64,000 bases of DNA from a virus, in the UHGV virus genome UHGV-0178594. One strand, 5' to 3'. A model generated the notes under the pieces. The model saw only the letters and a program-made list of their open reading frames with translations, had not been told where the DNA came from and ran no database searches. How positions within the stretch are numbered: the first letter of the stretch is position 1; each line of letters starts with the position of its first letter. Both the position numbers and the translations under genes were made by a program. Positions 1-64,000 of this stretch are shown here, in pieces.

Positions 1-969
1 TACTCCTAATATCATTCGTGTTGTATAGCCGATCCGGTCCTCAAAATGGGCTACGTTTTTCACCAACAGCTTACGAGGCAACGATTCGTCCAGCTTATTT
101 TCCTGGTCGTAACGATACACGAGGATCTCAATAACCATTCCCGGCGTGATGTCGGGATTACCCGCGACCTCAATATCCATTTTGGGTACGAGCGACAATT
201 GCATATTGCGCAGAGTTTCCATATCCGGATCGGATATATAGCGTATTGGAAGTGAGCTATCGCCATATTCGACATAGCCTTCAGTCATTGAATAGCCGGT
301 AAATCGATACTGAGTATTTGCCGTAACGGCATACTCTTGCTGTATAAGCCTCATTTTTGAAATCGTGTATTCCGCCCTGGGGTTGTTCCCTTCATAGGTG
401 AATGATGGTTTGGCTTTCATAAGGTCAGCTAATGTATAAAAGTTAAACTGACCACGGCAGGCCCAGCATAAAGCGCCTTTATCGCGGGCCATTTCAGATA
501 GCATTTTGGAGGGTTTTTCCCCGGCGGAAAGATGGTACGTACAGCTTCGTTTCAATGCGCTGGAGGCGATTTTCAGTGTACCGGTATACGTCTTGAAAAT
601 GGTATCAGGCGTTTTATTTGTATGCAGGTTAGCCCGTATGGCGGGGATCTTAAATATCCGAACGTCTTCACTGACTGCAATGACCGTGATGACATCACCA
701 GCCAGCACCGCAGATGTTACGAAAAAAGTTGTTTTAAACGTGCCTGAATTGCCTTGTGGATCTCCCATCTCTGCAACCAGTGCTGCGCCGTATTTTGTTT
801 TCCAGTCATCAATTATGGTGCCGGTAATGTCGTGAATTTCCAGTTTCAGCAATGGTGCACGCAGGTTTGCCTTTTCCACATATACGGAAGTGAATATCCA
901 CTCCCTGGGTACTTTGTTTCCGTTGATGGTAACGGACTGTAGAAAGTATTGCTGTAGCTCCTGGGACAT
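1..969 (-). CDS. hypothetical phage protein (partial; continues beyond left edge)
   Basis: Hand translation from ATG at 969..967 (MSQELQQYFLQSVTINGNKVPRE...) stays open toward position 1; start 3 nt after stop of upstream gene; not in ORF track because no in-window stop. Confidence 0.4.
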   Translation of the reverse strand, partial: MSQELQQYFLQSVTINGNKVPREWIFTSVYVEKANLRAPLLKLEIHDITGTIIDDWKTKYGAALVAEMGDPQGNSGTFKTTFFVTSAVLAGDVITVIAVSEDVRIFKIPAIRANLHTNKTPDTIFKTYTGTLKIASSALKRSCTYHLSAGEKPSKMLSEMARDKGALCWACRGQFNFYTLADLMKAKPSFTYEGNNPRAEYTISKMRLIQQEYAVTANTQYRFTGYSMTEGYVEYGDSSLPIRYISDPDMETLRNMQLSLVPKMDIEVAGNPDITPGMVIEILVYRYDQENKLDESLPRKLLVKNVAHFEDRIGYTTRMILGV

Positions 970-972
970 GGC

Positions 973-1740
973 TTACCCCATTCTCAGAGAGGTTTCAGTA
1001 ATAATTCGTTTCGCGTCCAGCTCCCAGGCGGTGATCACGTCTGCTATAACACTAATTGCCGTTTGTGCAGCATAAATACGCTCTTCCCCAATTGGGGCTG
1101 AAACATCAGTAAAACTGATGTCTTTAGCATCCTGAATCGCGCAAATTAGCGGGACGGGTACTCGTACCAGCGGGGTTGTTGCTTCAAACTGCGTTCCTGC
1201 CATCAAGCGAAGACGTGCTCCTAGCGAGTTACACATCAGACTCATGGTCGCCTTATCCGTCGCCATTAATGTAACGTCATACGTCAGATTTGCCTGGGTG
1301 TATTCCAGGGCTACTAAAGGCATACCGCTGCCAGGTTCGCAGAAGTGATCACATCTTTTGCGGTCTATCTGCTGGTCATTGTTGATATAGCTGATATCCA
1401 TTGAGCGCGAGATATTAATCAGAGGGAGTGCATCGCGATTAATGTTCGGATTCTCTGGCTTTCTCCCTTGCCCGGCATTAGCACGGCGAACCGCTTTAAG
1501 GAACTCGACCGCGTTATCAAAACGGGCAACATAAACACGCTCCGCTGGTGGGCGACTCAGGAATGATGCAAAGCGCCTTTCTTCTTTTGCTGGTTCCACC
1601 AGCGTTACGTCAGAAAAAATGTCACTGATTAGCGTAGCAAAAGCGTTATCCACTCTTTCCAGACCAGTTGTCTGGAATTTTCCAGTACGCGTTGTCTGCC
1701 ACTCGCCAATGCGGGACAGGAGAGTTTTGTTGGGTGTCAT
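973..1740 (-). CDS. hypothetical protein
   Basis: 255-aa ORF, 4-nt overlap with upstream ORF (operon); no recognisable motif. Confidence 0.55.
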   Translation of the reverse strand: MTPNKTLLSRIGEWQTTRTGKFQTTGLERVDNAFATLISDIFSDVTLVEPAKEERRFASFLSRPPAERVYVARFDNAVEFLKAVRRANAGQGRKPENPNINRDALPLINISRSMDISYINNDQQIDRKRCDHFCEPGSGMPLVALEYTQANLTYDVTLMATDKATMSLMCNSLGARLRLMAGTQFEATTPLVRVPVPLICAIQDAKDISFTDVSAPIGEERIYAAQTAISVIADVITAWELDAKRIITETSLRMG

Positions 1741-2540
1741 TCGATCACTCCGTTTTGAGTGGTATCAAAGTTCCTGGCCGGGATGCAGTAATAAAGGGAG
1801 CCGACGTGTTGTGTTCCGTAGCTGAAGATTCGATGCACGTACCACCAGCGGCGGGCGAGGCCATTCGCCATTTCTTCGTTCCATTCCAGGATTGAACCAA
1901 CAGGTACGTTGTTTGCAGCAATACGCAGGATTAGCACTTCATCAGCAAGACCATCCTGTTCTCCATCGGCATCAATGGCATGAAACGAATCCCTTCCGTC
2001 CGGGTTATCCAGGACGTATACGATTTCCGGTTCCAGATAGGTAAGCTCACGCTGGTTGTTGTCCAGTTGCGTGAAAGACTCTTCACCTGTTTCATCGTTT
2101 ACGACGCCATAGGTGCCATCAGCCGGGCGGTATAAAAGCGCCTCGAACGCGTCAGGGCTTGATTCAATAATGAGCATCCAATCGGCGCGGATCTGGTCGT
2201 TGAACGCTTTATGTCCGTTATATCGGGTTTTAAGCTGCTGGTTTGGTTCTCTGTTAGCGAGCGATGCCGGTAGGGGAGCGATGTCAGGTTCAATCACTTC
2301 CGTAACAGAGTCACCAGCATTATCAGGCCAATTATCATGGCTATTAGATTGGGTGGCGGCGTGCTCTTCCAGAATACTGAATGGCCCTGCACTGACATTC
2401 CCATTTTCCGTTGTGCTTCCTTCATTCGCTTCAACCGTCGTTGTCTCTTCTCTCTGCGTGCTGTCATGTTCTGTTCCCTTTCTCATCAGGCTTGCATCAT
2501 CAGCAAGCCATTCATCAAAACGGCCCATAAGCGTCCTCAA
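1737..2540 (-). CDS. hypothetical protein with acidic low-complexity N-terminus
   Basis: 267-aa ORF, first gene of leftward operon divergent from higB. Confidence 0.55.
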   Translation of the reverse strand: MRTLMGRFDEWLADDASLMRKGTEHDSTQREETTTVEANEGSTTENGNVSAGPFSILEEHAATQSNSHDNWPDNAGDSVTEVIEPDIAPLPASLANREPNQQLKTRYNGHKAFNDQIRADWMLIIESSPDAFEALLYRPADGTYGVVNDETGEESFTQLDNNQRELTYLEPEIVYVLDNPDGRDSFHAIDADGEQDGLADEVLILRIAANNVPVGSILEWNEEMANGLARRWWYVHRIFSYGTQHVGSLYYCIPARNFDTTQNGVIE

Positions 2541-2691
2541 AGGTCGATTTATCAGGTATCGAAAGGAAGATTTTCGGGAGATTGTGATTTTGGATGGAGG
2601 AGGGGAATTGTTATAATATGCACTTGCGCACGGTGCAACGGTGCGCTATCATTATGACATTCATTAATAATCATGGAGGATAAAATGATCG

Positions 2692-2994
2692 ATGAACAAA
2701 AAGATTAACATAAAGAATTTCAGGGATGAGTGGCTTGATGATTTTTTTGAATTTTCAATACCACACAAAAAGATACCTTCTGATATTCAGATTACATTGT
2801 TGCGGAAGCTGGATATTATCAATGCTGCAACTACTTGGAAGGACTTGAGATCACCACCAGGTAATCGGTATGAGGAATTGTCAGGGAAGCTAAACGGCTA
2901 TTCATCAATAAGGGTGAATAAGCAATACAGGTTAATTTTTAAGTGGGTTAACGGAAAGGCCGAGGACTTGTATCTCGACCCTCACAAATACTAA
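2692..2994 (+). CDS. higB: HigB-family toxin (RelE/ParE superfamily mRNA interferase)
   Basis: 100 aa; C-terminal ...YRLIFKWVNGKAEDLYLDPHKY typical of HigB killer proteins; followed by HTH antitoxin. Confidence 0.75.
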   Translation: MNKKINIKNFRDEWLDDFFEFSIPHKKIPSDIQITLLRKLDIINAATTWKDLRSPPGNRYEELSGKLNGYSSIRVNKQYRLIFKWVNGKAEDLYLDPHKY

Positions 2995-3065
2995 AACAAA
3001 TACCCGGCGGATGGGCCGGGTACTGACCAGAGTCCACTTAATACGCACGCTAGTAAGGGCAAAAA

Positions 3066-3404
3066 ATGAAACAGGCAACCAGAAAACCGACGACTGTAGG
3101 TGATATCCTGCTGTACGAATACCTGGAGCCGTTAGAGCTTAAGATCAACGAGTTAGCAGAAATACTTCATGTTCATCGTAACACCGTAAGTGCTCTTGTT
3201 AATAACAATCGTAAGCTAACGATGGATATGGCATATCGCCTGGCAAAAGCATTCGATACTTCTGTAGATTTTTGGATTAATCTTCAGACCGCAGTAGACC
3301 TGTGGGAAGTCGAAAATGATATGCGCGTTCAGGAAGAGTTAAGTCGTATCAATACTGCTGAAAAATTTATTTCTCAGCGGAACCTGAATAAAAAAGCAGC
3401 CTGA
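3066..3404 (+). CDS. higA: HigA antitoxin, XRE-type HTH
   Basis: 112 aa; HTH LAEILHVHRNTVSALVNNNRKLTMDMAYRLAKAF; directly downstream of higB; hairpin terminator follows at ~3428-3452. Confidence 0.75.
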   Translation: MKQATRKPTTVGDILLYEYLEPLELKINELAEILHVHRNTVSALVNNNRKLTMDMAYRLAKAFDTSVDFWINLQTAVDLWEVENDMRVQEELSRINTAEKFISQRNLNKKAA

Positions 3405-3460
3405 TATAGTTAAACACATACAAAAAGCCCACTTAACAAGTGGGCTTTCCTTTGGAATTA

Positions 3461-3820
3461 ATGAACATTAAACCTATCCGTACAGAACAAGATTATGAGG
3501 CCGCACTGCGTGAAGTCGAACCGATGTTCGATAACGAACCGGAAATGAATACTCCGGAAGGTGATTTCTTTGAGGTTATGAGTCTTCTCATTGAGGAGTA
3601 CGAGAAGAAACATTACCCAATTCAGCCACCATCACCTATTGAGGCCATTAAGTTCCGCATGGAACAGCAAGGGCTGACCGTGAAGGATCTGGAACCGGCT
3701 ATTGGTAAATCAAATCGTGTTTACGAGGTGCTAAATGGGACACGAAATTTGACGTTACCTATGATTCGTCGTTTACATTCCCAGTTTGGCATTCCTCTTG
3801 AAAGCCTGGTTGGTGTTTGA
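3461..3820 (+). CDS. HigA-like HTH regulator (E. coli K-12 HigA architecture), no cognate HigB upstream
   Basis: N-terminal domain plus C-terminal HTH (GTRNLTLPMIRRLHSQFGIPLESL) resembling K-12 HigA; start taken at internal ATG (MNIKPIRTEQ). Confidence 0.6.
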   Translation: MNIKPIRTEQDYEAALREVEPMFDNEPEMNTPEGDFFEVMSLLIEEYEKKHYPIQPPSPIEAIKFRMEQQGLTVKDLEPAIGKSNRVYEVLNGTRNLTLPMIRRLHSQFGIPLESLVGV

Positions 3821-3869
3821 GTTTGGCGGTCTGGAAGACCGCCTTCACCAAAAATAAAGATAAGAAGGT

Positions 3870-4619
3870 TTGAATTTTTATATGAGCAAAGATTCATCAT
3901 TAGAAAATAAAGATGAAAATGTCACAGTCAGGAACACAATAGAAGAAGCCATAAGAGACAAGTTATTTAATAAGTTGTTTGCATATGTTGTGGTTTCTTT
4001 TTTAGTCGTTAACTGGCAGGATATTATTATATTATTTAAATCAAAGTACGATATATATACAACATTGTCTATAGTATGGGTTGGTGAGAAATATCACTTT
4101 CCTTATGTTGGCCCCATCATTGTATCTCCGTTTGTGGCTCATTTTGTTATGCCATTTATATATGGAACCACTGCGTCAGTGGTAATGCCTTATATAACAA
4201 TGTATATATCAAAAGCAACAGGCAGGAACTATGCAAGAATTAGATACATTGACTATGAGTTTGATTTAGAAGAGAGGGCAAGAATAAAAGAGTTGCAGAT
4301 CAACTTGAAGCAAAAAGAGAGCAAGCTTTTAAGTCTAGAAAAGCAAACAGAAGATCAATATAAATTATTGTCTGCAATTGAAGAGAAGAAGAGAGAGACT
4401 GAGAGTGCCAGAGTGGCTCTGTATCACGGCATAAAAGTAATTGTCGATGTATATAAAGCAAAAAAGAAAAGAATTTCCACCCAAGAAGATTTTGCCGATT
4501 TATTAAAAGCAATTGAAGAAAGCGATTTTTATAAAGACACTGGATTGTGGGGTATTAATAAACTAATAGATGACGTAGAGAAAATATATGAGTCTCAATC
4601 GACAACAAAGGACAAGTAA
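3870..4619 (+). CDS. membrane protein with two TM helices and long C-terminal coiled coil
   Basis: AT-rich ORF; hydrophobic segments FAYVVVSFLVVNW and PIIVSPFVAHFVMPFIYG, then K/E-rich coiled coil; terminator at 4622-4648. Confidence 0.55.
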   Translation: MNFYMSKDSSLENKDENVTVRNTIEEAIRDKLFNKLFAYVVVSFLVVNWQDIIILFKSKYDIYTTLSIVWVGEKYHFPYVGPIIVSPFVAHFVMPFIYGTTASVVMPYITMYISKATGRNYARIRYIDYEFDLEERARIKELQINLKQKESKLLSLEKQTEDQYKLLSAIEEKKRETESARVALYHGIKVIVDVYKAKKKRISTQEDFADLLKAIEESDFYKDTGLWGINKLIDDVEKIYESQSTTKDK

Positions 4620-4652
4620 TATAAAAGGCGGGATAACCGCCTTTGTTGTAAA

Positions 4653-5849
4653 TTAAGAACCTTTCTTCACATACTCCATAAACATTTTTTCAGCTTGCTC
4701 AGGTGACGTTCCTGTCATGACCAGCGCATCAATGAACGCTTGCTTCTTCAGTGCGAATTGATCGGCAAGGCGTTGCTGAAGCTCCTTGTTTTTCTGTTTC
4801 TCACGTTGCAAGGCTGCTTCTTTTGCTGCTGCCCGTTTTTTCTGTGCATCGGACAACTTTCTGGCCCTGGTCAGCTGGTCACGTAGCTTGTCAATCTTGC
4901 CGTTGTCCTTTGCCAGTTTTGTGCTTAAAGCGGCCTGGCGTTTCTGATAGAGCTTCCATTCACGTTTAGCTGCCTCAACATTCGTTTTGCTGCTACGGTT
5001 TCGATTGAACGCCTTCTCGTCTTCTTTTGTGAAGTGTTTTGTCGTGCGGCGGCGATCGTCACCAAAGGCAACTTGCGTTGCAGCTTTTTGCAGGGCGCGA
5101 GCAATACTCATCTGCCAACTGGCAGACTGTAGTCGTGTCATTGAGTGGATCACATGTTTACAGGCGACGCCTTGCAGCTTAGGGTTGCGAACTTTTGGAT
5201 AGGCGTATTCTTTTGGCGGGGCCAGGGCAAAGTTACCTGCAGTGGCGATGTAGCGATACCAGTATTGATGGCGACCGCAGTCACAATCGAAAGACACTCG
5301 CCCGGCACACAGTGATTTTGTGACTTTCAGGGCTGATTTATCGTCTTCTGCGATGTCATCGACCATCTGATCCCATTCTTCAAAACGTACCCGGACAATG
5401 TGGTGCTGGTGAACGGATATATCGGACGCTTCCACGCGGATATTAATCACATTGTGACGAAGAGATACGGGCGTAGCTCTTTTGATACCAGAACCGTCGT
5501 CTACGGCGTTATTTGCTCGCTTAATATCGATAGCCTGGCTGGACGCTACCAGTTGTGCGTATGTAATGCCAGCCGTCTTGCTGTCGTATTTTTCGCGAGC
5601 TTTGCTTCGCAGCTTTTCGAAGCCTTTCAGATCGTCACGCGTAAAGAACGTGCCGCCTTTCTTTTTCCCCAGCTTAAGAATGTCTTCGGCTGATTTATTC
5701 CTAAGCCTGCCCGGCGTGAGTGTCCTGTTCGCCTGGCGGCGTTTGCGGTTTTGCTCTTTCCTGATGAGTTCAAATACGCGTGTGAAATCCTTAGAGGACA
5801 GGCCGTCAGTGATATATCGCCCGTCCTGATTTTTCAGGAAGTCAGGCAT
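4653..5849 (-). CDS. SWIM-type zinc-finger protein with basic coiled-coil C-terminus
   Basis: 398 aa; CxC...CxH motif (FDCDCGRHQYWYRY...GVACKHVIH); K/R/Q-rich tail. Confidence 0.55.
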   Translation of the reverse strand: MPDFLKNQDGRYITDGLSSKDFTRVFELIRKEQNRKRRQANRTLTPGRLRNKSAEDILKLGKKKGGTFFTRDDLKGFEKLRSKAREKYDSKTAGITYAQLVASSQAIDIKRANNAVDDGSGIKRATPVSLRHNVINIRVEASDISVHQHHIVRVRFEEWDQMVDDIAEDDKSALKVTKSLCAGRVSFDCDCGRHQYWYRYIATAGNFALAPPKEYAYPKVRNPKLQGVACKHVIHSMTRLQSASWQMSIARALQKAATQVAFGDDRRRTTKHFTKEDEKAFNRNRSSKTNVEAAKREWKLYQKRQAALSTKLAKDNGKIDKLRDQLTRARKLSDAQKKRAAAKEAALQREKQKNKELQQRLADQFALKKQAFIDALVMTGTSPEQAEKMFMEYVKKGS

Positions 5850-6171
5850 TTTCTATCTCCGGTGCCGAGCCAGCGTAATCGCGAATCTTGTTTCTTAGCC
5901 ATGCTGCGTCAGGAAGAGTTAACGTTGTCCCTACCGGCATTTCTTCCATTTCTGACTCATGGCCCACCAGCACGCGAAATACCCAGCGCAAATCAGCGTT
6001 GCCATAGGCGCGATAGGCCGCCAGGTCTGAGCGATAAACCTCATCAATTTTTATCGTGTACTGGAAATTATCGGAGTGATACTCCGATACCCGCTTGATC
6101 ATCTCCTGATGGAATAGTGCGCGCAGCACATCGTCTTCAATGCATCGATCGTCGAGCCTGCTGTAACTCAT
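5842..6171 (-). CDS. hypothetical protein
   Basis: 109-aa ORF overlapping start of downstream SWIM gene by 8 nt (translational coupling). Confidence 0.45.
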   Translation of the reverse strand: MSYSRLDDRCIEDDVLRALFHQEMIKRVSEYHSDNFQYTIKIDEVYRSDLAAYRAYGNADLRWVFRVLVGHESEMEEMPVGTTLTLPDAAWLRNKIRDYAGSAPEIENA

Positions 6172-6502
6172 AACAGTTCCTCACAGTCATAACCTGGGGG
6201 GAACTGTATGCAGGGTGTGAAATGCGAGAAACAGACAGGCCACCAGTTCAGGGGGATGTGGTTCATAAATCCCCTCACTGGTGACAAGTGACTTTCATTA
6301 ATCTTTATGCGGGGGCCAGCTTCATTGTTTGCTGGCTGTAGATTAAAAATTAAATAGTGTGAATGACATGGACGTTATTCTCGAATTGTTAAAGCTAATT
6401 GTTCTGTTTATGAACGCCTCGTTGACCACGCAAATACTGGCGTTAGTATTTTTGTTACTCTTCTACCTGGTATTAAGGGAGTTAACAAAGCTACTGAGTT
6501 GA

Positions 6503-7156
6503 TTAAAGTATCACCGTATCTTCATCAATTACTTGCCCGGCCAGCGATTTTGGTTGGGTATTTCCTGCTTTAGCTTTTTGATCGCTGATAATGGACAGGA
6601 ACGAGGCCATTATCCCTGCTTTGTTTTCTTTCTCTACCGCTCCTGTCATTTGTTTCAGGTAATCCGCGCTGGCAACATTATGGTATACCGTTGCATAGCA
6701 GCACAGAATCATCAGGATGTGCTCTGGTCGGATATCTTGCCAGTTAACTCGATAAACCTCTTCACCGTTGCCGTTGTATTCGGTATCGACGATAGAGTCG
6801 GGGATCTCAAATGCCCCTTTGTTCTTGTCAGGCAGGGATAGCAGCCTTTGTAGTTTCAGCTCCCGGTATCTCTCCATGCCGACAATGATCGCTGCTCTGC
6901 CGTCGGCGTGCCGTGTTTTTAATGTTACCTGGCTGGCACCTGTACCGGCTGAAATGGTTGGCGTGATTTCGTCAACCAGCACCTTAAATTCACTTTTACG
7001 CAGCTCGGCAATTGCTGGTGGAATTTTTCGTTTTTGTTCAATAGCAGATGCAGGGAGCGGCTTTACTTTGTCAATTACAAGCGCGCCGTCTTTCAGGACT
7101 GCCGTAGCCATCAGCGGCTTGTTAGTAGAAAGACTGAATATTGCGATCTTTTGCAT
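6503..7156 (-). CDS. hypothetical protein
   Basis: 217-aa ORF; hairpin with U-run (minus-strand reading) at ~7178-7205. Confidence 0.5.
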   Translation of the reverse strand: MQKIAIFSLSTNKPLMATAVLKDGALVIDKVKPLPASAIEQKRKIPPAIAELRKSEFKVLVDEITPTISAGTGASQVTLKTRHADGRAAIIVGMERYRELKLQRLLSLPDKNKGAFEIPDSIVDTEYNGNGEEVYRVNWQDIRPEHILMILCCYATVYHNVASADYLKQMTGAVEKENKAGIMASFLSIISDQKAKAGNTQPKSLAGQVIDEDTVIL

Positions 7157-7421
7157 GGCTTTTACTCCACGATAGCAGGCACAAAAAAAGGCCGCACATG
7201 GCGGCCTGCTTTGGCGTTATGACTCCCTACCGCGCATCGGCTGAAAGTTAGTCGTCAAAAGAACCTTCAACGGGAGCCGTTTGCGCAATGGATTTTGTCC
7301 AGATTGTGATTTCCAGAATAGTGTCAACAATTTTTTTGAATTTTTTATTCGCGCTGAATTTGGCCTAGGTCATTTTGGCGTAGATGTTTGCTTTTGTAAC
7401 ATAAAACTTCAGTTTTTTTAC

Positions 7422-8045
7422 ATGAAGGATGGTTTTGTGAAGTTAAGGGTTTTGGGAGCAGTGCTCGCGGTTATATTGGGGGGAGTTTCTCTTAATGCTG
7501 CCTATGCAGGCGCATTACCTGCAAAGTATGAGGCTGGGCTGAAGGTGTTGCGAAACGCCAAAACAAACTATACGCCTGATGAAGTTTCAAACTATTGCCA
7601 AAAAGAAAATATCCCACTGAAACCTGTAGAGCCATTCTTTAAAAGCAACATTGAGTTCTGTGTATTTGCGTATGCAGCAGATGAAACAGGAAAGGCCATA
7701 CAAAAGACAGGGTATTCCACCAAAGACACAATGTCGGTGTTAAGTAACGGCGTGTTGCAGTTTGAGCTTTATCGTCAGCAAGGAATGGGAGATCTATTGC
7801 AGCCTTTGTATGGTCTAGCATTGGTGCCGGAAGGTCAGCAGTTTCTGATCAAAAAAGGCCTCATGAGGCAGGAAGATGTAGCTGGTTTCGATGCCATCGT
7901 TGCCTATGAAAAACAACTCAAGGAACAGCGCAATAAAAAACCATCTGCCTCATGCGTGCAAAGCAAAACAGCAGAATACAGCGCAGTGGCTGGGCCTTTA
8001 GCCCCACAAATGGCAGAGCAATGGTGTAAACAATACGGGCAATAA
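7422..8045 (+). CDS. secreted protein (signal peptide)
   Basis: Start at internal ATG giving MKDGFVKLRVLGAVLAVILGGVSLNAAYA signal-like N-terminus. Confidence 0.5.
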   Translation: MKDGFVKLRVLGAVLAVILGGVSLNAAYAGALPAKYEAGLKVLRNAKTNYTPDEVSNYCQKENIPLKPVEPFFKSNIEFCVFAYAADETGKAIQKTGYSTKDTMSVLSNGVLQFELYRQQGMGDLLQPLYGLALVPEGQQFLIKKGLMRQEDVAGFDAIVAYEKQLKEQRNKKPSASCVQSKTAEYSAVAGPLAPQMAEQWCKQYGQ

Positions 8046-8065
8046 GTTACGCAGCGGAGGCAGAA

Positions 8066-8458
8066 TTGAAAAGATTAGCTATTGCTTTATTGGCAGCTTT
8101 CCCTTTGATCGCTCACGCCGGGAATTTACAAGTGAAGTGCGGTAGGTTTGATATAAAAATCTATCCGAACGCCATATTTCTGAATGGGAATAAGGTCGAT
8201 AACGCGCACCGGAAAACTGAATCTGACGTAATGAGCTATGTGTTCCAGGAGTATGCCGAGATGGGGGGAACTTACACGTTGTACTCGCTGGATGTTCCTT
8301 CTCGCGGTGATATGACGTTATCTCATCAATGGCAGAACGCCGATGGCGAAGCTCTGCGCGAGGTTAAAACAGAAAAATGTGGCACTTTCCATTCTTTTAA
8401 AGGGAAAGCGCCCAATGTTAAATCTACGCTTGAAAAACAGCGTGCTGGTGAGCTTTAA
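8066..8458 (+). CDS. small secreted protein (signal peptide)
   Basis: MKRLAIALLAAFPLIAHA signal-like N-terminus; 130 aa. Confidence 0.5.
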   Translation: MKRLAIALLAAFPLIAHAGNLQVKCGRFDIKIYPNAIFLNGNKVDNAHRKTESDVMSYVFQEYAEMGGTYTLYSLDVPSRGDMTLSHQWQNADGEALREVKTEKCGTFHSFKGKAPNVKSTLEKQRAGEL

Positions 8459-8793
8459 GCCCCTTTAATCACGGAGATTTCGTTTCCCGCACGATAGCGG
8501 CGGGGAACGGAACTCTCCATCAGGTCACGAATTACTCCCGCTTCACGCAGTTCCTCTGTCTCCCAGTATCTGTTTGTCACCAGGTCAAGGCTGGCAATGA
8601 CTTTATGCCGGTCATTCGGCATTGCTTCTTTTTCAGCCATTATCATCAGTGAGAACTCTTCATCCAGTAGAATTTGATACCAGACTTTTGACAGTTCCAA
8701 CTCTCTAATGAGGGTGAAGCGCCGCTCAATTGTGGCGGAAGAATAAGTGAAATCAATTTTTTTCGTGACATACATTTTGCTGTGTCCGGTCAC
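8455..8793 (-). CDS. hypothetical protein
   Basis: 112-aa ORF convergent with 8066..8458. Confidence 0.4.
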   Translation of the reverse strand: MTGHSKMYVTKKIDFTYSSATIERRFTLIRELELSKVWYQILLDEEFSLMIMAEKEAMPNDRHKVIASLDLVTNRYWETEELREAGVIRDLMESSVPRRYRAGNEISVIKGA

Positions 8794-8831
8794 TTAGTAG
8801 TTAAAGCCCCGGCATGACCGGGGCAAATCTA

Positions 8832-9758
8832 TTAACTAACAATCCAGTCGGTCGCTGCTACATCTTCTGGCTGTAAATCAATCGCACAGATCTTGCCGTC
8901 GCGAAAGGTGCGCCAGTTTTTCCGTGAGCCTCTTTCGGGCCATACCCAGACACTTTCAGGCCAGGATGCTCGACGGCATACGGTTGCATACCCTGTTTTA
9001 ATCTTCTCTCTGGCGGTATGCAACGACAGGTTTGCCTTTGGACTTTCAGGCACAGGATGGTGAATGGCCTGAAATAGCCCCATCCTGGGATGATACCAGC
9101 GTTTGTTGCGTGGTTCAGCCTCCGACATAACCTGCTTAAAGGCTTTCCGGAAGGGGGCCAGGGCCACAATGGAGCGTCTCGCAAGCAAACCATCGGGAGT
9201 TAAAAACTCATGCGTATCTGTGGGGATCCGGTAAGCGTTGACCAGGTTGCGGCATTTGGCTTCAGTCAGGCCGCATTTCGCCGCTAACTGGCGATAGCCA
9301 ATGTAGCCTTCCGGAATATTGCCTTTCTTTATTTGCTCGACGGTTTCAGCGACTTTGGTCACTTGTGCCGATACTTCGGCTACCTGGGCATTAACGGCGT
9401 TGATCCGGCGTTCATGCTCAAGATGCATTTGCGCCATTTCGGCCAGAATTTCGGCTTTTGATTTTAACGGTCCTCTGGCATTCTCCAGTTCGCGCCAGCG
9501 GTCCACCAGCCGGGCGGTGAATTCGGGAGAGAGCTGCGCGACGACGATAATGCTATCGCGCTTGCCTTGTTCGCCTTCGAAGACGTAATAGCTCGCCGGG
9601 CGGCCTGCAGTGGGCTTTTCCTCAATTTGAGGAAAAGTTATTACGCCCCGTTCCGCCAGGTGTTCAATGGTGCGTTTAACGTTGTCAGGACGCTTACCCA
9701 CCAGCTCCGCGATCTCAATACTGGTCATTGTCGCTTTTTGAGAGATGGACAGATTCAT
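8832..9758 (-). CDS. antirepressor-like protein (Rha/Bro-N-type N-terminus) fused to DUF2829-like C-terminal domain
   Basis: N-terminus MTSIEIAELVGKRPDNVKRTIEHL...; C-terminus ...WVWPE...DWIVS; homologous to 50236..50943 plus 50039..50251. Confidence 0.6.
   Translation of the reverse strand: MNLSISQKATMTSIEIAELVGKRPDNVKRTIEHLAERGVITFPQIEEKPTAGRPASYYVFEGEQGKRDSIIVVAQLSPEFTARLVDRWRELENARGPLKSKAEILAEMAQMHLEHERRINAVNAQVAEVSAQVTKVAETVEQIKKGNIPEGYIGYRQLAAKCGLTEAKCRNLVNAYRIPTDTHEFLTPDGLLARRSIVALAPFRKAFKQVMSEAEPRNKRWYHPRMGLFQAIHHPVPESPKANLSLHTAREKIKTGYATVCRRASWPESVWVWPERGSRKNWRTFRDGKICAIDLQPEDVAATDWIVS
9190..9600. repeat. ~0.4-kb direct repeat (left copy) inside antirepressor gene, ~90% identical to 50390-50760
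   Basis: Long identical runs, e.g. aaaactcatgcgtatctgtggggatccggtaagcgttgaccaggtt and ttcgcgccagcggtccaccagccgggcggtgaattcgggagagagctgcgc. Confidence 0.7.
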
Positions 9759-9973
9759 CAGTGCACCTCCACGCAGTTCATTGGCAGATTCCAGTAATTG
9801 AGGATCTCCATCGCATCAAGAGTGAAGCGAGCAGCAAAAATGCAGGGTTCTTCGGGAAGGTATGAGCGCGCTTCTGCTTCGGTTGCAGCCATGACGCAGA
9901 TATACAGGTGTTTTTGGCAGGAATAGAAACGCCAGATAAATTCAGAATGAGTTGGGGTAGGGATAGTAGCCAT
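9758..9973 (-). CDS. Icd-like small protein (immI-type module)
   Basis: 71 aa, ATGA-coupled to antirepressor gene; paralog of 50943..51167 (EFIWRF...AATE.EARS). Confidence 0.4.
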   Translation of the reverse strand: MATIPTPTHSEFIWRFYSCQKHLYICVMAATEAEARSYLPEEPCIFAARFTLDAMEILNYWNLPMNCVEVH

Positions 9974-10785
9974 ATTGGCAGCCTCCTTTGACTAAGTTAA
10001 GGAGCTACCGCGTGAGGTTCCAATCTCAATGGCGGTAGCACTGACTGGGTTGGAACTACCGGCGTCAAAGGGAACCGGCCTGCCTTTCGGCAGCCCAGCC
10101 AGCACTACCATTGATCTCTGAGCTAAACGCTAAGTATGGCTGTGCGATGGCATGACACAAAAAAAGACGCGTTCGGCGTCTGTGTCGCCTTTGACATTAT
10201 CCGGGGTTCCAATCCCGGCACCCGTTTTTCTAAGGTGCCGTAGAAATATACCCCACGATAATGCCAGGGCGCAACTGTGTGTTTTCTTATGCTTTTCTTT
10301 TCTTCTTTTGGGCTTGCTTGCAGGCGTAGGCCATTGCTTTAGCTTTCACTTCATCCAGCTTTCCGGTGATCACTTCTTTTCCGAGAGTGACAAACCAGTC
10401 ATAGCAACCGCCAGTGATGTTCTGGATTTGAAAGTTGAGGTAGCGAACGGTCATTTTGACACCCCCAGCGCGAGTAAAGAATGCAGATTATCGCGTGAGT
10501 GGCGGACAACGAGTGATGGGAAAAGACAGTAGCTGTTCATAGTGTAGTGACTCCTTGCTTTCGGAGCCGCCATCGACTGTTCCACGGTCTGGTGGCGGCG
10601 CAATAAAGGTTGGAACACCGTGAGTCAACGGGGGCTTTTCAGCCACCTATATTGCACCGCCATTGGTATGGCGGCGGCAATCATACGAAAAACCAAACGG
10701 TTTGTCTCAAAAAGTTGACCGGTGTACCAATCGGTTGTGAATGTACAACGGCGAATCTCACAATTCAACTTAAAATGTTAGAAAA

Positions 10786-11361
10786 TTAATTTATCAATTC
10801 AGTCACCATCTGATACAACGTCATTTCATCAGCATTGTGCCGCCTGAAATCTGCTTTGCCGCCTATTTTTCCATCAGCATGAACAGGAACCAACCAGGGG
10901 TATTGCTCGCGGATCTCTGCTGGCGCTGCGTGTTGATGGTGCCATTTACACAAAGGGAGGACGTATTTATGCGCGTTCTCTGCTGTTCTCCCGAAGATGT
11001 GGTGCAGGGATACCACAGGGCTATGCTGTCCGTGCATATGGCAGGCAATGCAGGGGAGAGCACCGATGGCAGTTTGTATCCGGCGCTCATCTGCTGTGAG
11101 TGTTCTGCCTTTCAGGCCGCGTGACGCGCGAGTTTTTTTGACAGGAGCAGAAGCGGCCTTCTCTTTTCTTCGCTGTTCATATTGCTTCGCTTTTTCAATT
11201 TTCTTTTGCCGATATTCAGGCGATGCGGCTTTTTCTCGCGCACGCTGCTGCTGGCGTTGAGCTTGCTGAAGACGCTTTGCCCTTTGTTCCTCCCGCCATT
11301 TCGGATCAGCCAGTTTTTGCAGGGCTTTTTGTGTCTGTTTCTCCCAATAGCTTTGCTTCAT
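10786..11361 (-). CDS. Ref-like HNH endonuclease (recombination enhancement function)
   Basis: Cys/His cluster LPCIACHMHGQH...LPLCKWHHQH; ORF track begins at TTG 11403, ATG at 11361 preferred; 34-bp palindrome immediately upstream. Confidence 0.55.
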   Translation of the reverse strand: MKQSYWEKQTQKALQKLADPKWREEQRAKRLQQAQRQQQRAREKAASPEYRQKKIEKAKQYEQRRKEKAASAPVKKTRASRGLKGRTLTADERRIQTAIGALPCIACHMHGQHSPVVSLHHIFGRTAENAHKYVLPLCKWHHQHAAPAEIREQYPWLVPVHADGKIGGKADFRRHNADEMTLYQMVTELIN

Positions 11362-11404
11362 AGAAATACCCGGTTTGTCTACATCGCCGCTATGGTTGAT
11401 CAAA

Positions 11405-11438
11405 TGTGTTAGAAAATCAAAATTGATTTTCTAACACA
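11405..11438. promoter_or_regulatory. 34-bp perfect palindrome, bipartite operator candidate (GTTAGAA-N14-TTCTAAC)
   Basis: TGTGTTAGAAAATCAA-AA-TTGATTTTCTAACACA in divergent promoter region between Ref-like gene and rightward early operon. Confidence 0.6.
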
Positions 11439-11633
11439 AAATGAAGATACTTTTTTTCAGACGCTATATCAGGAGGTCATGATGCTTGTCGCAATAAGTG
11501 CAATCCACCAGCAATCCGGTACAGAAATTGGGTTGCTATATGCCCTGTTTTTCACTGTCCTGGCGTTGTTTGAGCTGGGCATTGAACTCTTTGCTCTCAT
11601 CAACTTTTGCGTAACGTTCCTGGGGAAACTTTG

Positions 11634-12245
11634 ATGTCAAAACGCATTATGAAAATTTACATCGCGGGTCCGATGACTGGTTATCCCGACTACAACCGCA
11701 CAGCGTTTTTTTCGAAAGCAAAAGAGCTGATGGAGGTAGGGCATATTGTTCTGAATCCGGCGCTGTTACCTGCTGGCCTCTGCGAGAGCGAATACATGGA
11801 TATTTGCCTTGCAATGGTGCGTTCGGCTAATGCGGTCTATTTGCTCAAGGGGTGGGAGGAATCAGTTGGCGCTCGTGCAGAGCACGAGCTGGCTCAAAAG
11901 CTGGGGCTGAATGTAATTTATGAGTCACCAACCAACATTGAATGCCAGGTTGCTCCGCATATTTACCGGGAACTGGTCAATGCACTGCGTGATATCGCTG
12001 CTGTATATCACGGCACAGAACAGCTTCGTGAGCGTTTAGCCCATACCATTTCCTATTACCTGTCTGCATCTCATGAGCACAAGCTCCGTCAGAAGGTAAT
12101 GATCAAATTTATCATGAGGTTATCGAAATCCCTGGCAAACGCCGATCCAAAGAATCCATTACCGAAAGTGGCAATGAATTACCTGAAGTCCTGCAACATT
12201 GTTTCTGAAGATGGCGTTCTTTTGGTTAGAAGGAGTTCTGCGTGA
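11634..12245 (+). CDS. DUF4406 / nucleoside 2-deoxyribosyltransferase-like protein
   Basis: IYIAGPMTGYPDYN motif near N-terminus; first gene of long rightward operon. Confidence 0.55.
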   Translation: MSKRIMKIYIAGPMTGYPDYNRTAFFSKAKELMEVGHIVLNPALLPAGLCESEYMDICLAMVRSANAVYLLKGWEESVGARAEHELAQKLGLNVIYESPTNIECQVAPHIYRELVNALRDIAAVYHGTEQLRERLAHTISYYLSASHEHKLRQKVMIKFIMRLSKSLANADPKNPLPKVAMNYLKSCNIVSEDGVLLVRRSSA

Positions 12246-12592
12246 GCTGGCGGGGATGGGGAAGGGCAGAAATCATGATACTCCGCCAGTGCGCCGGGAC
12301 TATGACAGTCGAGGGTATTGGGAGACTGATCGGGCGTACCGGTGGTGCTGTCAGGACTAAAGCGCGGCAATTGCGGATCAGCATGATTCTGAAAGGTGAC
12401 TTTCACCAGTCAGCCAAATACCGGCAGAGCGATATAGAGCTGGCGCGGCAGCTTCATCAGTGTGGCGTTCCCCGCCGTGAGATCGCAGAAAAACTCGAAA
12501 TGCCCCTGGGCATGATTAATCAGTACGTTTATTTCGAAAGGAGAGTGCATGAAGTCAGAAGGTTTAACGCCCGCACAACTGGCAGAGCGTAA
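12242..12592 (+). CDS. hypothetical protein
   Basis: 116-aa ORF, ATGA-coupled to upstream gene; overlaps next ORF by 44 nt. Confidence 0.4.
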   Translation: MSWRGWGRAEIMILRQCAGTMTVEGIGRLIGRTGGAVRTKARQLRISMILKGDFHQSAKYRQSDIELARQLHQCGVPRREIAEKLEMPLGMINQYVYFERRVHEVRRFNARTTGRA

Positions 12593-13058
12593 CGCTGAGT
12601 ATGTAACGGAAATTTCCCGACTTGAGAAAGAGCGCGCGGCGCTGGCGGCAGAGAATGCGACACTGAAGGCGATATGTGAGGACCGCCGCACGTTCATCAT
12701 GAATGGCGTGCTGCTTGGTTTTATCCAGATGCCAACAGCGGAAATAGATCCAGCTCTTGAAACAATTCGTGTCGCCCTATCACCACAAAATCCTACCCCT
12801 GCGACCGACGCTTTCTTGGATGAAATGAAGACTGAAGCACGCAAGGAAGGGGCTTACTTTGTGGCGAACAGAATGTTGGCTGCCTGGAAAGCTGGTTTTA
12901 TTGATGATACTGCGAAGAACGCCGCGGATATTGCCCGGATGATTCTTACCTCTACTGATTTTATGGCTAATGCGCCGGAAGGAGATTTTGACCGCTCATT
13001 CTCTGATGGCGTTCTCGAAGATATCGCTGAACAGCTTCGTAAAGGAGTCATCCAGTGA
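12549..13058 (+). CDS. Ead/Ea22-like protein
   Basis: Shares ERAALAAENATLKA coiled-coil and C-terminal IAEQLRKG module with paralogs 14099, 18256. Confidence 0.55.
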   Translation: MKSEGLTPAQLAERNAEYVTEISRLEKERAALAAENATLKAICEDRRTFIMNGVLLGFIQMPTAEIDPALETIRVALSPQNPTPATDAFLDEMKTEARKEGAYFVANRMLAAWKAGFIDDTAKNAADIARMILTSTDFMANAPEGDFDRSFSDGVLEDIAEQLRKGVIQ

Positions 13059-13777
13059 GCGAAATTAATTACCAGGCACTGCGTGAGGCGGCGGAACGTG
13101 CAATTCCAGCAATGGAACGCCTGTTAATGTTGCCAGCTGATGATGATTTGTTAAGTGAACAGGAACTTAAAGATTACGGTGTGGATATTGATGCGCTCAA
13201 CGCCTTCAAATTTCTGGCCGGACCAGAAACCGTGCTGGCACTACTGGATGAACGGGAAAGAAACCAGCAATACATCAAATCTCGCGACCAGGAGAACGAG
13301 GATATTGCGCTAACGGTAGGGAAGCTGTTAATCGAAAACGGTCAGCTTGTTGCCGATACGCTACGCCACTTAGCTGATAACGAAATCGACTCTGATTATT
13401 TTGCTATCACCTCAACTAATGAGAACGGTACTGAAATTGATCATGAGATGTCTATTACCGATTACGCACTGCAAGCTGCCGGAACTGTAGACGAATTGGT
13501 TGCGGCGCTGGAAGCCGCAAAATCAAAACTCAACGAGCAGCGTGAATATTACGAGGGAGTAATCGCGGATGGAAGTAAGCGCATAGCAGAGTTAGAAAGT
13601 GGTTCTCAGGCACAAAAGTTAGTTGAAGCAATCATTGTTGCGATAGAAAACGAACAGGAACGTCTTTTTGATGAAGATTACCTAATGGATTCGAAAGAAT
13701 GCATTGACGTAATTCGTGAAGAAGTAAAGCGATGGAATGATTCCCGCGCCGCTGGCATTCGCATCAAAGGAGAGTGA
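13055..13777 (+). CDS. Ead/Ea22-like protein
   Basis: GTG start in conserved junction; N-terminus [14 protein letters not shown] shared with 19190 ORF. Confidence 0.55.
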
Positions 13778-13778
13778 G

Positions 13779-14102
13779 ATGACCACATCGCATTCTGCAA
13801 TCACCCAGGAAAAAGTATTTCGCTTGCTCGAACGTCTGGAGGCGCTCGCCACGGAGGAGGATATATCCCCGGAGATGCTGGTCGAGTGCAGCCGTGTGAT
13901 ATTGCGTCGCAAGAACGACATCGCGCGGCTGACATCTGGCGCACAATCCGTATCAGCCAGTCCAACGCTTTATTGCAGCTTCTGCAACAAATCCCAGCAC
14001 ACCGTTAAAAAGTTAATTGCCGGGGACAACGTTTTCATCTGCAACGAGTGCGTGAAAGATTGCAACAACATTATCCAGGAAGAGCAAAGGGAATCAGCAT
14101 GA
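13779..14102 (+). CDS. ClpX N-terminal zinc-binding-domain-like protein
   Basis: C-terminus [36 protein letters not shown] closely resembles ClpX ZBD ([20 protein letters not shown]...ICDECV). Confidence 0.6.
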
Positions 14103-14809
14103 AATTTTCCAAATTCTCGGAGTTGGTGAATCGTATTTTGTCCAACAACCACAGCCATCGTCGCGATATGGATGTAACGATCGTTGTTCATTCGCCTGGT
14201 CGCATCGGTTCAACACCATCAGTTGAGGTTCAGTCAATTCAGGTGGGTTTTGATTGGGATGCCGGGAAAGTGCTGATTTTCCCAGCACAGCCACTGACCA
14301 CGCTAACACCAGAACAGATTACTGATATTACGGATAGTGTGCGCAAAGGTCAGTCTTGGCACGCATATCAGGAATACAAGAAGCATAAAGAGCAGTTGGA
14401 AAAATTGTCGATTGAACTGGATGCTGCAAGACGGCGCATTACAGAACTGGAGAGCGAACGCGCGGTGCTGGCGGCGGAGAATGCGGAGCTGAAGTCTGTG
14501 CACCCTCAACCATTCGGAGCTGAGATGATGAAGGCTCTTGATGCGTATGAGAAGCATCAGGATGAAGTGCCAGAGACTGGAATGCTCAATGCATTTTTCA
14601 TCTTGCGCGACAGTATCCGTGTTGACACCCCAGCCACCGATGCTTTCCTGGCTGAAGTACGTGCGCAGGGCGTGGATATGGCTCGTAACGCGATGATTGA
14701 TTTTGTCGATGGTGAAGTTGGGCCAAACAAGAACGTTCCGGGGCTGATTAGAGGCGCAGAGATATGCGTAAGTATTGCTGAACAGCTTCGCAAAGGAGGC
14801 AGCCAGTGA
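14099..14809 (+). CDS. Ead/Ea22-like protein
   Basis: ATGA overlap with upstream stop; [13 protein letters not shown] and [11 protein letters not shown] modules. Confidence 0.55.
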
Positions 14810-15081
14810 ATATCGACACGACAATAACGATCGATACGCTCCTAAATACCGGTCTGGCACTTCTCGGTTGGCTTTACATCATGTCCCGTACATGGCGATG
14901 GCTGGGTTCCATTTTCCTAAAACAGTGGAAAAAACGGCGCAAACAGGAACTACGTCAGAAGGCATTAGAAGCGTTCTATGACGCATTTGAGCTTAGCCGC
15001 ATTGAACCAGGTACAACAGCCAGGATAGCGACAAAAGGCGACCTGATGATAGTGATGTTCAGACAGGAGAAAACAAAATGA
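14806..15081 (+). CDS. small membrane protein
   Basis: 91 aa with hydrophobic segment LLNTGLALLGWLYIM. Confidence 0.45.
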   Translation: MNIDTTITIDTLLNTGLALLGWLYIMSRTWRWLGSIFLKQWKKRRKQELRQKALEAFYDAFELSRIEPGTTARIATKGDLMIVMFRQEKTK

Positions 15082-15302
15082 CAGAACAGACGATGACAAA
15101 TCGCGAACTTGTTGATGCCGCGATTGAACTTGCTGGCGATTTTTATTCCATGTTGGGTTACGAGCATCGACCTGGTTTTAAGTATTGGGAGTCACCGCAT
15201 CCGCAAGAACAACAGGTGTTTGAAATGGCCTGCCGTGCTTTTGAGGTTATTCGCGGTTCTGATGTGATGGAGGCCGTTGCCGACTTGGAGGATGAAGAGT
15301 GA
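15078..15302 (+). CDS. hypothetical protein
   Basis: 74-aa ORF, overlapping stop/start with neighbours. Confidence 0.45.
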   Translation: MTEQTMTNRELVDAAIELAGDFYSMLGYEHRPGFKYWESPHPQEQQVFEMACRAFEVIRGSDVMEAVADLEDEE

Positions 15303-15610
15303 GCATCATTAAAGAAATGCCGGTAGAACGTGATGAATATGGCTGCTGGACACATCCGGAGTATGAAAAGTTTTGCGCAGGTCGTGAATATATATCCACT
15401 GAGGAATTTGACGCCTGGATGAAGGAAAATAATCTTCAGTGGACTATTCGCAGTATGGATGAAGATCATTTTAATCTGGACGCAGATGGTCCCGATATTG
15501 CCGCCTGGGAACCAGAGCGACCAGAGGGCGAAGGATGGTTTGTTGGCTCTATTCATGACACTGAAGATGGCCCGGTTTGTATCTGGCTGCGGGAGAAGGT
15601 TGCCGCATGA
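15299..15610 (+). CDS. hypothetical protein
   Basis: 103-aa ORF in coupled operon. Confidence 0.45.
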
Positions 15611-16293
15611 CCCAGGCGCTGCATGAAGTGAATTTATATAGCCGTATTGATGGTTCAGGCTACAGAAACATATGGGTTGTTGGTGATCTGCATGGTTGCT
15701 ACACCAGATTGATGTCTGAACTTCATCGTGTGGACTTTGACCCGACACAGGATTTACTGATATCGGTTGGCGACCTTATCGATCGCGGCACCGAAAATGT
15801 TGAATGCCTGGAGCTATTGCAGATGCCCTGGTTTCGGTCGGTTATGGGAAACCACGAGCGATTAATGATCGATGCGTTAAGCCCCGCAGGCAACGTGAAT
15901 AACTGGCTAATGAATGGCGGCCAATGGTTCTTCATGCTGGACGCTGATCGGGAAATATTAGCCAGGGCGCTGGTGGAGCTGGTAAAGCGTCTGCCCTATA
16001 TCATTGAGTTGAACACCGGGCATGAAACTATCGTTATAGCCCATGCCGACTATCCTGATAACGAATACCAGTTTGGTAAACCTGTTAGCGATCTCAATGT
16101 TACCTGGCGGCGTGAGCGATTTTATGACGCGGTTGATGGTGTTGGTGGAATGATCACTGGTGCAGATAGCTTTATTTTCGGGCATACGCCAGTAAACAGC
16201 CCGAAATCTTTCTGGAACCAGCACTACATAGACACTGGCGCGGTTTTTTGCGGAAATCTGACGCTAAAGCAGGTGAAGGGAGGCCAGCCGTAA
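15607..16293 (+). CDS. Ser/Thr protein phosphatase (lambda PPase / NinI-like metallophosphatase)
   Basis: Motifs GDLHG, GDLIDRG, GNHE characteristic of PPP-family phosphatases; ATGA-coupled start. Confidence 0.8.
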
Positions 16294-16324
16294 TCCTGAA
16301 CACATCGTTTATGCACTCAAAACC

Positions 16325-16356
16325 GTGTTAGAATATTGATTTTAATTTTCTAACAT
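16325..16356. promoter_or_regulatory. palindromic operator candidate (GTTAGAA-N14-TTCTAAC)
   Basis: GTGTTAGAATATTGATTTTAATTTTCTAACAT between phosphatase gene and 16398 ORF. Confidence 0.5.
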
Positions 16357-16397
16357 ATTATTTTACCGCTCGGAACAAAACAGAGTCGGTATACATT

Positions 16398-17393
16398 ATG
16401 AGTGCAATAATCACACCTCATTTCGTAAACGGAGCTGGTGTGGCTGTCTTTCCGGTAGACAAGCCCACCAGCAACTACATTGGCGCAGGTCGCCGTTTCA
16501 TTATCTCTCCACTTCCGCGCGAACAGGCTGAAAACACGCCAGATGGCGTAGTGGATCTGAACTATTCGCTGGTTGCCAACCAGTCTCTGAAAGCATTTTT
16601 TCAAAGCGAGCGCGTATTTAACGCATTAGGCGGTGAAGATTCGCTTGTTCATTGGGTAAGTTCCAATATCCACGATTGCCAGGCGCACGATAAGCGCGAT
16701 TGCAGCCACCAGCTAACCACTCATTTCTATAACGGCTCTGCCGTTCGCCTGTGCTGGAAGCATGATGCGGAATACATGATGAAGGGGTACGGCAAGCTGG
16801 ATGACCAGTTATCCCTAAATCGTGCCAACTGGGTTATGAACTGGGCTGCGAGCGAGTTAAAACTACCGCCAGAACGCGATCTGAGCATGGTTGAACTCAC
16901 TTTTTGGGCCATTCGCCGGAATCTGAAAGACGAGCTGCCAGATGAAGCCGGTCGCATTGCATTTTGTCAGCCAAAACAGGAAATCCCTACCGGCACACTG
17001 AAAGAATCGGATATCACCTGGGAGCACAGCACCCGTGAGCTGGTGGACATAACCGCAGAGCAGATCGTCAACCTGTCTGTAGATGAGGATTCCGGCCTGC
17101 TGTATATGCGCCGACCAAAAGCGGTTCTCGGTAAAAGCCCGGCTTATCTCCGGTTTGTGATTTCTCGTCCGTGCATCGGATGCGGAGGCAAAGTTAATCA
17201 CCCGTTCATGTACCGCGCCCGCTCGTTAAACGAACACGATCGCTGGGCCGTTCCTCTTTGCGATGAATGCGCCAGAAGCGCAGAAAACGATGTCCGGGCA
17301 TGGGAAAAAGCACATGGCATACGCCTTTACGTAGCCGCCAACCAGCTTTTCGACTTCGCCATCGAGCGCGGAGTGATCACGTTCAATAACTGA
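16398..17393 (+). CDS. hypothetical phage protein with C-terminal Cys cluster
   Basis: 331 aa; CIGCGG...PLCDEC zinc-ribbon-like motif; palindromic site 16325-16356 upstream. Confidence 0.5.
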   Translation: MSAIITPHFVNGAGVAVFPVDKPTSNYIGAGRRFIISPLPREQAENTPDGVVDLNYSLVANQSLKAFFQSERVFNALGGEDSLVHWVSSNIHDCQAHDKRDCSHQLTTHFYNGSAVRLCWKHDAEYMMKGYGKLDDQLSLNRANWVMNWAASELKLPPERDLSMVELTFWAIRRNLKDELPDEAGRIAFCQPKQEIPTGTLKESDITWEHSTRELVDITAEQIVNLSVDEDSGLLYMRRPKAVLGKSPAYLRFVISRPCIGCGGKVNHPFMYRARSLNEHDRWAVPLCDECARSAENDVRAWEKAHGIRLYVAANQLFDFAIERGVITFNN

Positions 17394-17397
17394 TGGA

Positions 17398-17976
17398 GTG
17401 GATCAAAAAATGAAAGAACGCGGGATGATTTTTAACGATGAGATGGTCCGGGCAATTCTTGGCGGGAATAAAACACAGACTCGCAGGATTGTTGAAGAAA
17501 AATTCTATGGACGAGCAGTTGCCGCAGAGTTGCTTGCCAAGCATTGTCCATATGGTCAACCGGGCGATCGTATTTGGGTTCGCGAAACCTACCGGGTACA
17601 TGGCAAAGCGACGGACGTCGCAACGCTGGTTTATCGCGCAAGCGTGCGTAACTCCTGGACAGAACAAACGCACCGGGTTCCGGTCGATGTTTGTAATAAA
17701 CCAGTATCAGAAAAGTGGACGCCATCAATTCACATGCCGCGCTGGGCATCGCGCATTCTTCTGGAAATTACCGACGTGCGTGTGGAACGGCTGCATGACA
17801 TGAGCGAGGCAGATGCTAAAGCAGAAGGCGCAACTCCGGCGACGTACAAGATTACGCCACCTGAAGCTGTTTATCGCGTTGGTTTTGGTGATATCTGGCG
17901 CAGTATTTACGGGCAGGATAACTGGCTATCTAACCCGTGGGTATGGGTAATCGAGTTTAAGCGCATTCAGGAATAA
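17398..17976 (+). CDS. hypothetical phage protein
   Basis: 192-aa ORF; start uncertain (ATG at 17398, 17410 or 17425). Confidence 0.45.
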   Translation: MDQKMKERGMIFNDEMVRAILGGNKTQTRRIVEEKFYGRAVAAELLAKHCPYGQPGDRIWVRETYRVHGKATDVATLVYRASVRNSWTEQTHRVPVDVCNKPVSEKWTPSIHMPRWASRILLEITDVRVERLHDMSEADAKAEGATPATYKITPPEAVYRVGFGDIWRSIYGQDNWLSNPWVWVIEFKRIQE

Positions 17977-18059
17977 ACCGTGAGTATGCATCAAATCGTC
18001 AGTTTTTCAGGTGGACGAGCATCGGCCTGTCTCGTTCATCTGTTCGAAGAGGTAGTGGA

Positions 18060-18263
18060 ATGACAATCGTAAAAACCCATACCGGTACCGTGATCACCAA
18101 AGATGGCCCGCAGGTAAAAAAACTGCACCAAACAGAGCGGATGTGGGTCGTTGGCAAAAACGAGTTTTACCACAAAGAAACTGGACGCCGCCATTTTGCA
18201 GAAAATACGCGCCGCCGACTGCTGTTAGACACCATCAAGCCTATCGAGGTGAAGCATGTTTAA
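18060..18263 (+). CDS. hypothetical small protein
   Basis: 67-aa ORF. Confidence 0.4.
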   Translation: MTIVKTHTGTVITKDGPQVKKLHQTERMWVVGKNEFYHKETGRRHFAENTRRRLLLDTIKPIEVKHV

Positions 18264-18495
18264 ACAGAACGAAAAAGCTATCGCTCAAATTGCTGATTAT
18301 ATCCCGCGTGCGTGCCGAGGTATGCAGTTGCAGGAAGCCAAAGCGCGCCTGGAGAAAAAAATTGCGCTCTATATTGATGACGGCTGTGATGCCGCCGTTC
18401 TTAACGCGGCGTTCGCACCAGCTCTTAACCGTCATACTCGGGAGTCTTTTTTTTCGTGCATCGCAGCGCAACTCCGCAAAGGAGGCAACCAGTGA
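18256..18495 (+). CDS. Ea22-like C-terminal module protein
   Basis: Ends ...CIAAQLRKGGNQ, same C-terminal module as other Ea22-like ORFs. Confidence 0.4.
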   Translation: MFKQNEKAIAQIADYIPRACRGMQLQEAKARLEKKIALYIDDGCDAAVLNAAFAPALNRHTRESFFSCIAAQLRKGGNQ

Positions 18496-18758
18496 GTGAG
18501 TCAAAATGCCAAATTAATGGCAACAAGATAGAACCGTGCGCGGCGTTGACGCAATCCCTGGAACATGACGCTGAATACACGACGCGAAAAGGTCTGCTGA
18601 AATACAAAATCTATAACCATGCATTAATTCATTCACAAGACCTGATCATGCTGCGGTCAGGCGAGTTTTCTAAATCGCCGATTCGAATTTCATTTTGCCC
18701 GTTCTGTGGTGAAAGTCTGAAAACGTGGGAAGCGGAGGCAACCAGTGATCAAAATTAA
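18492..18758 (+). CDS. hypothetical protein with zinc-ribbon-like motif
   Basis: GTG start in conserved junction; ...ISFCPFCGESLKTWEA. Confidence 0.4.
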   Translation: MSESKCQINGNKIEPCAALTQSLEHDAEYTTRKGLLKYKIYNHALIHSQDLIMLRSGEFSKSPIRISFCPFCGESLKTWEAEATSDQN

Positions 18759-19203
18759 CTATCAAGAACTGCGCGAGGCGGCGGAACAGGCAACGCAAGA
18801 TGAATGGGTAGCATATATTTTGCCGGGTCATAACGGCATTTATCCTGCGCGCACGTCTGAGGGTAGGCATTGCGGATACTTTATTGACTGGCCTGGTATT
18901 GATGGGCTGAGAAACGCTGGTGCCAATGCCCGTTATATCGCGGCTATCCCACCAAAAGTTGCTCTGGCGCTACTGGGCGAAATTAAGCGCCTGGAAGACG
19001 CAAATATTGATGCCATGTGCCGAATTGCAGAACTGGAGAGCAATCGCGCGACGCTGGCGGCGGAGCAGCGTATTCAGATTGCAATAAATGAACTGGTTGC
19101 TCTGGCCCCGCGCCTGGATAAACGAGCGATGGATGCACTCTCTGTGACTGTGGTGCACCTGTATAAACTGATTAATAAGGAGGCAACCAGTGAGCGAAAT
19201 TAA
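18745..19203 (+). CDS. Ead/Ea22-like protein
   Basis: N-terminus (V)IKINYQELREAAEQ; internal ELESNRATLAAEQ. Confidence 0.5.
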   Translation: MIKINYQELREAAEQATQDEWVAYILPGHNGIYPARTSEGRHCGYFIDWPGIDGLRNAGANARYIAAIPPKVALALLGEIKRLEDANIDAMCRIAELESNRATLAAEQRIQIAINELVALAPRLDKRAMDALSVTVVHLYKLINKEATSERN

Positions 19204-19888
19204 TTACCAGGCACTGCGTGAGGCGGCAGTGAAAGCAACGTGGGGAGACTGGGACTCATATAAACCACACCGTGGCGCACGTGGTTATGAGGTCCGACTA
19301 AGTAGTCAGGCCATTGCGCAACACGTTCTGAAAAACAACGCTGAATTTATTGCTGCCTTTAATCCCAAGGTTGCTTTGGCACTACTGGATGAGATCAACG
19401 CATTAGAGGAAACGCGTATCAACGATGTTTGCCGTATTGTGGAACTAACAAAACAACTGGAGTCGGCAAAATCAAAACTCAACGAGCAGCGCGAGCATTA
19501 CGAGGGAGTAATCGCGGATGGAGGTAAGCGCATAGCAGAACTGGAAAAACAATGCGCTGAATCGGAGCGAAAAGCATTAAGCAACTTTGAAGAGTGTGCT
19601 GCGATGGCTGAACGTATCGAAGAGTTGGAGCAGGCCAACACAAGACAGGACGCCAATATAAACCACCAGCAGGAGGGCGTGACTCAATCAGTCACCCGAT
19701 ACATATATCACTACAACGCAGTGAATGGTTCTGACTCTATGTCTGGAATTGCGCGGTTAACTTTCATGATCAAATCACAATCTGACCTTGACGCACTTAA
19801 AAGCGCACTTAGCAAGGTTGGTGGTTTCCGTGCAAAAGCAATTACATCTCTTTCATATCTTGGGTGTGAGGAAGATAGCAAACGATGA
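19190..19888 (+). CDS. Ead/Ea22-like protein
   Basis: N-terminus [13 protein letters not shown]; shares [25 protein letters not shown] with 13055 ORF. Confidence 0.5.
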   Translation: MSEINYQALREAAVKATWGDWDSYKPHRGARGYEVRLSSQAIAQHVLKNNAEFIAAFNPKVALALLDEINALEETRINDVCRIVELTKQLESAKSKLNEQREHYEGVIADGGKRIAELEKQCAESERKALSNFEECAAMAERIEELEQANTRQDANINHQQEGVTQSVTRYIYHYNAVNGSDSMSGIARLTFMIKSQSDLDALKSALSKVGGFRAKAITSLSYLGCEEDSKR

Positions 19889-20418
19889 AAGAAGGATTTA
19901 AAGATAATTCAGGTGCAGCGCAAAACACTGGAGAAATCATTGAGGCATTTAATGGGGAGGAAATGCCCACTTTATTCAGAAAAGAATATCCGCGAAAGAG
20001 TAGAGCACTAGAATTGCTGTTTATCATTCTGTTTTTCGTGTTGCTGATACCAATAGCCTCAATATTAGTGACTGTTCTAATGGGGAAAGTATTTGAACCG
20101 TTAGTTGAACTGTATATCGATATAGTGTGGACCCCATTCAGGAAGCTACACAATAAAATTAACCCACATAAGGAAACAGATATGGCAACTTTGAAAAAAG
20201 AAGATCGTTTTACCAAAAAACAAATCGCCGAGGCAAAAATCCTCGATAACAACGGAACCTACTTCATCAACGGTTCCATTCTTCCTGTTTATATCAATGA
20301 AGATGGAGACACTTACCTTATTGAAGAGTACGAAAAAGGCGAGCCGAGCGAACACCTCATTAAAGATTTGTTCGCGGATGGCGTTATTGTTGCTGTTAAT
20401 CCGATTGGCTACAACTAA
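19885..20418 (+). CDS. hypothetical AT-rich membrane protein (possibly two small genes)
   Basis: Hydrophobic segment LLFIILFFVLLIPIASILVTVLMG; second possible start at MATLKK (~20182). Confidence 0.35.
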   Translation: MKEGFKDNSGAAQNTGEIIEAFNGEEMPTLFRKEYPRKSRALELLFIILFFVLLIPIASILVTVLMGKVFEPLVELYIDIVWTPFRKLHNKINPHKETDMATLKKEDRFTKKQIAEAKILDNNGTYFINGSILPVYINEDGDTYLIEEYEKGEPSEHLIKDLFADGVIVAVNPIGYN

Positions 20419-20428
20419 AGCATAAATT

Positions 20429-20941
20429 ATGACCAGTATTACCAGAGAACAGGCCAAGAAAATTATTGAAGCTGCCGATGAGGTTATTAGTGCGCTTGCC
20501 GGAACTAACGAGGATGTTCACCCTGGTAGCGATAACATGCTACGTCTGTGGGATGACCTGAATGACCGTTACGCGCCGCCGGAAGTTGTGCGTGAGCTGG
20601 CGCGTATCGTGCTGGCATCGCTGGAAGCGGAGCCTGTAGCGTGGCGATATCGCTACGTGAAAAAAGGCGTTACGGACTCTCAGGGGGAGCCGTGGGTTGG
20701 TGACTGGAAATATGTACCGACAAAAGAGGATTGCAACGACAGGCCGAGCTATGAGATTCAGGCCTTATTCACTGCCCCGCCAGTCCCGGTGACATCAGAA
20801 GGACTGGTTAAAGCCGTGCGTTTCTATGAACAAGTTAAGCGTGAAAATCCGCCAGTCGAAACCGGAGCATGGAAAGACGCGATTGACTGGGTGCTCAAAG
20901 AGGCCTGCCAGGTTGTAAACACTGGCATCAAAGGAGACTGA
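20429..20941 (+). CDS. hypothetical protein
   Basis: 170 aa; shares LASLEAEPVA...PPVPVT module with 21149 ORF. Confidence 0.45.
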   Translation: MTSITREQAKKIIEAADEVISALAGTNEDVHPGSDNMLRLWDDLNDRYAPPEVVRELARIVLASLEAEPVAWRYRYVKKGVTDSQGEPWVGDWKYVPTKEDCNDRPSYEIQALFTAPPVPVTSEGLVKAVRFYEQVKRENPPVETGAWKDAIDWVLKEACQVVNTGIKGD

Positions 20942-20942
20942 T

Positions 20943-21152
20943 ATGGCTATTGCCGCAAGTTACACCATGCATCTCTATTGTGATTGCCTCCAGTGTACAG
21001 ATGGCAAATATAAGTCGCCAGACTTCGGTGAGTATATCGGTACGTCATGGGCTGGCTGTGCAAAAGAGGCGCGCAAAGATGGCTGGCGAATAAGCAAAGA
21101 CAAAACGCGTGCTTTTGCGCCCGGGCATAAAGTTTTGAGGATTAACAAATGA
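20943..21152 (+). CDS. hypothetical small Cys-rich protein
   Basis: 69 aa; CDCLQC...C. Confidence 0.4.
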   Translation: MAIAASYTMHLYCDCLQCTDGKYKSPDFGEYIGTSWAGCAKEARKDGWRISKDKTRAFAPGHKVLRINK

Positions 21153-22213
21153 CCACTTTAACCGACAAAGAACTGATTAAAGAAATCAAAGAGCGAATCG
21201 GCAGCCTGGACGTGCGAGACAATATTGAGCGCCGTGCTTATGAAATTGCTCTGGCATCGCTGGAGGCAGAGCCAGTGGCAAAAATTATAGCTCACTACCC
21301 ATTAGGAATTGACGTAGGCAAACAAAAGTTCGTACAGGCCATTGGAGAGCTTCCTGACTTTGGAGGATATCTATTCGCCGCTCCACCTGTGCCGGTAACA
21401 CAGGCTAATGTCGCGCAAGCAATTGAAAATCTTAAGCAGAAGTTAGTGGAATGCAATCGCTATAACTACTGCGCAGATGCAGTTAAAGATGTTGAGGATG
21501 CCAGCCGCGTCTTGGCACTCCAAAATCAAAATATGTCAGCACCGATAACGCAGGAGGCCATTGAAAACGCAATTGAATATATCCGCAGTATTGCTTTTCA
21601 CATCGATGAAGACGATTACCACGGCAAGCATATTGCGTATTTCATGCGACAAGCACTGGTCTGGCTGGAAGGGCATTCATGCAGCGACGACAGACAGGAT
21701 AAAGCCGAGAATCAACCAGTACGCGGTAACCAGGCTGCCGAATCCAATCGCGGTAATGAGTGGACCGGCAATCCTGATATTGATAACGCCATCATCATGC
21801 TTGACCGCATAGATACGGCGGAAAGTTACGATGATGACCGTATTGAGGCTGTTAAGGCTGTTTTGCGTAGACTGGCAGGCAACTCTCCGGTAATTCCGGA
21901 TGGTTTATCCACGGTATGCGCTGAGGCTTATCAGGTTGTAGGAGTTATGGCAGATGCGCTTGGTGTATTCGGTGATGCAGCAGTACAGAAAGTTCTGGAT
22001 AACCTGTCACAGCAAAAACTTGTTCACAGAGATGTGCTGCCGTTCTCGCTTCCGGTAACTCCGGATGGTTGGGTTATGGTTCCTAAACAGGTAACGCCGG
22101 AAATCAGCAACGCGATAAACGTTGTGGGTCAACGCTGTACATGCGGAAATTGCTCTCAGCGGTTGTGGGATTTATTACTCGACGCCACACAGCAAGGAGT
22201 TAACCGTGGCTAA
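21149..22213 (+). CDS. hypothetical protein
   Basis: 354 aa; ATGA-coupled; N-terminal module paralogous to 20429 ORF. Confidence 0.5.
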   Translation: MTTLTDKELIKEIKERIGSLDVRDNIERRAYEIALASLEAEPVAKIIAHYPLGIDVGKQKFVQAIGELPDFGGYLFAAPPVPVTQANVAQAIENLKQKLVECNRYNYCADAVKDVEDASRVLALQNQNMSAPITQEAIENAIEYIRSIAFHIDEDDYHGKHIAYFMRQALVWLEGHSCSDDRQDKAENQPVRGNQAAESNRGNEWTGNPDIDNAIIMLDRIDTAESYDDDRIEAVKAVLRRLAGNSPVIPDGLSTVCAEAYQVVGVMADALGVFGDAAVQKVLDNLSQQKLVHRDVLPFSLPVTPDGWVMVPKQVTPEISNAINVVGQRCTCGNCSQRLWDLLLDATQQGVNRG

Positions 22214-22389
22214 CCTGCAACTTATCCTCAAAGGTGAAAAGATTTGAGGATTCGCATCATTAATAACACCGACAAGCATCCGGATGATTATTTGGATTGC
22301 TCGTTAGCAGAGCGCGTGGAATTGATATAAGAGAATCTCCGCGCATCGGCAACACACAGCTAAATATGTTCGCAATAAAGGGTAAATCA

Positions 22390-22791
22390 ATGGCTAAATT
22401 TCGGAGAACTATTATTTTTCTGGCAATGTTATCTGCCTGCCATTTATCACATGCATCGGTTATTGTTGCAACCGCCGCAACAACGGCAGCAATTAGCGCC
22501 TCAGCCGCAAGCGAGCAGGAGCAACGCACTGCAATCAATGCATCCGCAAATACTACCACTGTAGCAGTCACGCAAGATAAGCCAAATATAGGCTTTGTTA
22601 CTTGCGGAAAACGGTATGGAGAGACGGTCGGTTCTCTTGGTTGCGCAGTGTGGCATGACGAACGAGCAGAAATTCCGTGGAAATCATGGCCTGGTTACAT
22701 TCTTGGCGAAAAGATACCCACCAGCTATGAAGTAAATGCTATTTCGTTCGACCAATATAACAGAGTCGCAACGGTCTACTTTTCTTATTAA
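22390..22791 (+). CDS. secreted protein (signal peptide)
   Basis: Internal start gives MAKFRRTIIFLAMLSACHLSHA signal-like N-terminus. Confidence 0.4.
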   Translation: MAKFRRTIIFLAMLSACHLSHASVIVATAATTAAISASAASEQEQRTAINASANTTTVAVTQDKPNIGFVTCGKRYGETVGSLGCAVWHDERAEIPWKSWPGYILGEKIPTSYEVNAISFDQYNRVATVYFSY

Positions 22792-22797
22792 CACGGA

Positions 22798-23097
22798 GTG
22801 ATTATGTGGCGCGGTAATAATCATGGCAGAAGCCATATGATACTTACCGAATATAAGCTAGACCACAAAACCAATAAATCACGCTCAGTATATTTGCTCC
22901 GGCACAATAGCCGCGTAAGGAATACCGTGCTGGAGCAATATCTGACCGTTGAAATGGATAATTTCGGGAATTTCAAGCCAACAATATCGCTTGATGATTT
23001 CCCTCGTGGTTTAAGCGAAAGAGAAGCAATGCTGAAATTAGCAGAATGGCTACAAAGATTGAGCATTGTTATTGAAGATAACTGGAGTCAACCATAA
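22798..23097 (+). CDS. hypothetical protein
   Basis: 99-aa ORF. Confidence 0.4.
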   Translation: MIMWRGNNHGRSHMILTEYKLDHKTNKSRSVYLLRHNSRVRNTVLEQYLTVEMDNFGNFKPTISLDDFPRGLSEREAMLKLAEWLQRLSIVIEDNWSQP

Positions 23098-23273
23098 TGA
23101 AAAACAGAAAGAAATTTTGGATTACTTTTTTGTTTGTATGCCTTTGCGGTTCATTTGTTTTGTTGGCTGGTGGTGTTGAATGGGGAACGATGGGATGTGG
23201 AGTTGGGAGTGGCTTTACGCTTCTTGCAGCCTGGGTTATCGCTGGCGTTCAGTCTGGAGGAGGGTATTACTAA
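23097..23273 (+). CDS. small hydrophobic protein (58 aa)
   Basis: Hand-found ORF below track cutoff, MKNRKKFWITFLFVCLCGSFVLLAGG...; start overlaps upstream stop. Confidence 0.3.
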   Translation: MKNRKKFWITFLFVCLCGSFVLLAGGVEWGTMGCGVGSGFTLLAAWVIAGVQSGGGYY

Positions 23274-23352
23274 GTAATTTTATTACCCCCTTCATAACGG
23301 ATATCACTCTCGTGATAACGGATATTCCAATTTTGATAACGGATAAAGCCAA

Positions 23353-23562
23353 ATGAGGCATTTTTTAAGGCTGGCATTTGTTCTGGCGCTATTTGCTCCT
23401 CCGGCTGCGATGGCTGGAGAACAGCAGCACTGTGTAACTGAATCAGAGAATCTTGTAATAGTCACTCAATGCGATGACGGAACGGTGACCGTGGTTAATG
23501 TACGAGATAACCGTGTAGCCGTGTGTCGTAAAGGCGAATCATGCAAGGAGATAAAGCTATGA
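23353..23562 (+). CDS. small secreted protein
   Basis: MRHFLRLAFVLALFAPPAAMA signal-like N-terminus, Cys-rich mature part. Confidence 0.4.
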   Translation: MRHFLRLAFVLALFAPPAAMAGEQQHCVTESENLVIVTQCDDGTVTVVNVRDNRVAVCRKGESCKEIKL

Positions 23563-24323
23563 CCAAAATCACTAAAGAGCGTATATCAGAGATTATTTCC
23601 CGTATCGAAATGTATGGTCACGGTGCTGGATATACGGCAGATGAAGTATTGGCGCTTGCCAAAATAGCGTTAGCGCCTTGCAAGGATGGTAACGGAATGA
23701 CACTGATTGACTTTTTAGTGAAGGAATTATCTAAGGGAGCTGGATGGCCTGATGGAAAAGATTTTTGCTATCTACCCATTCCGCTGGCAGGTTGTAGTTG
23801 GGCTACGGTTCGTTTTGATACGCGCCATAAAAATTACCAATCATCAAAGAATTATTCCTTTGATGGCATTATTTGCGATATCAGTGACCTTGATCGCAGT
23901 GCGTTTACATCGGTTGTCACTCGTGAACAATATGAAGCAGCTCGCATAGCGTCTCAGAAAGTCGAGTTCAATGGTGATGAACTTGAAAGTAAGGCTTACA
24001 AGTTAGATTTTGAGCAATGGCTGGAACAGCAACGCGGGAAAATCGATGTGGACTGCGGTTGTGTGTCTGCGGAAACATTCATGCACTGGTTGCGGGTAGC
24101 TTATGAGGCTGGCAACCATCCGGATTTTCCGGATAGTTCCCAACAATCGCCCAAGAAAAGCGTAAAAACCTCTCTGGAAAGAGGCTATCTTGAGGCCGCA
24201 TTAAAGATTAAGCCGGGCCATACGCTAGGCGTCATTGATGCCATGTTGGTTCATGAAATGGCTAAGGCTTTATTGCCACTGGTAGCAGATCAACATGAGG
24301 CGAGTCATGCCAACGAAAGCTGA
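23559..24323 (+). CDS. hypothetical protein
   Basis: ATGA-coupled start (MTKITKERIS). Confidence 0.45.
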   Translation: MTKITKERISEIISRIEMYGHGAGYTADEVLALAKIALAPCKDGNGMTLIDFLVKELSKGAGWPDGKDFCYLPIPLAGCSWATVRFDTRHKNYQSSKNYSFDGIICDISDLDRSAFTSVVTREQYEAARIASQKVEFNGDELESKAYKLDFEQWLEQQRGKIDVDCGCVSAETFMHWLRVAYEAGNHPDFPDSSQQSPKKSVKTSLERGYLEAALKIKPGHTLGVIDAMLVHEMAKALLPLVADQHEASHANES

Positions 24324-24591
24324 ACTACAGACGCGTGTAGAGGAACTTGAAAAAGAGAACACTGGCCTCAAAAAAATGCTGGCACGGGCAGAAAGGGAGT
24401 TATCTGGCAAACTTCTGCCAGAAGAACTGCCACCAGCAGATATACCAAAGCGAGTGTCTCGGTGGATGAAGTCTTTTTGTTTGCCGTGGGAGGCGTTTTG
24501 GTGCTACGACCATCGCAGATGGTGTGATGAACTTGATAGCAGTTTTCCCTACTTTGCGGAAGGTAACACCTGCCCTCAATGCAGGGGATAG
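24295..24591 (+). CDS. hypothetical protein
   Basis: 98-aa ORF with coiled-coil N-terminus and Cys-rich C-terminus. Confidence 0.35.
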   Translation: MRRVMPTKAELQTRVEELEKENTGLKKMLARAERELSGKLLPEELPPADIPKRVSRWMKSFCLPWEAFWCYDHRRWCDELDSSFPYFAEGNTCPQCRG

Positions 24592-24926
24592 CATTTAACG
24601 AAATCGATCACCCTATCCTGAACTTCGGAAAGAAGGTATTTTTCACGAGCCAGGACGTCAGGATATTGACGTTCTGGCCTTACCAGATGCCGGAGCTTCC
24701 CATTAAGCAGAATGGCCTCAGAAAACACTTTTACGCTGTGCTTTATCCCCTCTGTTTCACTTTTCAGCGTCAAAATAAAGCGCAATTGCTTGTTAGCCTG
24801 ATTCAGATTCAATACCCGAATTTGCAGTTCGTCTATGCTATTTCGCAATGGGATTGATGCCACCACACTGGTGCAGTCTCTGATTGTCTGAATTGAACGG
24901 CTAACATTGAGAACGTTATTGTGCAT
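24576..24926 (-). CDS. hypothetical protein (paralog of 25234..25584)
   Basis: Shared N-terminal motif ...SIQTIRDCTSVVASIP vs ...SMQTIRTNTAVVDSFP. Confidence 0.45.
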   Translation of the reverse strand: MHNNVLNVSRSIQTIRDCTSVVASIPLRNSIDELQIRVLNLNQANKQLRFILTLKSETEGIKHSVKVFSEAILLNGKLRHLVRPERQYPDVLAREKYLLSEVQDRVIDFVKCYPLH

Positions 24927-24958
24927 GTGCCTGATCCACTAACTCCGGGAGGTTTCTT

Positions 24959-25231
24959 GTGTCAGATCGAAATATAGCAGCTAAAAGCAAGGAAGAGCGA
25001 GACAAGGTGAACGTAGACCTTGCCGCCAGCGGCGTTGCTTACAAAGAACGGCTGAATATACCTGTGATTGCAGAGCAGGTGGCCCGTGAGCAACCGGAAA
25101 ACCTGCGCGCCTATTTCATGGAACGGCTACGGCACTACCGGCTGTTAAGCCTCCAGTTGCCAAAAGGGAGCGATCCGGTGTATCAGAACGAGGATGCGAA
25201 AAAAAATAACGGCAAGATGGGGGAGACTTAA
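24959..25231 (+). CDS. hypothetical protein
   Basis: 90-aa ORF between inverted paralogs. Confidence 0.4.
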
Positions 25232-25233
25232 AC

Positions 25234-25584
25234 ATGCTTAACTATCACGACAACACGCGTTCTATGCAGACAATCCGCACCAATACAGCGGTGGTCGATA
25301 GCTTTCCTGTACATACTCAAGGCCGTGAAGATACCGTGGAAGTGCGACGCATGTTGTGTCGCCGGTCACCGGGCCACCAGCACTTCATCGTAACGTTTAA
25401 AAGCGATGTAGAGCGCGCCGAGAAAATCTCTAACTCCACATCTCTGGTTAAGCCGTTAGCGGAGGTTATTGTGCGCAACAATAAGGCGCGCTTTGTCCTT
25501 GAGGAGCATCATTCTGATTTTAATGAAAAAATCGAGTCAAGCATTTTGCAATATATGAATGGCACGTTCACGCCACCAATGTGA
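25234..25584 (+). CDS. hypothetical protein (paralog of 24576..24926)
   Basis: See paralog; ATGA-like coupling with upstream ORF. Confidence 0.45.
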   Translation: MLNYHDNTRSMQTIRTNTAVVDSFPVHTQGREDTVEVRRMLCRRSPGHQHFIVTFKSDVERAEKISNSTSLVKPLAEVIVRNNKARFVLEEHHSDFNEKIESSILQYMNGTFTPPM

Positions 25585-25645
25585 TTAGCCCCCAGCGTGG
25601 CGCGCGTACAAACCCCGCTTTCACAAACTATGCCTTTTCAATGTA

Positions 25646-25665
25646 TACTGTATGAATAAACAGTA
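25646..25665. promoter_or_regulatory. LexA box (SOS operator) upstream of umuD-like gene
   Basis: TACTGTATGAATAAACAGTA matches CTGT-N8-ACAG consensus, ~20 bp upstream of ORF start. Confidence 0.75.
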
Positions 25666-25683
25666 TTATTGAGGTAAAACGCT

Positions 25684-26073
25684 ATGGGCTTCCCTTCTCC
25701 TGCGGCGGATTATGCAGAGAGCCGTATTTCTCTTGATCAGCAACTAATCAGACATCCTTCTGCGACCTACTTCATGCGGGCGGCAGACAGCCATCACCGT
25801 GAGGGAATATTGCAAGGTGCTTTGCTGGTGGTTGATTCCTCACTTACTCCGGTTGATGGTTCACTGCTTATATGCGCTATGGAGGGTGAATATCGCATAA
25901 AGAGATACAGGAAGTATCCGCGCCAGCACCTGGAGGATTTAAGCACCGGGAAGAAAGAGGCGTTACCAGTGGATGACGATGGATACACGGGCAGTAATGC
26001 TGTTTTTGGTGTGATCACTCATGTCATCAATGATGCCCGAAGTGGGGAATTTGATGATTGTCCGGTTATTTAA
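25684..26073 (+). CDS. UmuD'-like protein (P1 HumD-like, S24 peptidase fold)
   Basis: Strong similarity to UmuD core (GFPSPAADY...HPSATYF...VFGVITHV); 129 aa; LexA box upstream; no umuC adjacent. Confidence 0.7.
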   Translation: MGFPSPAADYAESRISLDQQLIRHPSATYFMRAADSHHREGILQGALLVVDSSLTPVDGSLLICAMEGEYRIKRYRKYPRQHLEDLSTGKKEALPVDDDGYTGSNAVFGVITHVINDARSGEFDDCPVI

Positions 26074-26145
26074 GCTGCAAAGTGCTGGTGCTTTATGCCT
26101 GTGAAGTTTATAATTGTGTACACATAACGAGTACACGAGGTGTTT

Positions 26146-26367
26146 ATGCAATCCATTAACTTCCGTACCGCGCGCGGCAACCTTTCTGAAGTGCTCAACA
26201 ATGTTGAAGCCGGGGAAGAGGTTGAAATCACCCGCAGAGGCCGTGAGCCAGCAGTAATTGTCAGCAAGGCTACTTTCGAAGCCTACAAAAAAGCGGCGCT
26301 GGATGCTGAATTTGCATCCCTGTTTGACACCCTGGACTCCACCAACAAGGAACTGGTTAACCGATAA
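26146..26367 (+). CDS. phd: Phd antitoxin (prevent-host-death)
   Basis: [39 protein letters not shown] matches P1 Phd as I recall it. Confidence 0.85.
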
Positions 26368-26747
26368 TGAGGCATATATCACCGGAAGAACTTATTGCGC
26401 TTCATGATGCGAATATAAACCGCTACGGCGGCCTGCCGGGAATGTCAGATCCGGGTAGGGCAGAGGCCATTATCGGGAGAGTTCAGGCAAGAGTTGCCTA
26501 CGAAGAGATCACCGACCTTTTCGAAGTCTCCGCAACCTACCTGGTGGCTACAGCGAGAGGGCATATATTCAATGATGCCAATAAGCGTACCGCGCTAAAC
26601 AGTGCGCTGCTATTTCTACGCCGTAACGGTATACAGGTATATGATTCTCCCGTGCTGGTGGAACTTGCGGTGGGGGCTGCAACTGGTGAAATCCCCGTAT
26701 CTTCAGTAGCGGAAAAACTACGTGAACTATATGGTTCCAATATTTGA
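26367..26747 (+). CDS. doc: Doc toxin (death-on-curing, Fic fold)
   Basis: [17 protein letters not shown]...[11 protein letters not shown]; ATGA-coupled to phd. Confidence 0.85.
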
Positions 26748-26776
26748 AAAGAAGCCCGCTCAACCAAGCGGGCTTC
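26746..26776 (-). terminator. rho-independent terminator (minus-strand reading)
   Basis: Hairpin gaagcccgct/gcgggcttc preceded on plus strand by A-run (U-run in minus transcript). Confidence 0.5.
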
Positions 26777-26827
26777 CTACTATCACTCAATGATTTTTTC
26801 TGCTGTCAGCCAGCTAATTTCTTGCTT

Positions 26828-27625
26828 TTAGGCGTCAGCATCAGCATCCTCTGCTTCCACATCTGCCGCGACTTCATCGGACTGTTCTTCTTTGGCCTGT
26901 TCTGCAATCGCCGCACGGCATTTCGCCCTGGCTGTAGCGATGGCCTCAACTTTCACGTCATTAGGAATACTTGAGGTGACATACATATCCAGTTCTTCAG
27001 CACGGAATACTGTTTTGTCCAGGAATTCATCAAGCATCCAGGTTAAGGAAAAGTCGCAGGAAATCAGCTCTACTTCGCCTTCCGCGCCGTTTGGGAAATG
27101 GATAAACATCTGCTTGCCCAAGCCAAGCACGCGACAAGCAGCCATCATTACTGCAAGTTCCAGGTCTTTGTTTTCACCTGCTACTGGTTGATCCACACCA
27201 GTAATAGTGCCGTTCAAATGGATATTATATGGCTGATATTTAGAGATGCGTTCTACACGCCATGTGCCGGTTAAGGTTCCCTGGCGGAAGATTATTGGCG
27301 TGACCGAAAGCGACAGCTCTCGAATGAGTTGTTGTGCTATGGCTGGGTCATACAGGGGATCTAACGCGATGCATCCATAAGACTGCGCCAGTTCAAACAA
27401 TTCTTCCTGTGTGCACTGAATGTCTCTTGCCGTAATAAAACGTCTGACTCCCGTTTTTCCGTCACGCCAGATAGCAATGCCATTCTCACTATCTAACTCT
27501 TCGTCTAAACCCAGGTATGTAAGGATGGTTCGCTCAATGGTGGCAAAGGGCAGGGACATATCATCGTTTACATCCACCAGCAGGCCGTTACGCAGGCGAT
27601 ATTGAATGTTTTTGGTATTTTCCAC
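26828..27625 (-). CDS. hypothetical protein with acidic C-terminal tail
   Basis: 265-aa ORF, last gene of leftward operon starting at cre-like gene. Confidence 0.5.
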   Translation of the reverse strand: MENTKNIQYRLRNGLLVDVNDDMSLPFATIERTILTYLGLDEELDSENGIAIWRDGKTGVRRFITARDIQCTQEELFELAQSYGCIALDPLYDPAIAQQLIRELSLSVTPIIFRQGTLTGTWRVERISKYQPYNIHLNGTITGVDQPVAGENKDLELAVMMAACRVLGLGKQMFIHFPNGAEGEVELISCDFSLTWMLDEFLDKTVFRAEELDMYVTSSIPNDVKVEAIATARAKCRAAIAEQAKEEQSDEVAADVEAEDADADA

Positions 27626-27631
27626 GTTAAA

Positions 27632-28282
27632 TCACTCCACAACAAACCAGTCACAGGCCAGTAAATCATCCACAGACGGCAACCAAACGCTGTCCATATT
27701 TTGTGCATCTTTCAATACAAAATGGTCACCATAAGGAACGTGAATGCCGTGTAAATTGACGCTTCCAGCGAGAACTAACCAGCAGAATTGCTTTTCGCCT
27801 TTCCACTCGCGTCGGGCAACTTTCTTGCCTTCCTTCAACCACATTAGCGCATCAGAGAAGTCGGCTGCTTCAAGGTCGATTTCTTCTTGCTGGGTGGTGA
27901 TGCCACCAGCAGAAATAGTTACGCTCCCAGTAAGATTAATCATTACGCCGTTGTCATCCGTAATGATGACCGTGGTTCCATTTTTGGAGGCGTCGTTAAC
28001 CAGGCCATAGCATTCCTCAAATGGTTTCTCCGGGGCATAGAACAGATAACCGTTTTCATAAACGATCAGATACCCGCCAGTTTTTGGTCGGTGTTTTTGT
28101 AAAAACATTGCGTCAACACAAACTGTTGCCCCTTTTGGTTCAACGAGTTCGATGCAGCCCCAAAGTGGGGCATCAGTTACTCCGAAAATAACAACATTTT
28201 TGATTTTCGATGCACTAACGTTTTTGTGAGCTTTGTATTTGGGAAGGAACTTAAAAAGCTCTTTCGTTGGCATGTTATTCAT
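27632..28282 (-). CDS. hypothetical protein with C-terminal DUF2829-like domain
   Basis: C-terminus FSDALMWLKEGKKVARREW...DWFVVE resembles DUF2829 phage domain. Confidence 0.5.
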   Translation of the reverse strand: MNNMPTKELFKFLPKYKAHKNVSASKIKNVVIFGVTDAPLWGCIELVEPKGATVCVDAMFLQKHRPKTGGYLIVYENGYLFYAPEKPFEECYGLVNDASKNGTTVIITDDNGVMINLTGSVTISAGGITTQQEEIDLEAADFSDALMWLKEGKKVARREWKGEKQFCWLVLAGSVNLHGIHVPYGDHFVLKDAQNMDSVWLPSVDDLLACDWFVVE

Positions 28283-28296
28283 AGCCTTTCCTCTAC

Positions 28297-28791
28297 TTAA
28301 AACTTTGCGTACTGAAGCGGTGTACGCTTGATTTCAATGCGGTCTTCCGATGTGCTACCAAAGCCACCAGCACCTCGCTCTGTTTCATCGAGTTCATCAA
28401 CTTCTACCAGCGATACCGGTTCAACACGCTCAAAAATGCCTTGCATGACCGCCATTCCTGGCTTGAGGCAAACGCCTTCACCACCGGGATCTGTAATCAG
28501 TTTTGCTTTGATTTCACCGCGATAATCGGAGTCGATAATTCCTACGCAGTTAGCCAGGCGCGTATGCTTTTTGCAGCCCAATCCGGAACGAGGATAAAGT
28601 TTCAGACACCAGCCAGGAGGGATCGCCATAGCGAGGCCGGTATGCACCCACCAGCTTGAGGAAATAGCGCCGTTGCTATTGATACCTGGCGTTATTTCAA
28701 CAGCAATAAAATCCATCGCCGCCGATCCGGCGGTGGCGTAAACGGGGAGTCTTGCCGCCGGATGAAGGCGTTTCACTTTCACGTTAATCAT
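28297..28791 (-). CDS. dUTPase-like protein
   Basis: dUTPase-like motifs AGSAAMDF, RSGLG, GIIDSDYRGEI, RGAGGFGST. Confidence 0.6.
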   Translation of the reverse strand: MINVKVKRLHPAARLPVYATAGSAAMDFIAVEITPGINSNGAISSSWWVHTGLAMAIPPGWCLKLYPRSGLGCKKHTRLANCVGIIDSDYRGEIKAKLITDPGGEGVCLKPGMAVMQGIFERVEPVSLVEVDELDETERGAGGFGSTSEDRIEIKRTPLQYAKF

Positions 28792-29276
28792 TGCTTTTTA
28801 GCTCTCCGGGTAAATGTATAAATCCGGCGTTTGATATGCGGAGCGGTCGGAACGGAGACGCAGGTATTCTCGATAACACCTTGTTCCTCCAGCGATCGCA
28901 CAGCACGCAAGAACTGTGATGCATCACCACCGCCAGACAGCCAGAATTTGCGGGCATAGACGCTGCCATTACGGATAATTTCTGCGATCACCCGCGCTTG
29001 CGTCTGGCTTTCTCGATAGCCAAAGAGTTCTCTTGCCTCTCCTTGTGGGATAGCCAACTGATAGCCTTTCCCGCTACGGTGACGGACAAAACCGTGAGCA
29101 ATGAGGTTCTTCAGCTCATTTCGGGTGCGGATACACCCGTACTCAGGGAACTGTGTGTTGATATCACCAGGCTTATGCCATTCATCAGGACTATCAGCCA
29201 GGAGGGACAGAAGTTTCCCTGACAGCTCAGGATTAGTGGTTGGATAGCAGTTCAGGGATGGGTAGTAAGTTTTCAT
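28788..29276 (-). CDS. hypothetical protein
   Basis: 162-aa ORF, overlapping stop/start coupling. Confidence 0.45.
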   Translation of the reverse strand: MKTYYPSLNCYPTTNPELSGKLLSLLADSPDEWHKPGDINTQFPEYGCIRTRNELKNLIAHGFVRHRSGKGYQLAIPQGEARELFGYRESQTQARVIAEIIRNGSVYARKFWLSGGGDASQFLRAVRSLEEQGVIENTCVSVPTAPHIKRRIYTFTRRAKKQ

Positions 29277-29617
29277 TTGCGCCCCCTTGCCGGATAGCGC
29301 CCGGCATTTGCATCAGGAGCAATGAAGCCGCTGGTGGGGCGAGTGAAAACATGGTTAATTTTCTCGGTCATAGCGCGATAATTTTCCTGATAGTGGGCCA
29401 GGAGTTTTTCAGCAGCAATGACGGTTACTTTCCGGACGTAGCGTTCAGCTTCCTCCAGATTTCGCCAGTTTTTTTCGAGGGTAAACACGGGAACGGCATC
29501 AAGTCCGGTCATAACACCGAACACCACGACCGCCTGGTCGCGCTTAACGCCCGCAGTGAAGGTTATGGTGTAACCGTCAACAGTGAAGCGTTTTGATTCC
29601 GTAATACGATTGTGCAA
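29273..29617 (-). CDS. hypothetical protein (immediately downstream of cre-like gene)
   Basis: 114-aa ORF. Confidence 0.45.
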   Translation of the reverse strand: MHNRITESKRFTVDGYTITFTAGVKRDQAVVVFGVMTGLDAVPVFTLEKNWRNLEEAERYVRKVTVIAAEKLLAHYQENYRAMTEKINHVFTRPTSGFIAPDANAGRYPARGRK

Positions 29618-29689
29618 AGTACCCTCCGCAATAGGCGAGGGTACTTTACATTAAAATGCACTGTCTAAAAAGATTGTTAGAAAATTAAT

Positions 29690-30718
29690 TTATGAATCCA
29701 TCAGGCGACTATTTGCACCAACGGATGCCCCGCTACGGCGCAAATATCGCATAAGTGTTTCGGGCTTTTTCCATGTGCCTTCCTGCATGATCTCGACCAT
29801 TGACACCTGTTTCTCAGCCATATCAATTGCCGCACCAACACGCGCACTATGGCCTGTCCACGTCCGGTATCTTCCTTTGTTCGGCGTGGCATCTCGTTTG
29901 TTCAGCAACCCCCAGGCATCGCTGAATATTTTCTCCATTGCAGGTGCAGTAAGGGGAGTTGTCGTGATTCTGGCCTTATTACTGCGGTGTATTGGCGGGA
30001 ATAGCACCGCGTCCGGATGTTGACGAAGTCCGGACACCTCCAGCCAGTCGTTCAGTACGGCGGTAGTGCAACGAGAAAGCACCTTATCAAGTCCGGCGGC
30101 GGTCGTGATGGTCTTCGTGTGCGAAATATGCAGCGTTACAGTGTCACCTGTTTGGTCCAGATCTCCGACGCGGATGCGCGAGATTTCTGACATACGCATC
30201 AGGGTATTGTATGCCACGAAGAGAAACGCCCGATTGCGCAGGTCCACCAGCCGCTCGGAACGGGACAGCAATACGTCGAGCAATTTCAGATCATCCCACC
30301 GCAACGGTATAGCCTGGCCTGTTCGCTCGCCTTTTTCCGTTGCCGCTTCGCGCCGGATGCGCCGCATGGCCAGAGACACACTTTTATCGTCCGACAGCGG
30401 CGGGAGGCCACATTGCGAAAGCAGCATGTTAAGCATGGCATAGTGCTTATCAATGGTGGTCGAAGCCAGATCGGCCTCATGCAACTGGAGAAGATACTCG
30501 CGGGCCATTTCCGACGTAATCGGGAACCAGGGGCGCTGGCGCGAGTTACACCACCGCGCCCAGGAATGAAACACCAGACGGAGATCACGAAGTGTATTTG
30601 GGGCATAAGCTCCCTGGTCGTTCATGAACTGCATAAAGTTTTTTGCAGCTTCCTGGTATTCGGTGCCAATATCGCGCAGAAAACCACCAGAACCGCCGGA
30701 GATAACTAGTTCACCCAT
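29690..30718 (-). CDS. Cre-like tyrosine site-specific recombinase
   Basis: Extended similarity to P1 Cre (WFP...YLL.L...SLAMRRIRRE...RNRAFLFVAYNTLMR, SGHSARVGAA.DMA); 342 aa. Confidence 0.8.
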   Translation of the reverse strand: MGELVISGGSGGFLRDIGTEYQEAAKNFMQFMNDQGAYAPNTLRDLRLVFHSWARWCNSRQRPWFPITSEMAREYLLQLHEADLASTTIDKHYAMLNMLLSQCGLPPLSDDKSVSLAMRRIRREAATEKGERTGQAIPLRWDDLKLLDVLLSRSERLVDLRNRAFLFVAYNTLMRMSEISRIRVGDLDQTGDTVTLHISHTKTITTAAGLDKVLSRCTTAVLNDWLEVSGLRQHPDAVLFPPIHRSNKARITTTPLTAPAMEKIFSDAWGLLNKRDATPNKGRYRTWTGHSARVGAAIDMAEKQVSMVEIMQEGTWKKPETLMRYLRRSGASVGANSRLMDS

Positions 30719-30870
30719 GAAACTATTAAACCTCTATATACAGATAACGCTACGTGAAAAATAGAAAACTGACAGGGTAGTTATAAGTTAATTTTCAAAA
30801 TTCAAGCCTTTGATTCGAGGCATGATTTTTCATCCTTGTCAATACTGCCAGTTTACTGGAGATTATAGCC

Positions 30871-30902
30871 TAACTTTAAATAATGCCAATTATTTAAAGT
30901 TA
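30871..30902. promoter_or_regulatory. lox-like recombination site candidate (13-bp inverted repeats, 6-bp spacer)
   Basis: TAACTTTAAATAA-tgccaa-TTATTTAAAGTTA, perfect arms; 153 bp upstream of cre-like start; arm begins TAACTT as in loxP. Confidence 0.5.
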
Positions 30903-31098
30903 GAAATCGGAACTTTTTTCCCAAAAAAACACCGACCAGATCACTTCGCAAATCCGTCAGCCATGCGGTAGCCGCTCCTGGTTACATTTTCTAATAGGAA
31001 CAATCAAAAAAAAGCGGTTTTATCCTTTACTCACCTTGTTATTCAGCATAAATTTGTCACAGGACTTTTATGTTAGAAAACTAAATCGAGTAGGAATA

Positions 31099-32136
31099 AT
31101 GAGTAAGAAGTCGATCGAGAATGAGTACAAACGGTTCCTGCAAACCGCTGAACGGTGGAAAGAGCTGGTGGTCGCAAACTCTGTTTTCCATGATACCAGT
31201 TATGTTGGCGAGGAATTTCGCCATGTTGCATTAACACATGATCCGGCTGTATTAGAAGAAGCTGAAAAATGCATAGCCGAATGGAAAGCCTTTGTTGATC
31301 TGTGTCGCAAGGATGATGACAAAGCCTCAAACATTGTTGAGTCGGTTTATTTACCGATCCCATTCATTGTTGAGGATACTAATCAGAGTACGCACATCGT
31401 TATGCAAAGCGCAACCACAACGAGAACATTTACGCGCGAAGACCTGCTGAAAAAATACGATAAAACTATAAAGAAAAGCATGAAAAACAGGATATTTTCA
31501 CAGGTTGTCGGTGCGCTTGAAGAAGAACGCAGATTCTTCGCCGCTGAACGTGAGGGCGAGGTATACCGCGCAAGAAAAGAAGGTTATACCGATGTGGTGA
31601 TTACCACCAATATTGAGGGCAACAATGGACTTTCACGCTTCAGAGTGGGTACGCACGGTGCGCTGATCTTTGCAAAAAAAGCAAACACAGAGATTCCCGT
31701 TGTTAACAACGTTGGTGAGCGCCGCACCCTTACCATTTACACTGGCATTAAACCGCTTCCGTGCGGACTTCTCGGCGAATTTGACCTTTATCGGGTTCGT
31801 GATCTGGAAAAGCAGCAGCCAAGCTACGTCGTGAAGTCATATATCCTGAGAAACATTGATATCCGCAATCAGAGTTTAAAAAACAAATCAGATAAAATGC
31901 TGGCCGAAGCCGATCCAGCCATACACCAGATCGTAAGCCGGAAAATTCAAGAGGCTAAAGATGCAATGGCAAGGCTGGATAAAATGGACCTGGAACTACT
32001 GGAAGTTATGATTGCCTCCGGCGATGACCTGACAGGCATCCGCCTTACTGAAGCCAGGAAAAAATACGGTAAAAGCGTTGAAGAACGCTATGGGTACACA
32101 TTCACACAAACGATGTACGCGGCAAAACTCTGGTAA
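31099..32136 (+). CDS. hypothetical protein; positional analogue of P1 c1 (between pacB and lox)
   Basis: 346-aa ORF convergent with pacB-like gene; GTTAGAA half-site in its leader; no recognisable motif. Confidence 0.4.
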   Translation: MSKKSIENEYKRFLQTAERWKELVVANSVFHDTSYVGEEFRHVALTHDPAVLEEAEKCIAEWKAFVDLCRKDDDKASNIVESVYLPIPFIVEDTNQSTHIVMQSATTTRTFTREDLLKKYDKTIKKSMKNRIFSQVVGALEEERRFFAAEREGEVYRARKEGYTDVVITTNIEGNNGLSRFRVGTHGALIFAKKANTEIPVVNNVGERRTLTIYTGIKPLPCGLLGEFDLYRVRDLEKQQPSYVVKSYILRNIDIRNQSLKNKSDKMLAEADPAIHQIVSRKIQEAKDAMARLDKMDLELLEVMIASGDDLTGIRLTEARKKYGKSVEERYGYTFTQTMYAAKLW

Positions 32137-32153
32137 TCGCAAGCCACCCACAA

Positions 32154-32175
32154 GCCCCGAATCGCCGGGGCTTTT
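32154..32175 (+). terminator. rho-independent terminator
   Basis: gccccg-aatcgc-cggggc hairpin followed by TTTT. Confidence 0.55.
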
Positions 32176-33682
32176 AAATGTCAATATCAGGAATATCCAC
32201 TTCTGCCAACACCTGATCGCGGAATGTTGCGAGTTCTGCGCCAATGTCTTCATTAGCAGGCACGTAATCCACCAGCATAGTGAAGCAGTAGGTATCCCAT
32301 CTGTCCGGTGACTTGATGTTTAACTTCTGCCGCATGTGCTCCTTGCGCATCATCGCTACCTTCCCTTCTTCGTTAAGCATATACGGGATTTTTGATGCCT
32401 GATCTGCGGTTTTGGGGTCACTATCGATACGCATACGCCCGGATTTAATGGCATCCCCTGCCATAATATTGGCGTAAGCACGCTGATTGACAAAGCGTTC
32501 TCTGTCTCTTAGCGCAAACATAGGCTTACCCCAACGGATGCGAACGGGATTAGCACCACGGCGGACAAGCTGCGCACACGTATCTGAACCAAAGCCATCA
32601 GCATCCACAGCAATGGTGATGTTCGGGTATTTATCAGGAGTGCATTCGTTATAGATAAAGTCGGCAAAAGCCAACGGGTCCATAGTGCCTGGCATCTCCA
32701 GTATCTTAAAGTTCACAACGCGTCGTTTCTCACGATAACCGGATACTTTGCATATATTGAGCACCGATTTATCGCGACCATTACCGACGTCAGCGGTCGC
32801 TACCCAGCCCCAATCTTTCTCCAGCAACACTTTACGCCGTGCGGCGCGGTCGCACTCATCACGACCAAGCAAATACCCGTTAATTGCACGCGGGAACTGG
32901 CCCAGCACCTTAACCATGTACTCCAGCGAATCCCTGCCGCCGTACTCCAGCAATTTCTCACGAATAAAGCTCGGTTCAACGAATGGTGATTCTTCAGAGT
33001 TAAGGACTATTGCCGTCCAGACACCTTCCGGATTGCCTTCTGCCTTTGCCCTTGAATGGTGAGATTCATAAAAGTAACCGCTTGGACGCGTAGGCTGGGA
33101 AAGCATGAGCATACGGTTATCTTTCTGCGTTAACGCCCCCGTCATGACGTTAATCGCCTTATCGGATATGCCCGATGCTTCATCAAGAATTAGCAGTAAA
33201 TGCTCCGCGTGCTCCCCCGCCAGTGCCTCTTCGTTACCGAGTCGATAACCTTTACAGAGCACTTCCCATATCCCTTTACGGGAACGCTCATAAAACATGG
33301 TGTCAGACAGGACAAAATAGGTCTGTAACCAGCCGTGGCGCTTAACAGCATTCGCCCAAAACTGTTTCACGTATTTGAATACGCCTGTTTTTACCTGGCC
33401 TATTTTGTTCGCAACAATAATGACGCGGGCGTCGGGGAACAGGATCATAAAAATTAGTAGCAACATCGCGGTAAGGGACGACTTACCCGTTCCGTGTCCG
33501 GACGTAACGGTCGTCCTGCTTCCCGTCTCCTGCACTGACTGAATGATCTGCTGCTGCTGGTGGGAGGGGAACATCCCAAAAATATCGACAACCGCCTGGG
33601 TAAAGTTGTATCGATACCTGATAACCATATCGCGCCAACGTGGATCACTGGTGACGCACTTAATCTTACGACCACCAGCCAT
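32174..33682 (-). CDS. terminase large subunit (PacB-like)
   Basis: 502 aa; Walker A-like TSGHGTGKSS and overall terminase ATPase/nuclease layout; downstream of PacA-like gene. Confidence 0.7.
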   Translation of the reverse strand: MAGGRKIKCVTSDPRWRDMVIRYRYNFTQAVVDIFGMFPSHQQQQIIQSVQETGSRTTVTSGHGTGKSSLTAMLLLIFMILFPDARVIIVANKIGQVKTGVFKYVKQFWANAVKRHGWLQTYFVLSDTMFYERSRKGIWEVLCKGYRLGNEEALAGEHAEHLLLILDEASGISDKAINVMTGALTQKDNRMLMLSQPTRPSGYFYESHHSRAKAEGNPEGVWTAIVLNSEESPFVEPSFIREKLLEYGGRDSLEYMVKVLGQFPRAINGYLLGRDECDRAARRKVLLEKDWGWVATADVGNGRDKSVLNICKVSGYREKRRVVNFKILEMPGTMDPLAFADFIYNECTPDKYPNITIAVDADGFGSDTCAQLVRRGANPVRIRWGKPMFALRDRERFVNQRAYANIMAGDAIKSGRMRIDSDPKTADQASKIPYMLNEEGKVAMMRKEHMRQKLNIKSPDRWDTYCFTMLVDYVPANEDIGAELATFRDQVLAEVDIPDIDI

Positions 33683-35046
33683 TAGTCATCCTCCGGCTGG
33701 TCTATCGCAATCTCGTCATCTACAGCATCAAAACCGGTATCCCCCGCGTCATAATCACCGTAGATATCAGCCGTGGCGTAAGGGTCTATATTCAGGTCTT
33801 CATCATTGGCCTCAAATTCACCGGCTTTACGTTCTCCGTTCCGGTCGTAATCCCCCATCCCAAGCCTATCAACGATTTTCGCTACTTCAGCCCGGCGTTG
33901 TGCAAGCCATTGTGGGAGTCCAGCTTGTTGCTCGGCAAACTGCTTCGCCTCTTTATCCAGTTGCTCATCATCAACATCGTTAACGTCAGAAACCGGAGGC
34001 TCCAGAAGTGAGATCGCTTTTGCCGCTCGTGCCGCCAGGATAGCCGGGACACTGACGCCCTGCCGCTCGATATATTCAGCAACACCTATATCATCCAGCT
34101 CCTCGCGCTCACGCATACGTATAGCGGCGGCGATAACCCTGGCGGCGCGTGCGTCAGCGCCAATGCGATACTCAATCTCCTTGCCACGCTGCTCGGCTTG
34201 TAGGCGGGCAATCGCCAGTTTTTCTCTGGCCTCAGCCTCCCTGAATGCCTGCTGACGCGCGCCCTGCGCAAGTTTTTCATCCCCCTGGCGTAGCTTCTGC
34301 TCGTTCTGATAGATGGCTGCCAGCCTGGTGATAAAGTCATTCATGTAGTAGGCCGCATCGCTGATCAGTCCGAGAAGACGCTGCCCTGGGTGCATCCCCT
34401 CTGGCTGTGTATCACCGAGGGCGTCAATCTCTTCCTGTAGTCGCTCCGCTTCCTGGTCAACGATAGCCTGATACTGAATTGCTCGTTCCTGCGCCATCTG
34501 AATCGCAAGTCGTAAATGTTCAGTCGCGCCGTTCTTCATCATCTCACGGGCGACGTTGGTGGCAGGCAAAGTGGTGCTTTGAGCTGATGAATCAGGGATC
34601 ATTTGCAATGATCCCTTGTTTCGTTGGGCTTTATCGCTGCTTTTAGGGATCATTTCTCCCATTTCATCACAAAATGATCCCTTCACATCCTTGTGTATCT
34701 TGTTGTTATTACTTGGCTTTTCTTTGTGATCCGCATTTTGTTTTTGCGGCATGGCGCGGAACCGTCCACCAGCCAAAGATTTGTCAGTTTTTGTAAATTC
34801 TGTGCTTTTATTAGCCTTTTTTTGCTCTTTTTTTGAGCCGGTGGCGCTGCTTTTTGCGCGCTGTTTTGTACTTTTCCCGGTAGCCTTAGCTTTCGCCTTA
34901 ACCTCATTTTTTTTCATATTGAGATGCTTTCTGGCGGTGTTAAAGCTGAGGTCATGCTGCTCGCAATATTCTTTTATGGTGATCCCGGTTTCTTCTCTTA
35001 ACTCCAGGAACTTAGCTCGATGCGCTTCCCAGTTAATTAACGTCAT
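33682..35046 (-). CDS. terminase small / pac-recognition subunit (PacA-like)
   Basis: N-terminal HTH-like segment; GATC hexamer cluster inside the gene as in P1 pacA; ATGA-coupled to pacB-like. Confidence 0.55.
   Translation of the reverse strand: MTLINWEAHRAKFLELREETGITIKEYCEQHDLSFNTARKHLNMKKNEVKAKAKATGKSTKQRAKSSATGSKKEQKKANKSTEFTKTDKSLAGGRFRAMPQKQNADHKEKPSNNNKIHKDVKGSFCDEMGEMIPKSSDKAQRNKGSLQMIPDSSAQSTTLPATNVAREMMKNGATEHLRLAIQMAQERAIQYQAIVDQEAERLQEEIDALGDTQPEGMHPGQRLLGLISDAAYYMNDFITRLAAIYQNEQKLRQGDEKLAQGARQQAFREAEAREKLAIARLQAEQRGKEIEYRIGADARAARVIAAAIRMREREELDDIGVAEYIERQGVSVPAILAARAAKAISLLEPPVSDVNDVDDEQLDKEAKQFAEQQAGLPQWLAQRRAEVAKIVDRLGMGDYDRNGERKAGEFEANDEDLNIDPYATADIYGDYDAGDTGFDAVDDEIAIDQPEDD
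34594..34731. promoter_or_regulatory. candidate pac site: cluster of GATC-containing hexamers (TGATCC)
   Basis: GGGATCATT x2 and AATGATCCC x2 as inverted pairs plus TGATCC at 34726; five GATC in ~135 bp inside pacA-like gene. Confidence 0.45.
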
Positions 35047-35435
35047 AGGGAAGCCTCACGTTTTTTCACAGCGGCGTTCCATAGCTGGTTAGTCATCGCC
35101 ACCAACTGACGCTGCTCCTTTCGTAATTGAGCTTCTATCTTTCGGTTGGTGTTTTTCACCAACAGCCGACCGAATTCAGGAGTGCGCCCGCGCACCTTGA
35201 ACTGGTATCCATTCAGGCCATGTAACCAATATTTCCGGGGGTATACGCGGTCGTCTATTTCGCAAATGGCACGACTGGAACGAACAAAAAAACGTATGAT
35301 GTTATTTACGTTTACGCGCGACACATGAAGGTGAGGATATTGTGCTTTTGCACGGCTGGTGATTTCGGTGACCGTCAGATAGCAGTTAGCCCTGATCATG
35401 ATATCCGCTATTTCGGCGCTACTGATTTGCTCCAT
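35043..35435 (-). CDS. hypothetical protein; positional analogue of P1 Lpa (late promoter activator)
   Basis: 130-aa ORF immediately upstream of and coupled to pacA-like gene. Confidence 0.35.
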   Translation of the reverse strand: MEQISSAEIADIMIRANCYLTVTEITSRAKAQYPHLHVSRVNVNNIIRFFVRSSRAICEIDDRVYPRKYWLHGLNGYQFKVRGRTPEFGRLLVKNTNRKIEAQLRKEQRQLVAMTNQLWNAAVKKREASL

Positions 35436-35511
35436 TTATCCCCCGGATAGAAAAAGACCGAGGGGATGATAATCAGCTTGTTAATACTGAGAAGACTGTC
35501 AAAAACACGAT

Positions 35512-35543
35512 CTATTAGAAAATTAATATCAATTTGCTAACAC
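35512..35543. promoter_or_regulatory. degenerate palindromic operator candidate (ATTAGAA-N14-TGCTAAC)
   Basis: Upstream of Lpa-position gene; right arm abuts stop of 35543 ORF. Confidence 0.4.
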
Positions 35544-35926
35544 TACCAGCGGGATAAACGAACAACATGCTTAACTTTTGCCTCCCACTTCCCTTTATGT
35601 TTGTTGATCACCGCCTGCGCCATCTTCAGACTGGCTTCAAAATCGGCTTTTCGACCACTATTGCCCACCAGCAACGCTCCGTCTATTTCGGGTAAGCATA
35701 AATAATCCTGCTCGACGGTAAGCGGCATTGATGATGTAACCTGGCAGGCTTTCCATCTGAAGCGTATGCGCACACTCCTGACTGACATCACGACATAACC
35801 TGATATTGTGCTCTTGTGTCCGGCGTCTGTGCGTGTAGCCTTGCATGATGTTATCTTGCAGGTGATGATGTCCCAACCAATGTGCATCGCATCCTCAGTG
35901 CGTAATTTAGTAGTCTCGTACATCAA
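35543..35926 (-). CDS. hypothetical protein
   Basis: 127-aa ORF; stop abuts palindromic site 35512-35543. Confidence 0.35.
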   Translation of the reverse strand: MMYETTKLRTEDAMHIGWDIITCKITSCKATRTDAGHKSTISGYVVMSVRSVRIRFRWKACQVTSSMPLTVEQDYLCLPEIDGALLVGNSGRKADFEASLKMAQAVINKHKGKWEAKVKHVVRLSRW

Positions 35927-36498
35927 AAAACCTCCCAGTCAGTAGCGATAATATCAACTCCAGTTGCAAACCAGTCTGTCTGCGCCTGTAAATCCCCATT
36001 CATCATTACCAGGCGAGGCATAACCATCACATCACAACCTTCAACAATATCGAATGCCTCTTCCGGCAGGAATTCGACGAGCTTTTCTTTGCTACCAACA
36101 CTGCCACGGAGCATCGATATATAGCTCCCTTTAGGCCATGATGTTCGCCGGGCATCAAGCCCCTTCATCATCCAGTAAAAGGCCGATGAGAACGGGATGT
36201 TCTTTTTGGCGATGAGCACGTTATTCGCTTCTGTGTACTTCAGGAACTTAACTAACCTTACCATCGACTCGGATAACGCAATGTACGGCTCATGATTGAT
36301 TGCTGACACACTTACGCCGTGCAGTCCAACACTTACCACTGTCATATCACCGTTCTGTGCAGTTTCGATGTTGACGCCTTTACGAACTAACGCTGCATAA
36401 AGCTCCTCGCGCTTTTGCGTCCAGCATTCTCGTCGCCCTATAAAGTCACTCAAAACGAGATCATCTTCTAAATACGCGTTATCGTTCGCCGTTAACAT
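35923..36498 (-). CDS. hypothetical protein
   Basis: 191-aa ORF, coupled to downstream ORF. Confidence 0.45.
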   Translation of the reverse strand: MLTANDNAYLEDDLVLSDFIGRRECWTQKREELYAALVRKGVNIETAQNGDMTVVSVGLHGVSVSAINHEPYIALSESMVRLVKFLKYTEANNVLIAKKNIPFSSAFYWMMKGLDARRTSWPKGSYISMLRGSVGSKEKLVEFLPEEAFDIVEGCDVMVMPRLVMMNGDLQAQTDWFATGVDIIATDWEVF

Positions 36499-36950
36499 AA
36501 CGTCTCCTTTTTTACACGCGCGACTATCCCCCGGCTGAACCGGTAGTGACGTCGTAACTTCGTATTAATTAAGGGTTACAGCCTGAGCGGCTATATGATG
36601 AATTGAAAGGAGTTGTGGCGGTGGTGCCTCCACCTGCCAGGTTAGCCACGCCCGGCGACGACACTTATCAGAACGTAGTGAATGAAAATGGCTTCGTCAC
36701 GAGCGCATAGCCGCAATTACCACAACGGAAACGGCGCTCACGCTAATTAAACGCCTTTTCCTGTTGTACGCCGTGCTCTTCCGGCTGTCACACCGAATCG
36801 CCAGGATGGTGAATCCGCAGTCCGACGCTATGAACGGGGCTTGCACATTCCGGCTACCTGGTGTGCCCATGCAGTGTTAGTAAAAGGTACCTAACAGCTA
36901 CACCAGACCGCTAACGACGCATGTGCCATACGCCGTGTTACAACCAAATG

Positions 36951-37026
36951 TGGTGGCCCCTACCGGACTTGAACCGGTGACCGTGCGATTATGAGTCGCC
37001 CGCTCTAACCACTGAGCTAAAGGGCC
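36951..37026 (-). tRNA. tRNA, anticodon CAU (tRNA-Ile2/ileX-like or Met)
   Basis: 76 nt, GGCCCTTTAGCTCAGTGGTTAGAGC...CTCATAA...GGTTCAAGTCC...CCA; close to E. coli tRNA-Ile(LAU). Confidence 0.8.
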
Positions 37027-37455
37027 AGATTACTGTTAATTACGCTTACGCTTTTTGCCAGAACCGCGTAAGGCTTTTGCCGCTTGCTCTACCCCGTATG
37101 CAACCACCAGCAGAAACAATAATGTCCACTCCGGGTTTTTATCGGCAAACGCCCAAAAATCCATCACTTGCAGCCACCTTTTAAGACAAAACGCCATTGC
37201 TGTTAGGTTGCGGTGCCGGGTGCCTCCCGGTGACGTTAACCAGTTAACAATTAACGCCGGATCACTTATGGATTCTCGTTACGCCAGTAAAAAGACCACC
37301 TTTACTGTTTTAACTGTTCCGCGTGCGCTTAGCCGCATTCACCGCAATGGTAAGAGCATTTGGCTGACTGGGCGGCGATGACGCCTGTACGCATTTGGTG
37401 ATCCGGTTCTGCTTCCGGCATTCGCTTAATTAGCCAAATACTCTTAACGTTGCGC

Positions 37456-37542
37456 TGGCGGAGAGTAATGGAATCGAACCATCATCGCTTGCGCAATGGG
37501 ACGGTTTTCAAGACCGCTTGAGCACCATGCTCCCTACTCTCC
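37456..37542 (-). tRNA. type II tRNA, anticodon UGA (Ser candidate), atypical D-arm
   Basis: 87 nt; acceptor GGAGAGT/ACTCTCC, loop CTTGAAA, long variable arm, T-loop TTCGATT, encoded CCA. Confidence 0.5.
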
Positions 37543-37647
37543 AGTGATTGTGATGGTCGGTGCTGAACTCCGACACAGGGTTGTAGCAAGCCCCGCAAAG
37601 CGCGCACTACTGTAGTTGCGGCACATCAGCCTGTGCATTCATCACAA

Positions 37648-37725
37648 CGGTAAGGGTACTTCGTAGGGATTCGAACCCTCTGCCAAGCTCGGCGATCTCC
37701 GACGTCGCAAAATACCCTTACCTGT
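37648..37725 (-). other. tRNA-like fragment / degenerate tRNA
   Basis: Contains GGGTTCGAATCCC T-arm inside an 8-bp closing helix but no canonical D or anticodon arm. Confidence 0.3.
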
Positions 37726-37730
37726 TGTGT

Positions 37731-37806
37731 TGGTGCCGGTTAACGGACTCGAACCGCTGACATCCTGCTTACAAGGCAGGCGCTCTACCAACTGAGCTAA
37801 ACCGGC
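37731..37806 (-). tRNA. tRNA-Thr (anticodon UGU)
   Basis: GCCGGTTTAGCTCAGTTGGTAGAGC...CTTGTAA...GGTTCGAGTCC...AACCGGCACCA. Confidence 0.8.
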
Positions 37807-37810
37807 AATT

Positions 37811-37897
37811 TGGTGGGGAGTGATGGAGTCGAACCATCCGAGTCGCAATGACAGTAGATTTACAGTCTACCCCGCTACCCCTACGGACTAACTCCCC
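37811..37897 (-). tRNA. tRNA-Tyr (anticodon GUA), type II
   Basis: 87 nt; anticodon loop CTGTAAA, long variable arm, T-loop TTCGACT, CCA end. Confidence 0.75.
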
Positions 37898-37902
37898 TAA
37901 AT

Positions 37903-37979
37903 TGGCGATGGTGGGTGGATTCGAACCACCGACCGACAGCTTAGAAGGCTGCTGCTCTATCCTACTGAGCTACACCATC
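37903..37979 (-). tRNA. tRNA-Arg (anticodon UCU)
   Basis: GATGGTGTAGCTCAGTAGGATAGAGC...CTTCTAA...GGTTCGAATCC...CACCATCGCCA. Confidence 0.75.
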
Positions 37980-38440
37980 ACTTGCCGGGTACGTCTCCGG
38001 CGAGGGCTTCCACCTCCGTATGCTTTTCGGCGCACCGCGCCCTGGCTGCAATTCGGTAACAGGGGATGCATAACCCTGGCTTCCAGCGTGATTAGCGCCT
38101 TCAGCATGACGGGATATACCCGTTACAAGACATTATCCCAGAAAGCCATTAACCAATGGCTGTTACGCGGGAGGGACGTAACAGGTAAGGGCGCTGACCA
38201 GAAAGACCTGACCCTTCTCATTCATCTGGTTAATCACACCAGCGCCCTTGCCTGTTATGCCTCCCCGTTCCCTAATACACAGACGGGGACACTCTGCGGT
38301 CGATTTTTTGACGGGGGACGACTCATACCCCGTGGCGTCAGGCTTCTTAGGCCGCTACCATCATCAGATCATCGTTTGCATTTACTTTAATGGTCGGGTT
38401 CTAAACCGCCGCAAAGTCGCTAACCATGACGAAAACACTG

Positions 38441-38464
38441 AAAAAACACCCACCCGAAGGTGGG
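38441..38464 (-). terminator. rho-independent terminator (minus-strand reading)
   Basis: cccacc-cgaa-ggtggg hairpin with A6 on plus side (U6 after hairpin in minus transcript). Confidence 0.55.
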
Positions 38465-39290
38465 CAAATATCCCACTCGCGGTATTGCCACTTAGGCGTA
38501 TGGTCAACCTGGCAACTCGGTGTCCTCAACGGGGAAGGAATAACCCCGCCATACTTACCGCCGCGCCTGTCGCGGTTATCGCTACGTATCAACATAAAAG
38601 CCGACTGCCTGAGCAAGATTCACTTTCAAAGGCCCGCAGAAAGGAATCCATAGTCGGCTTTTATCTTGAAGCGGCTCTCTCTCCGCCCGTCACCGTCCTA
38701 TCCCGGTTGTCGCGTTTGCCACGCCAGCCGTAACGAGGTTTAAAGTCTTTTCACGTTTTCATCACTCGACTGCCGTCTATGGCTGTTCGTTGCAGCGGGG
38801 GTGCCTCCCCCTGGGAATATCCCCGGCCTTACCCCATTCTTTCAAGACACAATGCAAGGCCACATCCGCATAGGTGCATTACCGCAACGTTAAGGAGACT
38901 CAGAGTCAGCAAAATAAGAGGAAAACCCAACTCTGCGCCTCCTTAACGTTGAGGATGTGCACTGATGATGACCCGATGCAGCCTGGCCCACTTAACATAC
39001 TCACTGCCAGATCATCATCAATGAACACCATAAAAAGACCTTCCGTGGCTCAAGTCACTGTCGTTTACTCCGTAAAATGCTCTCGCTGAAACCACTTTAC
39101 GCACTAAACCTGCCGGGCATGTATTTGCACGGTGCCGGAGCTTTCCCTTACCTTAAAATTTACTTTCTAACACTTAAAATTGTTTGATGCTGGTGGGGAA
39201 AGACAATGAAGTGACTATCAAACCCGCAAGCGACATGGGAAGCTCCCCACCAGCACGAAAAATTCTATGTTAAGTTAACTACATAATCAA

Positions 39291-39323
39291 TATGTTAGAA
39301 AAACAATTTTAATTTTCTAACAC
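39291..39323. promoter_or_regulatory. palindromic operator candidate (GTTAGAA-N14-TTCTAAC)
   Basis: ATGTTAGAAAAACAATTTTAATTTTCTAACACA, 4 bp from stop of 39325 ORF. Confidence 0.5.
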
Positions 39324-39324
39324 A

Positions 39325-40533
39325 TTATTTCCCGTAAAGATTTTCAACTCCACCGTTCTTCTTATCCCACTCGTTCGCCCATACCCGGCAAGCATCAATT
39401 ATTTCCTGACGGCGATCGCCCTGCATGAACGGAATGCTTTCATGAAAGCTGCTTGGAATGCAGGCCACACTGAACACTGTATCAAACTCAGTCTGCTTGA
39501 TTGCCTCCAACGTCTCTGGACGCATTTTCAATTCGTCGATCGGTGCATCCTTAGAGTCCATAATCCGGCGATGCAAGCGTGGAAAATCCGTTTCAAGGTA
39601 CGCCATAATTTTATCTGCCAGACATTCGTCTATGTCGGTATTCCAGTCAGTTTCGAAGCCAGGAATTCGGTAGTAAAGCGGCGTTCCCCATACTGACGGG
39701 ATCACATCCATCGTCAGCAGGCGGCTGGTTCTGATTTGCTGATGGTAATTTGCCGTCAGCAACGCTTCGCCACGTTGCCCAGTCTCCGCGACCAGACCAT
39801 GCGGAAACTCATGGATATAGGCAATAGCTTCTCTTCCGTCATACATTAGCGGGAATGTCTCTGGCCTTTGCCCCATGCCACAGGCGCGATTCAGATCATG
39901 ACCAAGCTCTGAGCACTCTCGTTTCAATGTTTCAATAATGCTCTGCGCCGCTGCTAACTTTTTACGCAGTGTGACGAGTTCGCCTTGATACTCAACGCAT
40001 TGCTGATTTAGCTTGGTTAAACGCTCTTTTAGTTCCCGACGCTCTCTTTTCAGCGTGCGGTTATCTTTCTCCGCAACATCCAGTCGTTTTGTCAGGCTTG
40101 GCGGATAGTCTTTTTTGTAACGACTCAAATCGACTTCAGCAGATTTGCGCAGTGTATTTGCCTGCTCAAGACGCGCCTCCAGATTGCCGATCTCATTACG
40201 CATATTCGCGGCAAATTGATTAACTGCATCCCCCAGGCTTTCAACTGTCGCTGATACACCAGTGACTTGAGAAAAACGGATCAAGCCATCATTAACGGCT
40301 TGCTGATATTCCTCAAACTGATCCACCAGCTTATTGTAATCAACTGCCCCATCATCAAGGAGCTGGTTGATTTCCGCCACCAGGTTATCTGTAGTGGCAA
40401 TGACGCTCTCATGCAGTCGCTTTGACAGGTCATCGCCCGGATTTCGTTTCTGTATAAGCGCGATTTGTGTCCGCAGCGTTTCAATTGCGGTTGAGATGAT
40501 CTCCAGGCTTGATGATTCTACTTGCTGACTCAT
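39325..40533 (-). CDS. coiled-coil protein with C-terminal globular domain
   Basis: 402 aa; N-terminal ~200 aa heptad-rich; flanked by GTTAGAA palindromic sites and terminator 40606-40631. Confidence 0.5.
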   Translation of the reverse strand: MSQQVESSSLEIISTAIETLRTQIALIQKRNPGDDLSKRLHESVIATTDNLVAEINQLLDDGAVDYNKLVDQFEEYQQAVNDGLIRFSQVTGVSATVESLGDAVNQFAANMRNEIGNLEARLEQANTLRKSAEVDLSRYKKDYPPSLTKRLDVAEKDNRTLKRERRELKERLTKLNQQCVEYQGELVTLRKKLAAAQSIIETLKRECSELGHDLNRACGMGQRPETFPLMYDGREAIAYIHEFPHGLVAETGQRGEALLTANYHQQIRTSRLLTMDVIPSVWGTPLYYRIPGFETDWNTDIDECLADKIMAYLETDFPRLHRRIMDSKDAPIDELKMRPETLEAIKQTEFDTVFSVACIPSSFHESIPFMQGDRRQEIIDACRVWANEWDKKNGGVENLYGK

Positions 40534-40605
40534 GTTTGTTCCCTTTCTTGAAATTAGTTTTCTAACATATTTTATTAGTATGCAATTTCAATAAAAAGAC
40601 TCAGG

Positions 40606-40631
40606 CAACAAAAAACCCGCCAACTGGCGGG
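40606..40631 (-). terminator. rho-independent terminator (minus-strand reading)
   Basis: cccgcc-aact-ggcggg hairpin adjacent to A-run on plus strand. Confidence 0.6.
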
Positions 40632-40642
40632 TTTATGACCGT

Positions 40643-40969
40643 TTAGACGTGTTGGAGTAGCATGTATGCCATATAAATCAAAGCTATCAGTACGACAACT
40701 ACCTCTGAAATTCTAAACGCGCGCTTTACTATCTGCCGCTCACCGTGGGGTATACCATCCGAGTATTCCTGATCCGTCATTTTCCCCAGCCAGCTTACCG
40801 ATAACAGAGCTGCATTCTCACTCATATCAAGTTCACTTACGGCCTCTCGTATAAGTGGCGCGGTTACTTTCCTGGAAGCAACTTTCATGGTTATGCTTCT
40901 GGTTCTTCCGGCGTCATCAGCAAACGTCAGATTTACGTGGTGTTTTCTGCTCAATGAACAAACTCCCAA
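40643..40969 (-). CDS. tail-anchored membrane protein
   Basis: 108 aa with single C-terminal hydrophobic helix VVVVLIALIYMAYMLL. Confidence 0.45.
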   Translation of the reverse strand: MGVCSLSRKHHVNLTFADDAGRTRSITMKVASRKVTAPLIREAVSELDMSENAALLSVSWLGKMTDQEYSDGIPHGERQIVKRAFRISEVVVVLIALIYMAYMLLQHV

Positions 40970-41151
40970 TCATTGGCTTTCGCGCTTTCCGGGGTAATGC
41001 ATACCTTGTCGCCGGTAACTATGTTTCGGGCTTCTAATGCCCCATCATCCATCTTTTTAAGCTCTATACAGAAAGAATGAGGCCATGAGCAGCGACGAGC
41101 AACAACGTTAGCACCGGCAGGGATAAGTTCAGCCACGTTAAGTAAACGCAA
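40951..41151 (-). CDS. hypothetical small protein
   Basis: 66-aa ORF overlapping downstream start. Confidence 0.35.
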   Translation of the reverse strand: MRLLNVAELIPAGANVVARRCSWPHSFCIELKKMDDGALEARNIVTGDKVCITPESAKANDWEFVH

Positions 41152-41165
41152 AACGATTTCTCCGT

Positions 41166-41609
41166 TTAATCAAGATTTACATATTCCGTGATAGCTTTTA
41201 TGGCTTCATCGGCACTGCGCGCCTCAAAGCAGTAATAGCCTGCTTCCGTGAGGCGAGTCATCCAGACGAGCTGTTCGGGAGTCAGACGGTTTCTCCCGTG
41301 CTTCATCTCAATGCGCATTCCGTGATACCCACCACGAGCAAGGTCAATAGAAAGGTCCGGATAGCCCTTCTTCTGACCTTCTGCCACCATCTTAATGGCT
41401 GTCCTTTTGCCTCTCAGGCCGCCGTTCGGTGTTGAGTGTGTGTGCTCATACACGTATCGCATGTTGCGATACAGCCAATCCAGAACGCGAACCTGTTCGT
41501 AATGTTCGTAATTCCGTTTTAATAAGTCAGGATTTCTTTCTAACTCTCTCAGTGCAGCAGCGTGCGGGGATATTTCAGAATACGCACTATGATGCCTGCG
41601 TCTTCGCAT
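41166..41609 (-). CDS. VRR-NUC domain nuclease
   Basis: PD-(D/E)xK-type motif GYPDLSIDL...GMRIEMKHG; ATG directly abuts a GTTAGAA half-site. Confidence 0.55.
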   Translation of the reverse strand: MRRRRHHSAYSEISPHAAALRELERNPDLLKRNYEHYEQVRVLDWLYRNMRYVYEHTHSTPNGGLRGKRTAIKMVAEGQKKGYPDLSIDLARGGYHGMRIEMKHGRNRLTPEQLVWMTRLTEAGYYCFEARSADEAIKAITEYVNLD

Positions 41610-41798
41610 CAAATTTCTAACACAAACTTCCTGAAATCATGAACACGATAATAACAAGAGCGTTAGTTTTATCAAAACCGAGGGGAATACTACTGAAGAG
41701 ATAGGCGGATGCAACAGGTCGGACTTGTTTTTAGAGTAAATGGTGATGCGGGTCAACAAGCCGGGTAAATTGTATGTCATTTACCCAACTTGTTATTT

Positions 41799-42059
41799 TT
41801 AATGGTTTATTTTATCAGGTTCGTTAATTTCCGTAACCGCCTTGTCGATAGCAATCATCCATCCTTCATAGGATAAATCATCAACAAGTCCCACCAGCTT
41901 ATCGTCAGTGTGCGGAAAATAAATCCATCCCCATTTCGAAGGGTTTTCTATATGCCGCAGGGTAAATACCCGCTTATAACGGTGGTATTCAAGGGCGTAT
42001 CCCTTCCCTTGTGAGTACGCTTTTAAGTCGTCGATCGTAAACCTACGATTCTTCCGCAT
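41799..42059 (-). CDS. hypothetical protein
   Basis: 86-aa ORF coupled to upstream ORF. Confidence 0.4.
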   Translation of the reverse strand: MRKNRRFTIDDLKAYSQGKGYALEYHRYKRVFTLRHIENPSKWGWIYFPHTDDKLVGLVDDLSYEGWMIAIDKAVTEINEPDKINH

Positions 42060-42061
42060 GG

Positions 42062-42496
42062 CTACCCCACGATTCGATATTTCTCTATAGACTCGTCGTA
42101 ACTTGTGTATACGTATGGCTCTGTATCATCAGCATAAGGCGCGACTTCCAGAGCATGAACGGGATTGTATACCGCGTCATTTTCCAGGCGATCGCTCGAA
42201 TACAGATGCCCGGCTAAAACCGTAAGCGCCGGGCGACTCATTTTGTAGATTTCTGCCACATCACTATCTACAACTTGTCCAAATGATATGTCGCCACGCT
42301 CCAGCAATAACGTTTTAAGCGCAGGCCACCACGGCCCATAAAGATGATAAAGCTGTGGATCTCTTTTCAGCCTTTCCGCCATGCCATCCAGATATGCATC
42401 CAGAAACGCCTCTTCACTCCTGCCATTGAGCGCCTGCGGCAAAATGTCCTCAAGGTAGGATTCCGTCGGTTTTACAGTGTCAATTAATGTCGTCAT
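42062..42496 (-). CDS. hypothetical protein
   Basis: 144-aa ORF downstream of darB-like gene. Confidence 0.45.
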   Translation of the reverse strand: MTTLIDTVKPTESYLEDILPQALNGRSEEAFLDAYLDGMAERLKRDPQLYHLYGPWWPALKTLLLERGDISFGQVVDSDVAEIYKMSRPALTVLAGHLYSSDRLENDAVYNPVHALEVAPYADDTEPYVYTSYDESIEKYRIVG

Positions 42497-42532
42497 TCAA
42501 ATTCGGCCCCGGTTGGGGCCGCTCCTTATCTG

Positions 42533-45500
42533 TTAGGCCGCATCGGCGATTATTTTACGCAGTTCATCTAACGAGTAACGCGTAGATACCATCCATGCAG
42601 GACGGTCAAAGTTCACATCAGCAACCGGGTTTGCTTCAAAATTCCAGAAACGCCCGCCAATCTTCTTAATCGCGTCTTTGGCGTTCCGTATTGTCGAGGA
42701 ACCAGGTTGGTCGGCAATGAGATAAACCGCACCGACGTCCTCGCTGACACTCCACCAGCGCCCGCGAACACGCGCCTTAGCGCGAATCGGCTTATCATTA
42801 ACCACAATGATATAGTCATCATTCGCCGCTTCATCAGCTCTTGCTTCAGCCACTGCCGCCTGCTCTTCTCTTTTGCTTTCAGCCTGTTCAAGCCTTTCCG
42901 CGATCTCTGATTCGGTGGCCCCGCCGTTTTTCAGCGATACATAGTCTTGCCACGTTGCTGATTTGAGCGCATCCGGCAACTCATTCACATAGTCACCGTC
43001 TTTCAACTCACGGGCGCGGCGGGTAGCCATTTCTACCAGGCGATTAACAGAAACAGCATCAGCAAAATCGTCCTTACTAATGTGTTTTTCATCAAATGCA
43101 TTGATGACAGCCCCCACCTTAATCCACTGTGATGCCGGTGATTCCAGGGGGTTATCAGCCTGGACTATGGCGAGTTTCGCTCCATCTACCCCATTATTCG
43201 CCAACTGTTCCAATGCCGCCCATCCATCTGCATCACTGAGTGATTTATATTGCTCAAACAATGCATCGCGCCAGGCCACCAGCGCAGAACGTGTTTTTTC
43301 GATCTTCGTCTTAATTTTGGCGATCTTGACCTGATTAAACATCCGTTCAATATCATCGATATTGCTAAAGGCTTTCATTCTGCCCTTGAATAAACGGTAT
43401 GCCAGCACGGTCCTCCAGAATGATTCCAGACCTTCTCCGGACGGTTTGCGGAACAAGCTAAGAATATCTTCAGAAGTGACTTTATTAAGCGAACGACCTG
43501 ACAGACCACGCCCAGCCATCCAGTTTTCGAACTCCTGGACAACATCATCCATCGTTGCCTGTGCGCCCCATGCCTGCATTCCCTGGATGTAATCATACCC
43601 ATACAATGCCTGGAGGAATCCCTCGCCGTCCACGATATTCAGCGGGTTATCACTGGCTTGTATTTTTGCCACTTCACGCTTCAGCGCCTCATCGTTGCCA
43701 TCTGGATATATCCATCGTTCAGGTGCTATATCCGATGCTCGCCCGATTTTTTGGCCTATCACGCCATCATAGGCCGATGACAGCGCGATCTGACCATCAT
43801 CTGTGCGATATGCCCAGTATTTAATAGCTGACCCACCGCCCCATGCATTACCAGGTTTACCAGCAATAACATTCATTACCCCATTGCGAATAGCATCATA
43901 GAACTGATCGCGAGTAAGTATTGTTGATAGCTGGTGGCACTGAACACCACGCGCAGCCGTTGCGCGCGATTCAGCTACCCCCTCTTCAAAAGTTACCGCT
44001 TCAATCACAGAGTCAAACGGCAATGTAACGATTGACCCCGGTGATCGAGCGTAACGACTTGCTCTATCCAGCCAGGCGATACGGCAGAGGTATTGTGCTT
44101 TTTCACCGTCAATTTTTTCCACCCGGACAATCGCTGTTGTTTCGCGATCATCAATGACTGCACGGTAATAACTACCTTTATGCAACAGGATATTCTTGTC
44201 AGTGCGCATATATTCCTGTGGGTTCTGAATAACATCGATACTGATATCCAGCACACCAGACTTAATAGCGCGCTCCACATCACCACGAGAGCGTTTCATT
44301 ATGGTATCCGCGTCTTTTGCCCTGGTGATCGCAAACCGCAGCACCCGCGCACGTTTTCTGTAGCTACTCAACTGCTCAAGCGCGAATTTTTGCCCATTCC
44401 TGTTCGTACCCGCTTTTATCAGGTCGTCAAGATTGCGCTGGTAATACTCTATCTGTTCCATCGCGCTTTTCAGTTCTGTCTCCATCATGCCGATATCTTT
44501 TCCGGCGGCGTTTGCCGCTTTCAGGTAGATATCGAGAGCATTGTTGGCCTCGCGCTGTGCTTTCAGTTTCAGACGTTCTTCACGCTCTTGCGCCTGGCGA
44601 GCCATGATTGCGCGGCGTTCTTCCGGGTTTGCCGCCAGCATAATAGCGCGTTCATCAGCATCATCCGCATCACCATTGGCGATCTCTGACATGTCGGAGG
44701 TCATCACCATCTTGATCCAGTCTTTCTTACGTTTCAGCGTATCCAGACGGAAGTCGTCGAATGTGCCTTTGCCACAATAGTAGTGAACATTGACCTTCTC
44801 TTGCGGTGAACCTACGCGCGCACCGCGCCCATTTCGTTGGTCGATACTGGCTGGTGTCCAGGGTAGTGTCAGGTGGTGGATATCGGTTGTCCCGATATGC
44901 AGGTTAATACCTACTTCAGCCTTCTTGTTACAGATAATGATGCGCGTGCGCCCTTCGTTATAGTCGGCGGCAATGCCTTCCATACCCTCAAGGCCAGCAT
45001 CATTTTTAGCTGAGAGATAATCCTCATATTGGGCAAGTTTGCTGTAGTAGGTTTCCCATGCCCCTTCTTTGTATTCACCGTTTTTATTCGGAGTAGGTTC
45101 AGTCGGCTTATTCACCTTCTTCAGCTTGATGCCGCCAGCCTGGCTAACGGTCGTCGCATTGATAATGCCTATCTCCTGCTCCGGCATTTGCAGTGCACTG
45201 GCGATAATACGGCGCAGCTTCTGGTGCTGGGCTTTTTCATCAATGAAGACAATTTGTTTACCGTTCTTCAGACCTTCACGAAGGTTTTCGATCAGCGCGG
45301 CATACTTCGGCGGGATGGGGTGTGATACCTGCTGCAGATCAATCCCGGCGGCAGCAATGGCCTTCAGTATTTCAGCTTCCAGTTCAATGCTGGCACGTAT
45401 TTCAACATGCGCCGGATGTTCACTAAAGGTGGTCTTCACTACCTTACTGGTGCGCGTACTAACCAGCCCACCAGCGCCGTCTTCTTCGGCCTCGTCTGCA

Positions 45501-48500
45501 TCATCTGCCACTTTACCGCCAGCTACTTTTGGCAGGGCATCAGCAATAGCTTTTACCTTGTCTGCAAGCTCAACGGGGAACTGGAATGTAATCGCACTGG
45601 CATACAGATCCGGATCTATAGCAACCTTATCCATGTCGCGGATGATGGAGAAGATGAAATCATCCGGTTTTTCGTTTGTGATATGCCCGTTTTCATCAAC
45701 CGTCAGCGCATCTTTACTACTTAACTCCTGTGCACGCTTACGAAGCTCTTCATAAGCAGCCTCCTGCTCCCCTGTCATCGGGATCTGCAAGGTATTCTCG
45801 ACAATATCAGGGATTTTAACCGTCGCCCCGACGTCCGCAGCAGTCTTCAGAGTAGTCCAGCGATGGAAAATACCACGCAGGCCATCAAGGTTCTGGAAGC
45901 CAACCAGCCCCTGCTTCTCTTCCACTTCCCCGGAAATTTTCTGGACCTGAACTGTGGCTGTTTTACCAAACACACGAACGAAATCATCAGGCGTAATGAT
46001 GCCCATGCGCATCCACTCTTCCTGCGGAATGACAGTAGACAGCATGTTGAAGGCATCAATCGGACTGTTCACCAGCGGTGTTGCCGTCAGCATGACTACA
46101 CCACGCCCGTTGTTGCGTTTCATCATGTACGCAGCTTTTACAGCCATGTCGCGGGCCATCTTGGATACTGCCGGGTTAGGCAAATATGCCAGTTGTCCCG
46201 CTTCACGCCCGGCATTAAAGGAGTTGCGGTAGTTATGCCCCTCGTCGGCAATCACGCTATCGAAGTTCATATCCTCAAAGTACGGGATATTCTGCTTCTT
46301 CGTTGTACCGGTATTCGCGGCCTGATCCTTAATCTTGTTCTTCTTCTGCGCATCACGGTGTTTACCAGACGCCAGGTCAAGACGCCCCATTTCCACAGCA
46401 TTAAAGACAGCTTGCTGTGAGTTCTCCTCGATGGTTTTTTCTCGTAGCGGGATAGACGCGAATTGTTCTTTTGTCATGATGACCGTTCGCCAATTTGACG
46501 ACGGGATCATGTTCATGCGCTGAACGATAACGGCGCTGGCGGACTCTTTCACAACATTTCTGGTAAGAGGCTGCCCGTTACTGTCGAGGCGGGGTTCGCC
46601 ATTTTCATCAAGCACCGGCGCGGTCAGAATATTGCCGTCTTCATCACGAACTTCATCCAGACCGATAAACATCATATTTGCGAAGGCATCAGCACTGTAG
46701 AAGCTCTGTGCCTCGTGATACCAGTTCTGATAAACCGCCTTCGGAACAACAATACACGTGCGTTTAGTGCGACCTGTTTCGAAGTTATACGCCTCAAGCG
46801 CAAGCGCGGTCGTGGTTTTACCCAGCCCGGTACCAAATCCCATGATGCCGCGCCCATCTTCTGACAAGCGACGAACTTCTTCATTCTGATAAGTCAGAGG
46901 AATGCGCTTTCCACTAATCCCTTCCAGGCCAAGCGGTGCGTTAGAGTGCGTGAACGGAATGAAGCCATTGAATGCGTCGTTATAGTCACGGGCTATCTGA
47001 TCCGCCTGCGGGTGGGTGCGTAACCAGTCGTTAAAGCTAACTTCCAGTTGAGCAATTTTATCCAAGTACTCGTTAGCGTTCTGCCCACGCGGTTTAACAC
47101 CGTTCAGGTAGTTTTCTAACTGGTTCAGGAAGCCGTCTTTATTGTTGGCCTTCTTGAACTCATTCCCGTTTTTGCCGTTTACGGTTCGTAGTTGATAGCC
47201 GGTAAATACCCCGTCCTTACCTTCGTAATCGTCCGGAGATACCAGAATGCCATCGACGACCTTCAGATCAGGTTCAGTGTACTTAAACTCGTCATAGCCC
47301 TGCTCTGCCAGGAACTCTTTTATCAAGCGGCGATCCAGCCAGCGGGCGTTCAGATTAACGGTGACTTTATTTAGTGGCGTGAAAATGCGTTTCTCTTCGA
47401 TTTTCGCCAACTGACGCTCAAAGTTCGCTTTCTGCTCACCTGTTGACGCATCACGCCAACCCACCAGCAATGTTGTTTTGGTTGCAATATCGCCGCTGGT
47501 GGCGCGGTCCATCGGCAGCAGGCAGCCATACCCATCAATAGCGATATCATCAAATTTCGCCAGGTATTCAAGGGCCGCGTCGTCGTCCTCTGGCAGTTCA
47601 CCAGCAAACGCCTCACGAAAGTCGCCCAGCGTTATAGGATTAAGGGCTACATCACTGAAAAGATGTGCTATCACTTGTTCAGGACGTGTAAAGTCAATAC
47701 CGGCAGCACCATCCGTTACATCAAGTCGCCCTGCCAGAAGGTCAGAAGTGGAACCATCCTGTTTCACATTGCCAGTGAACGTCATCCAGTTTTTAGCGCC
47801 AGCTTCAGCAAGCCCATTCAGCTTAATCGCGTGCGGTGGTCCATACTTCGCAACTTCTGCTGCCGCCAGGCGGGATGCATCTGCCAGTTTGTCATCAACG
47901 TTCACCCCCAGGTTACGCAAATCAAGTGCCTTGTTGATCAACTGCCCTATCAACGCACCGCGCATAACGCGCTCCCTGTCTTTTTCTCGCTGTTTGCCAG
48001 CAAAGCGAATCATTGCTGCCACTTCATCACTGACAACCGATGGATAGTCGGACGCGATCGCCGATATCTGGTCCCATGACAAAGCCAGAATCCCGTTTGT
48101 TGACTGGAACGCGATCTGCAGATCGCCAAACGTCGAAACACCATATCGACTTACATCAAGCGCGGAGGATTTGGTTGTCGTGTCCTTAACCCATTTCAGA
48201 CCATCAAACTCATGCCAGATACCGCCTACAAGGCGTTTATCGCCCACTTTCGCGCCCTGCCATGCCTGGGTAGTTACTCCGAGCAAATCCCAATTAATAC
48301 GGCTTTCAAAGCGGCGTGATAACGCGGTTTTCATCGACTCATTGGATACACGACCGTCCTTTTTCACCACCAGGGTATTGCGGAAGCTGGTGCGTTCCAT
48401 GTCGCCGTAAACAAATCGCTTCCCTTCGGTTGTAAACCATTTCCCTTTGAGGAAGGTATCCCAAAGGACGTTTGCCGATTTGAGCGTTGCATCATCCGTG

Positions 48501-49384
48501 TCGGGGATCATCTCCAGGAAGGTTTCCGGGTGTTTACGCAATACCCATACGTCCACCACCGTATCTGTACCGGATTCGCTGAACGTACCAGAAGGCATAC
48601 GATGCGCGCCCAAAAATTCCGCTTTACGGCTGACTTTATCGCGCAATTTTTTGTATTTCGTACCATCGGTCATGCCATTCGGCACCACCAATACAATTAG
48701 TCCACCAGGCTTAACCTTGTCGATTGTGCGCAGCACAAAGTAATTGCCAACGTTCTTCTCGTTTGCATATGCCGGATCAAGCCCGGCGACACCGGAACGC
48801 CCTTCACCAAACGGTACGTTACCAACAGCGTGATCATACATTGCGTCTTTCGCCGCCAGCGCCTCAAACGCCCCGATATTCACATCGTCTTCCGGGTGCA
48901 AAAGCTGGTTTATTCGACCGGAAATCGGAGACAGTTCGGCGCTGGTCATTATCATGCCCTGCCGTTTTGTCTCCTGGAAAATACCTGTGCCCGCTGATGG
49001 TTCCAGTACGTGCCCGCCATCAATACCGTAGTCAGCAAACAGATCCCATATACCTTCAGCCATAAACTGTGGCGTGTAGTATTCGTATTGGCTGCCCTCA
49101 CCATCTGTCAGGCCGCCTTCACCGGTATACCCGGCAAGAATCTGACGTTGTGCGTCAGTTAATTTCGCCCCATCGAAGCCGGGCGGAAGGGAATTAAGAA
49201 GATTTACTGCGGCGTTGTTTGCTGCCCGGCGTGTTTTCTGAATACTGACGCCATCGACTTTCTTAACGCCAAAGGTCACTACAGCTCGCGGTTTATGCAA
49301 CCGACTAACAATTTCAATCAGCGCCCCAATGCTGGTGGCCTGGCTAATTGAATCAATTATTTTGTCCAAAGGAAGCCCCCTCAA
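42533..49384 (-). CDS. DarB-like anti-restriction protein: N6-adenine methyltransferase fused to SF2 helicase
   Basis: 2283 aa (P1 DarB is of similar size as I recall); MTase motifs EPSAGTGIF and GNVPFG; helicase motifs GTGLGKTT, DEGHNYRN, LTATPLVNSP. Confidence 0.75.
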   Translation of the reverse strand: MRGLPLDKIIDSISQATSIGALIEIVSRLHKPRAVVTFGVKKVDGVSIQKTRRAANNAAVNLLNSLPPGFDGAKLTDAQRQILAGYTGEGGLTDGEGSQYEYYTPQFMAEGIWDLFADYGIDGGHVLEPSAGTGIFQETKRQGMIMTSAELSPISGRINQLLHPEDDVNIGAFEALAAKDAMYDHAVGNVPFGEGRSGVAGLDPAYANEKNVGNYFVLRTIDKVKPGGLIVLVVPNGMTDGTKYKKLRDKVSRKAEFLGAHRMPSGTFSESGTDTVVDVWVLRKHPETFLEMIPDTDDATLKSANVLWDTFLKGKWFTTEGKRFVYGDMERTSFRNTLVVKKDGRVSNESMKTALSRRFESRINWDLLGVTTQAWQGAKVGDKRLVGGIWHEFDGLKWVKDTTTKSSALDVSRYGVSTFGDLQIAFQSTNGILALSWDQISAIASDYPSVVSDEVAAMIRFAGKQREKDRERVMRGALIGQLINKALDLRNLGVNVDDKLADASRLAAAEVAKYGPPHAIKLNGLAEAGAKNWMTFTGNVKQDGSTSDLLAGRLDVTDGAAGIDFTRPEQVIAHLFSDVALNPITLGDFREAFAGELPEDDDAALEYLAKFDDIAIDGYGCLLPMDRATSGDIATKTTLLVGWRDASTGEQKANFERQLAKIEEKRIFTPLNKVTVNLNARWLDRRLIKEFLAEQGYDEFKYTEPDLKVVDGILVSPDDYEGKDGVFTGYQLRTVNGKNGNEFKKANNKDGFLNQLENYLNGVKPRGQNANEYLDKIAQLEVSFNDWLRTHPQADQIARDYNDAFNGFIPFTHSNAPLGLEGISGKRIPLTYQNEEVRRLSEDGRGIMGFGTGLGKTTTALALEAYNFETGRTKRTCIVVPKAVYQNWYHEAQSFYSADAFANMMFIGLDEVRDEDGNILTAPVLDENGEPRLDSNGQPLTRNVVKESASAVIVQRMNMIPSSNWRTVIMTKEQFASIPLREKTIEENSQQAVFNAVEMGRLDLASGKHRDAQKKNKIKDQAANTGTTKKQNIPYFEDMNFDSVIADEGHNYRNSFNAGREAGQLAYLPNPAVSKMARDMAVKAAYMMKRNNGRGVVMLTATPLVNSPIDAFNMLSTVIPQEEWMRMGIITPDDFVRVFGKTATVQVQKISGEVEEKQGLVGFQNLDGLRGIFHRWTTLKTAADVGATVKIPDIVENTLQIPMTGEQEAAYEELRKRAQELSSKDALTVDENGHITNEKPDDFIFSIIRDMDKVAIDPDLYASAITFQFPVELADKVKAIADALPKVAGGKVADDADEAEEDGAGGLVSTRTSKVVKTTFSEHPAHVEIRASIELEAEILKAIAAAGIDLQQVSHPIPPKYAALIENLREGLKNGKQIVFIDEKAQHQKLRRIIASALQMPEQEIGIINATTVSQAGGIKLKKVNKPTEPTPNKNGEYKEGAWETYYSKLAQYEDYLSAKNDAGLEGMEGIAADYNEGRTRIIICNKKAEVGINLHIGTTDIHHLTLPWTPASIDQRNGRGARVGSPQEKVNVHYYCGKGTFDDFRLDTLKRKKDWIKMVMTSDMSEIANGDADDADERAIMLAANPEERRAIMARQAQEREERLKLKAQREANNALDIYLKAANAAGKDIGMMETELKSAMEQIEYYQRNLDDLIKAGTNRNGQKFALEQLSSYRKRARVLRFAITRAKDADTIMKRSRGDVERAIKSGVLDISIDVIQNPQEYMRTDKNILLHKGSYYRAVIDDRETTAIVRVEKIDGEKAQYLCRIAWLDRASRYARSPGSIVTLPFDSVIEAVTFEEGVAESRATAARGVQCHQLSTILTRDQFYDAIRNGVMNVIAGKPGNAWGGGSAIKYWAYRTDDGQIALSSAYDGVIGQKIGRASDIAPERWIYPDGNDEALKREVAKIQASDNPLNIVDGEGFLQALYGYDYIQGMQAWGAQATMDDVVQEFENWMAGRGLSGRSLNKVTSEDILSLFRKPSGEGLESFWRTVLAYRLFKGRMKAFSNIDDIERMFNQVKIAKIKTKIEKTRSALVAWRDALFEQYKSLSDADGWAALEQLANNGVDGAKLAIVQADNPLESPASQWIKVGAVINAFDEKHISKDDFADAVSVNRLVEMATRRARELKDGDYVNELPDALKSATWQDYVSLKNGGATESEIAERLEQAESKREEQAAVAEARADEAANDDYIIVVNDKPIRAKARVRGRWWSVSEDVGAVYLIADQPGSSTIRNAKDAIKKIGGRFWNFEANPVADVNFDRPAWMVSTRYSLDELRKIIADAA

Positions 49385-49521
49385 AACCGTTAAATCCGCC
49401 TTAAGCGGTTCGGTTTGAGAGGGTATGGAGAATGTTATTTTCAGGGATGAACGACACTACCGTCAAAATCACATACTCACCATAGTTTGCCTACTTATTA
49501 ACCCATGAGCGGGAGAAATAT

Positions 49522-50007
49522 ATGGCAAACATTGAACCTCGCTGGCTTATTGAGGCCCGTAAAAATATTGGAGTCACCGAAATAAAAGGAGCGAAACACA
49601 ATCCAGAGATCGTTCAGTTCTGGCGGGATATTAAGCGCAGCGGAATTAAAGACGACGAAACGCCGTGGTGCGCTGCATTTGTTGGTGCAATGCTGGAACG
49701 TGTAGGTATCCGCTCAACAAGATTTGAGTCGGCAAAATCCTATCTGGATTGGGGCGAGAAATTAGATACACCGGCATACGGATGTATCGTTGTATTTACC
49801 CGCGTAGGCGGTGGGCACGTAGGCTTCGTTGTCGGACACCGCGCCAATGGCGATCTGCTTGTCTTGGGTGGGAACCAGGGGGATGCTGTTAATATTCGCG
49901 CATTCCCAACATCAAGAGTGTCTGGCTATCGCTGGCCTGCTGGCGAACCACGCAATACAGCTCTGTTACCAGTCGGAGACGCAGCAACCTCAACTAATGA
50001 GGCATAA
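49522..50007 (+). CDS. putative cysteine peptidase / cell-wall hydrolase (CHAP or NlpC/P60-like)
   Basis: Candidate catalytic Cys (TPWCAAFV) and His (GGGHVGFVV) spacing; 161 aa. Confidence 0.4.
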   Translation: MANIEPRWLIEARKNIGVTEIKGAKHNPEIVQFWRDIKRSGIKDDETPWCAAFVGAMLERVGIRSTRFESAKSYLDWGEKLDTPAYGCIVVFTRVGGGHVGFVVGHRANGDLLVLGGNQGDAVNIRAFPTSRVSGYRWPAGEPRNTALLPVGDAATSTNEA

Positions 50008-50030
50008 AAAAGCCCCGGCCAAGCCGGGGC
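50005..50030 (-). terminator. rho-independent terminator (minus-strand reading)
   Basis: gccccggc-caa-gccggggc hairpin next to A7 on plus strand. Confidence 0.6.
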
Positions 50031-50038
50031 ATCACACT

Positions 50039-50251
50039 TCAAGTTACGATCCAATCATTACCGACTGCATCCGCCGTCGATAAATCGACTTCCCGGATCT
50101 GGTATCCATTAATACAAAACCATCCAGTAGTAGAGCTATTATCAGGCCAGACCCATACACCAACACTCCATGCTTTACGGCGGCACACTTCAGCCTGTCC
50201 TTCCCTGATTTTTTTTACCGCCTGCATGATGTCCATCACTCGCCTCCCCAA
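50039..50251 (-). CDS. DUF2829-like small protein (separate ORF here, fused to antirepressor in left copy)
   Basis: ...EVCRRKAWSVGVWVWPD...DWIVT; 16-nt overlap with upstream antirepressor ORF. Confidence 0.45.
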   Translation of the reverse strand: MGRRVMDIMQAVKKIREGQAEVCRRKAWSVGVWVWPDNSSTTGWFCINGYQIREVDLSTADAVGNDWIVT

Positions 50252-50943
50252 CCGATTACCTGGAATTGCCCCATCCTTGGGTGATACCAGCGTTTTCCTC
50301 GGTGTTCAGCCTCCGACATCATCAGGGTAAAGGCATTCATGAAGGGAGATAAGGCCACAATAGTACGACGCGACAATACCCCCTCTGGCGTCAAAAACTC
50401 ATGCGTATCTGTGGGGATCCGGTAAGCGTTGACCAGGTTACGGCATTTGGCTTCAGTCAGGCCGCATTTCGCCGCCAGTTGGCGGTAGCCAATGTAGCCT
50501 TCTGGTATGTTGCCTTTCTTGATCTGCTCGACGGTTTCAGCGACCTGGCTAACCTTTGACTCAACAGCATGAAGCCGCTTTTGCTGCTGAACTGCATTCG
50601 CAGCCATTGCAGCGATCATCTCTATTTCGGTCAACGGCTGGCGTACTTGTTCTTCCAGTTCGCGCCAGCGGTCCACCAGCCGGGCGGTGAATTCGGGAGA
50701 GAGCTGCGCAACGACAATAATGCTGTCTCGTTTGCCTTGCTCGCCTTCGAAGACGTAAGCCTCAACGCCACGACGCAATCCTAAGTTATTGATTTTTTCG
50801 AAAACAGCCATTGGCGGTTTTCGGATAATGCTTCGAGCAACCATACGCTCAATACTACGTTTAACGTCAGAGTGTTGACTTCCCACCAGCTCCGCAATCT
50901 CAATGCTGGTCATTGATAGTTTTTCGAGAATGCAGATATCCAT
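50236..50943 (-). CDS. antirepressor-like protein (Rha/Bro-N-type)
   Basis: Paralog of 8832..9758 N-terminal 230 aa; ~90% identical DNA stretches. Confidence 0.6.
   Translation of the reverse strand: MDICILEKLSMTSIEIAELVGSQHSDVKRSIERMVARSIIRKPPMAVFEKINNLGLRRGVEAYVFEGEQGKRDSIIVVAQLSPEFTARLVDRWRELEEQVRQPLTEIEMIAAMAANAVQQQKRLHAVESKVSQVAETVEQIKKGNIPEGYIGYRQLAAKCGLTEAKCRNLVNAYRIPTDTHEFLTPEGVLSRRTIVALSPFMNAFTLMMSEAEHRGKRWYHPRMGQFQVIGWGGE
50390..50760. repeat. ~0.4-kb direct repeat (right copy) inside antirepressor gene
   Basis: See left copy; same orientation, ~41 kb apart. Confidence 0.7.
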
Positions 50944-51167
50944 CAGTGAGCCTCCGCAATGCCGGGATTGGTAATATTGCGATACCAGGGATTAGTGTTT
51001 GGTTGTGGGGAAGTAGAGAAACGACCAGTGAGAACGCCATACTGATCAGGGATCAGAGAACGGGCTTCTTTTTCAGTTGCGGCAATTGCGAAGTGATCAC
51101 AATGTTTTTGCAGGGAGTGGAAACGCCAGATGAATTCTGGACGTGAGCAATGATTGGCATTAACCAT
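50943..51167 (-). CDS. Icd-like small protein
   Basis: Paralog of 9758..9973; ATGA-coupled to antirepressor. Confidence 0.4.
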   Translation of the reverse strand: MVNANHCSRPEFIWRFHSLQKHCDHFAIAATEKEARSLIPDQYGVLTGRFSTSPQPNTNPWYRNITNPGIAEAH

Positions 51168-51494
51168 AGTTACGGCCTCGTAAGTTGATAAACAACCTGC
51201 GACCCGCTGTCAAACAGGTGGCAGGACGTGACAGGGTTGACAGACTGGCACTTACGAAACCAGCAGGCCGAAGCCTCCCCATCACGCCCCACCATAATTC
51301 GGGCGTAACGTGGTTTTACGGACACAAAAATACCGCAATATCGGAAATGTGCGGTTGTCCGCGTAAGTATTCAGGCTGTCAAACCTGGTCGCAGAATTTG
51401 CTACGACGGCATGAATATAAGCCTGAACATTAGAAAGATCAACAGAATTTTTATCAAATGCTGTTTTTTAGTGACAATGTAAATCATACATTCT

Positions 51495-51526
51495 TGATTA
51501 GAAACATCAATTTAATTTTCTAACAT
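51495..51526. promoter_or_regulatory. palindromic operator candidate (ATTAGAA-N14-TTCTAAC)
   Basis: Between RepL-like gene and icd-ant module. Confidence 0.5.
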
Positions 51527-51582
51527 ACATTTTCGAGCGATGAAATTCCCGCCGCACGGTTATTGTACAGTCAATCGCAACA

Positions 51583-52542
51583 TCATCCCCGAAAGCCCTC
51601 CGGAATTGACCAGTCTTCCCGGTCAAATTCAGACCGATAGCCACGCTGTATCATCAGGTCAAATGCTTCATTGATGGTTGCACATCCCTGGGAACCAGAA
51701 TAATCCATAGAGAAATCCAGGGCGCTGGATCGTTTGGGCTTATTCACTGTGGTAGCACTACGTAACCATGCAAATTTTTTTGCCAGTTTTTCAGCGGTAC
51801 GATACAGAGCCTGCCGTTTTGCGTACCCCTCGTCTGAACGACGCTTTGCAGCTCTCGCTTTTGCTGCCGCCAGGCAGTGGTTGGTATGTTCTTCCCTGAT
51901 TACTGTTTTTTTATCCAGCAAGCCATTATCCGCTTGAGAACTATCTGCTGGTGAAGCCTTTGGCTGAACCGCGCATGATCTTTCTCTTCTTTTGGCTATA
52001 GAGTGACTCTTATTTTCTATTGGCTGTTCATTTTGAACATGGGGGGGCTTGTTCAATTTGAACAGGGGGTTCCCAGTTTCAAAAAAATAACGAACCTTTG
52101 AAATCAACTGCTTAACCAGTTTTGTGGCGTTGGCAAATTTGATGCCCTGCTTACTCCCTATCTCCATTGCTACATGAATGAAGTGGAGAAATTGTGTTGT
52201 AAACCGGTACACGTTACACACCTGAGCATTGTTATTCGCTACCTGATGCTGCTTAACAAGCATTCCGCACTTCGTCGCTTCGGCAAATGCCCGGCGCACA
52301 GTAGAAATACTGCGTCCTGTAATCTCGGACATATCCGCATATGAGCGACGGATCATGTATTCATCGGTAGCTCCTGCCAGGTTGGCGAACTCGGCAATAA
52401 TGGCGCTATGTGAAGGGGAAAGAAAACCGCTATGACGAGCAAAAAAACTCAACTGATGACCTTTGATTTTTTTGTGGTATTCAGTGTTGTTTTTATACTC
52501 AGAAGTGTTGAAAGTAACTGAAACTGAATTTAAAATACTCAC
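51583..52542 (-). CDS. RepL-like replication protein (lytic replicon type)
   Basis: N-terminus MSILNSVSVTFNTSEY...; internal direct repeats suggest an origin inside the gene as in P1 repL/oriL. Confidence 0.45.
   Translation of the reverse strand: MSILNSVSVTFNTSEYKNNTEYHKKIKGHQLSFFARHSGFLSPSHSAIIAEFANLAGATDEYMIRRSYADMSEITGRSISTVRRAFAEATKCGMLVKQHQVANNNAQVCNVYRFTTQFLHFIHVAMEIGSKQGIKFANATKLVKQLISKVRYFFETGNPLFKLNKPPHVQNEQPIENKSHSIAKRRERSCAVQPKASPADSSQADNGLLDKKTVIREEHTNHCLAAAKARAAKRRSDEGYAKRQALYRTAEKLAKKFAWLRSATTVNKPKRSSALDFSMDYSGSQGCATINEAFDLMIQRGYRSEFDREDWSIPEGFRG
52026..52070. repeat. two ~20-bp direct repeats inside repL-like gene (candidate oriL iterons)
   Basis: GTTCATTTTGAACATGGGGGGG and GTTCAATTTGAACAGGGGGT. 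Confidence 0.35.
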
Positions 52543-52741
52543 CAGATAGTTCCGTGAAAAATCTATCTACCGTATAAATCTATGCCAGTGGATTTATACA
52601 CCCAAAAGCCGCTACTCAGCGGCTTTTGCTTTTTTTGGCAGTCGCTACCGGAGCAGTGACCGCGATCCTACTCGATCACGTGCCGTCGGATCAACAGTGT
52701 ATAAAAACACACTGTGTTAGAAAATTAAGCTAGCTTTTAGC

Positions 52742-53740
52742 TCACATCCTCTTAGACACAAAGATCAGCGGAGTCACCGTCTTGTTCTCTTTCACCGGTA
52801 TTTCTTGTTGTTTATTGGCTGATATTGGCAGACCATAAGTGGCATTAGCCCCCAGGGATTCAAGCATCGCCGCGACAATGCGTGCATCATCCTCTGACTG
52901 CATACGGCAGAGCGCCCGGCGCTGTTCTGCGCTGATAAAAACAGGCATTTCCTGGATAGCATCACGCAAAATACGGCGGCATTTCTTCGCGTTCTCCCCC
53001 TGGCTTTCCATCATCGCGGCCTGGTCGCGTAGTTTGTCGCGAAGCTGCATATTTTCCACTTCAAGATGTATCAGTTCCGACTCCAGAACTTCACGTTGTG
53101 CTGATTCGAATATGGCTTGCTGACTCTTCATTGCTGAAAAGTGGTGAACCAGATCCGTAGCAGCATTATCGGTAAAACCTTGTTCGATAAGTGCCGCATG
53201 AATCGCCGCGTCGCGTTCTTCTGCTGATTCAAGCATCAGGCTTTTCTTGTCGAGGCTGATATAGTTAGGCACAGTTACGTAATCAAAACCGTGAAAAGAC
53301 TTTACCAGGGATACAGAGTAATCTGGACCAGATGTAGCCCATGACCAACCACCTGCGCAAGAATTAATCATACCCTGAACAATACGTCCGGTGTCCGTAT
53401 CCAGTATTTCCTGTGTATGGGTAACAATGCCGTTGTCGTCAATTGAAATGTCGATAGTCCTGTTTGACGGCACGTTCTCCAATACAACAGGCTTCCCATC
53501 TACCATCACAACAGAGACTTCCGGCAAGTCCAGGCTTTTCGTTTTGTTATAGTGCATCGCCCGGCGACCATGACCATAATAACCATACATCTCACCCAGT
53601 GCGATACGCTCTTTTGTTTCTGGCGAGTTGAATGTGTCTCGTACCGACTGGATAACGTAATTGCGATTGTTCTGAGGTGTGTGTTTGCGGATTTTCTCTA
53701 CCAGGGAGAAGCGATCCGTAACGGTATTCAGTGATTGCAT
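52742..53740 (-). CDS. hypothetical virion-associated protein (possible prohead protease)
   Basis: 332-aa ORF directly downstream of and coupled to 561-aa portal-like ORF; assignment is positional. Confidence 0.35.
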   Translation of the reverse strand: MQSLNTVTDRFSLVEKIRKHTPQNNRNYVIQSVRDTFNSPETKERIALGEMYGYYGHGRRAMHYNKTKSLDLPEVSVVMVDGKPVVLENVPSNRTIDISIDDNGIVTHTQEILDTDTGRIVQGMINSCAGGWSWATSGPDYSVSLVKSFHGFDYVTVPNYISLDKKSLMLESAEERDAAIHAALIEQGFTDNAATDLVHHFSAMKSQQAIFESAQREVLESELIHLEVENMQLRDKLRDQAAMMESQGENAKKCRRILRDAIQEMPVFISAEQRRALCRMQSEDDARIVAAMLESLGANATYGLPISANKQQEIPVKENKTVTPLIFVSKRM

Positions 53741-53753
53741 TATTTCCCTCCGG

Positions 53754-55439
53754 TTAATTATTGCTCATCACAAATTTTGCAAAGTTGATTAATTGTTCTT
53801 GCGTCCAGTTTTCCGGATCGTCACCGGACGACAACGGCGCGGATTCGTACATACCATGCTCGTTGTTTTGCTCTGATTCATTCGCCTTAAACTCTTGGAT
53901 CATTACGTTGAGAGTGTCATCGTCGATACGAAGCTGTTCGGTGAACAGATAACGCATAAACGCGTCGCTACCCGCCAGTTTCGGGTTGTTCTGGATCTGG
54001 TCCATTATTTGCGAGATGACAGCTACGAAGTTGGCGCGCGCATCCAGCTCTCGGTTTTCCTCTTCCTGGATAGCTGTGTTCATTGAGTTGAATTGCACGT
54101 CATAAGGACGGTTTTTTTCGGTGTAAACCTTCCCGTATTTATAAGCGAGGTGAATGTCATGAAGCCGATAAATAGTCCGCTGGGCGGCCTGTCTGATCCA
54201 GTTCGCGCGTAAGGCGGCCTGGATAGCTGTTTGCTGCCAACCGCCTTCTCCAAGTCCACCACTCATCTGATCAGCCCAGCCAAGCATTGTTGCGTCAATA
54301 CCGAGGCTTGCCGCGAGCTGTCGGAGATGAAACATAACGTCTTCGATACCACTGATATCTGCGGGTATAGATTGCGTATCAATGGTGATCCCGTTCTTCC
54401 CATCCCCCATGACGGGTATCAGATGGTTAAGTACAGATGGGAGAGCATTAGAATTAATCGACCGTTGCGCTACGAGGTCGCTATGACGCTTCAGTGCCTG
54501 GCTGACCCCGCGCGTATAATTCGCCGCGTTTACCGGATCTATCGTGTTCGTTGTGAGTGCAATCAGGCGATCAATTTTTGCAGCGTTGTTTCGCGTTGCT
54601 TTCAGCGCAGCAAGCGCGGCACATAAATTCAGGTAGGGTTCATAACTGTATTCAAGAAACGACGTACCGTAGTTCTGCGTCTCCATTAACGGCTTGTCCT
54701 GCTGTTCACTAAGCAAGGAATAGCCTTTAGTGCCGTAAGTTACTGGCATTACTTTATGCTGAGGCGTCCAGTACGGGTTTTTCATGGAAACCAGATTCCA
54801 CGGTTCGGTTATAACTCTGCGCAAAGTATGCGTATCCAGAATATAATCACCGCTGAATCCGACAAGTTGGCTACCGCGATAAAACTCCTGAACGAAATGA
54901 GGGAGCGTGTAATAGCTCGACTCAATTCCAGTTATCCCCTTCCCTTGCTCTGCATATGGACGAATATAAGACACACCGAAAATAGCCATGATCATGGCCC
55001 ACGATGGCAGGCCATCATTAATCATTGAGCTTAAATCAGCGGTCAATTCCTCACATCGACTTACAGCCTCCTTATCCGCCCCATTTTTCGGAGAGAGAAT
55101 AAATGCGAGGCCTGTTTTTTTTGATGGAGCCAGAGAATGCGCAATGTGAATGTTTAATGCTGTGGAGATAGTCGGACTTTTCGCCATCGTCTCCAGTATG
55201 TTGTATTTTTGCAGGCGGTCACTCGGTAATTCTGCCGATATAGATACAGTATCCGCCGCGCTTGTCATGCCATCGCTATTGCTCCCCAGGATGCCAGGAC
55301 GCAAGGCGGACAGGCCAGAACGAGCAACGACGCTATGCCCGCTCGCAAATACGACCGGATCGGCAGGCGTAACATCACCACCGCTGAAGGCTTTCTTCAA
55401 TGCCGACAGAAAGCCCTTGTTTTTGTCTTTCGTTGCCAT
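53754..55439 (-). CDS. hypothetical virion protein (possible portal)
   Basis: 561-aa ORF downstream of dar-like operon; size consistent with portal; no motif confirmed. Confidence 0.35.
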   Translation of the reverse strand: MATKDKNKGFLSALKKAFSGGDVTPADPVVFASGHSVVARSGLSALRPGILGSNSDGMTSAADTVSISAELPSDRLQKYNILETMAKSPTISTALNIHIAHSLAPSKKTGLAFILSPKNGADKEAVSRCEELTADLSSMINDGLPSWAMIMAIFGVSYIRPYAEQGKGITGIESSYYTLPHFVQEFYRGSQLVGFSGDYILDTHTLRRVITEPWNLVSMKNPYWTPQHKVMPVTYGTKGYSLLSEQQDKPLMETQNYGTSFLEYSYEPYLNLCAALAALKATRNNAAKIDRLIALTTNTIDPVNAANYTRGVSQALKRHSDLVAQRSINSNALPSVLNHLIPVMGDGKNGITIDTQSIPADISGIEDVMFHLRQLAASLGIDATMLGWADQMSGGLGEGGWQQTAIQAALRANWIRQAAQRTIYRLHDIHLAYKYGKVYTEKNRPYDVQFNSMNTAIQEEENRELDARANFVAVISQIMDQIQNNPKLAGSDAFMRYLFTEQLRIDDDTLNVMIQEFKANESEQNNEHGMYESAPLSSGDDPENWTQEQLINFAKFVMSNN

Positions 55440-55671
55440 GATTCACCGCAAAAGGTTTCCGATTTCGTGGCAGCTTATCCAGTGTGTGATTTCATCAGTA
55501 ATTTTTCGTTGTTTTCACCATATGCTGATGTTTTTTCATATGCGGAAATGCTTTTCCAAAAACGCAACCACCAAACAAGGAAGTTATGTTTATAAACATT
55601 TTTGTTGTGTTTTATATCTTTTGTGTTAGTATTCTTATCGCCCATGATGGATAAATTGCATAAGGAAACTT

Positions 55672-55854
55672 GTGAAGTATTCAGAGTTCAAACGCTGGTT
55701 AATCCAGCAAGGGGCAGAGTTCAGGAAAGCGCCTGGTGGCGGCAGTCATCAGAAAGTGAACCTGAACGGAAAGCGGTCGGTTTTCCCGGACCACGGTTCA
55801 AAGGAAATGCCTGAACCGCTACGCAAGAAAATAATGAAGGACCTGGGGCTTTAA
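55672..55854 (+). CDS. hicA: HicA toxin (mRNA interferase)
   Basis: MKYSEFKRWLIQQGAEFRK...GSHQK...LRKKIMKDLGL closely matches HicA family. Confidence 0.8.
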   Translation: MKYSEFKRWLIQQGAEFRKAPGGGSHQKVNLNGKRSVFPDHGSKEMPEPLRKKIMKDLGL

Positions 55855-55884
55855 GCCCCAGCCTTTTTCACTAGGAGCTTCTCT

Positions 55885-56316
55885 ATGTTTAACTATCCGG
55901 TAAAACTGGAGCGCGACGACAAAACCGGCGCGTATGTCGTATCATGCCGCGACCTACCATTGTTTAATTCCGTGGGTGACTCAGTTGAAGAAGCGTTGCT
56001 TGAGGCTGGTTATGGATTGGTCGCAGCGGTTGCGATTGAGATTGAAGAACGCCGACCTGTTCCCACTGGTAGCGAGCCAAAAGAAGGTGAGTACGTTGTC
56101 TCTTTGCCAGTGCTACCAGCAATGAAGGCTGCACTCCACAACGCGATGATAGAAACCGGCACACGCAAAGCAGAGTTGGCGCGCAAACTCGGAAAAAATG
56201 GAACACAGATTGATCGTCTTCTCGACGTCGAACATTCATCGAAAGTTGAAACTGTCGAGCTGGCACTGCATCAACTGAATAAAAATATCGTCGTATCTGT
56301 CACACCAATGCGGTGA
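55885..56316 (+). CDS. hicB: HicB antitoxin
   Basis: 143 aa directly downstream of hicA; N-terminal RNase H-like segment (YPV.LERDDKTGAYVVSCRDLP) plus C-terminal HTH-like region. Confidence 0.75.
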   Translation: MFNYPVKLERDDKTGAYVVSCRDLPLFNSVGDSVEEALLEAGYGLVAAVAIEIEERRPVPTGSEPKEGEYVVSLPVLPAMKAALHNAMIETGTRKAELARKLGKNGTQIDRLLDVEHSSKVETVELALHQLNKNIVVSVTPMR

Positions 56317-56427
56317 CTGCTCCCCGCCCTGCTGGGCGAGGATTTACGGGGTATTTGTTAAAAACGCTCTATTCAAAGAAGAAATACCGAATCCCCCGGA
56401 GGTTATCCGGGGTGTCCGGTCGCCAGG

Positions 56428-57813
56428 TCAGGTTTCCAGCCCAAAATCGCTTTGTTCTGTTTTGGCTTCGAACATCGTGAAGTTAAGCCCTTTCCCCTCT
56501 CCATGTTCCAGTTCAATCTCATTAGAAACAGCGGTCAAAATACTACGTAGATCGACATCTCCACCGCCGAACATATCGCCCAACGCCTGCTGTTTATGAA
56601 TCAGTTCGTCGTTGATTTTTTGTGCCATTTTTTTGAATGCAGCCCCCATGCGCTTCGCGCTTCGATTATTTGCCACGATGAATAGCGCCAACGCCTCAGC
56701 TTCCGGCGTGCTATCACCGAAGAGTCCGCGCTGGGCTATCACCTCTTCCACTGCCTGACCGTTGTCTTTGGCTTCACGAACAAGGTTAATCGCGTCCTGG
56801 AGTGCTGCTATAGCCTGTTTATCCAGACCGTTCACCTGCTCTATACCATCAACCAGACCAGTTACAGCATCATGATGTGCATCGCCAGAAATCGACTGCA
56901 TTTGCGCAAAGTCACTGGCCGCTGTATTAAGCGCGGTCAGGATATTGCGCATTTCCGGATCCGGTTCTTCCGCCACAAGCCGAACAAGTCGCTCATCCTT
57001 ATAGGCTTTGGCAAAAATCGCATTCTGAATGCGATCGATAAGCTGTTTCGTTGGACGTCCATCGGCTGTAAGCAAACCTGCCGTCGCGGTATCGCCTATT
57101 TCGTGCAAAAACGCACGAATAAACGCATCATTGGACCGCGCCAGTAGATTTCCATCATCTGAAGGATTAAATAGCGCCATGACGCTCTCAGTGAGAAATT
57201 GCGCATCCGCATACGCTTTCTCACTTGCAGCCATCTCTTGCAGATCGCTGATGTTTGAGTCGCGTGCAAATTGAGCACGATCAACGTCAGTGAGGCGCTC
57301 GCGAACCAGTACAGGCATCACCATTGCCCTGACGTCTTCGGGATTAAGGCCAAACTCTTTAGCGTGATCGATAAGATATTGTCGGTAATCTTCAGCCTGC
57401 CCTTGTTCATAAGCACGCCAGATTCCCATGCTTCGACCATTACCAGACTCAACGACATTATCCGGACCAACAATCGGGGAACCATGACTACTCATACCCG
57501 AATCAGTGAGTTGTGCCGGGCGTAAATTGGCGGCGATACGGTTAACCTGGAGCTTACTTGACAGTCGGGTGCGATCGCGAGGCTGGAGTTCCTCCGGAAA
57601 TGACGGATTTATACTTCCGTCCAGGTTGTTAGAAATGATGAGCTTTTTGGCATCAATAACCTTGAACGCTGTTTTAACTTCGTCGCCTTTGCTGGTGACG
57701 ACATAGCTGCTACGCCCCAACTTCGTCTCTTGCTTTTCAAGAGATGACACCACAGCGATAACCCCCTCAATGTTCGCTGCGGCCAGAAGTGCTGATGTTA
57801 CGTTTTGAGTCAC
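56428..57813 (-). CDS. dar-operon protein (DdrB-like position)
   Basis: 461-aa ORF last in lydA-lydB-hdf-darA-like operon; positional assignment only. Confidence 0.4.
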   Translation of the reverse strand: MTQNVTSALLAAANIEGVIAVVSSLEKQETKLGRSSYVVTSKGDEVKTAFKVIDAKKLIISNNLDGSINPSFPEELQPRDRTRLSSKLQVNRIAANLRPAQLTDSGMSSHGSPIVGPDNVVESGNGRSMGIWRAYEQGQAEDYRQYLIDHAKEFGLNPEDVRAMVMPVLVRERLTDVDRAQFARDSNISDLQEMAASEKAYADAQFLTESVMALFNPSDDGNLLARSNDAFIRAFLHEIGDTATAGLLTADGRPTKQLIDRIQNAIFAKAYKDERLVRLVAEEPDPEMRNILTALNTAASDFAQMQSISGDAHHDAVTGLVDGIEQVNGLDKQAIAALQDAINLVREAKDNGQAVEEVIAQRGLFGDSTPEAEALALFIVANNRSAKRMGAAFKKMAQKINDELIHKQQALGDMFGGGDVDLRSILTAVSNEIELEHGEGKGLNFTMFEAKTEQSDFGLET

Positions 57814-57904
57814 AATTAACCACCTTTCTGTAAAAAAGGCAGTGTAAAAAGTGTGTTATTTCGGTGACTATTTTAAGAAGAAAGGGGCATTTTGCCCCTC
57901 TCTT

Positions 57905-58276
57905 TTACGCTGCATACCCGTTAGCTGAAACCCAGTTTACGGTCTGTTCTTTGGCCTGGTCGAGTGTCAAAAATTCACCAACATATTGAGATATGCCTCT
58001 CAAAGCATCGATGAACTCCATTTGTGATGATTTAGTAAATGCACCACTAAGGAAGTCAGCAACAATTTTAGGCGTTTCTTGTGCCGCCGGTTGCACTTCC
58101 TCTTCTTGCTGTTGTGCTGGATTATTCGATGAACCAAGCCCCAGCTTCATCATCACTTCAACTATCCGCACGCCAATAGTGACACGTTGTACCGCAGTCG
58201 CGCTTTTTTGCGCTGACATCAGCTCAGACAGTTCTTTGCCTAAGCTAAGGCGCTCCGTTACTGATATTTTCACCAC
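57905..58276 (-). CDS. DdrA-like small protein (positional)
   Basis: 123-aa ORF coupled to DarA-like gene. Confidence 0.4.
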   Translation of the reverse strand: MVKISVTERLSLGKELSELMSAQKSATAVQRVTIGVRIVEVMMKLGLGSSNNPAQQQEEEVQPAAQETPKIVADFLSGAFTKSSQMEFIDALRGISQYVGEFLTLDQAKEQTVNWVSANGYAA

Positions 58277-60222
58277 ACGCCCCCTTGTTGTATCTCTGCC
58301 AGAATGTTGATCAGGTGATCGGCTGCCGCACCAACAAGTGACTCGTTCTCATCATATCGACCTGCGTTGATAAGAACATTAGCTGCCTCCTGAATGCGAT
58401 CAAACTCCGCTCTAATCACCGTCAAATCACGGGACGTAAACTGCAACGGCACGGATTTCAGATATTCCAGCGCACTGTCCGCCTCCTGATCAGCCTCACT
58501 AACTACTGGCCCATCTGAACCTGTATCAGACTCTTGGGGGGATTCAGGTTCAGACTCAGGTTCTGGTTCTTGTACTGCTTCCGGTGCCTGATCTAATGTC
58601 TGTTCAGCTTCGACTACTTCTGATTGATTCTGAAGCGCGTCATAGATATCCATTATAAAAAGGTTCTCCCCATCTCCAAGTGGATAAGCGACGTTAGGAA
58701 ATGCTTTGCGGAAGAGGATTTTTATCTGCGCCTTAAAGGTTTTCAAGTCGCTTCCAAACAGATCAACGTAGCCATCAATATGGTTCGACATACTGGACGC
58801 AACCAATTCGCCTGCAATCTCTTTCAATTCATCGTCACCAGGGAGATATAGCAACTCGTACTGACTGACTTCTTCGTCTGTCAGTTTGCGGTCATACGTA
58901 ATGATTCCGTGACGAGCATATTCGTAATACGGATCAGCCTGATCAGGACGGTCAAGTACAGCTTTATTTCCTTCAGGAACCGCACCAACACCCGCCGGGC
59001 GAGATTGGAGCGCATAGCGATATTTACCAACCTCCAGGGGATCAGGATGTGATGCTGGTTGTGGCTCCTGTTCAGGCTGCGGCTGATCAGTTGGCTCAGG
59101 CTGGCCCGGCAACACATCCACTTTGTATTGATCAGCATTATGTTCACGATAGGCTTTAAGTAATTTGGTTGCAGCGTCCGCTGAACTCCCACCTTTAACA
59201 GCACTGACATCAATACTGAAATTGCCTTCTGGTGCCTCAATCGTGACAAAGCTATCACTGCCTGACGTGACATACTTAACTACAGCACCATTATCCAGCG
59301 TTGTTTGGCCTTCTGTAGCAAGATTATGTTTTATGTGTCGCAGTTGATCATTGAAGGCACGCTCTTTAGTTCCTTGGCTCTTAGCTGACAATAAATTATC
59401 GCGCTTAGCCTGCAATTCCGCGTTAAGGGCTTTTTGTGCGTCTAATTTATTCTGCATATCATTGAGTGTTGAGCGTTTCTCTGCCAGCCCCCGCTGTGCG
59501 TCTTCAACCTGCTCAATCAGCACAGAACGTTCTTCTGCCAGCTTGTCGGCTTCATTGAGATACCCCTCAATATCAGCCTTCATTTTGTCCTGGCGCTCCT
59601 TTGCTTTTTTGAATTTTGCACTGTTACGCTCAATGAGGTTAGAAAGCGCCTGACACACCTGGCTCAGAGATACATCACGCCCACCGATTGGCGCAACAAC
59701 ATGCGTAACGTTTCTTTTGTTAAGAAGAAACTGAAACGCAACCAGCTCGTCATCCCCTTTAATTCTTGTGCCGTCTGCGGTTGGAGAATGGAAAATTATG
59801 CTTGTCGTTTGTCCATCGGTTAGAGGTATTTGTGCTGTTACAACAGGGATATTAGCAACCCGGCGCACGCGCCCAATGATTGCCCCACCGATACTATTAC
59901 GTCCGTCTTCATATTCACCTGCCTCATCCGTACCCGCAGCAATGTCAGTGCCATTCAGGCCGCGATTAAGCGCCCGGACAAATGCTCGCATTGTTTGCGC
60001 TAACCGCAATTTTGTTGTGGTTATAGCTTCGAACATTGCCTCATTGGTAGTTACCAAAATTTCGTTGCCCATATAGGCCAGCTCGATATCTTCCAGCGTC
60101 GCAGGCTCGATAAGTAAATCATCCTCGGTGATATCTTCCGCCACCCAACGATTAGGCGTATATCCAGTGAGCGTATCTGCAAAAGTGGACTGGATATTTA
60201 TTCGAATAGGTTTCTTTATCAT
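58270..60222 (-). CDS. DarA-like capsid-internal anti-restriction protein
   Basis: 650 aa (P1 DarA ~639 aa as I recall); operon order lydA-lydB-hdf-darA mirrors P1. Confidence 0.5.
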   Translation of the reverse strand: MIKKPIRINIQSTFADTLTGYTPNRWVAEDITEDDLLIEPATLEDIELAYMGNEILVTTNEAMFEAITTTKLRLAQTMRAFVRALNRGLNGTDIAAGTDEAGEYEDGRNSIGGAIIGRVRRVANIPVVTAQIPLTDGQTTSIIFHSPTADGTRIKGDDELVAFQFLLNKRNVTHVVAPIGGRDVSLSQVCQALSNLIERNSAKFKKAKERQDKMKADIEGYLNEADKLAEERSVLIEQVEDAQRGLAEKRSTLNDMQNKLDAQKALNAELQAKRDNLLSAKSQGTKERAFNDQLRHIKHNLATEGQTTLDNGAVVKYVTSGSDSFVTIEAPEGNFSIDVSAVKGGSSADAATKLLKAYREHNADQYKVDVLPGQPEPTDQPQPEQEPQPASHPDPLEVGKYRYALQSRPAGVGAVPEGNKAVLDRPDQADPYYEYARHGIITYDRKLTDEEVSQYELLYLPGDDELKEIAGELVASSMSNHIDGYVDLFGSDLKTFKAQIKILFRKAFPNVAYPLGDGENLFIMDIYDALQNQSEVVEAEQTLDQAPEAVQEPEPESEPESPQESDTGSDGPVVSEADQEADSALEYLKSVPLQFTSRDLTVIRAEFDRIQEAANVLINAGRYDENESLVGAAADHLINILAEIQQGGVW

Positions 60223-60836
60223 GCATCTTCCTCCAGGCGCGCTATTTCTTCTTTCAATACGCGAGTTTTCGCCAGTTCCTGCGCCATCTCGGTTCTAATG
60301 ATTTCAGTTTCTCTTGTTGCGCGGTCTGAATTACCTTGCACCTGATTTAATTTTTCTTTGGCCCTTTCAATATCCTCGCGGATCGCATCGCGAGATTCCT
60401 TTGCCTCTGCTAGTTTCTGCGCATTGGACTTAACGCCTTTTATTTTCTTATTCCCATCATCAATATCTTTCGCCGCACGAGCTAACTTACGCGCCAATGA
60501 TTTCTGAAATGATGATGCGCCTTTATTAAATAAAGCAGCCAGTGATTGCCCTAAAGCCATCAGCGTTTTAACTGGCTTGAAAGGAACAATTTTTCCGTTC
60601 AGTTTTACACCAGAAATATCACCAGTATCATTAACCTGAACGTCCATCGTCTGCTCATCGATTCCGATAAGGGTAAACGTGCGCGTCATGATCCCGTCTT
60701 TCTTCCTGCCATTACTGGCGGGGATCACCCTCGCTATCTTGTAGCCTCCTTTACCGATTTCTTTGACGAGTTTTGCCAGCCCCTTTTCGTTTAACTCATC
60801 ATAATTAAGAAGAACATAATTAGACTTATTTGACAT
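60219..60836 (-). CDS. Hdf-like protein (positional)
   Basis: ORF between lydB-like and darA-like genes; start taken at internal ATG (MSNKSNY). Confidence 0.4.
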   Translation of the reverse strand: MSNKSNYVLLNYDELNEKGLAKLVKEIGKGGYKIARVIPASNGRKKDGIMTRTFTLIGIDEQTMDVQVNDTGDISGVKLNGKIVPFKPVKTLMALGQSLAALFNKGASSFQKSLARKLARAAKDIDDGNKKIKGVKSNAQKLAEAKESRDAIREDIERAKEKLNQVQGNSDRATRETEIIRTEMAQELAKTRVLKEEIARLEEDA

Positions 60837-61272
60837 TCCAGTCTCCTTCACACTTTTCAATCATAAACTGGCGTTCTATGCAGTCATTGATAGGGAAAAT
60901 GCGATAAAGCGGATTCAGGCGGCAATTACCGTTAGTCAATGTGACCTTTAGATCCCACTTCGCTGGCTCAAGATATTTCGTGTCGATGAGCAAATATTCT
61001 TCTCTCTCACCGCGTTTTGATGCGTCAACTGGTCTTGTTTTCCCCGAAATAACCACAGATGGATTTTTCAAGTCCTGCAACCAATATTCGATTTGTGCAT
61101 TGCTTACCCAGCTTCGCTTAACGCGAAGCGACACAGGAAACGCTATAGCAGACTCTTTCACTACAGCTTCGCCAATGCTCAAAATATCAACACTCTTGCG
61201 ACGAAATAAGAAACGGTCAATAACGGCAACAAATGCCATGATAAAAATGAAATAATTTCCAAAGTCACCCAT
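60826..61272 (-). CDS. LydB-like antiholin (positional)
   Basis: 148 aa, ATGA-coupled downstream of holin-like gene. Confidence 0.45.
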   Translation of the reverse strand: MGDFGNYFIFIMAFVAVIDRFLFRRKSVDILSIGEAVVKESAIAFPVSLRVKRSWVSNAQIEYWLQDLKNPSVVISGKTRPVDASKRGEREEYLLIDTKYLEPAKWDLKVTLTNGNCRLNPLYRIFPINDCIERQFMIEKCEGDWNVK

Positions 61273-61598
61273 TACTTCTCTCCACCTTTTCCCCCACTCG
61301 CTATTACGCTTAAGAGATTCAAGACGTTACTAGCTCTGGACTTCAAGCCCTGTAAAATTTCACTTCCGTTGTTACTGGCAATCAGAACAACGCAGTAAAT
61401 GATGCCTTCCGGCCATTCATAGCTATCAGCCACCCAAAACCCCGCAAGCCCGGCAGTTACCGCAGTAAACAATTCACTCGCGAGGTTGAGCAGTGACGCA
61501 GAAATGCGCCCGTCTCTAACTCCGAGAAGGAATACGCCGGTTCCACTCAGCAGGGATGTTATGACTGCTACAGCCAGATTTTCATAATCTGCAAACAT
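61272..61598 (-). CDS. holin (LydA-like)
   Basis: 108 aa with hydrophobic helices AVAVITSLLSGTGVFLLGV, LASELFTAVTAGLAGFWV, IIYCVVLIA. Confidence 0.5.
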   Translation of the reverse strand: MFADYENLAVAVITSLLSGTGVFLLGVRDGRISASLLNLASELFTAVTAGLAGFWVADSYEWPEGIIYCVVLIASNNGSEILQGLKSRASNVLNLLSVIASGGKGGEK

Positions 61599-62058
61599 AC
61601 CCCTCCAGAAATGACGTTTAACGCGGCTTCAACTTATCCAGTTTGTTATTTTCCGACTAAATGCCATTCACACAAAATGGATGCATATGATGGCCCGGTG
61701 GTCCGTAAACCTCGTCACTCAGAGCGTGGAGGATGCCAAATTCGCGTATCAACAAAATGGTCCAAACACGGCTTTAAAGAGAAATACGCTTGAATGCGCA
61801 AGATGTGAGCTGATTCTTGAGGACAAAATGATGACATGTGAGTCTTCACAAGCGTCATTCAGTGAATATAATGCCCCCCTCTCAGATACCACTAACTGAG
61901 TGTTCATTTTGCCCGCCGTCATTGACTGGACGGCGGCCTTTTTGTACCAAAGGATTGTATTACTAAAAAAGGTCACAAAAGCACTCACTAATAAAGCCCT
62001 CAACAAAAGAGGGCTTGAAATATCAAAAAAGCAGTGCTGATTGGATTGTTATGATTGT

Positions 62059-62481
62059 TTATACAGGCATCTCAGGCCATGAGATATCTGCATCAACAGA
62101 AGTGTCAACTCTATTAAGAAGAACTCTATACCTCTTTAACTTTGTCAACATTTCTATTTCCTCATCAGTGGCAATATCCATATCAACAGCATCCTGAAGC
62201 GTTGATATTTTTATGCTCACATCATTCATAAGACTACTTTTGGTGTTTTCAGCAATGCTGACTCTATCCTCTAAGCTCATAGGTTGTGGGTCAGATAACA
62301 TTGGATAACCATCGCCATTTGCAATTATTATTTTCCCATTGCCATACCCTGATAACAATTCATCATATAAGTCATCAGGTATATGTACAGTATCGGACGG
62401 CCATGAACCGTTTTTATCGTAATCTTCTTTTAGACTGTCGTCGTAGAAACCACCAGTCTCTTTGCTGTAATACTTTGCCAT
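62059..62481 (-). CDS. tail fibre assembly protein (Tfa / gene U-like)
   Basis: MAKYYSKETGGFYDD... N-terminus and C-terminal ...DISWPEMPV typical of Tfa chaperones; directly downstream of tail fibre gene. Confidence 0.7.
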   Translation of the reverse strand: MAKYYSKETGGFYDDSLKEDYDKNGSWPSDTVHIPDDLYDELLSGYGNGKIIIANGDGYPMLSDPQPMSLEDRVSIAENTKSSLMNDVSIKISTLQDAVDMDIATDEEIEMLTKLKRYRVLLNRVDTSVDADISWPEMPV

Positions 62482-62512
62482 TTAAGCACCTTCATTCTAA
62501 TTAACTATATTT

Positions 62513-64000
62513 TTAATAACCATAAGCAACATACTGTGCATATATTTTATCAGTGGAGCTACTTTTCACTGTAAAACCAGTGGCTGAGTGGTTGTATGTA
62601 TAAAGAATTGAATTGACAGCATTCCCGCTGTGAGGCGAAATCACAACTACCGCACACGCCTCAGGAAAAGTAGTCGGAAAGTTAACCACGCTTCCTGGAG
62701 TTAAATTTGTTATAAACCCCCACTGCATCATCACCCTAGTTGATGTATCCTTATGCCATCCATGAATGTTGGCATATGCTGTGTTTTTAGCCTGATATTT
62801 CGTGTTGAAATTACTATAGTTACCAGGGGTAATCTGACCAGCGGCAGATAAATTCCCCATAACCCTTACATGACCATCAGCACGTCCTAATTCTACGCGA
62901 CCATCACCGCCATCTATCTTTAATGGAGTGTAAACGACATCACCATTAACATTTTGCCCAGTGGTTGATATCTGGAAACTATATCCAGTATTAGTTATTA
63001 GGAATCCATAGTTATTATTATAAGTTAGGCGTATAGCATTTTGGCTGCTGGATATAATTTCACCGGTAACAGTACCACCTGTTGTTGGTAACGCACCAAC
63101 ATGACTTGCCGTTAATGTGATGTCTGCAGAACCATCAAAAGCCACTCCACTTATTTTTCTGGCAGTTTTTAACTTTGTCGCTGTAGCTGCATTACCACTT
63201 GTATTTTGATTTCCGGCAATATTAACGCCCGGAAGATTGATGTTTGCTGTACCATCAAACGAAACCCCGCCTATTGTGCGCGCTGTTTGTAGTTTCGTTG
63301 CAGTTGCAGCATTGCCGGTAGTGCTCTGATTACCTGTTTTATTCACGCCCGGCAGGTCGATGTTTGCGGTGCCATTAAATGAAACACCACCAATAGTTCT
63401 TGCCGTTTGTAATTTCGTTGCAGACGCCGCGTTTCCGGTTGTGTTCTGGTTGCCTGTTGTATTTACACCAGGGATGGAATCCTTCGATGTGTAGACCTGC
63501 GCCCACTCAGACCAACTGGCTGTATCAGTATCTCGTCGCGAACGTACATGTACAGGCGCATGAGCACCACTTGTACCGCTCCAACCTATGAACAACTCGC
63601 CTTCACCAGCGGCAGTTGCGCCCTTAAGATGAAGCACATTCCCGTAAGCAGAAGGATAGCCGTTGTTGTACGCCTCATACATCTGCAATCCAGCAGCAGC
63701 ACCTTGCGTTGTACCGGTGAGCGCAGTAACACGCCCTCTGGACGTAATTGTTGGTATCGAAATGTTCGCAGAACCATCAAAATTAACACCGTTGATTGTG
63801 CGGGCTGTTTGCAGTTTTGTAGCGGTTGCAGCATTACCTGTTGTGTTCTGGTTACCGGCAATGTTCACACCCGGCAGGTTGATATTGGCGCTGCCATCAA
63901 ATGACACTCCGCCGATTGTGCGTGCCGTCTGAAGTTTCGTTGCGGTTGCAGCATTGCCGGTAGTGCTCTGATTACCTGTTTTATTCACGCCTGGCAGGTC
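62513..64000 (-). CDS. tail fibre protein (partial; likely continues beyond right edge)
   Basis: Repeated ~40-aa unit GNQ.TTGNAATATKLQTARTIGGVSFDG.ANI.LPGVN; ORF track start at 63988 may be internal. Confidence 0.7.
   Translation of the reverse strand, partial: DLPGVNKTGNQSTTGNAATATKLQTARTIGGVSFDGSANINLPGVNIAGNQNTTGNAATATKLQTARTINGVNFDGSANISIPTITSRGRVTALTGTTQGAAAGLQMYEAYNNGYPSAYGNVLHLKGATAAGEGELFIGWSGTSGAHAPVHVRSRRDTDTASWSEWAQVYTSKDSIPGVNTTGNQNTTGNAASATKLQTARTIGGVSFNGTANIDLPGVNKTGNQSTTGNAATATKLQTARTIGGVSFDGTANINLPGVNIAGNQNTSGNAATATKLKTARKISGVAFDGSADITLTASHVGALPTTGGTVTGEIISSSQNAIRLTYNNNYGFLITNTGYSFQISTTGQNVNGDVVYTPLKIDGGDGRVELGRADGHVRVMGNLSAAGQITPGNYSNFNTKYQAKNTAYANIHGWHKDTSTRVMMQWGFITNLTPGSVVNFPTTFPEACAVVVISPHSGNAVNSILYTYNHSATGFTVKSSSTDKIYAQYVAYGY
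63118..64000. repeat. intragenic ~120-bp tandem repeats in tail fibre gene
   Basis: At least five copies of the 40-codon unit at DNA and protein level. Confidence 0.6.

Follow-up and report, generated by a model that had tools for sequence, protein, structure and literature searches.

The region at positions 42533-61598 very probably holds the Dar, head and lysis genes of an Escherichia coli phage-plasmid from the D6-like subgroup P1-g2; these gene products would act as in phage P1. It is part of a window (the whole stretch of DNA that was analysed) of approximately 64 kb out of an element of approximately 91 kb. It was observed directly that the genes are present and intact, in which order they lie, which domains and conserved motifs they encode, and that the window is collinear with D6.

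Relationship to phage D6 and to deposited plasmids

The blastn alignment of the 64-kb window with phage D6 (records NC_050154 / MF356679; NC_050154 was used) was monotonic; it covered 51.4 kb, in which the nucleotide identity was 74-94%. Neither inversions nor translocations relative to D6 were detected by this alignment across the whole window. Positions 42533-61598 share 90% identity with D6 across 94% of the region length. Furthermore, an exact copy of the 32-bp D6 rox site was detected at 30871-30902 of the window. The rox sequence, reportedly given by Sauer & McDermott 2004, is consistent with the half-sites of rox given in the D6 record. D6-like elements are characterised by Dre and rox in place of Cre/lox, and the predicted recombinase of the Dre type (29690-30718) shows 94% identity to orf118 of D6, which is Dre, the homologue of Cre, and 42% identity to P1 Cre (tblastn).

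The sequence-only reading of this DNA had described the gene order as rearranged relative to P1 and the element as a distinct P1-like lineage. A gene map based on tblastn searches agrees with the shifted positions of ref, cre, repL and the immI modules: prt-pro is inverted with respect to darB, repL and a c4-icd-ant module are located between darB and the darA operon, and ref lies apart from cre. With backbone proteins 35-60% identical to those of P1 the element is indeed not P1 proper; however, it is D6-like and not new. The “rearranged” order is the order of D6 and P1-g2, and the loss of cin is the only genuine departure from D6 among the rearrangements that had been pointed out. The sequence-only reading had stated that it would be refuted if the element proved highly collinear with a P1-like genome already described, and D6 shows such collinearity throughout the 64-kb window.

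The several differences in gene order from P1, the divergent backbone and the missing cin might nevertheless be taken to indicate a new, undescribed P1-like lineage with a rearranged genome. Taking into account the collinearity with D6, the exact rox site and the recombinase most similar to orf118, and furthermore that plasmids of approximately 99.5% identity have been deposited and that D6-like elements are defined in the literature as subgroup P1-g2 of the phage-plasmids (Pfeifer et al. 2021, PMC7969092), this appears highly improbable.

The closest deposited sequences are the E. coli plasmids NZ_CP104667.1 (strain 2021CK-00607) and pEco_23-2678-3 (NZ_JBYRJZ010000003.1), both with 99.4-99.5% nucleotide identity across 22-24 kb; for the region itself the identity was 99.4-99.6%. 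The former contains genes for a RepB-family replication initiator and for ParM/StbA partition proteins, which are located outside the window. In D6-like phage-plasmids such genes lie apart from one another and take the place of RepA/ParAB of P1. According to these sequence comparisons the lineage of the element is already known and near-identical plasmids are already public. The gene order of D6 and P1-g2 is found in the literature as well, in Pfeifer et al. 2021 and reportedly in the work of Gilcrease and Casjens from 2018. Of 5426 complete E. coli genomes, about 100 contained the lydA-to-ddrB operon, which was plasmid-borne every time. The region is correctly labelled as Dar, head and lysis genes from a phage-plasmid of the D6-like type (P1-g2) rather than as a new lineage.

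The two dar operons

Both the DarB-like giant protein and the six-gene operon proposed from the sequence were confirmed as open reading frames with P1 homology and Pfam domains. The Dar set of the P1 type is complete, as had been claimed, comprising eight homologues of P1 Dar and Lyd proteins including Ulx, which are full-length in comparison to D6.

The darB homologue (42533-49384, minus strand) encodes a predicted internal head protein, a methyltransferase combined with a SNF2-type helicase, in a maximal open reading frame of 2283 aa. Translation likely starts at the second TTG at 49369, which is preceded by the Shine-Dalgarno sequence GAGGGGG and would result in a protein of 2278 aa, the length annotated in D6. 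Pfam domains were assigned to residues 157-287 (N6_Mtase, with a score barely past the cut-off, 20.6 versus 20.4 bits), 831-1052 (SNF2-rel_dom/ResIII) and 1469-1525 (Helicase_C). The protein shares 43% identity with P1 DarB along 2001 aa (E=0) and 98% with D6 orf15. The methyltransferase motifs LEPSAGTG and GNVPFG, the Walker A motif GLGKT as well as ADEG and QRNGRGAR are common to the P1 protein. No convincing alignment to P1 was obtained for the last approximately 340 residues; the alignable part includes the N-terminal region, which is the site of the capsid-targeting signal in P1.

Directly 3' of darB, as in P1 and D6, and just beyond the edge of 42533-61598, the ulx homologue was identified (42062-42496, minus strand, 144 aa), whose product is 47% identical to P1 Ulx and 98% identical to D6 orf14 at the amino acid level. 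In P1, Ulx helps the capsid localisation of DarB (PMC12810830, PMC9024508). An open reading frame of 86 aa following ulx (41799-42059) was considered as a homologue of Lxc/Bof; it was rejected, as BLASTP revealed no similarity.

The combination of N6-methyltransferase and SNF2/ResIII helicase domains, together with a RefSeq name which is just “SNF2-related protein”, would also be compatible with a restriction or defence enzyme of the lysogen (type ISP- or BREX-like) instead of an injected anti-restriction protein. However, the orthology to P1 DarB covers 2001 aa including the N-terminal targeting region, the neighbouring gene is ulx as in P1, and neither a nuclease domain nor partner defence genes were found in the Pfam scans. 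A defence enzyme therefore seems very unlikely, and the protein is regarded as DarB.

The six-gene operon (56428-61598, minus strand) follows the P1 order lydA-lydB-hdf-darA-ddrA-ddrB, and its products share 34-64% identity with those of P1 (E 1e-25 to 0). The holin gene lydA (61272-61598, minus strand) encodes a protein with 41% identity to P1 and 94% to D6, whose match to Phage_holin_3_3 remains under the cut-off (20.5 versus 28.4 bits). The holin antagonist encoded by lydB (60826-61272, minus strand; Pfam LydB 1.5e-24) is 34% identical to P1 and 94% to D6. The DarA-related hdf homologue (60219-60860, minus strand; Pfam DarA_N 7e-18) shows 40% identity to P1 Hdf and 80% to D6; its start is probably located near 60836, which would give about 205 aa. 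The darA homologue (58270-60222, minus strand) encodes a predicted internal head protein of 650 aa with the Pfam domains DarA_N (8e-40) and DarA_C (4e-19) and with 40% identity to P1 and 78% to D6; the RefSeq name of an identical protein is “antirestriction phage head protein DarA”. The ddrA homologue (57905-58276, minus strand, 123 aa) is 37% identical to P1 DdrA and 66% to D6 orf26. The ddrB homologue (56428-57813, minus strand, 461 aa; Pfam ddrB-ParB 2.5e-40) represents a short form with 90% identity to D6 orf25. It aligns only to residues 2-442 of P1 DdrB (995 aa) with 64% identity, the C-terminal half being absent, and DdrB of D6 is also short (454 aa).

The ddrA-darA-hdf core (about 57300-60600) represents a rare allele with 66-80% amino acid identity to the common D6 allele, whereas its flanks (lydA/B, ddrB, darB and ulx) show 90-98% identity to D6. 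The divergent allele occurs in a small sub-clade together with the loss of cin and the gain of hicAB. It is conceivable, though rather doubtful, that it alters which type I restriction-modification families are countered or that it co-varies with the capsid shell to which the proteins bind. If this were true, it would mean that in a single lineage of phage-plasmids the injected anti-restriction head proteins diversify in the form of interchangeable cassettes.

Upstream of lydA an AAGTT... box and the sequence TTAAAC resemble P1 LPdar. Exact copies of the 13-nt motif ACTGGATAAGYTG were found only upstream of lydA and prt. The motif is not taken as a general D6-type late promoter, as the number of copies at two mismatches (6 versus 2.4 expected) is not above chance. 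No clear late promoter of the Lpa-dependent P1 type was detected upstream of darB, and a scan of 42100-62090 for consensus promoters and terminators revealed no enrichment in comparison to shuffled sequences.

Genes between the operons and the adjacent tail-fibre region

Divergent from darB, a gene equivalent to D6 orf16 (49522-50007, plus strand) encodes a protein with a CHAP domain (Pfam, E=2e-7), which is named TIGR02594 family protein by RefSeq in the near-identical plasmids and is probably a cell-wall hydrolase. It is followed by a second immI-like module (50236-51420, minus strand), identified by Rfam and Pfam and by the annotation of D6 and the close plasmids. On the minus strand, this module comprises the c4 target sites a1b1 (51368-51420; Rfam c4-a1b1, 55.2 bits), the C4 antisense RNA (51214-51299; Rfam C4, 69.6 bits), icd (50943-51167; annotation of D6 and the close plasmids) and an antirepressor of the Rha/Roi type (50236-50943; Pfam Phage_pRha). 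The predicted repL-like lytic replication initiator (51583-52542, minus strand) shares 28% identity with P1 RepL (tblastn, E=7e-22) and corresponds to D6 orf20, annotated as “lytic replication protein”. The head processing gene pro (52742-53740, minus strand) and the portal gene prt (53754-55439, minus strand) encode proteins with 41% and 48% identity to P1 and 92% and 94% identity to D6, respectively.

The interval separating ddrB from the portal gene contains a type II toxin-antitoxin cassette, consisting of hicA (55672-55854, plus strand; Pfam HicA_toxin 1e-9) and hicB (55885-56316, plus strand; Pfam HicB-like_2 6e-13). It occupies the slot of D6 orf23 and orf24 (DUF4145). The hicAB stretch (55672-56316) does not align to D6 and is common to only few related plasmids.

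On the other side of the lydA-to-ddrB operon, a pseudogene fragment at 61740-61826 (plus strand) represents a remnant of the 5' end of the invertase gene cin, with 70 of 87 nt (80%) matching D6 cin and a 1-nt indel. The remnant is frameshifted, and tblastn covers only residues 11-34 of the 186 residues of Cin. No cix site was detected in the window at up to four mismatches with D6 cixL as query, and no intact cin was found elsewhere in the window or in the other 27 kb of the nearest plasmid. The sequence-only reading had thus correctly noted the lack of cin next to the tail-fibre genes. The latter comprise a tail-fibre assembly chaperone (62059-62481, minus strand; Pfam Caudo_TAP 1e-34) and the C-terminal part of a tail-fibre gene (62513 to beyond 64000, minus strand; Pfam Gp53-like_C 1e-9), the frame of which is still open at 64000 and which is annotated with 1169 aa in pEco_23-2678-3. 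The stretch 62059-64000 is common to only four PLSDB plasmids. The single tail-fibre tip, accompanied by the chaperone, is fixed and non-invertible, whereas both D6 and P1 possess Cin and an invertible segment beside lydA. The missing Cin and invertible segment are a variable accessory trait, compatible with the membership of the element among the D6-like phage-plasmids.

The reduction of cin to a frameshifted 87-nt fragment, the toxin-antitoxin cassette inside the late-gene block and an IS3 element at the site of the sit gene in a near-identical plasmid may indicate a decaying, non-inducible plasmid remnant, whose Dar genes would be relics no longer reaching the virion. Against this, the Dar, head, portal, terminase and lysis open reading frames examined in the window are all full-length in comparison to D6. 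Without cin the phage is not disabled but only locked into one tail-fibre type, and the IS3 belongs to another isolate and to a position beyond the window. Decay is therefore considered unlikely, and we favour a D6-like phage-plasmid with a Dar segment that would act as in P1.

Proposed function and comparison with P1, D6 and related plasmids

The Dar system of P1 with the operons darB-ulx and lydA-lydB-hdf-darA-ddrA-ddrB was reportedly described by Iida in 1987 and by Piya in 2017. By analogy with P1, the lydA-to-ddrB and darB-ulx operons would both be expressed late in the lytic cycle. Hdf and DarA would be the first to enter the procapsid and would be required for the packaging of the other components, followed by DdrA and DdrB. 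DarB, a methyltransferase/helicase of approximately 250 kDa, would enter last, aided by Ulx and guided by its N-terminal capsid-targeting sequence. Upon infection the Dar proteins would presumably be ejected with the DNA and guard any head-packaged DNA from type I restriction-modification, DarA and DdrA acting against EcoA-type and DarB and Ulx against EcoB/EcoK-type enzymes. The roles of the Dar proteins in P1, the order of their incorporation and the N-terminal targeting signal of DarB have been reported previously (PMC12810830, PMC9024508).

In the public annotation of such plasmids most Dar components appear as “hypothetical protein” or “SNF2-related protein”. The homology map is useful for curation owing to this poor naming. 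The traits of the sub-clade may furthermore be used in a population study of the exchange of anti-restriction cassettes and host-range modules among phage-plasmids.

In comparison to P1, all eight Dar/Lyd genes are intact, with equal order within each operon and equal domain content; however, the amino acid identity amounts to 34-64% only. DdrB lacks the C-terminal approximately 535 residues, the C-terminus of DarB cannot be aligned, lydC and cin are absent, and nothing homologous to lxc/bof was detected downstream of ulx. While P1 carries prt-pro-lyz-ssb-isaA-IS1-isaB-hxr between its two dar operons, the CHAP-domain gene, immI, repL, pro-prt in inverted orientation compared with P1, and hicAB are located there in the present element.

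The resemblance to D6 is considerably closer. The D6 record annotates these genes in equal order as homologues of the P1 dar genes, and the gene order throughout the 64 kb, the two c4-icd-ant modules, the position of repL between pro and immI and the short form of DdrB are the same. The amino acid identity reaches 98% for DarB and Ulx, 94% for LydA/LydB and 90% for DdrB, in contrast to 66-80% for the ddrA-darA-hdf core. Differences from D6 further concern the loss of cin and the invertible segment, the other tail-fibre tip, hicAB in place of orf23/orf24, the tRNA set and the replacement of several accessory early genes at 12.6-25.6 kb of the window. Ten accessory open reading frames from those parts of the early region that do not match D6 were scanned with Pfam, which revealed only Ead/Ea22 domains.

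Both hicAB and the cin remnant of the element recur in the plasmids NZ_CP104667.1 and pEco_23-2678-3, along with its type of tail fibre and its allele of the darA operon. Point differences of approximately 0.5% separate these plasmids from the element, most of which lie in the repetitive tail-fibre gene, and pEco_23-2678-3 additionally differs by the IS3 at the site of the sit (tape-measure) gene, a location outside the window. Genuine deviations from D6 are minor, and the traits of the sub-clade, namely the loss of cin, hicAB and the divergent darA core, are ordinary accessory variation.

The anti-restriction genes and their products

The ORF table contained both elements described in the sequence-only reading, a maximal ORF of 2283 aa at 42533-49384 (-) and six ORFs in a row at 56428-61598, all on the minus strand, and their recognition as a P1-type Dar set was borne out by BLASTP homology to P1 proteins together with diagnostic Pfam domains. 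The large ORF represents a darB homologue sharing 43% identity with P1 DarB over 2001 aa (E=0, BLASTP). It is predicted to contain N6_Mtase, SNF2-rel_dom/ResIII and Helicase_C domains (Pfam) and has the methyltransferase motif I LEPSAGTG, the motif-IV-like GNVPFG, the Walker A motif GLGKT, ADEG and QRNGRGAR in common with P1. The second TTG at 49369, preceded by a GAGGGGG ribosome-binding site, is probably the true start, giving 2278 aa as in the published phage-plasmid D6 (Escherichia phage D6, NC_050154). A ulx homologue (47% identity to P1 Ulx, BLASTP) was detected at 42062-42496, just beyond the region covered by the sequence-only reading. DarB and Ulx both share 98% identity with their D6 counterparts (BLASTP).

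The six-ORF run encodes homologues of LydA (41% identity to P1), LydB (34%), Hdf (40%), DarA (40%), DdrA (37%) and DdrB (64%; all BLASTP). According to Pfam, DarA comprises DarA_N and DarA_C domains, Hdf a DarA_N domain and DdrB a ddrB-ParB domain, and LydB belongs to the LydB family. DdrB is half-length, with 461 aa compared to 995 aa in P1, and its alignment with P1 DdrB is confined to the N-terminal 442 residues of the latter.

In P1 six Dar proteins are incorporated stepwise into the head, Hdf and DarA first and required for the others, DarB last; the first 30 residues of DarB suffice for capsid targeting. The proteins exit with the DNA and shield it from type I restriction, DarB and Ulx counteracting EcoB and EcoK, and DarA and DdrA counteracting EcoA (PMC9024508; PMC12810830). 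By analogy, the Dar proteins of the window would be assembled stepwise into the head, ejected with the DNA and protective against type I restriction. An equivalent N-terminal targeting signal in DarB appears plausible since the alignment with P1 DarB starts at the first residues.

Several features hint at the transcription units. Upstream of lydA, an AAGTT-box and TTAAAC resemble the P1 late promoter LPdar, and the 13-nt motif ACTGGATAAGYTG has exact matches upstream of lydA and prt only. The window has precisely two copies of the motif ACA[AC]ACTGGATAAG[CT]TG (55471-55487 and 61630-61646, minus strand), each approximately 30-50 nt upstream of a late-gene start codon (prt, lydA). The motif, which was not seen upstream of darB, may belong to a D6-type late promoter. 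Furthermore, a strong bidirectional hairpin (50012-50030) parts the immI module from darB, and a second hairpin (57883-57899) lies between ddrA and ddrB.

A divergent core and a fixed tail-fibre tip

Nucleotide identity to D6 falls to 51-85% across about 57300-60600 (-), compared to 89-95% in lydA and lydB, and at the protein level to 66% for DdrA, 78% for DarA and 80% for Hdf (BLASTP). This ddrA-darA-hdf core is a rare allele within flanks 90-98% identical to D6. Among complete E. coli genomes the darA operon matched at no less than 99% identity in 14 records and at only 80-90% in 67, while darB reached at least 90% in about 99; the core allele is carried by approximately 14 of the 100 D6-like plasmids of E. 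coli. In PLSDB, six plasmids encode the window's DarA allele (at least 99% at the protein level) and 109 the D6-type allele (approximately 78%). We regard the divergence of the core as cassette-like allelic variation; that it reflects functional diversification of the injected anti-restriction proteins seems rather unlikely.

Directly after lydA, D6 possesses cin, cixL and the invertible S'/U' segment. The absence of cin from the window had been noted correctly: only an 87-nt frameshifted remnant at 61740-61826 (+), matching the beginning of D6 cin at 80% identity with a 1-nt indel, was detected, no cix site was found in the window, and there is no other cin-like gene either in the window or in the other 27 kb of the closest plasmid. 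Instead of the invertible segment, 62059-64000 (-), downstream of the cin remnant, contains one fixed tail-fibre tip plus a single Caudo_TAP chaperone gene (62059-62481, minus strand; domain match); the tail-fibre gene encodes a gp53-like C-terminal domain and extends past the window end at 64000. In PLSDB this arrangement is shared by only four plasmids, and the loss of cin sets apart a sub-clade whose tail-fibre type is fixed.

Accessory regions

Among the late structural genes, between prt and ddrB, a hicA-hicB type II toxin-antitoxin pair (55672-56316, plus strand) occupies the slot where D6 carries orf23/orf24 (DUF4145). Some relatives have a TnpB/IS element somewhere in this region, and the slot appears to be a hot spot for accessory genes. 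Most stretches without alignment to D6 (e.g. 17397-18512, 18777-19963 and 21906-24174) lie in the early/accessory region 12659-25587. In a Pfam scan of ten ORFs from this region, Ead/Ea22 domains were the sole matches, the other ORFs being without family.

Five tRNA genes (Met-CAT, Ser-TGA, Thr-TGT, Tyr-GTA, Arg-TCT) were detected at 36951-37979 (-). Three (Ser, Thr, Asn) are annotated in the D6 record, on the plus strand, although it is the minus strand on which the homologous Thr gene of the window scores; the D6 record may give an incorrect strand.

The near-identical plasmid pEco_23-2678-3, from an African green monkey isolate, carries an IS3-family element at its positions 30143-31356, outside the window, at the place of the sit (tape-measure/transglycosylase) gene and flanked by ORFs resembling two sit fragments. 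This plasmid is unlikely to represent a viable phage.

Gene order in comparison to D6 and P1

The sequence-only reading had proposed a distinct P1-like lineage and named high collinearity with a described P1-like genome as its refutation; the comparison with D6 shows such collinearity. In a megablast search against phage genomes the region under study matched D6 with 90.0% identity over 94% of the query; in all P1/P7-type phages a c4/icd stretch of approximately 390 bp was the sole match. PLSDB contained 96 records covering at least 80% of the region, led by NZ_CP104667.1 (99.6% over 100%). The relevant part of D6 was assembled and the whole window aligned to it by blastn: the alignment is monotonic, starting at D6 position 64825, crossing the record origin and ending near 32700, comprises 51,369 of the 64,000 bases and shows no inversion or translocation across the window. 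A perfect 32-bp rox site, the target of the Dre recombinase, is located at 30871-30902 (+), adjoining a recombinase gene (29690-30718) whose product shares 94% identity with Dre, the Cre homologue encoded by D6 orf118. The D6 GenBank record already shows an identical series of genes, annotated as the P1 homologues ulx, darB, icd, repL, pro, prt, ddrB, ddrA, darA, hdf, lydB and lydA. Judged by its sequence, the element is a member of this already described D6-like lineage, and public databases contain copies nearly identical to it.

D6-like elements form subgroup P1-g2 of the P1 phage-plasmid community, with a mean wGRR (gene-repertoire relatedness) of 0.23 between the two subgroups (PMC7969092; PMC10879196); the P1-g2 literature cites Gilcrease & Casjens (2018) for the description of D6. 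The darA operon was found in 100 of 5426 complete E. coli genomes, on plasmids every time, and the identical DarA protein is already named 'antirestriction phage head protein DarA' in RefSeq.

Two separate c4-icd-antirepressor modules are present, as in D6, at 8832-10238 (-) and 50236-51420 (-). Their C4 RNAs (10028-10115 and 51214-51299) are preceded upstream by an isrK-family match (10160-10238) and a c4-a1b1 target element (51368-51420), respectively. Phd and Doc (26146-26738, plus strand) share 100% and 91% aa identity with their P1 counterparts, compared to 35-60% for backbone proteins, which suggests that the two subgroups recently exchanged this addiction module. Likewise, ppp (15631-16281) shares 85% identity with P1.

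Placing 87 P1 proteins on the window by tblastn confirmed the rearrangement relative to P1. The P1 map has prt-pro, in divergent orientation, after darB, and next lyz, ssb, isaA, IS1, isaB and hxr ahead of ddrB. In contrast, the order down the minus strand of the window is lydA-lydB-hdf-darA-ddrA-ddrB, hicBA (opposite strand), prt-pro, repL, c4-icd-ant, a small ORF, a CHAP-domain gene (opposite strand) and darB-ulx; ref adjoins the first c4-icd-ant module (about 8.8-11.2 kb) and is widely separated from the cre homologue (29.7-30.7 kb). Since this arrangement is exactly that of D6, the rearrangement is a trait of the known lineage and not of the element in the window.

Follow-up and report, generated by a model that had tools for sequence, protein, structure and literature searches.

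The 64,000-nucleotide stretch of the virus genome UHGV-0178594 that we analyzed (hereafter referred to as the window) contains two small genes, hicA and hicB, which lie in this order on the plus strand, 30 nt apart, all of their neighbors being on the minus strand (Table 1). HicA scored 38.4 bits against the Pfam HicA_toxin profile (PF07927; cut-off 27, E 1.3e-9), and its residues 1-60 aligned with residues 1-57 of 6HPB_A, covering the full length (E 1e-12). HicB scored 49.3 bits against HicB-like_2 (PF15970; cut-off 30, E 5.8e-13), and its residues 3-135 aligned with 6HPB_B/6U0I (E 3e-15). The earlier note had called a HicA/HicB pair, placed on the opposite strand between the dar genes and the virion genes; the profile matches and full-length alignments bear out the call, and the gene map agrees with the placement, ddrB flanking the pair on one side and portal and pro on the other.

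Table 1. Features of the hicAB region and of the other toxin-antitoxin loci in the window
Feature	Position	Strand	Basis and remarks
higB	2692-2994	+	Pfam HigB-like_toxin, E 1.2e-34
higA	3066-3404	+	HTH_3 (E for higA and the second HTH gene, 7e-11 and 3.8e-5)
second HTH gene of the higBA locus (2692-3820)	3440-3820	+	HTH_3
phd	26146-26367	+	Pfam PhdYeFM_antitox, E 2.8e-13
doc	26367-26747	+	Pfam Fic/DOC, E 2e-9
pro	52742-53740	-	ORF map
portal (prt)	53754-55439	-	left neighbor, divergent from hicA; 'portal protein, similar to P1 prt' in D6 and relatives
putative late promoter of portal-pro	55474-55491	-	AATCACACACTGGATAAG; just inside the left cargo junction
AT-rich region upstream of hicA	55495-55671	+	cargo-specific; GC 32-38%; homology to hicAB-less relatives ends at 55494/55495
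putative sigma-70 promoter of hicAB	55605-55610 and 55624-55632	+	TTGTGT, 16-nt spacer, extended -10 TGtTAGTAT
hicA	55672-55854	+	60 aa; GTG start; AGGA 5 nt upstream (55663-55666); ORF and Pfam HicA_toxin
hairpin over the hicA stop codon	55843-55861	+	8-bp, GC-rich, then CCTTTTT; terminator-like match; -18.1 kcal/mol, z -3.7
hicB	55885-56316	+	143 aa; ATG start; AGGAG 7 nt upstream; Pfam HicB-like_2
HicB N-terminal partial RNase-H-like domain	residues ~1-75		Pfam, alignment, AlphaFold2 model
HicB C-terminal Xre-type HTH	residues ~76-130		alignment to 6HPB_B through residue 135, AlphaFold2 model
hairpin directly 3' of the hicB stop codon	56321-56342	+	-14.6 kcal/mol, z -3.1; weak U-tract
strong hairpin just downstream of the ddrB stop codon	56386-56420	-	followed by a T-rich run; -23.6 kcal/mol, z -4.0
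ddrB, truncated	56428-57813	-	461 aa; ddrB-ParB domain, E 2.5e-40
ddrA	57905-58276	-	ORF map
darA	58270-60222	-	ORF map

Architecture and expression signals of the hicAB pair

The size of HicA falls within the 50-100 aa of dsRBD-type HicA proteins, the assignment itself being by profile and alignment. The His of its G24-S25-H26 stretch aligned with the His of 6HPB_A and was invariant in all six homologous cassettes; we take it to be the equivalent of the catalytic His23 of E. coli and His24 of B. pseudomallei, in a G-x-H motif. The AlphaFold2 model of HicB (pLDDT 80) superimposed on 6HPB_B with TM scores of 0.86/0.89 and an rmsd of 2.0 Å. Its N-terminal domain was modeled as beta-beta-beta-alpha-beta, with a pLDDT of ~90 over residues 1-80, and matched the N-domain of B. 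pseudomallei HicB as well in the structure comparison; its C-terminus was modeled, at a lower pLDDT of 60-75, as four helices that match Xre/HipB-type HTH structures. PHROG placed HicA in PHROG 353 ('toxin') and HicB in a HicB-like family, both of the 'moron' category. Both genes are under strong purifying selection, with dN/dS values of 0.02-0.10 for hicA and 0.02-0.04 for hicB against the Enterobacter, Klebsiella, Citrobacter and PY54 copies. As judged from these comparisons, the window hicAB is a genuine, intact HicA/HicB pair and unexceptional within its well-known family; as hicA comes first and HicB has a C-terminal HTH, it has the layout of a canonical class-3 type II toxin-antitoxin operon and looks functional.

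The GTG start of hicA is weak and the AGGAG-ATG combination of hicB is strong. The putative sigma-70 promoter in the cargo-specific region upstream of hicA was not called by a strict promoter scan; its extended -10 element is kept in the Enterobacter, Klebsiella and Citrobacter copies, in an alignment read by eye. Neither an inverted-repeat search nor footprinting across four cassettes revealed a conserved palindromic operator upstream of hicA, the inverted repeats present being weak and not conserved; no candidate operator for HicB emerged from them. No known RNA family was found above chance in the intergenic regions.

Three hairpins accompany the genes. The 3' arm of the one over the hicA stop codon was invariant in six of six homologous cassettes and its T-run was missing in PY54; among these six cassettes we found no compensatory changes, the arms being either invariant or broken by single changes. 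This hairpin is possibly an attenuator or an RNA-stability element between hicA and hicB. A conserved, terminator-like hairpin at this position is odd for a toxin-antitoxin operon, which needs an excess of antitoxin. The hairpin behind hicB likely marks the end of the hicAB transcript. The one behind ddrB, the inner stem of which was a terminator-like hit for the minus strand, is likely the terminator of the dar late operon, shielding hicAB from antisense read-through. During lytic growth, the HicA:HicB ratio may be tuned by the hairpin over the hicA stop codon or by late dar transcription converging on the cassette.

Two exact copies of ACTGGATAAG are present in the window, each 34 nt upstream of an ATG, that of portal and that of lydA (motif at 61633-61642); they correspond in position to LPpro and LPdar of P1. 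The cassette thus occupies the boundary of two late transcription units, where the dar operon ends and portal-pro starts, and consequently splits no operon. The earlier description of hicAB as interrupting a leftward morphogenesis block is correct in that all neighbors run leftward, but it needs to be qualified, as no operon is split and the putative late promoter of portal-pro is kept. Because this boundary is a permissive turnover spot, morphogenesis is probably unaffected.

Distribution in D6-like phage-plasmids and the cassette junctions

Positions 45000-64000 of the window had 88.6% identity to phage D6 over 83%, by which the element classifies as a D6-like (P1g2) phage-plasmid and not as P1 proper. 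The earlier note proposed P1-like references for comparison; the actual relatives are D6-like. Among 5,426 complete E. coli genomes, hicAB was present in 15, in every case on a D6-like plasmid and never on the chromosome; all 15 plasmids are circular and 89-95 kb in size. The portal-ddrB region was found in 99 E. coli genomes, so that hicAB occupies 15 of these 99. The other 85 E. coli records had a query coverage below 80%, and ddrB and portal were 64 bp apart in every low-coverage, hicAB-less E. coli record listed or opened; junction contents are those of the listed records, a set from which 40 of the E. coli matches and 69 of those in PLSDB are absent. The 25 informative D6-like loci of IMG/VR comprised 15 empty sites, six with a long ddrB and hxr, one of the D6 type and three of the hicAB type. 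Phage D6 itself has orf23/orf24 and no hicAB at this junction; these two genes matched only DUF4145, below threshold, and PHROGs without a known function. An empty site next to a 99-100% identical portal gene was seen in AP027414 and L038. In the sublineage to which the window itself belongs (flank identity of 96% or more), and which has been sampled from humans, dogs, chicken, monkey and wastewater, hicAB is present on 10 of 11 identified E. coli plasmids.

These distributions bear on the possibility, named in the earlier note as one that would make the locus unremarkable, that P1-like or D6-like elements have hicAB here as a conserved core component. The 10 of 11 plasmids of the sublineage would fit, but tblastn with HicA and HicB gave no match in P1, P7 or any other deposited P1-like phage, D6 lacks the pair, and so do ~85% of the E. 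coli D6-like plasmids and 22 of the 25 informative IMG/VR loci, leaving this possibility a negligible weight. That the window copy is a decayed, non-functional remnant is also very improbable. Decay has indeed occurred in one sublineage, in which an IS605-family TnpB element is inserted at codon 5 of hicA and the dN/dS of hicA exceeds 1; the toxin is therefore dispensable there. The window ORFs, however, are full length in comparison with the crystal-structure proteins, retain the presumed catalytic His, both Shine-Dalgarno sequences and both start codons, and belong to genes with dN/dS values of 0.02-0.1. hicAB is accordingly a self-contained accessory cassette (moron) of one D6-like sublineage, polymorphic in its presence and absence and furnished with putative expression signals of its own.

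The left junction, 55494/55495, is common to three different cargo states. The right junction, the breakpoint of which was mapped against AP027414, lies at DdrB residue ~450; the window ddrB is homologous to the long DdrB (1013-1048 aa in relatives, 995 aa in P1) only up to about this residue. Its last 11 codons (56428-56463) derive from the cargo block, and the adjoining segment, 56464 to ~56525, is a divergent ddrB patch that was transferred along with the cargo. From these alignments, the cassette is best described as a replacement of the 3' half of ddrB and of hxr, not as a clean insertion. A transposon-like insertion with target duplication was rejected, since the junctions have no direct repeats and the right edge is a homologous, divergent ddrB patch. 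These same features point to acquisition by recombination: a block of ~1 kb (55495 to ~56463) would have come in and displaced hxr together with the 3' half of a ddrB of the long P1 type.

Three further candidates were discarded. An insertion scar in the form of a duplicated ddrB 3'-end remnant to the left of the cassette was hinted at by a weak MAFFT alignment, but local alignment found nothing. HicB is not the counterpart of P1 hxr ('homolog of Xre'), as tblastn gave no matches in any P1-like phage and BLASTP no similarity; the true Hxr homolog is a 97-aa acidic protein encoded beside the long ddrB in other D6-like elements (L017, L035). Plasmids of the CP085065 type seemed to carry hicAB in a different slot, but an 80-nt ddrB remnant after hicB and intermediates in E. 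marmotae identify it as the same junction; in these plasmids ddrB was replaced by an HTH gene and a JukA-like gene, and a second, divergent ddrB was regained.

We thus read the locus as a complete class-3 hicAB operon that is carried as an accessory moron by one D6-like sublineage and was acquired by recombination at the dar/portal boundary, and we assign this reading a probability of roughly 0.85.

Relatives of the cassette and the other toxin-antitoxin pairs

The closest relatives of the cassette reside on N15-like phage-plasmids (the ORF58 locus of Yersinia phage PY54, vB_YenS-P840 and MStein-2023a) and on 47-50 kb Enterobacter/Citrobacter plasmids, where HicB is 75-94% and HicA 82-93% identical to the window proteins; the HicB identity is 94% in Enterobacter phage MStein-2023a and 75% in PY54 and vB_YenS-P840. 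These cassettes share with the window copy the GTG start, the Shine-Dalgarno sequences, the stop-codon hairpin, the extended -10 element and the orientation opposite to the neighboring genes, whereas their backbone is unrelated and their site lies between a DNA methyltransferase gene with small ORFs and antA/dinI. In PY54, hicA itself has no annotation. Conjugative Klebsiella plasmids of 330-375 kb carry hicAB DNA of 80% identity. As the closest relatives are found on unrelated elements, namely N15/PY54-like linear phage-plasmids and conjugative plasmids, their distribution points to horizontal exchange.

The chromosomal HicAB of E. coli K-12 (6HPB; class 3 of Gerdes 2024, PMC10865869) has the same gene order, a HicA of ~58-60 aa with the conserved His and, like the window, a HicB of ~140 aa that combines an N-terminal partial RNase-H fold with a C-terminal HTH. 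The two HicB proteins are only ~30% identical, however, and have diverged too far for their DNA to match; neither an operator nor a two-promoter layout like that of K-12 is recognizable in the window, the copy of which is on a phage-plasmid and, unlike that of K-12, has the conserved hairpin over the hicA stop codon. The equivalent position in P1, the distal dar-operon end (ddrB-hxr-IS1), is likewise a site of foreign DNA (IS1, isaA/isaB). In P1, however, DdrB is retained at its full 995 aa, including the predicted metallopeptidase part, and its gene is followed by hxr and IS1; P1 has no HicAB homolog and does not have its portal gene adjacent to ddrB.

The presence of phd-doc and higBA on the same element, also claimed at the start, was confirmed by Pfam. 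Like hicAB, the phd-doc of P1 and the higBA of D6 are type II pairs on the same low-copy phage-plasmid, and higBA is similarly placed inside a late-gene block, opposite to the flanking tail genes; their toxins belong to families other than that of HicA, Doc being a Fic/Doc kinase and HigB having a RelE fold. Matches to phd-doc were found in 1248 of 5426 E. coli genomes. A Hig-type pair occupied the higBA site in almost all of 40 D6-like relatives sampled from 102 matching E. coli genomes, three having a different gene. Both pairs are near-universal in the D6-like group (PMC6799933, together with the counts of this survey), in contrast to hicAB at ~15%; only hicAB is therefore a lineage-specific extra. 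That three such pairs reflect strong maintenance or defense pressure is plausible.

Possible roles of hicAB

By homology to E. coli K-12 HicAB, HicA would be a small, ribosome-independent mRNA interferase of the dsRBD fold with His26 as its catalytic residue. HicB would neutralize it by binding through the partial RNase-H-like domain, and a dimer of the HicB HTH probably represses the cassette's own promoter. Loss of the plasmid, its displacement by an incompatible relative, or the shut-off of transcription by an infecting phage would halt HicB synthesis; proteolysis of HicB should then free HicA, leading to mRNA cleavage and arrest of the cell. The most likely benefit of hicAB would be addiction combined with competition, in which it keeps the element from being lost and from being displaced by relatives of the same replicon type that lack hicAB and are far commoner. 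The idea of competition comes from the fact that hicAB-positive and hicAB-negative relatives have a common replicon, rep_cluster_1704. Phage defense would be a close second.

Published work is divided on what classical HicAB systems are for (PMC10865869 versus PMC12894663). It is conceivable, though on balance unlikely, that hicAB serves mainly in abortive infection from the plasmid prophage and that the 3' end of the dar operon is a defense hotspot: a phage would shut off host and prophage transcription, HicB would decay, and HicA would degrade mRNAs and abort the infection. Consistent with this, nearby junctions in relatives hold bona fide or candidate defense genes that are oriented, like hicAB, opposite to the dar genes. 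The Shedu gene sduA lies between ddrA and ddrB in L035 (PADLOC E 5e-81, Pfam SduA_C E 5e-31) and, judged by matching gene spacing, in L037 too, and an HTH gene and a JukA-like DUF3944 protein gene (PADLOC E 3e-71) adjoin hicAB in E. marmotae and in CP085065-type plasmids. Gerdes (2024) argues from genomic context for a phage-defense role of HicA modules (PMC10865869), and the genes exchanged by phage-plasmids are enriched in defense genes (PMC10879196). However, the association comes from different junctions and lineages; PADLOC matched no HicAB defense model, with nothing for HicA and only PDC-M64C (E 0.003) for the C-terminal part of HicB; and the sole directly tested prophage HicAB that we found in the literature, that of P. 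putida, is a working toxin-antitoxin system and yet contributed to neither stability nor phage defense (PMC12894663).

This precedent implies that the module may bring no benefit, and beside phd-doc and higBA a third addiction module may be redundant. We nevertheless doubt that hicAB is a purely selfish passenger, which is hard to lose and recombines between mobile elements without benefit to phage-plasmid or host. Its rarity (15/99), its spread over unrelated plasmid and phage backbones, its decay by IS insertion and truncation in one sublineage and the lack of a phenotype in P. putida (PMC12894663) would all suit such a passenger. The strong purifying selection on both genes in the Enterobacter, Klebsiella, Citrobacter and Yersinia copies speaks against it, with the proviso that selfish addiction alone can cause selection of this kind, as does the wide range of sources of the carrier sublineage. 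An equally tentative proposal is that the distal dar operon, with its ddrA/ddrB and ddrB/portal junctions, is a dedicated exchange hotspot for opposite-strand toxin-antitoxin and defense cassettes (hicAB, Shedu, JukA-like and unknown genes), swapped with N15-like phage-plasmids and conjugative plasmids, hicAB being an inter-element weapon. As such, it may protect its carrier from displacement or superinfection by the commoner relatives that share its replicon type but lack hicAB, or may abort infections by other phages.

For addiction and competition, which we consider the most likely benefit, as well as for defense, the plasmids with hicAB, with an empty site and with an IS-disrupted hicA form a natural, near-isogenic set that could be used to tell the three apart. 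The practical value of the finding is modest. It documents one D6-like sublineage with a third, horizontally acquired toxin-antitoxin module, the acquisition of which is mapped to the base pair; it marks the end of the dar operon as a site of turnover with at least five alternative contents; and it adds a further case of gene flow among two unrelated phage-plasmid families and conjugative plasmids.

The hicAB operon and its putative signals

The earlier note placed a HicA/HicB pair at this site, and both ORFs lie exactly there (Table). Their identity was upheld: HicA matched Pfam HicA_toxin with 38.4 bits (curated cut-off, 27) and HicB matched HicB-like_2 with 49.3 bits (curated cut-off, 30), and the proteins aligned end to end with the E. 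coli K-12 HicA-HicB crystal structure, 6HPB (E values of 1e-12 and 3e-15, respectively). His26 of HicA, in a G-S-H motif, was aligned with the catalytic histidine of 6HPB HicA. An AlphaFold2 model of HicB (pLDDT 80), including its C-terminal Xre-type helix-turn-helix, superposed on 6HPB chain B with TM 0.86–0.89 and an rmsd of 2.0 Å. Under Gerdes' classification (PMC10865869), this is a classical class-3 operon. Across the Enterobacter, Klebsiella, Citrobacter and PY54 copies, dN/dS is 0.02–0.10, a sign of strong purifying selection on both genes. The family is thoroughly known and this member of it uncharacterised; PGAP already assigns the HicA and HicB labels in relatives.

The AT-rich stretch ahead of hicA (177 bp, 32–38% GC) is shared, from 55599 on, with the Enterobacter, Klebsiella and Citrobacter copies. 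This conserved portion contains a putative promoter, TTGTGT followed after 16 nt by an extended −10 element (TGtTAGTAT or TGtTATTAT), which a strict promoter scan did not call; we infer the expression signals of hicAB from these features. An inverted-repeat search and the cassette alignment revealed no conserved palindromic operator upstream of hicA. An 8-bp GC-rich hairpin overlaps hicA at its stop codon, with CCTTTTT after it. Across the six cassettes compared (from E. coli, Enterobacter, Klebsiella, Citrobacter and Yersinia phage PY54), the 3′ arm of the hairpin never varies, and no compensatory changes were found. The hairpin might attenuate transcription or stabilise the RNA; a terminator-like element separating toxin and antitoxin genes is unexpected.

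Features of the window and of compared loci (L numbers) in relatives and other elements
Feature	Position	Strand	Details
hicA	55672-55854	+	60 aa; GTG start; AGGA 5 nt before start
hicB	55885-56316	+	143 aa; ATG start; AGGAG 7 nt before start
hicA-stop hairpin	55843-55861	+	T5 run; −18.1 kcal/mol, z −3.7
ACTGGATAAG, copy 1	55474-55483	-	ahead of portal
ACTGGATAAG, copy 2	61633-61642	-	ahead of lydA
Hairpin 3′ of ddrB	56386-56420	-	T-rich tail; −23.6 kcal/mol, z −4.0
pro, portal, ddrB, ddrA, darA		-	ddrB-ParB domain in ddrB; DarA_N and DarA_C domains in darA
ddrB	56428-57813	-	461 aa
ddrB, L017	2880-5921		
ddrB, L035	2917-6063		
ddrB, P1 (NC_005856)	24542-27529		995 aa
higB-higA and second HTH gene	2692-3820	+	
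phd-doc	26146-26747		
Tad2-like gene	35923-36498	-	191 aa
tRNA cluster	36951-37979	-	five genes
icd/ant-type copies	9068-9770; 50236-50943	-	~75% DNA identity
hicA, PY54 (L009)	3777-3959 (record 40367-40549)		GTG start
TnpB-associated, L006	7860-9239		
TnpB-associated, L014	3888-5267		
TnpB-associated, L013	3906-5453		
TnpB-associated, L010	4982-6367		
HTH regulator and DUF3944 genes, L006	10017-11245		in place of ddrB; PADLOC JukA E 3e-71
HTH regulator and DUF3944 genes, L014	6048-7276		in place of ddrB; PADLOC JukA E 3e-71
SSB, SduA and partner ORF between ddrA and ddrB, L035	1417-2886		

The D6-like element and its late operons

The element is a D6-like phage-plasmid, of group P1g2 of Pfeifer and Rocha (PMC10879196). 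The earlier note looked to P1-like references, and the element is D6-like rather than P1: phage D6 is 88.6% identical across 83% of 45000–64000, where P1 matches in short patches only. Near-identical relatives are circular E. coli plasmids of 89–94 kb (99.3–99.9% across this region), typed as non-mobilizable in PLSDB where typing was read. The two further TA loci that had been named, higBA and phd-doc, are both present. A published analysis of D6-like elements gives these two as the post-segregational killing systems of the group and does not mention hicAB (PMC6799933). Of 40 D6-like relatives sampled from 102 matching genomes, almost all have a Hig-type pair in the higBA slot, and phd-doc has matches in 1,248 E. 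coli genomes; among the three pairs, only hicAB is lineage-specific.

The higBA locus, ordered toxin, HigA and a second, 126-aa HTH protein, is opposite in strand to the surrounding tail genes, as hicAB is to its own neighbours; relatives carry alternative Hig alleles in this slot, and a few have a 'stationary phase growth adaptation protein' instead. Elsewhere, the window encodes a 191-aa protein that ends in a Tad2-like (Thoeris anti-defence 2) domain (Pfam E 4.4e-10) and may be an anti-defence protein; PGAP names its orthologue 'MW1434 family type I TA system toxin'. Adjoining it are genes for tRNAs Met(CAT), which PGAP calls Ile in a relative, Ser(TGA), Thr(TGT), Tyr(GTA) and Arg(TCT). Two diverged copies of an icd/ant-type (Rha-family antirepressor) module suggest two immunity or antirepressor regions.

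The earlier note described hicAB as interrupting a morphogenesis block. Its opposite-strand placement was borne out, and the split operon was not: hicAB appears to lie between two late transcription units, neither of which is broken. The exact decamer ACTGGATAAG has two copies in the window, each with a start codon 34 nt downstream, at positions corresponding to the annotated P1 late promoters LPpro (portal copy) and LPdar (lydA copy). With up to one mismatch, it has 12 matches against 2.9 expected. We regard it as a candidate D6-type late-promoter element, which differs from the P1 −22 box, AAGTGAyT. The left cassette junction is directly upstream of the portal copy, and on the other side ddrB is followed, on the minus strand, by a strong hairpin that has a T-rich tail. 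Placement between two late units would explain why this junction tolerates such varied content.

Gain, spread and decay of the cassette

Whether hicAB is a conserved core feature at this position had been raised as a question; it is accessory in D6-like elements. In D6 itself, portal and ddrB are separated by two unrelated genes on the minus strand, orf23 and orf24; orf24 weakly matches DUF4145. The portal-ddrB region occurs in 99 of 5,426 complete E. coli genomes, plasmid-borne in every case, and only 15 of the 99 have hicAB, even at blastn sensitivity, at which no chromosomal copy was found among the 5,426. The remaining 85 records have less than 80% query coverage, and in every one listed or opened the ddrB stop is 64 bp from the portal ATG. 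Among about 25 informative D6-like loci in IMG/VR, 15 junctions are empty, 6 are of a long ddrB type, 1 is D6-type and 3 are hicAB-type. The six long-ddrB loci have ddrB, then a 97-aa Hxr homologue, then an opposite-strand HTH gene; their DdrB (1013–1048 aa) has a HEIGHH motif and 44% full-length identity to P1 DdrB.

The earlier note spoke of an inserted module; the cassette is a replacement. On the left, identity to pEC361_3, a very close empty relative, ends at 55494/55495, 55 bp upstream of the portal ATG, a junction common to D6 and to 83%-identical empty plasmids. On the right, alignment with other ddrB alleles resumes at ~56464 (DdrB residue ~450), and near-identity to pEC361_3 returns from ~56525. 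Since homology to the long DdrB proteins ends at this right junction, at residue ~450, the cassette stands in place of hxr and the 3′ half of a P1-type ddrB, and the truncated ddrB takes its last 11 codons from the cassette. It arrived by recombination along with a short divergent ddrB patch; transposition was rejected as the entry route, there being no target duplication. In P1 and some D6-like relatives, DdrB is ~1000 aa, with a HEIGHH metallopeptidase-like motif in its C-terminal half, and is followed by Hxr, whereas most D6-like elements, including D6, lack that half. Because of this loss, their Dar anti-restriction system may be functionally unlike that of P1.

No hicAB was found in P1-like phages by HicA and HicB homologue search. 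Among phages, the nearest homologues are carried by N15-like linear phage-plasmids: Enterobacter phage MStein-2023a (HicB 94% and HicA 93% identical) and Yersinia phages PY54 and vB_YenS-P840 (75% and 82%). The cassette is also found in 47–50 kb Enterobacter and Citrobacter plasmids with PY54-like gene order and within a TA cluster of conjugative Klebsiella plasmids (330–375 kb); more broadly, HicB family members are common on both chromosomes and plasmids of Enterobacterales. In the PY54 reference genome, HicB (ORF58) is annotated and the adjoining intact 60-aa HicA is not.

A sister lineage of D6-like plasmids, from E. marmotae and, in five cases, E. coli, has an IS200/IS605-type TnpB element at hicA codon 5, whose insertion took away the hicA promoter and start. 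The disrupted hicA has a Gly-to-Trp change in the conserved C-terminal LGL and a dN/dS above 1 against the window copy; one plasmid of this lineage has lost hicA and has a truncated hicB. The insertion also created a fused 68-aa ORF. TnpB lies immediately downstream of hicB in Enterobacter plasmid pJBIWA007_2, and its association with the cassette thus has two independent settings. In the disrupted lineage, ddrB is replaced by an HTH gene and a JukA-like DUF3944 gene, with an 80-nt ddrB remnant after hicB; no JukB partner was seen in L006 or L014, and the E. coli plasmids have regained a divergent ddrB adjoining portal.

The dar operon has a second such junction for cargo in its ddrA-ddrB interval, where two IMG/VR relatives, L035 and L037, have ~1.6 kb of extra DNA. 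The more distant D6-like L035 (3300025735_000041) has an SSB gene there, along with an opposite-strand homologue of the Shedu nuclease SduA (PADLOC E 5e-81) and a 100-aa partner ORF; L037, with the same gene spacing, probably has the same content.

Possible roles of hicAB

By homology (PMC10865869 and work cited there), HicA would be a ribosome-independent mRNA interferase, and HicB would neutralise it via its N-terminal domain and repress transcription via its HTH; loss of HicB synthesis would free HicA. Among three roles, ranked without strong separation, we place addiction and competition at the head: replicon cluster 1704 is common to hicAB-positive and hicAB-negative relatives, which should therefore exclude each other. 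Abortive-infection defence comes next, in keeping with the defence genes adjoining in relatives and with Gerdes' genomic-context argument (PMC10865869). The pair might, lastly, be a selfish passenger, as the one directly tested prophage HicAB found in the literature is a working TA system with no stability or defence phenotype (PMC12894663). What the locus adds is small: a mapped turnover site and a natural series of plasmids that are hicAB-positive, empty or IS-disrupted.
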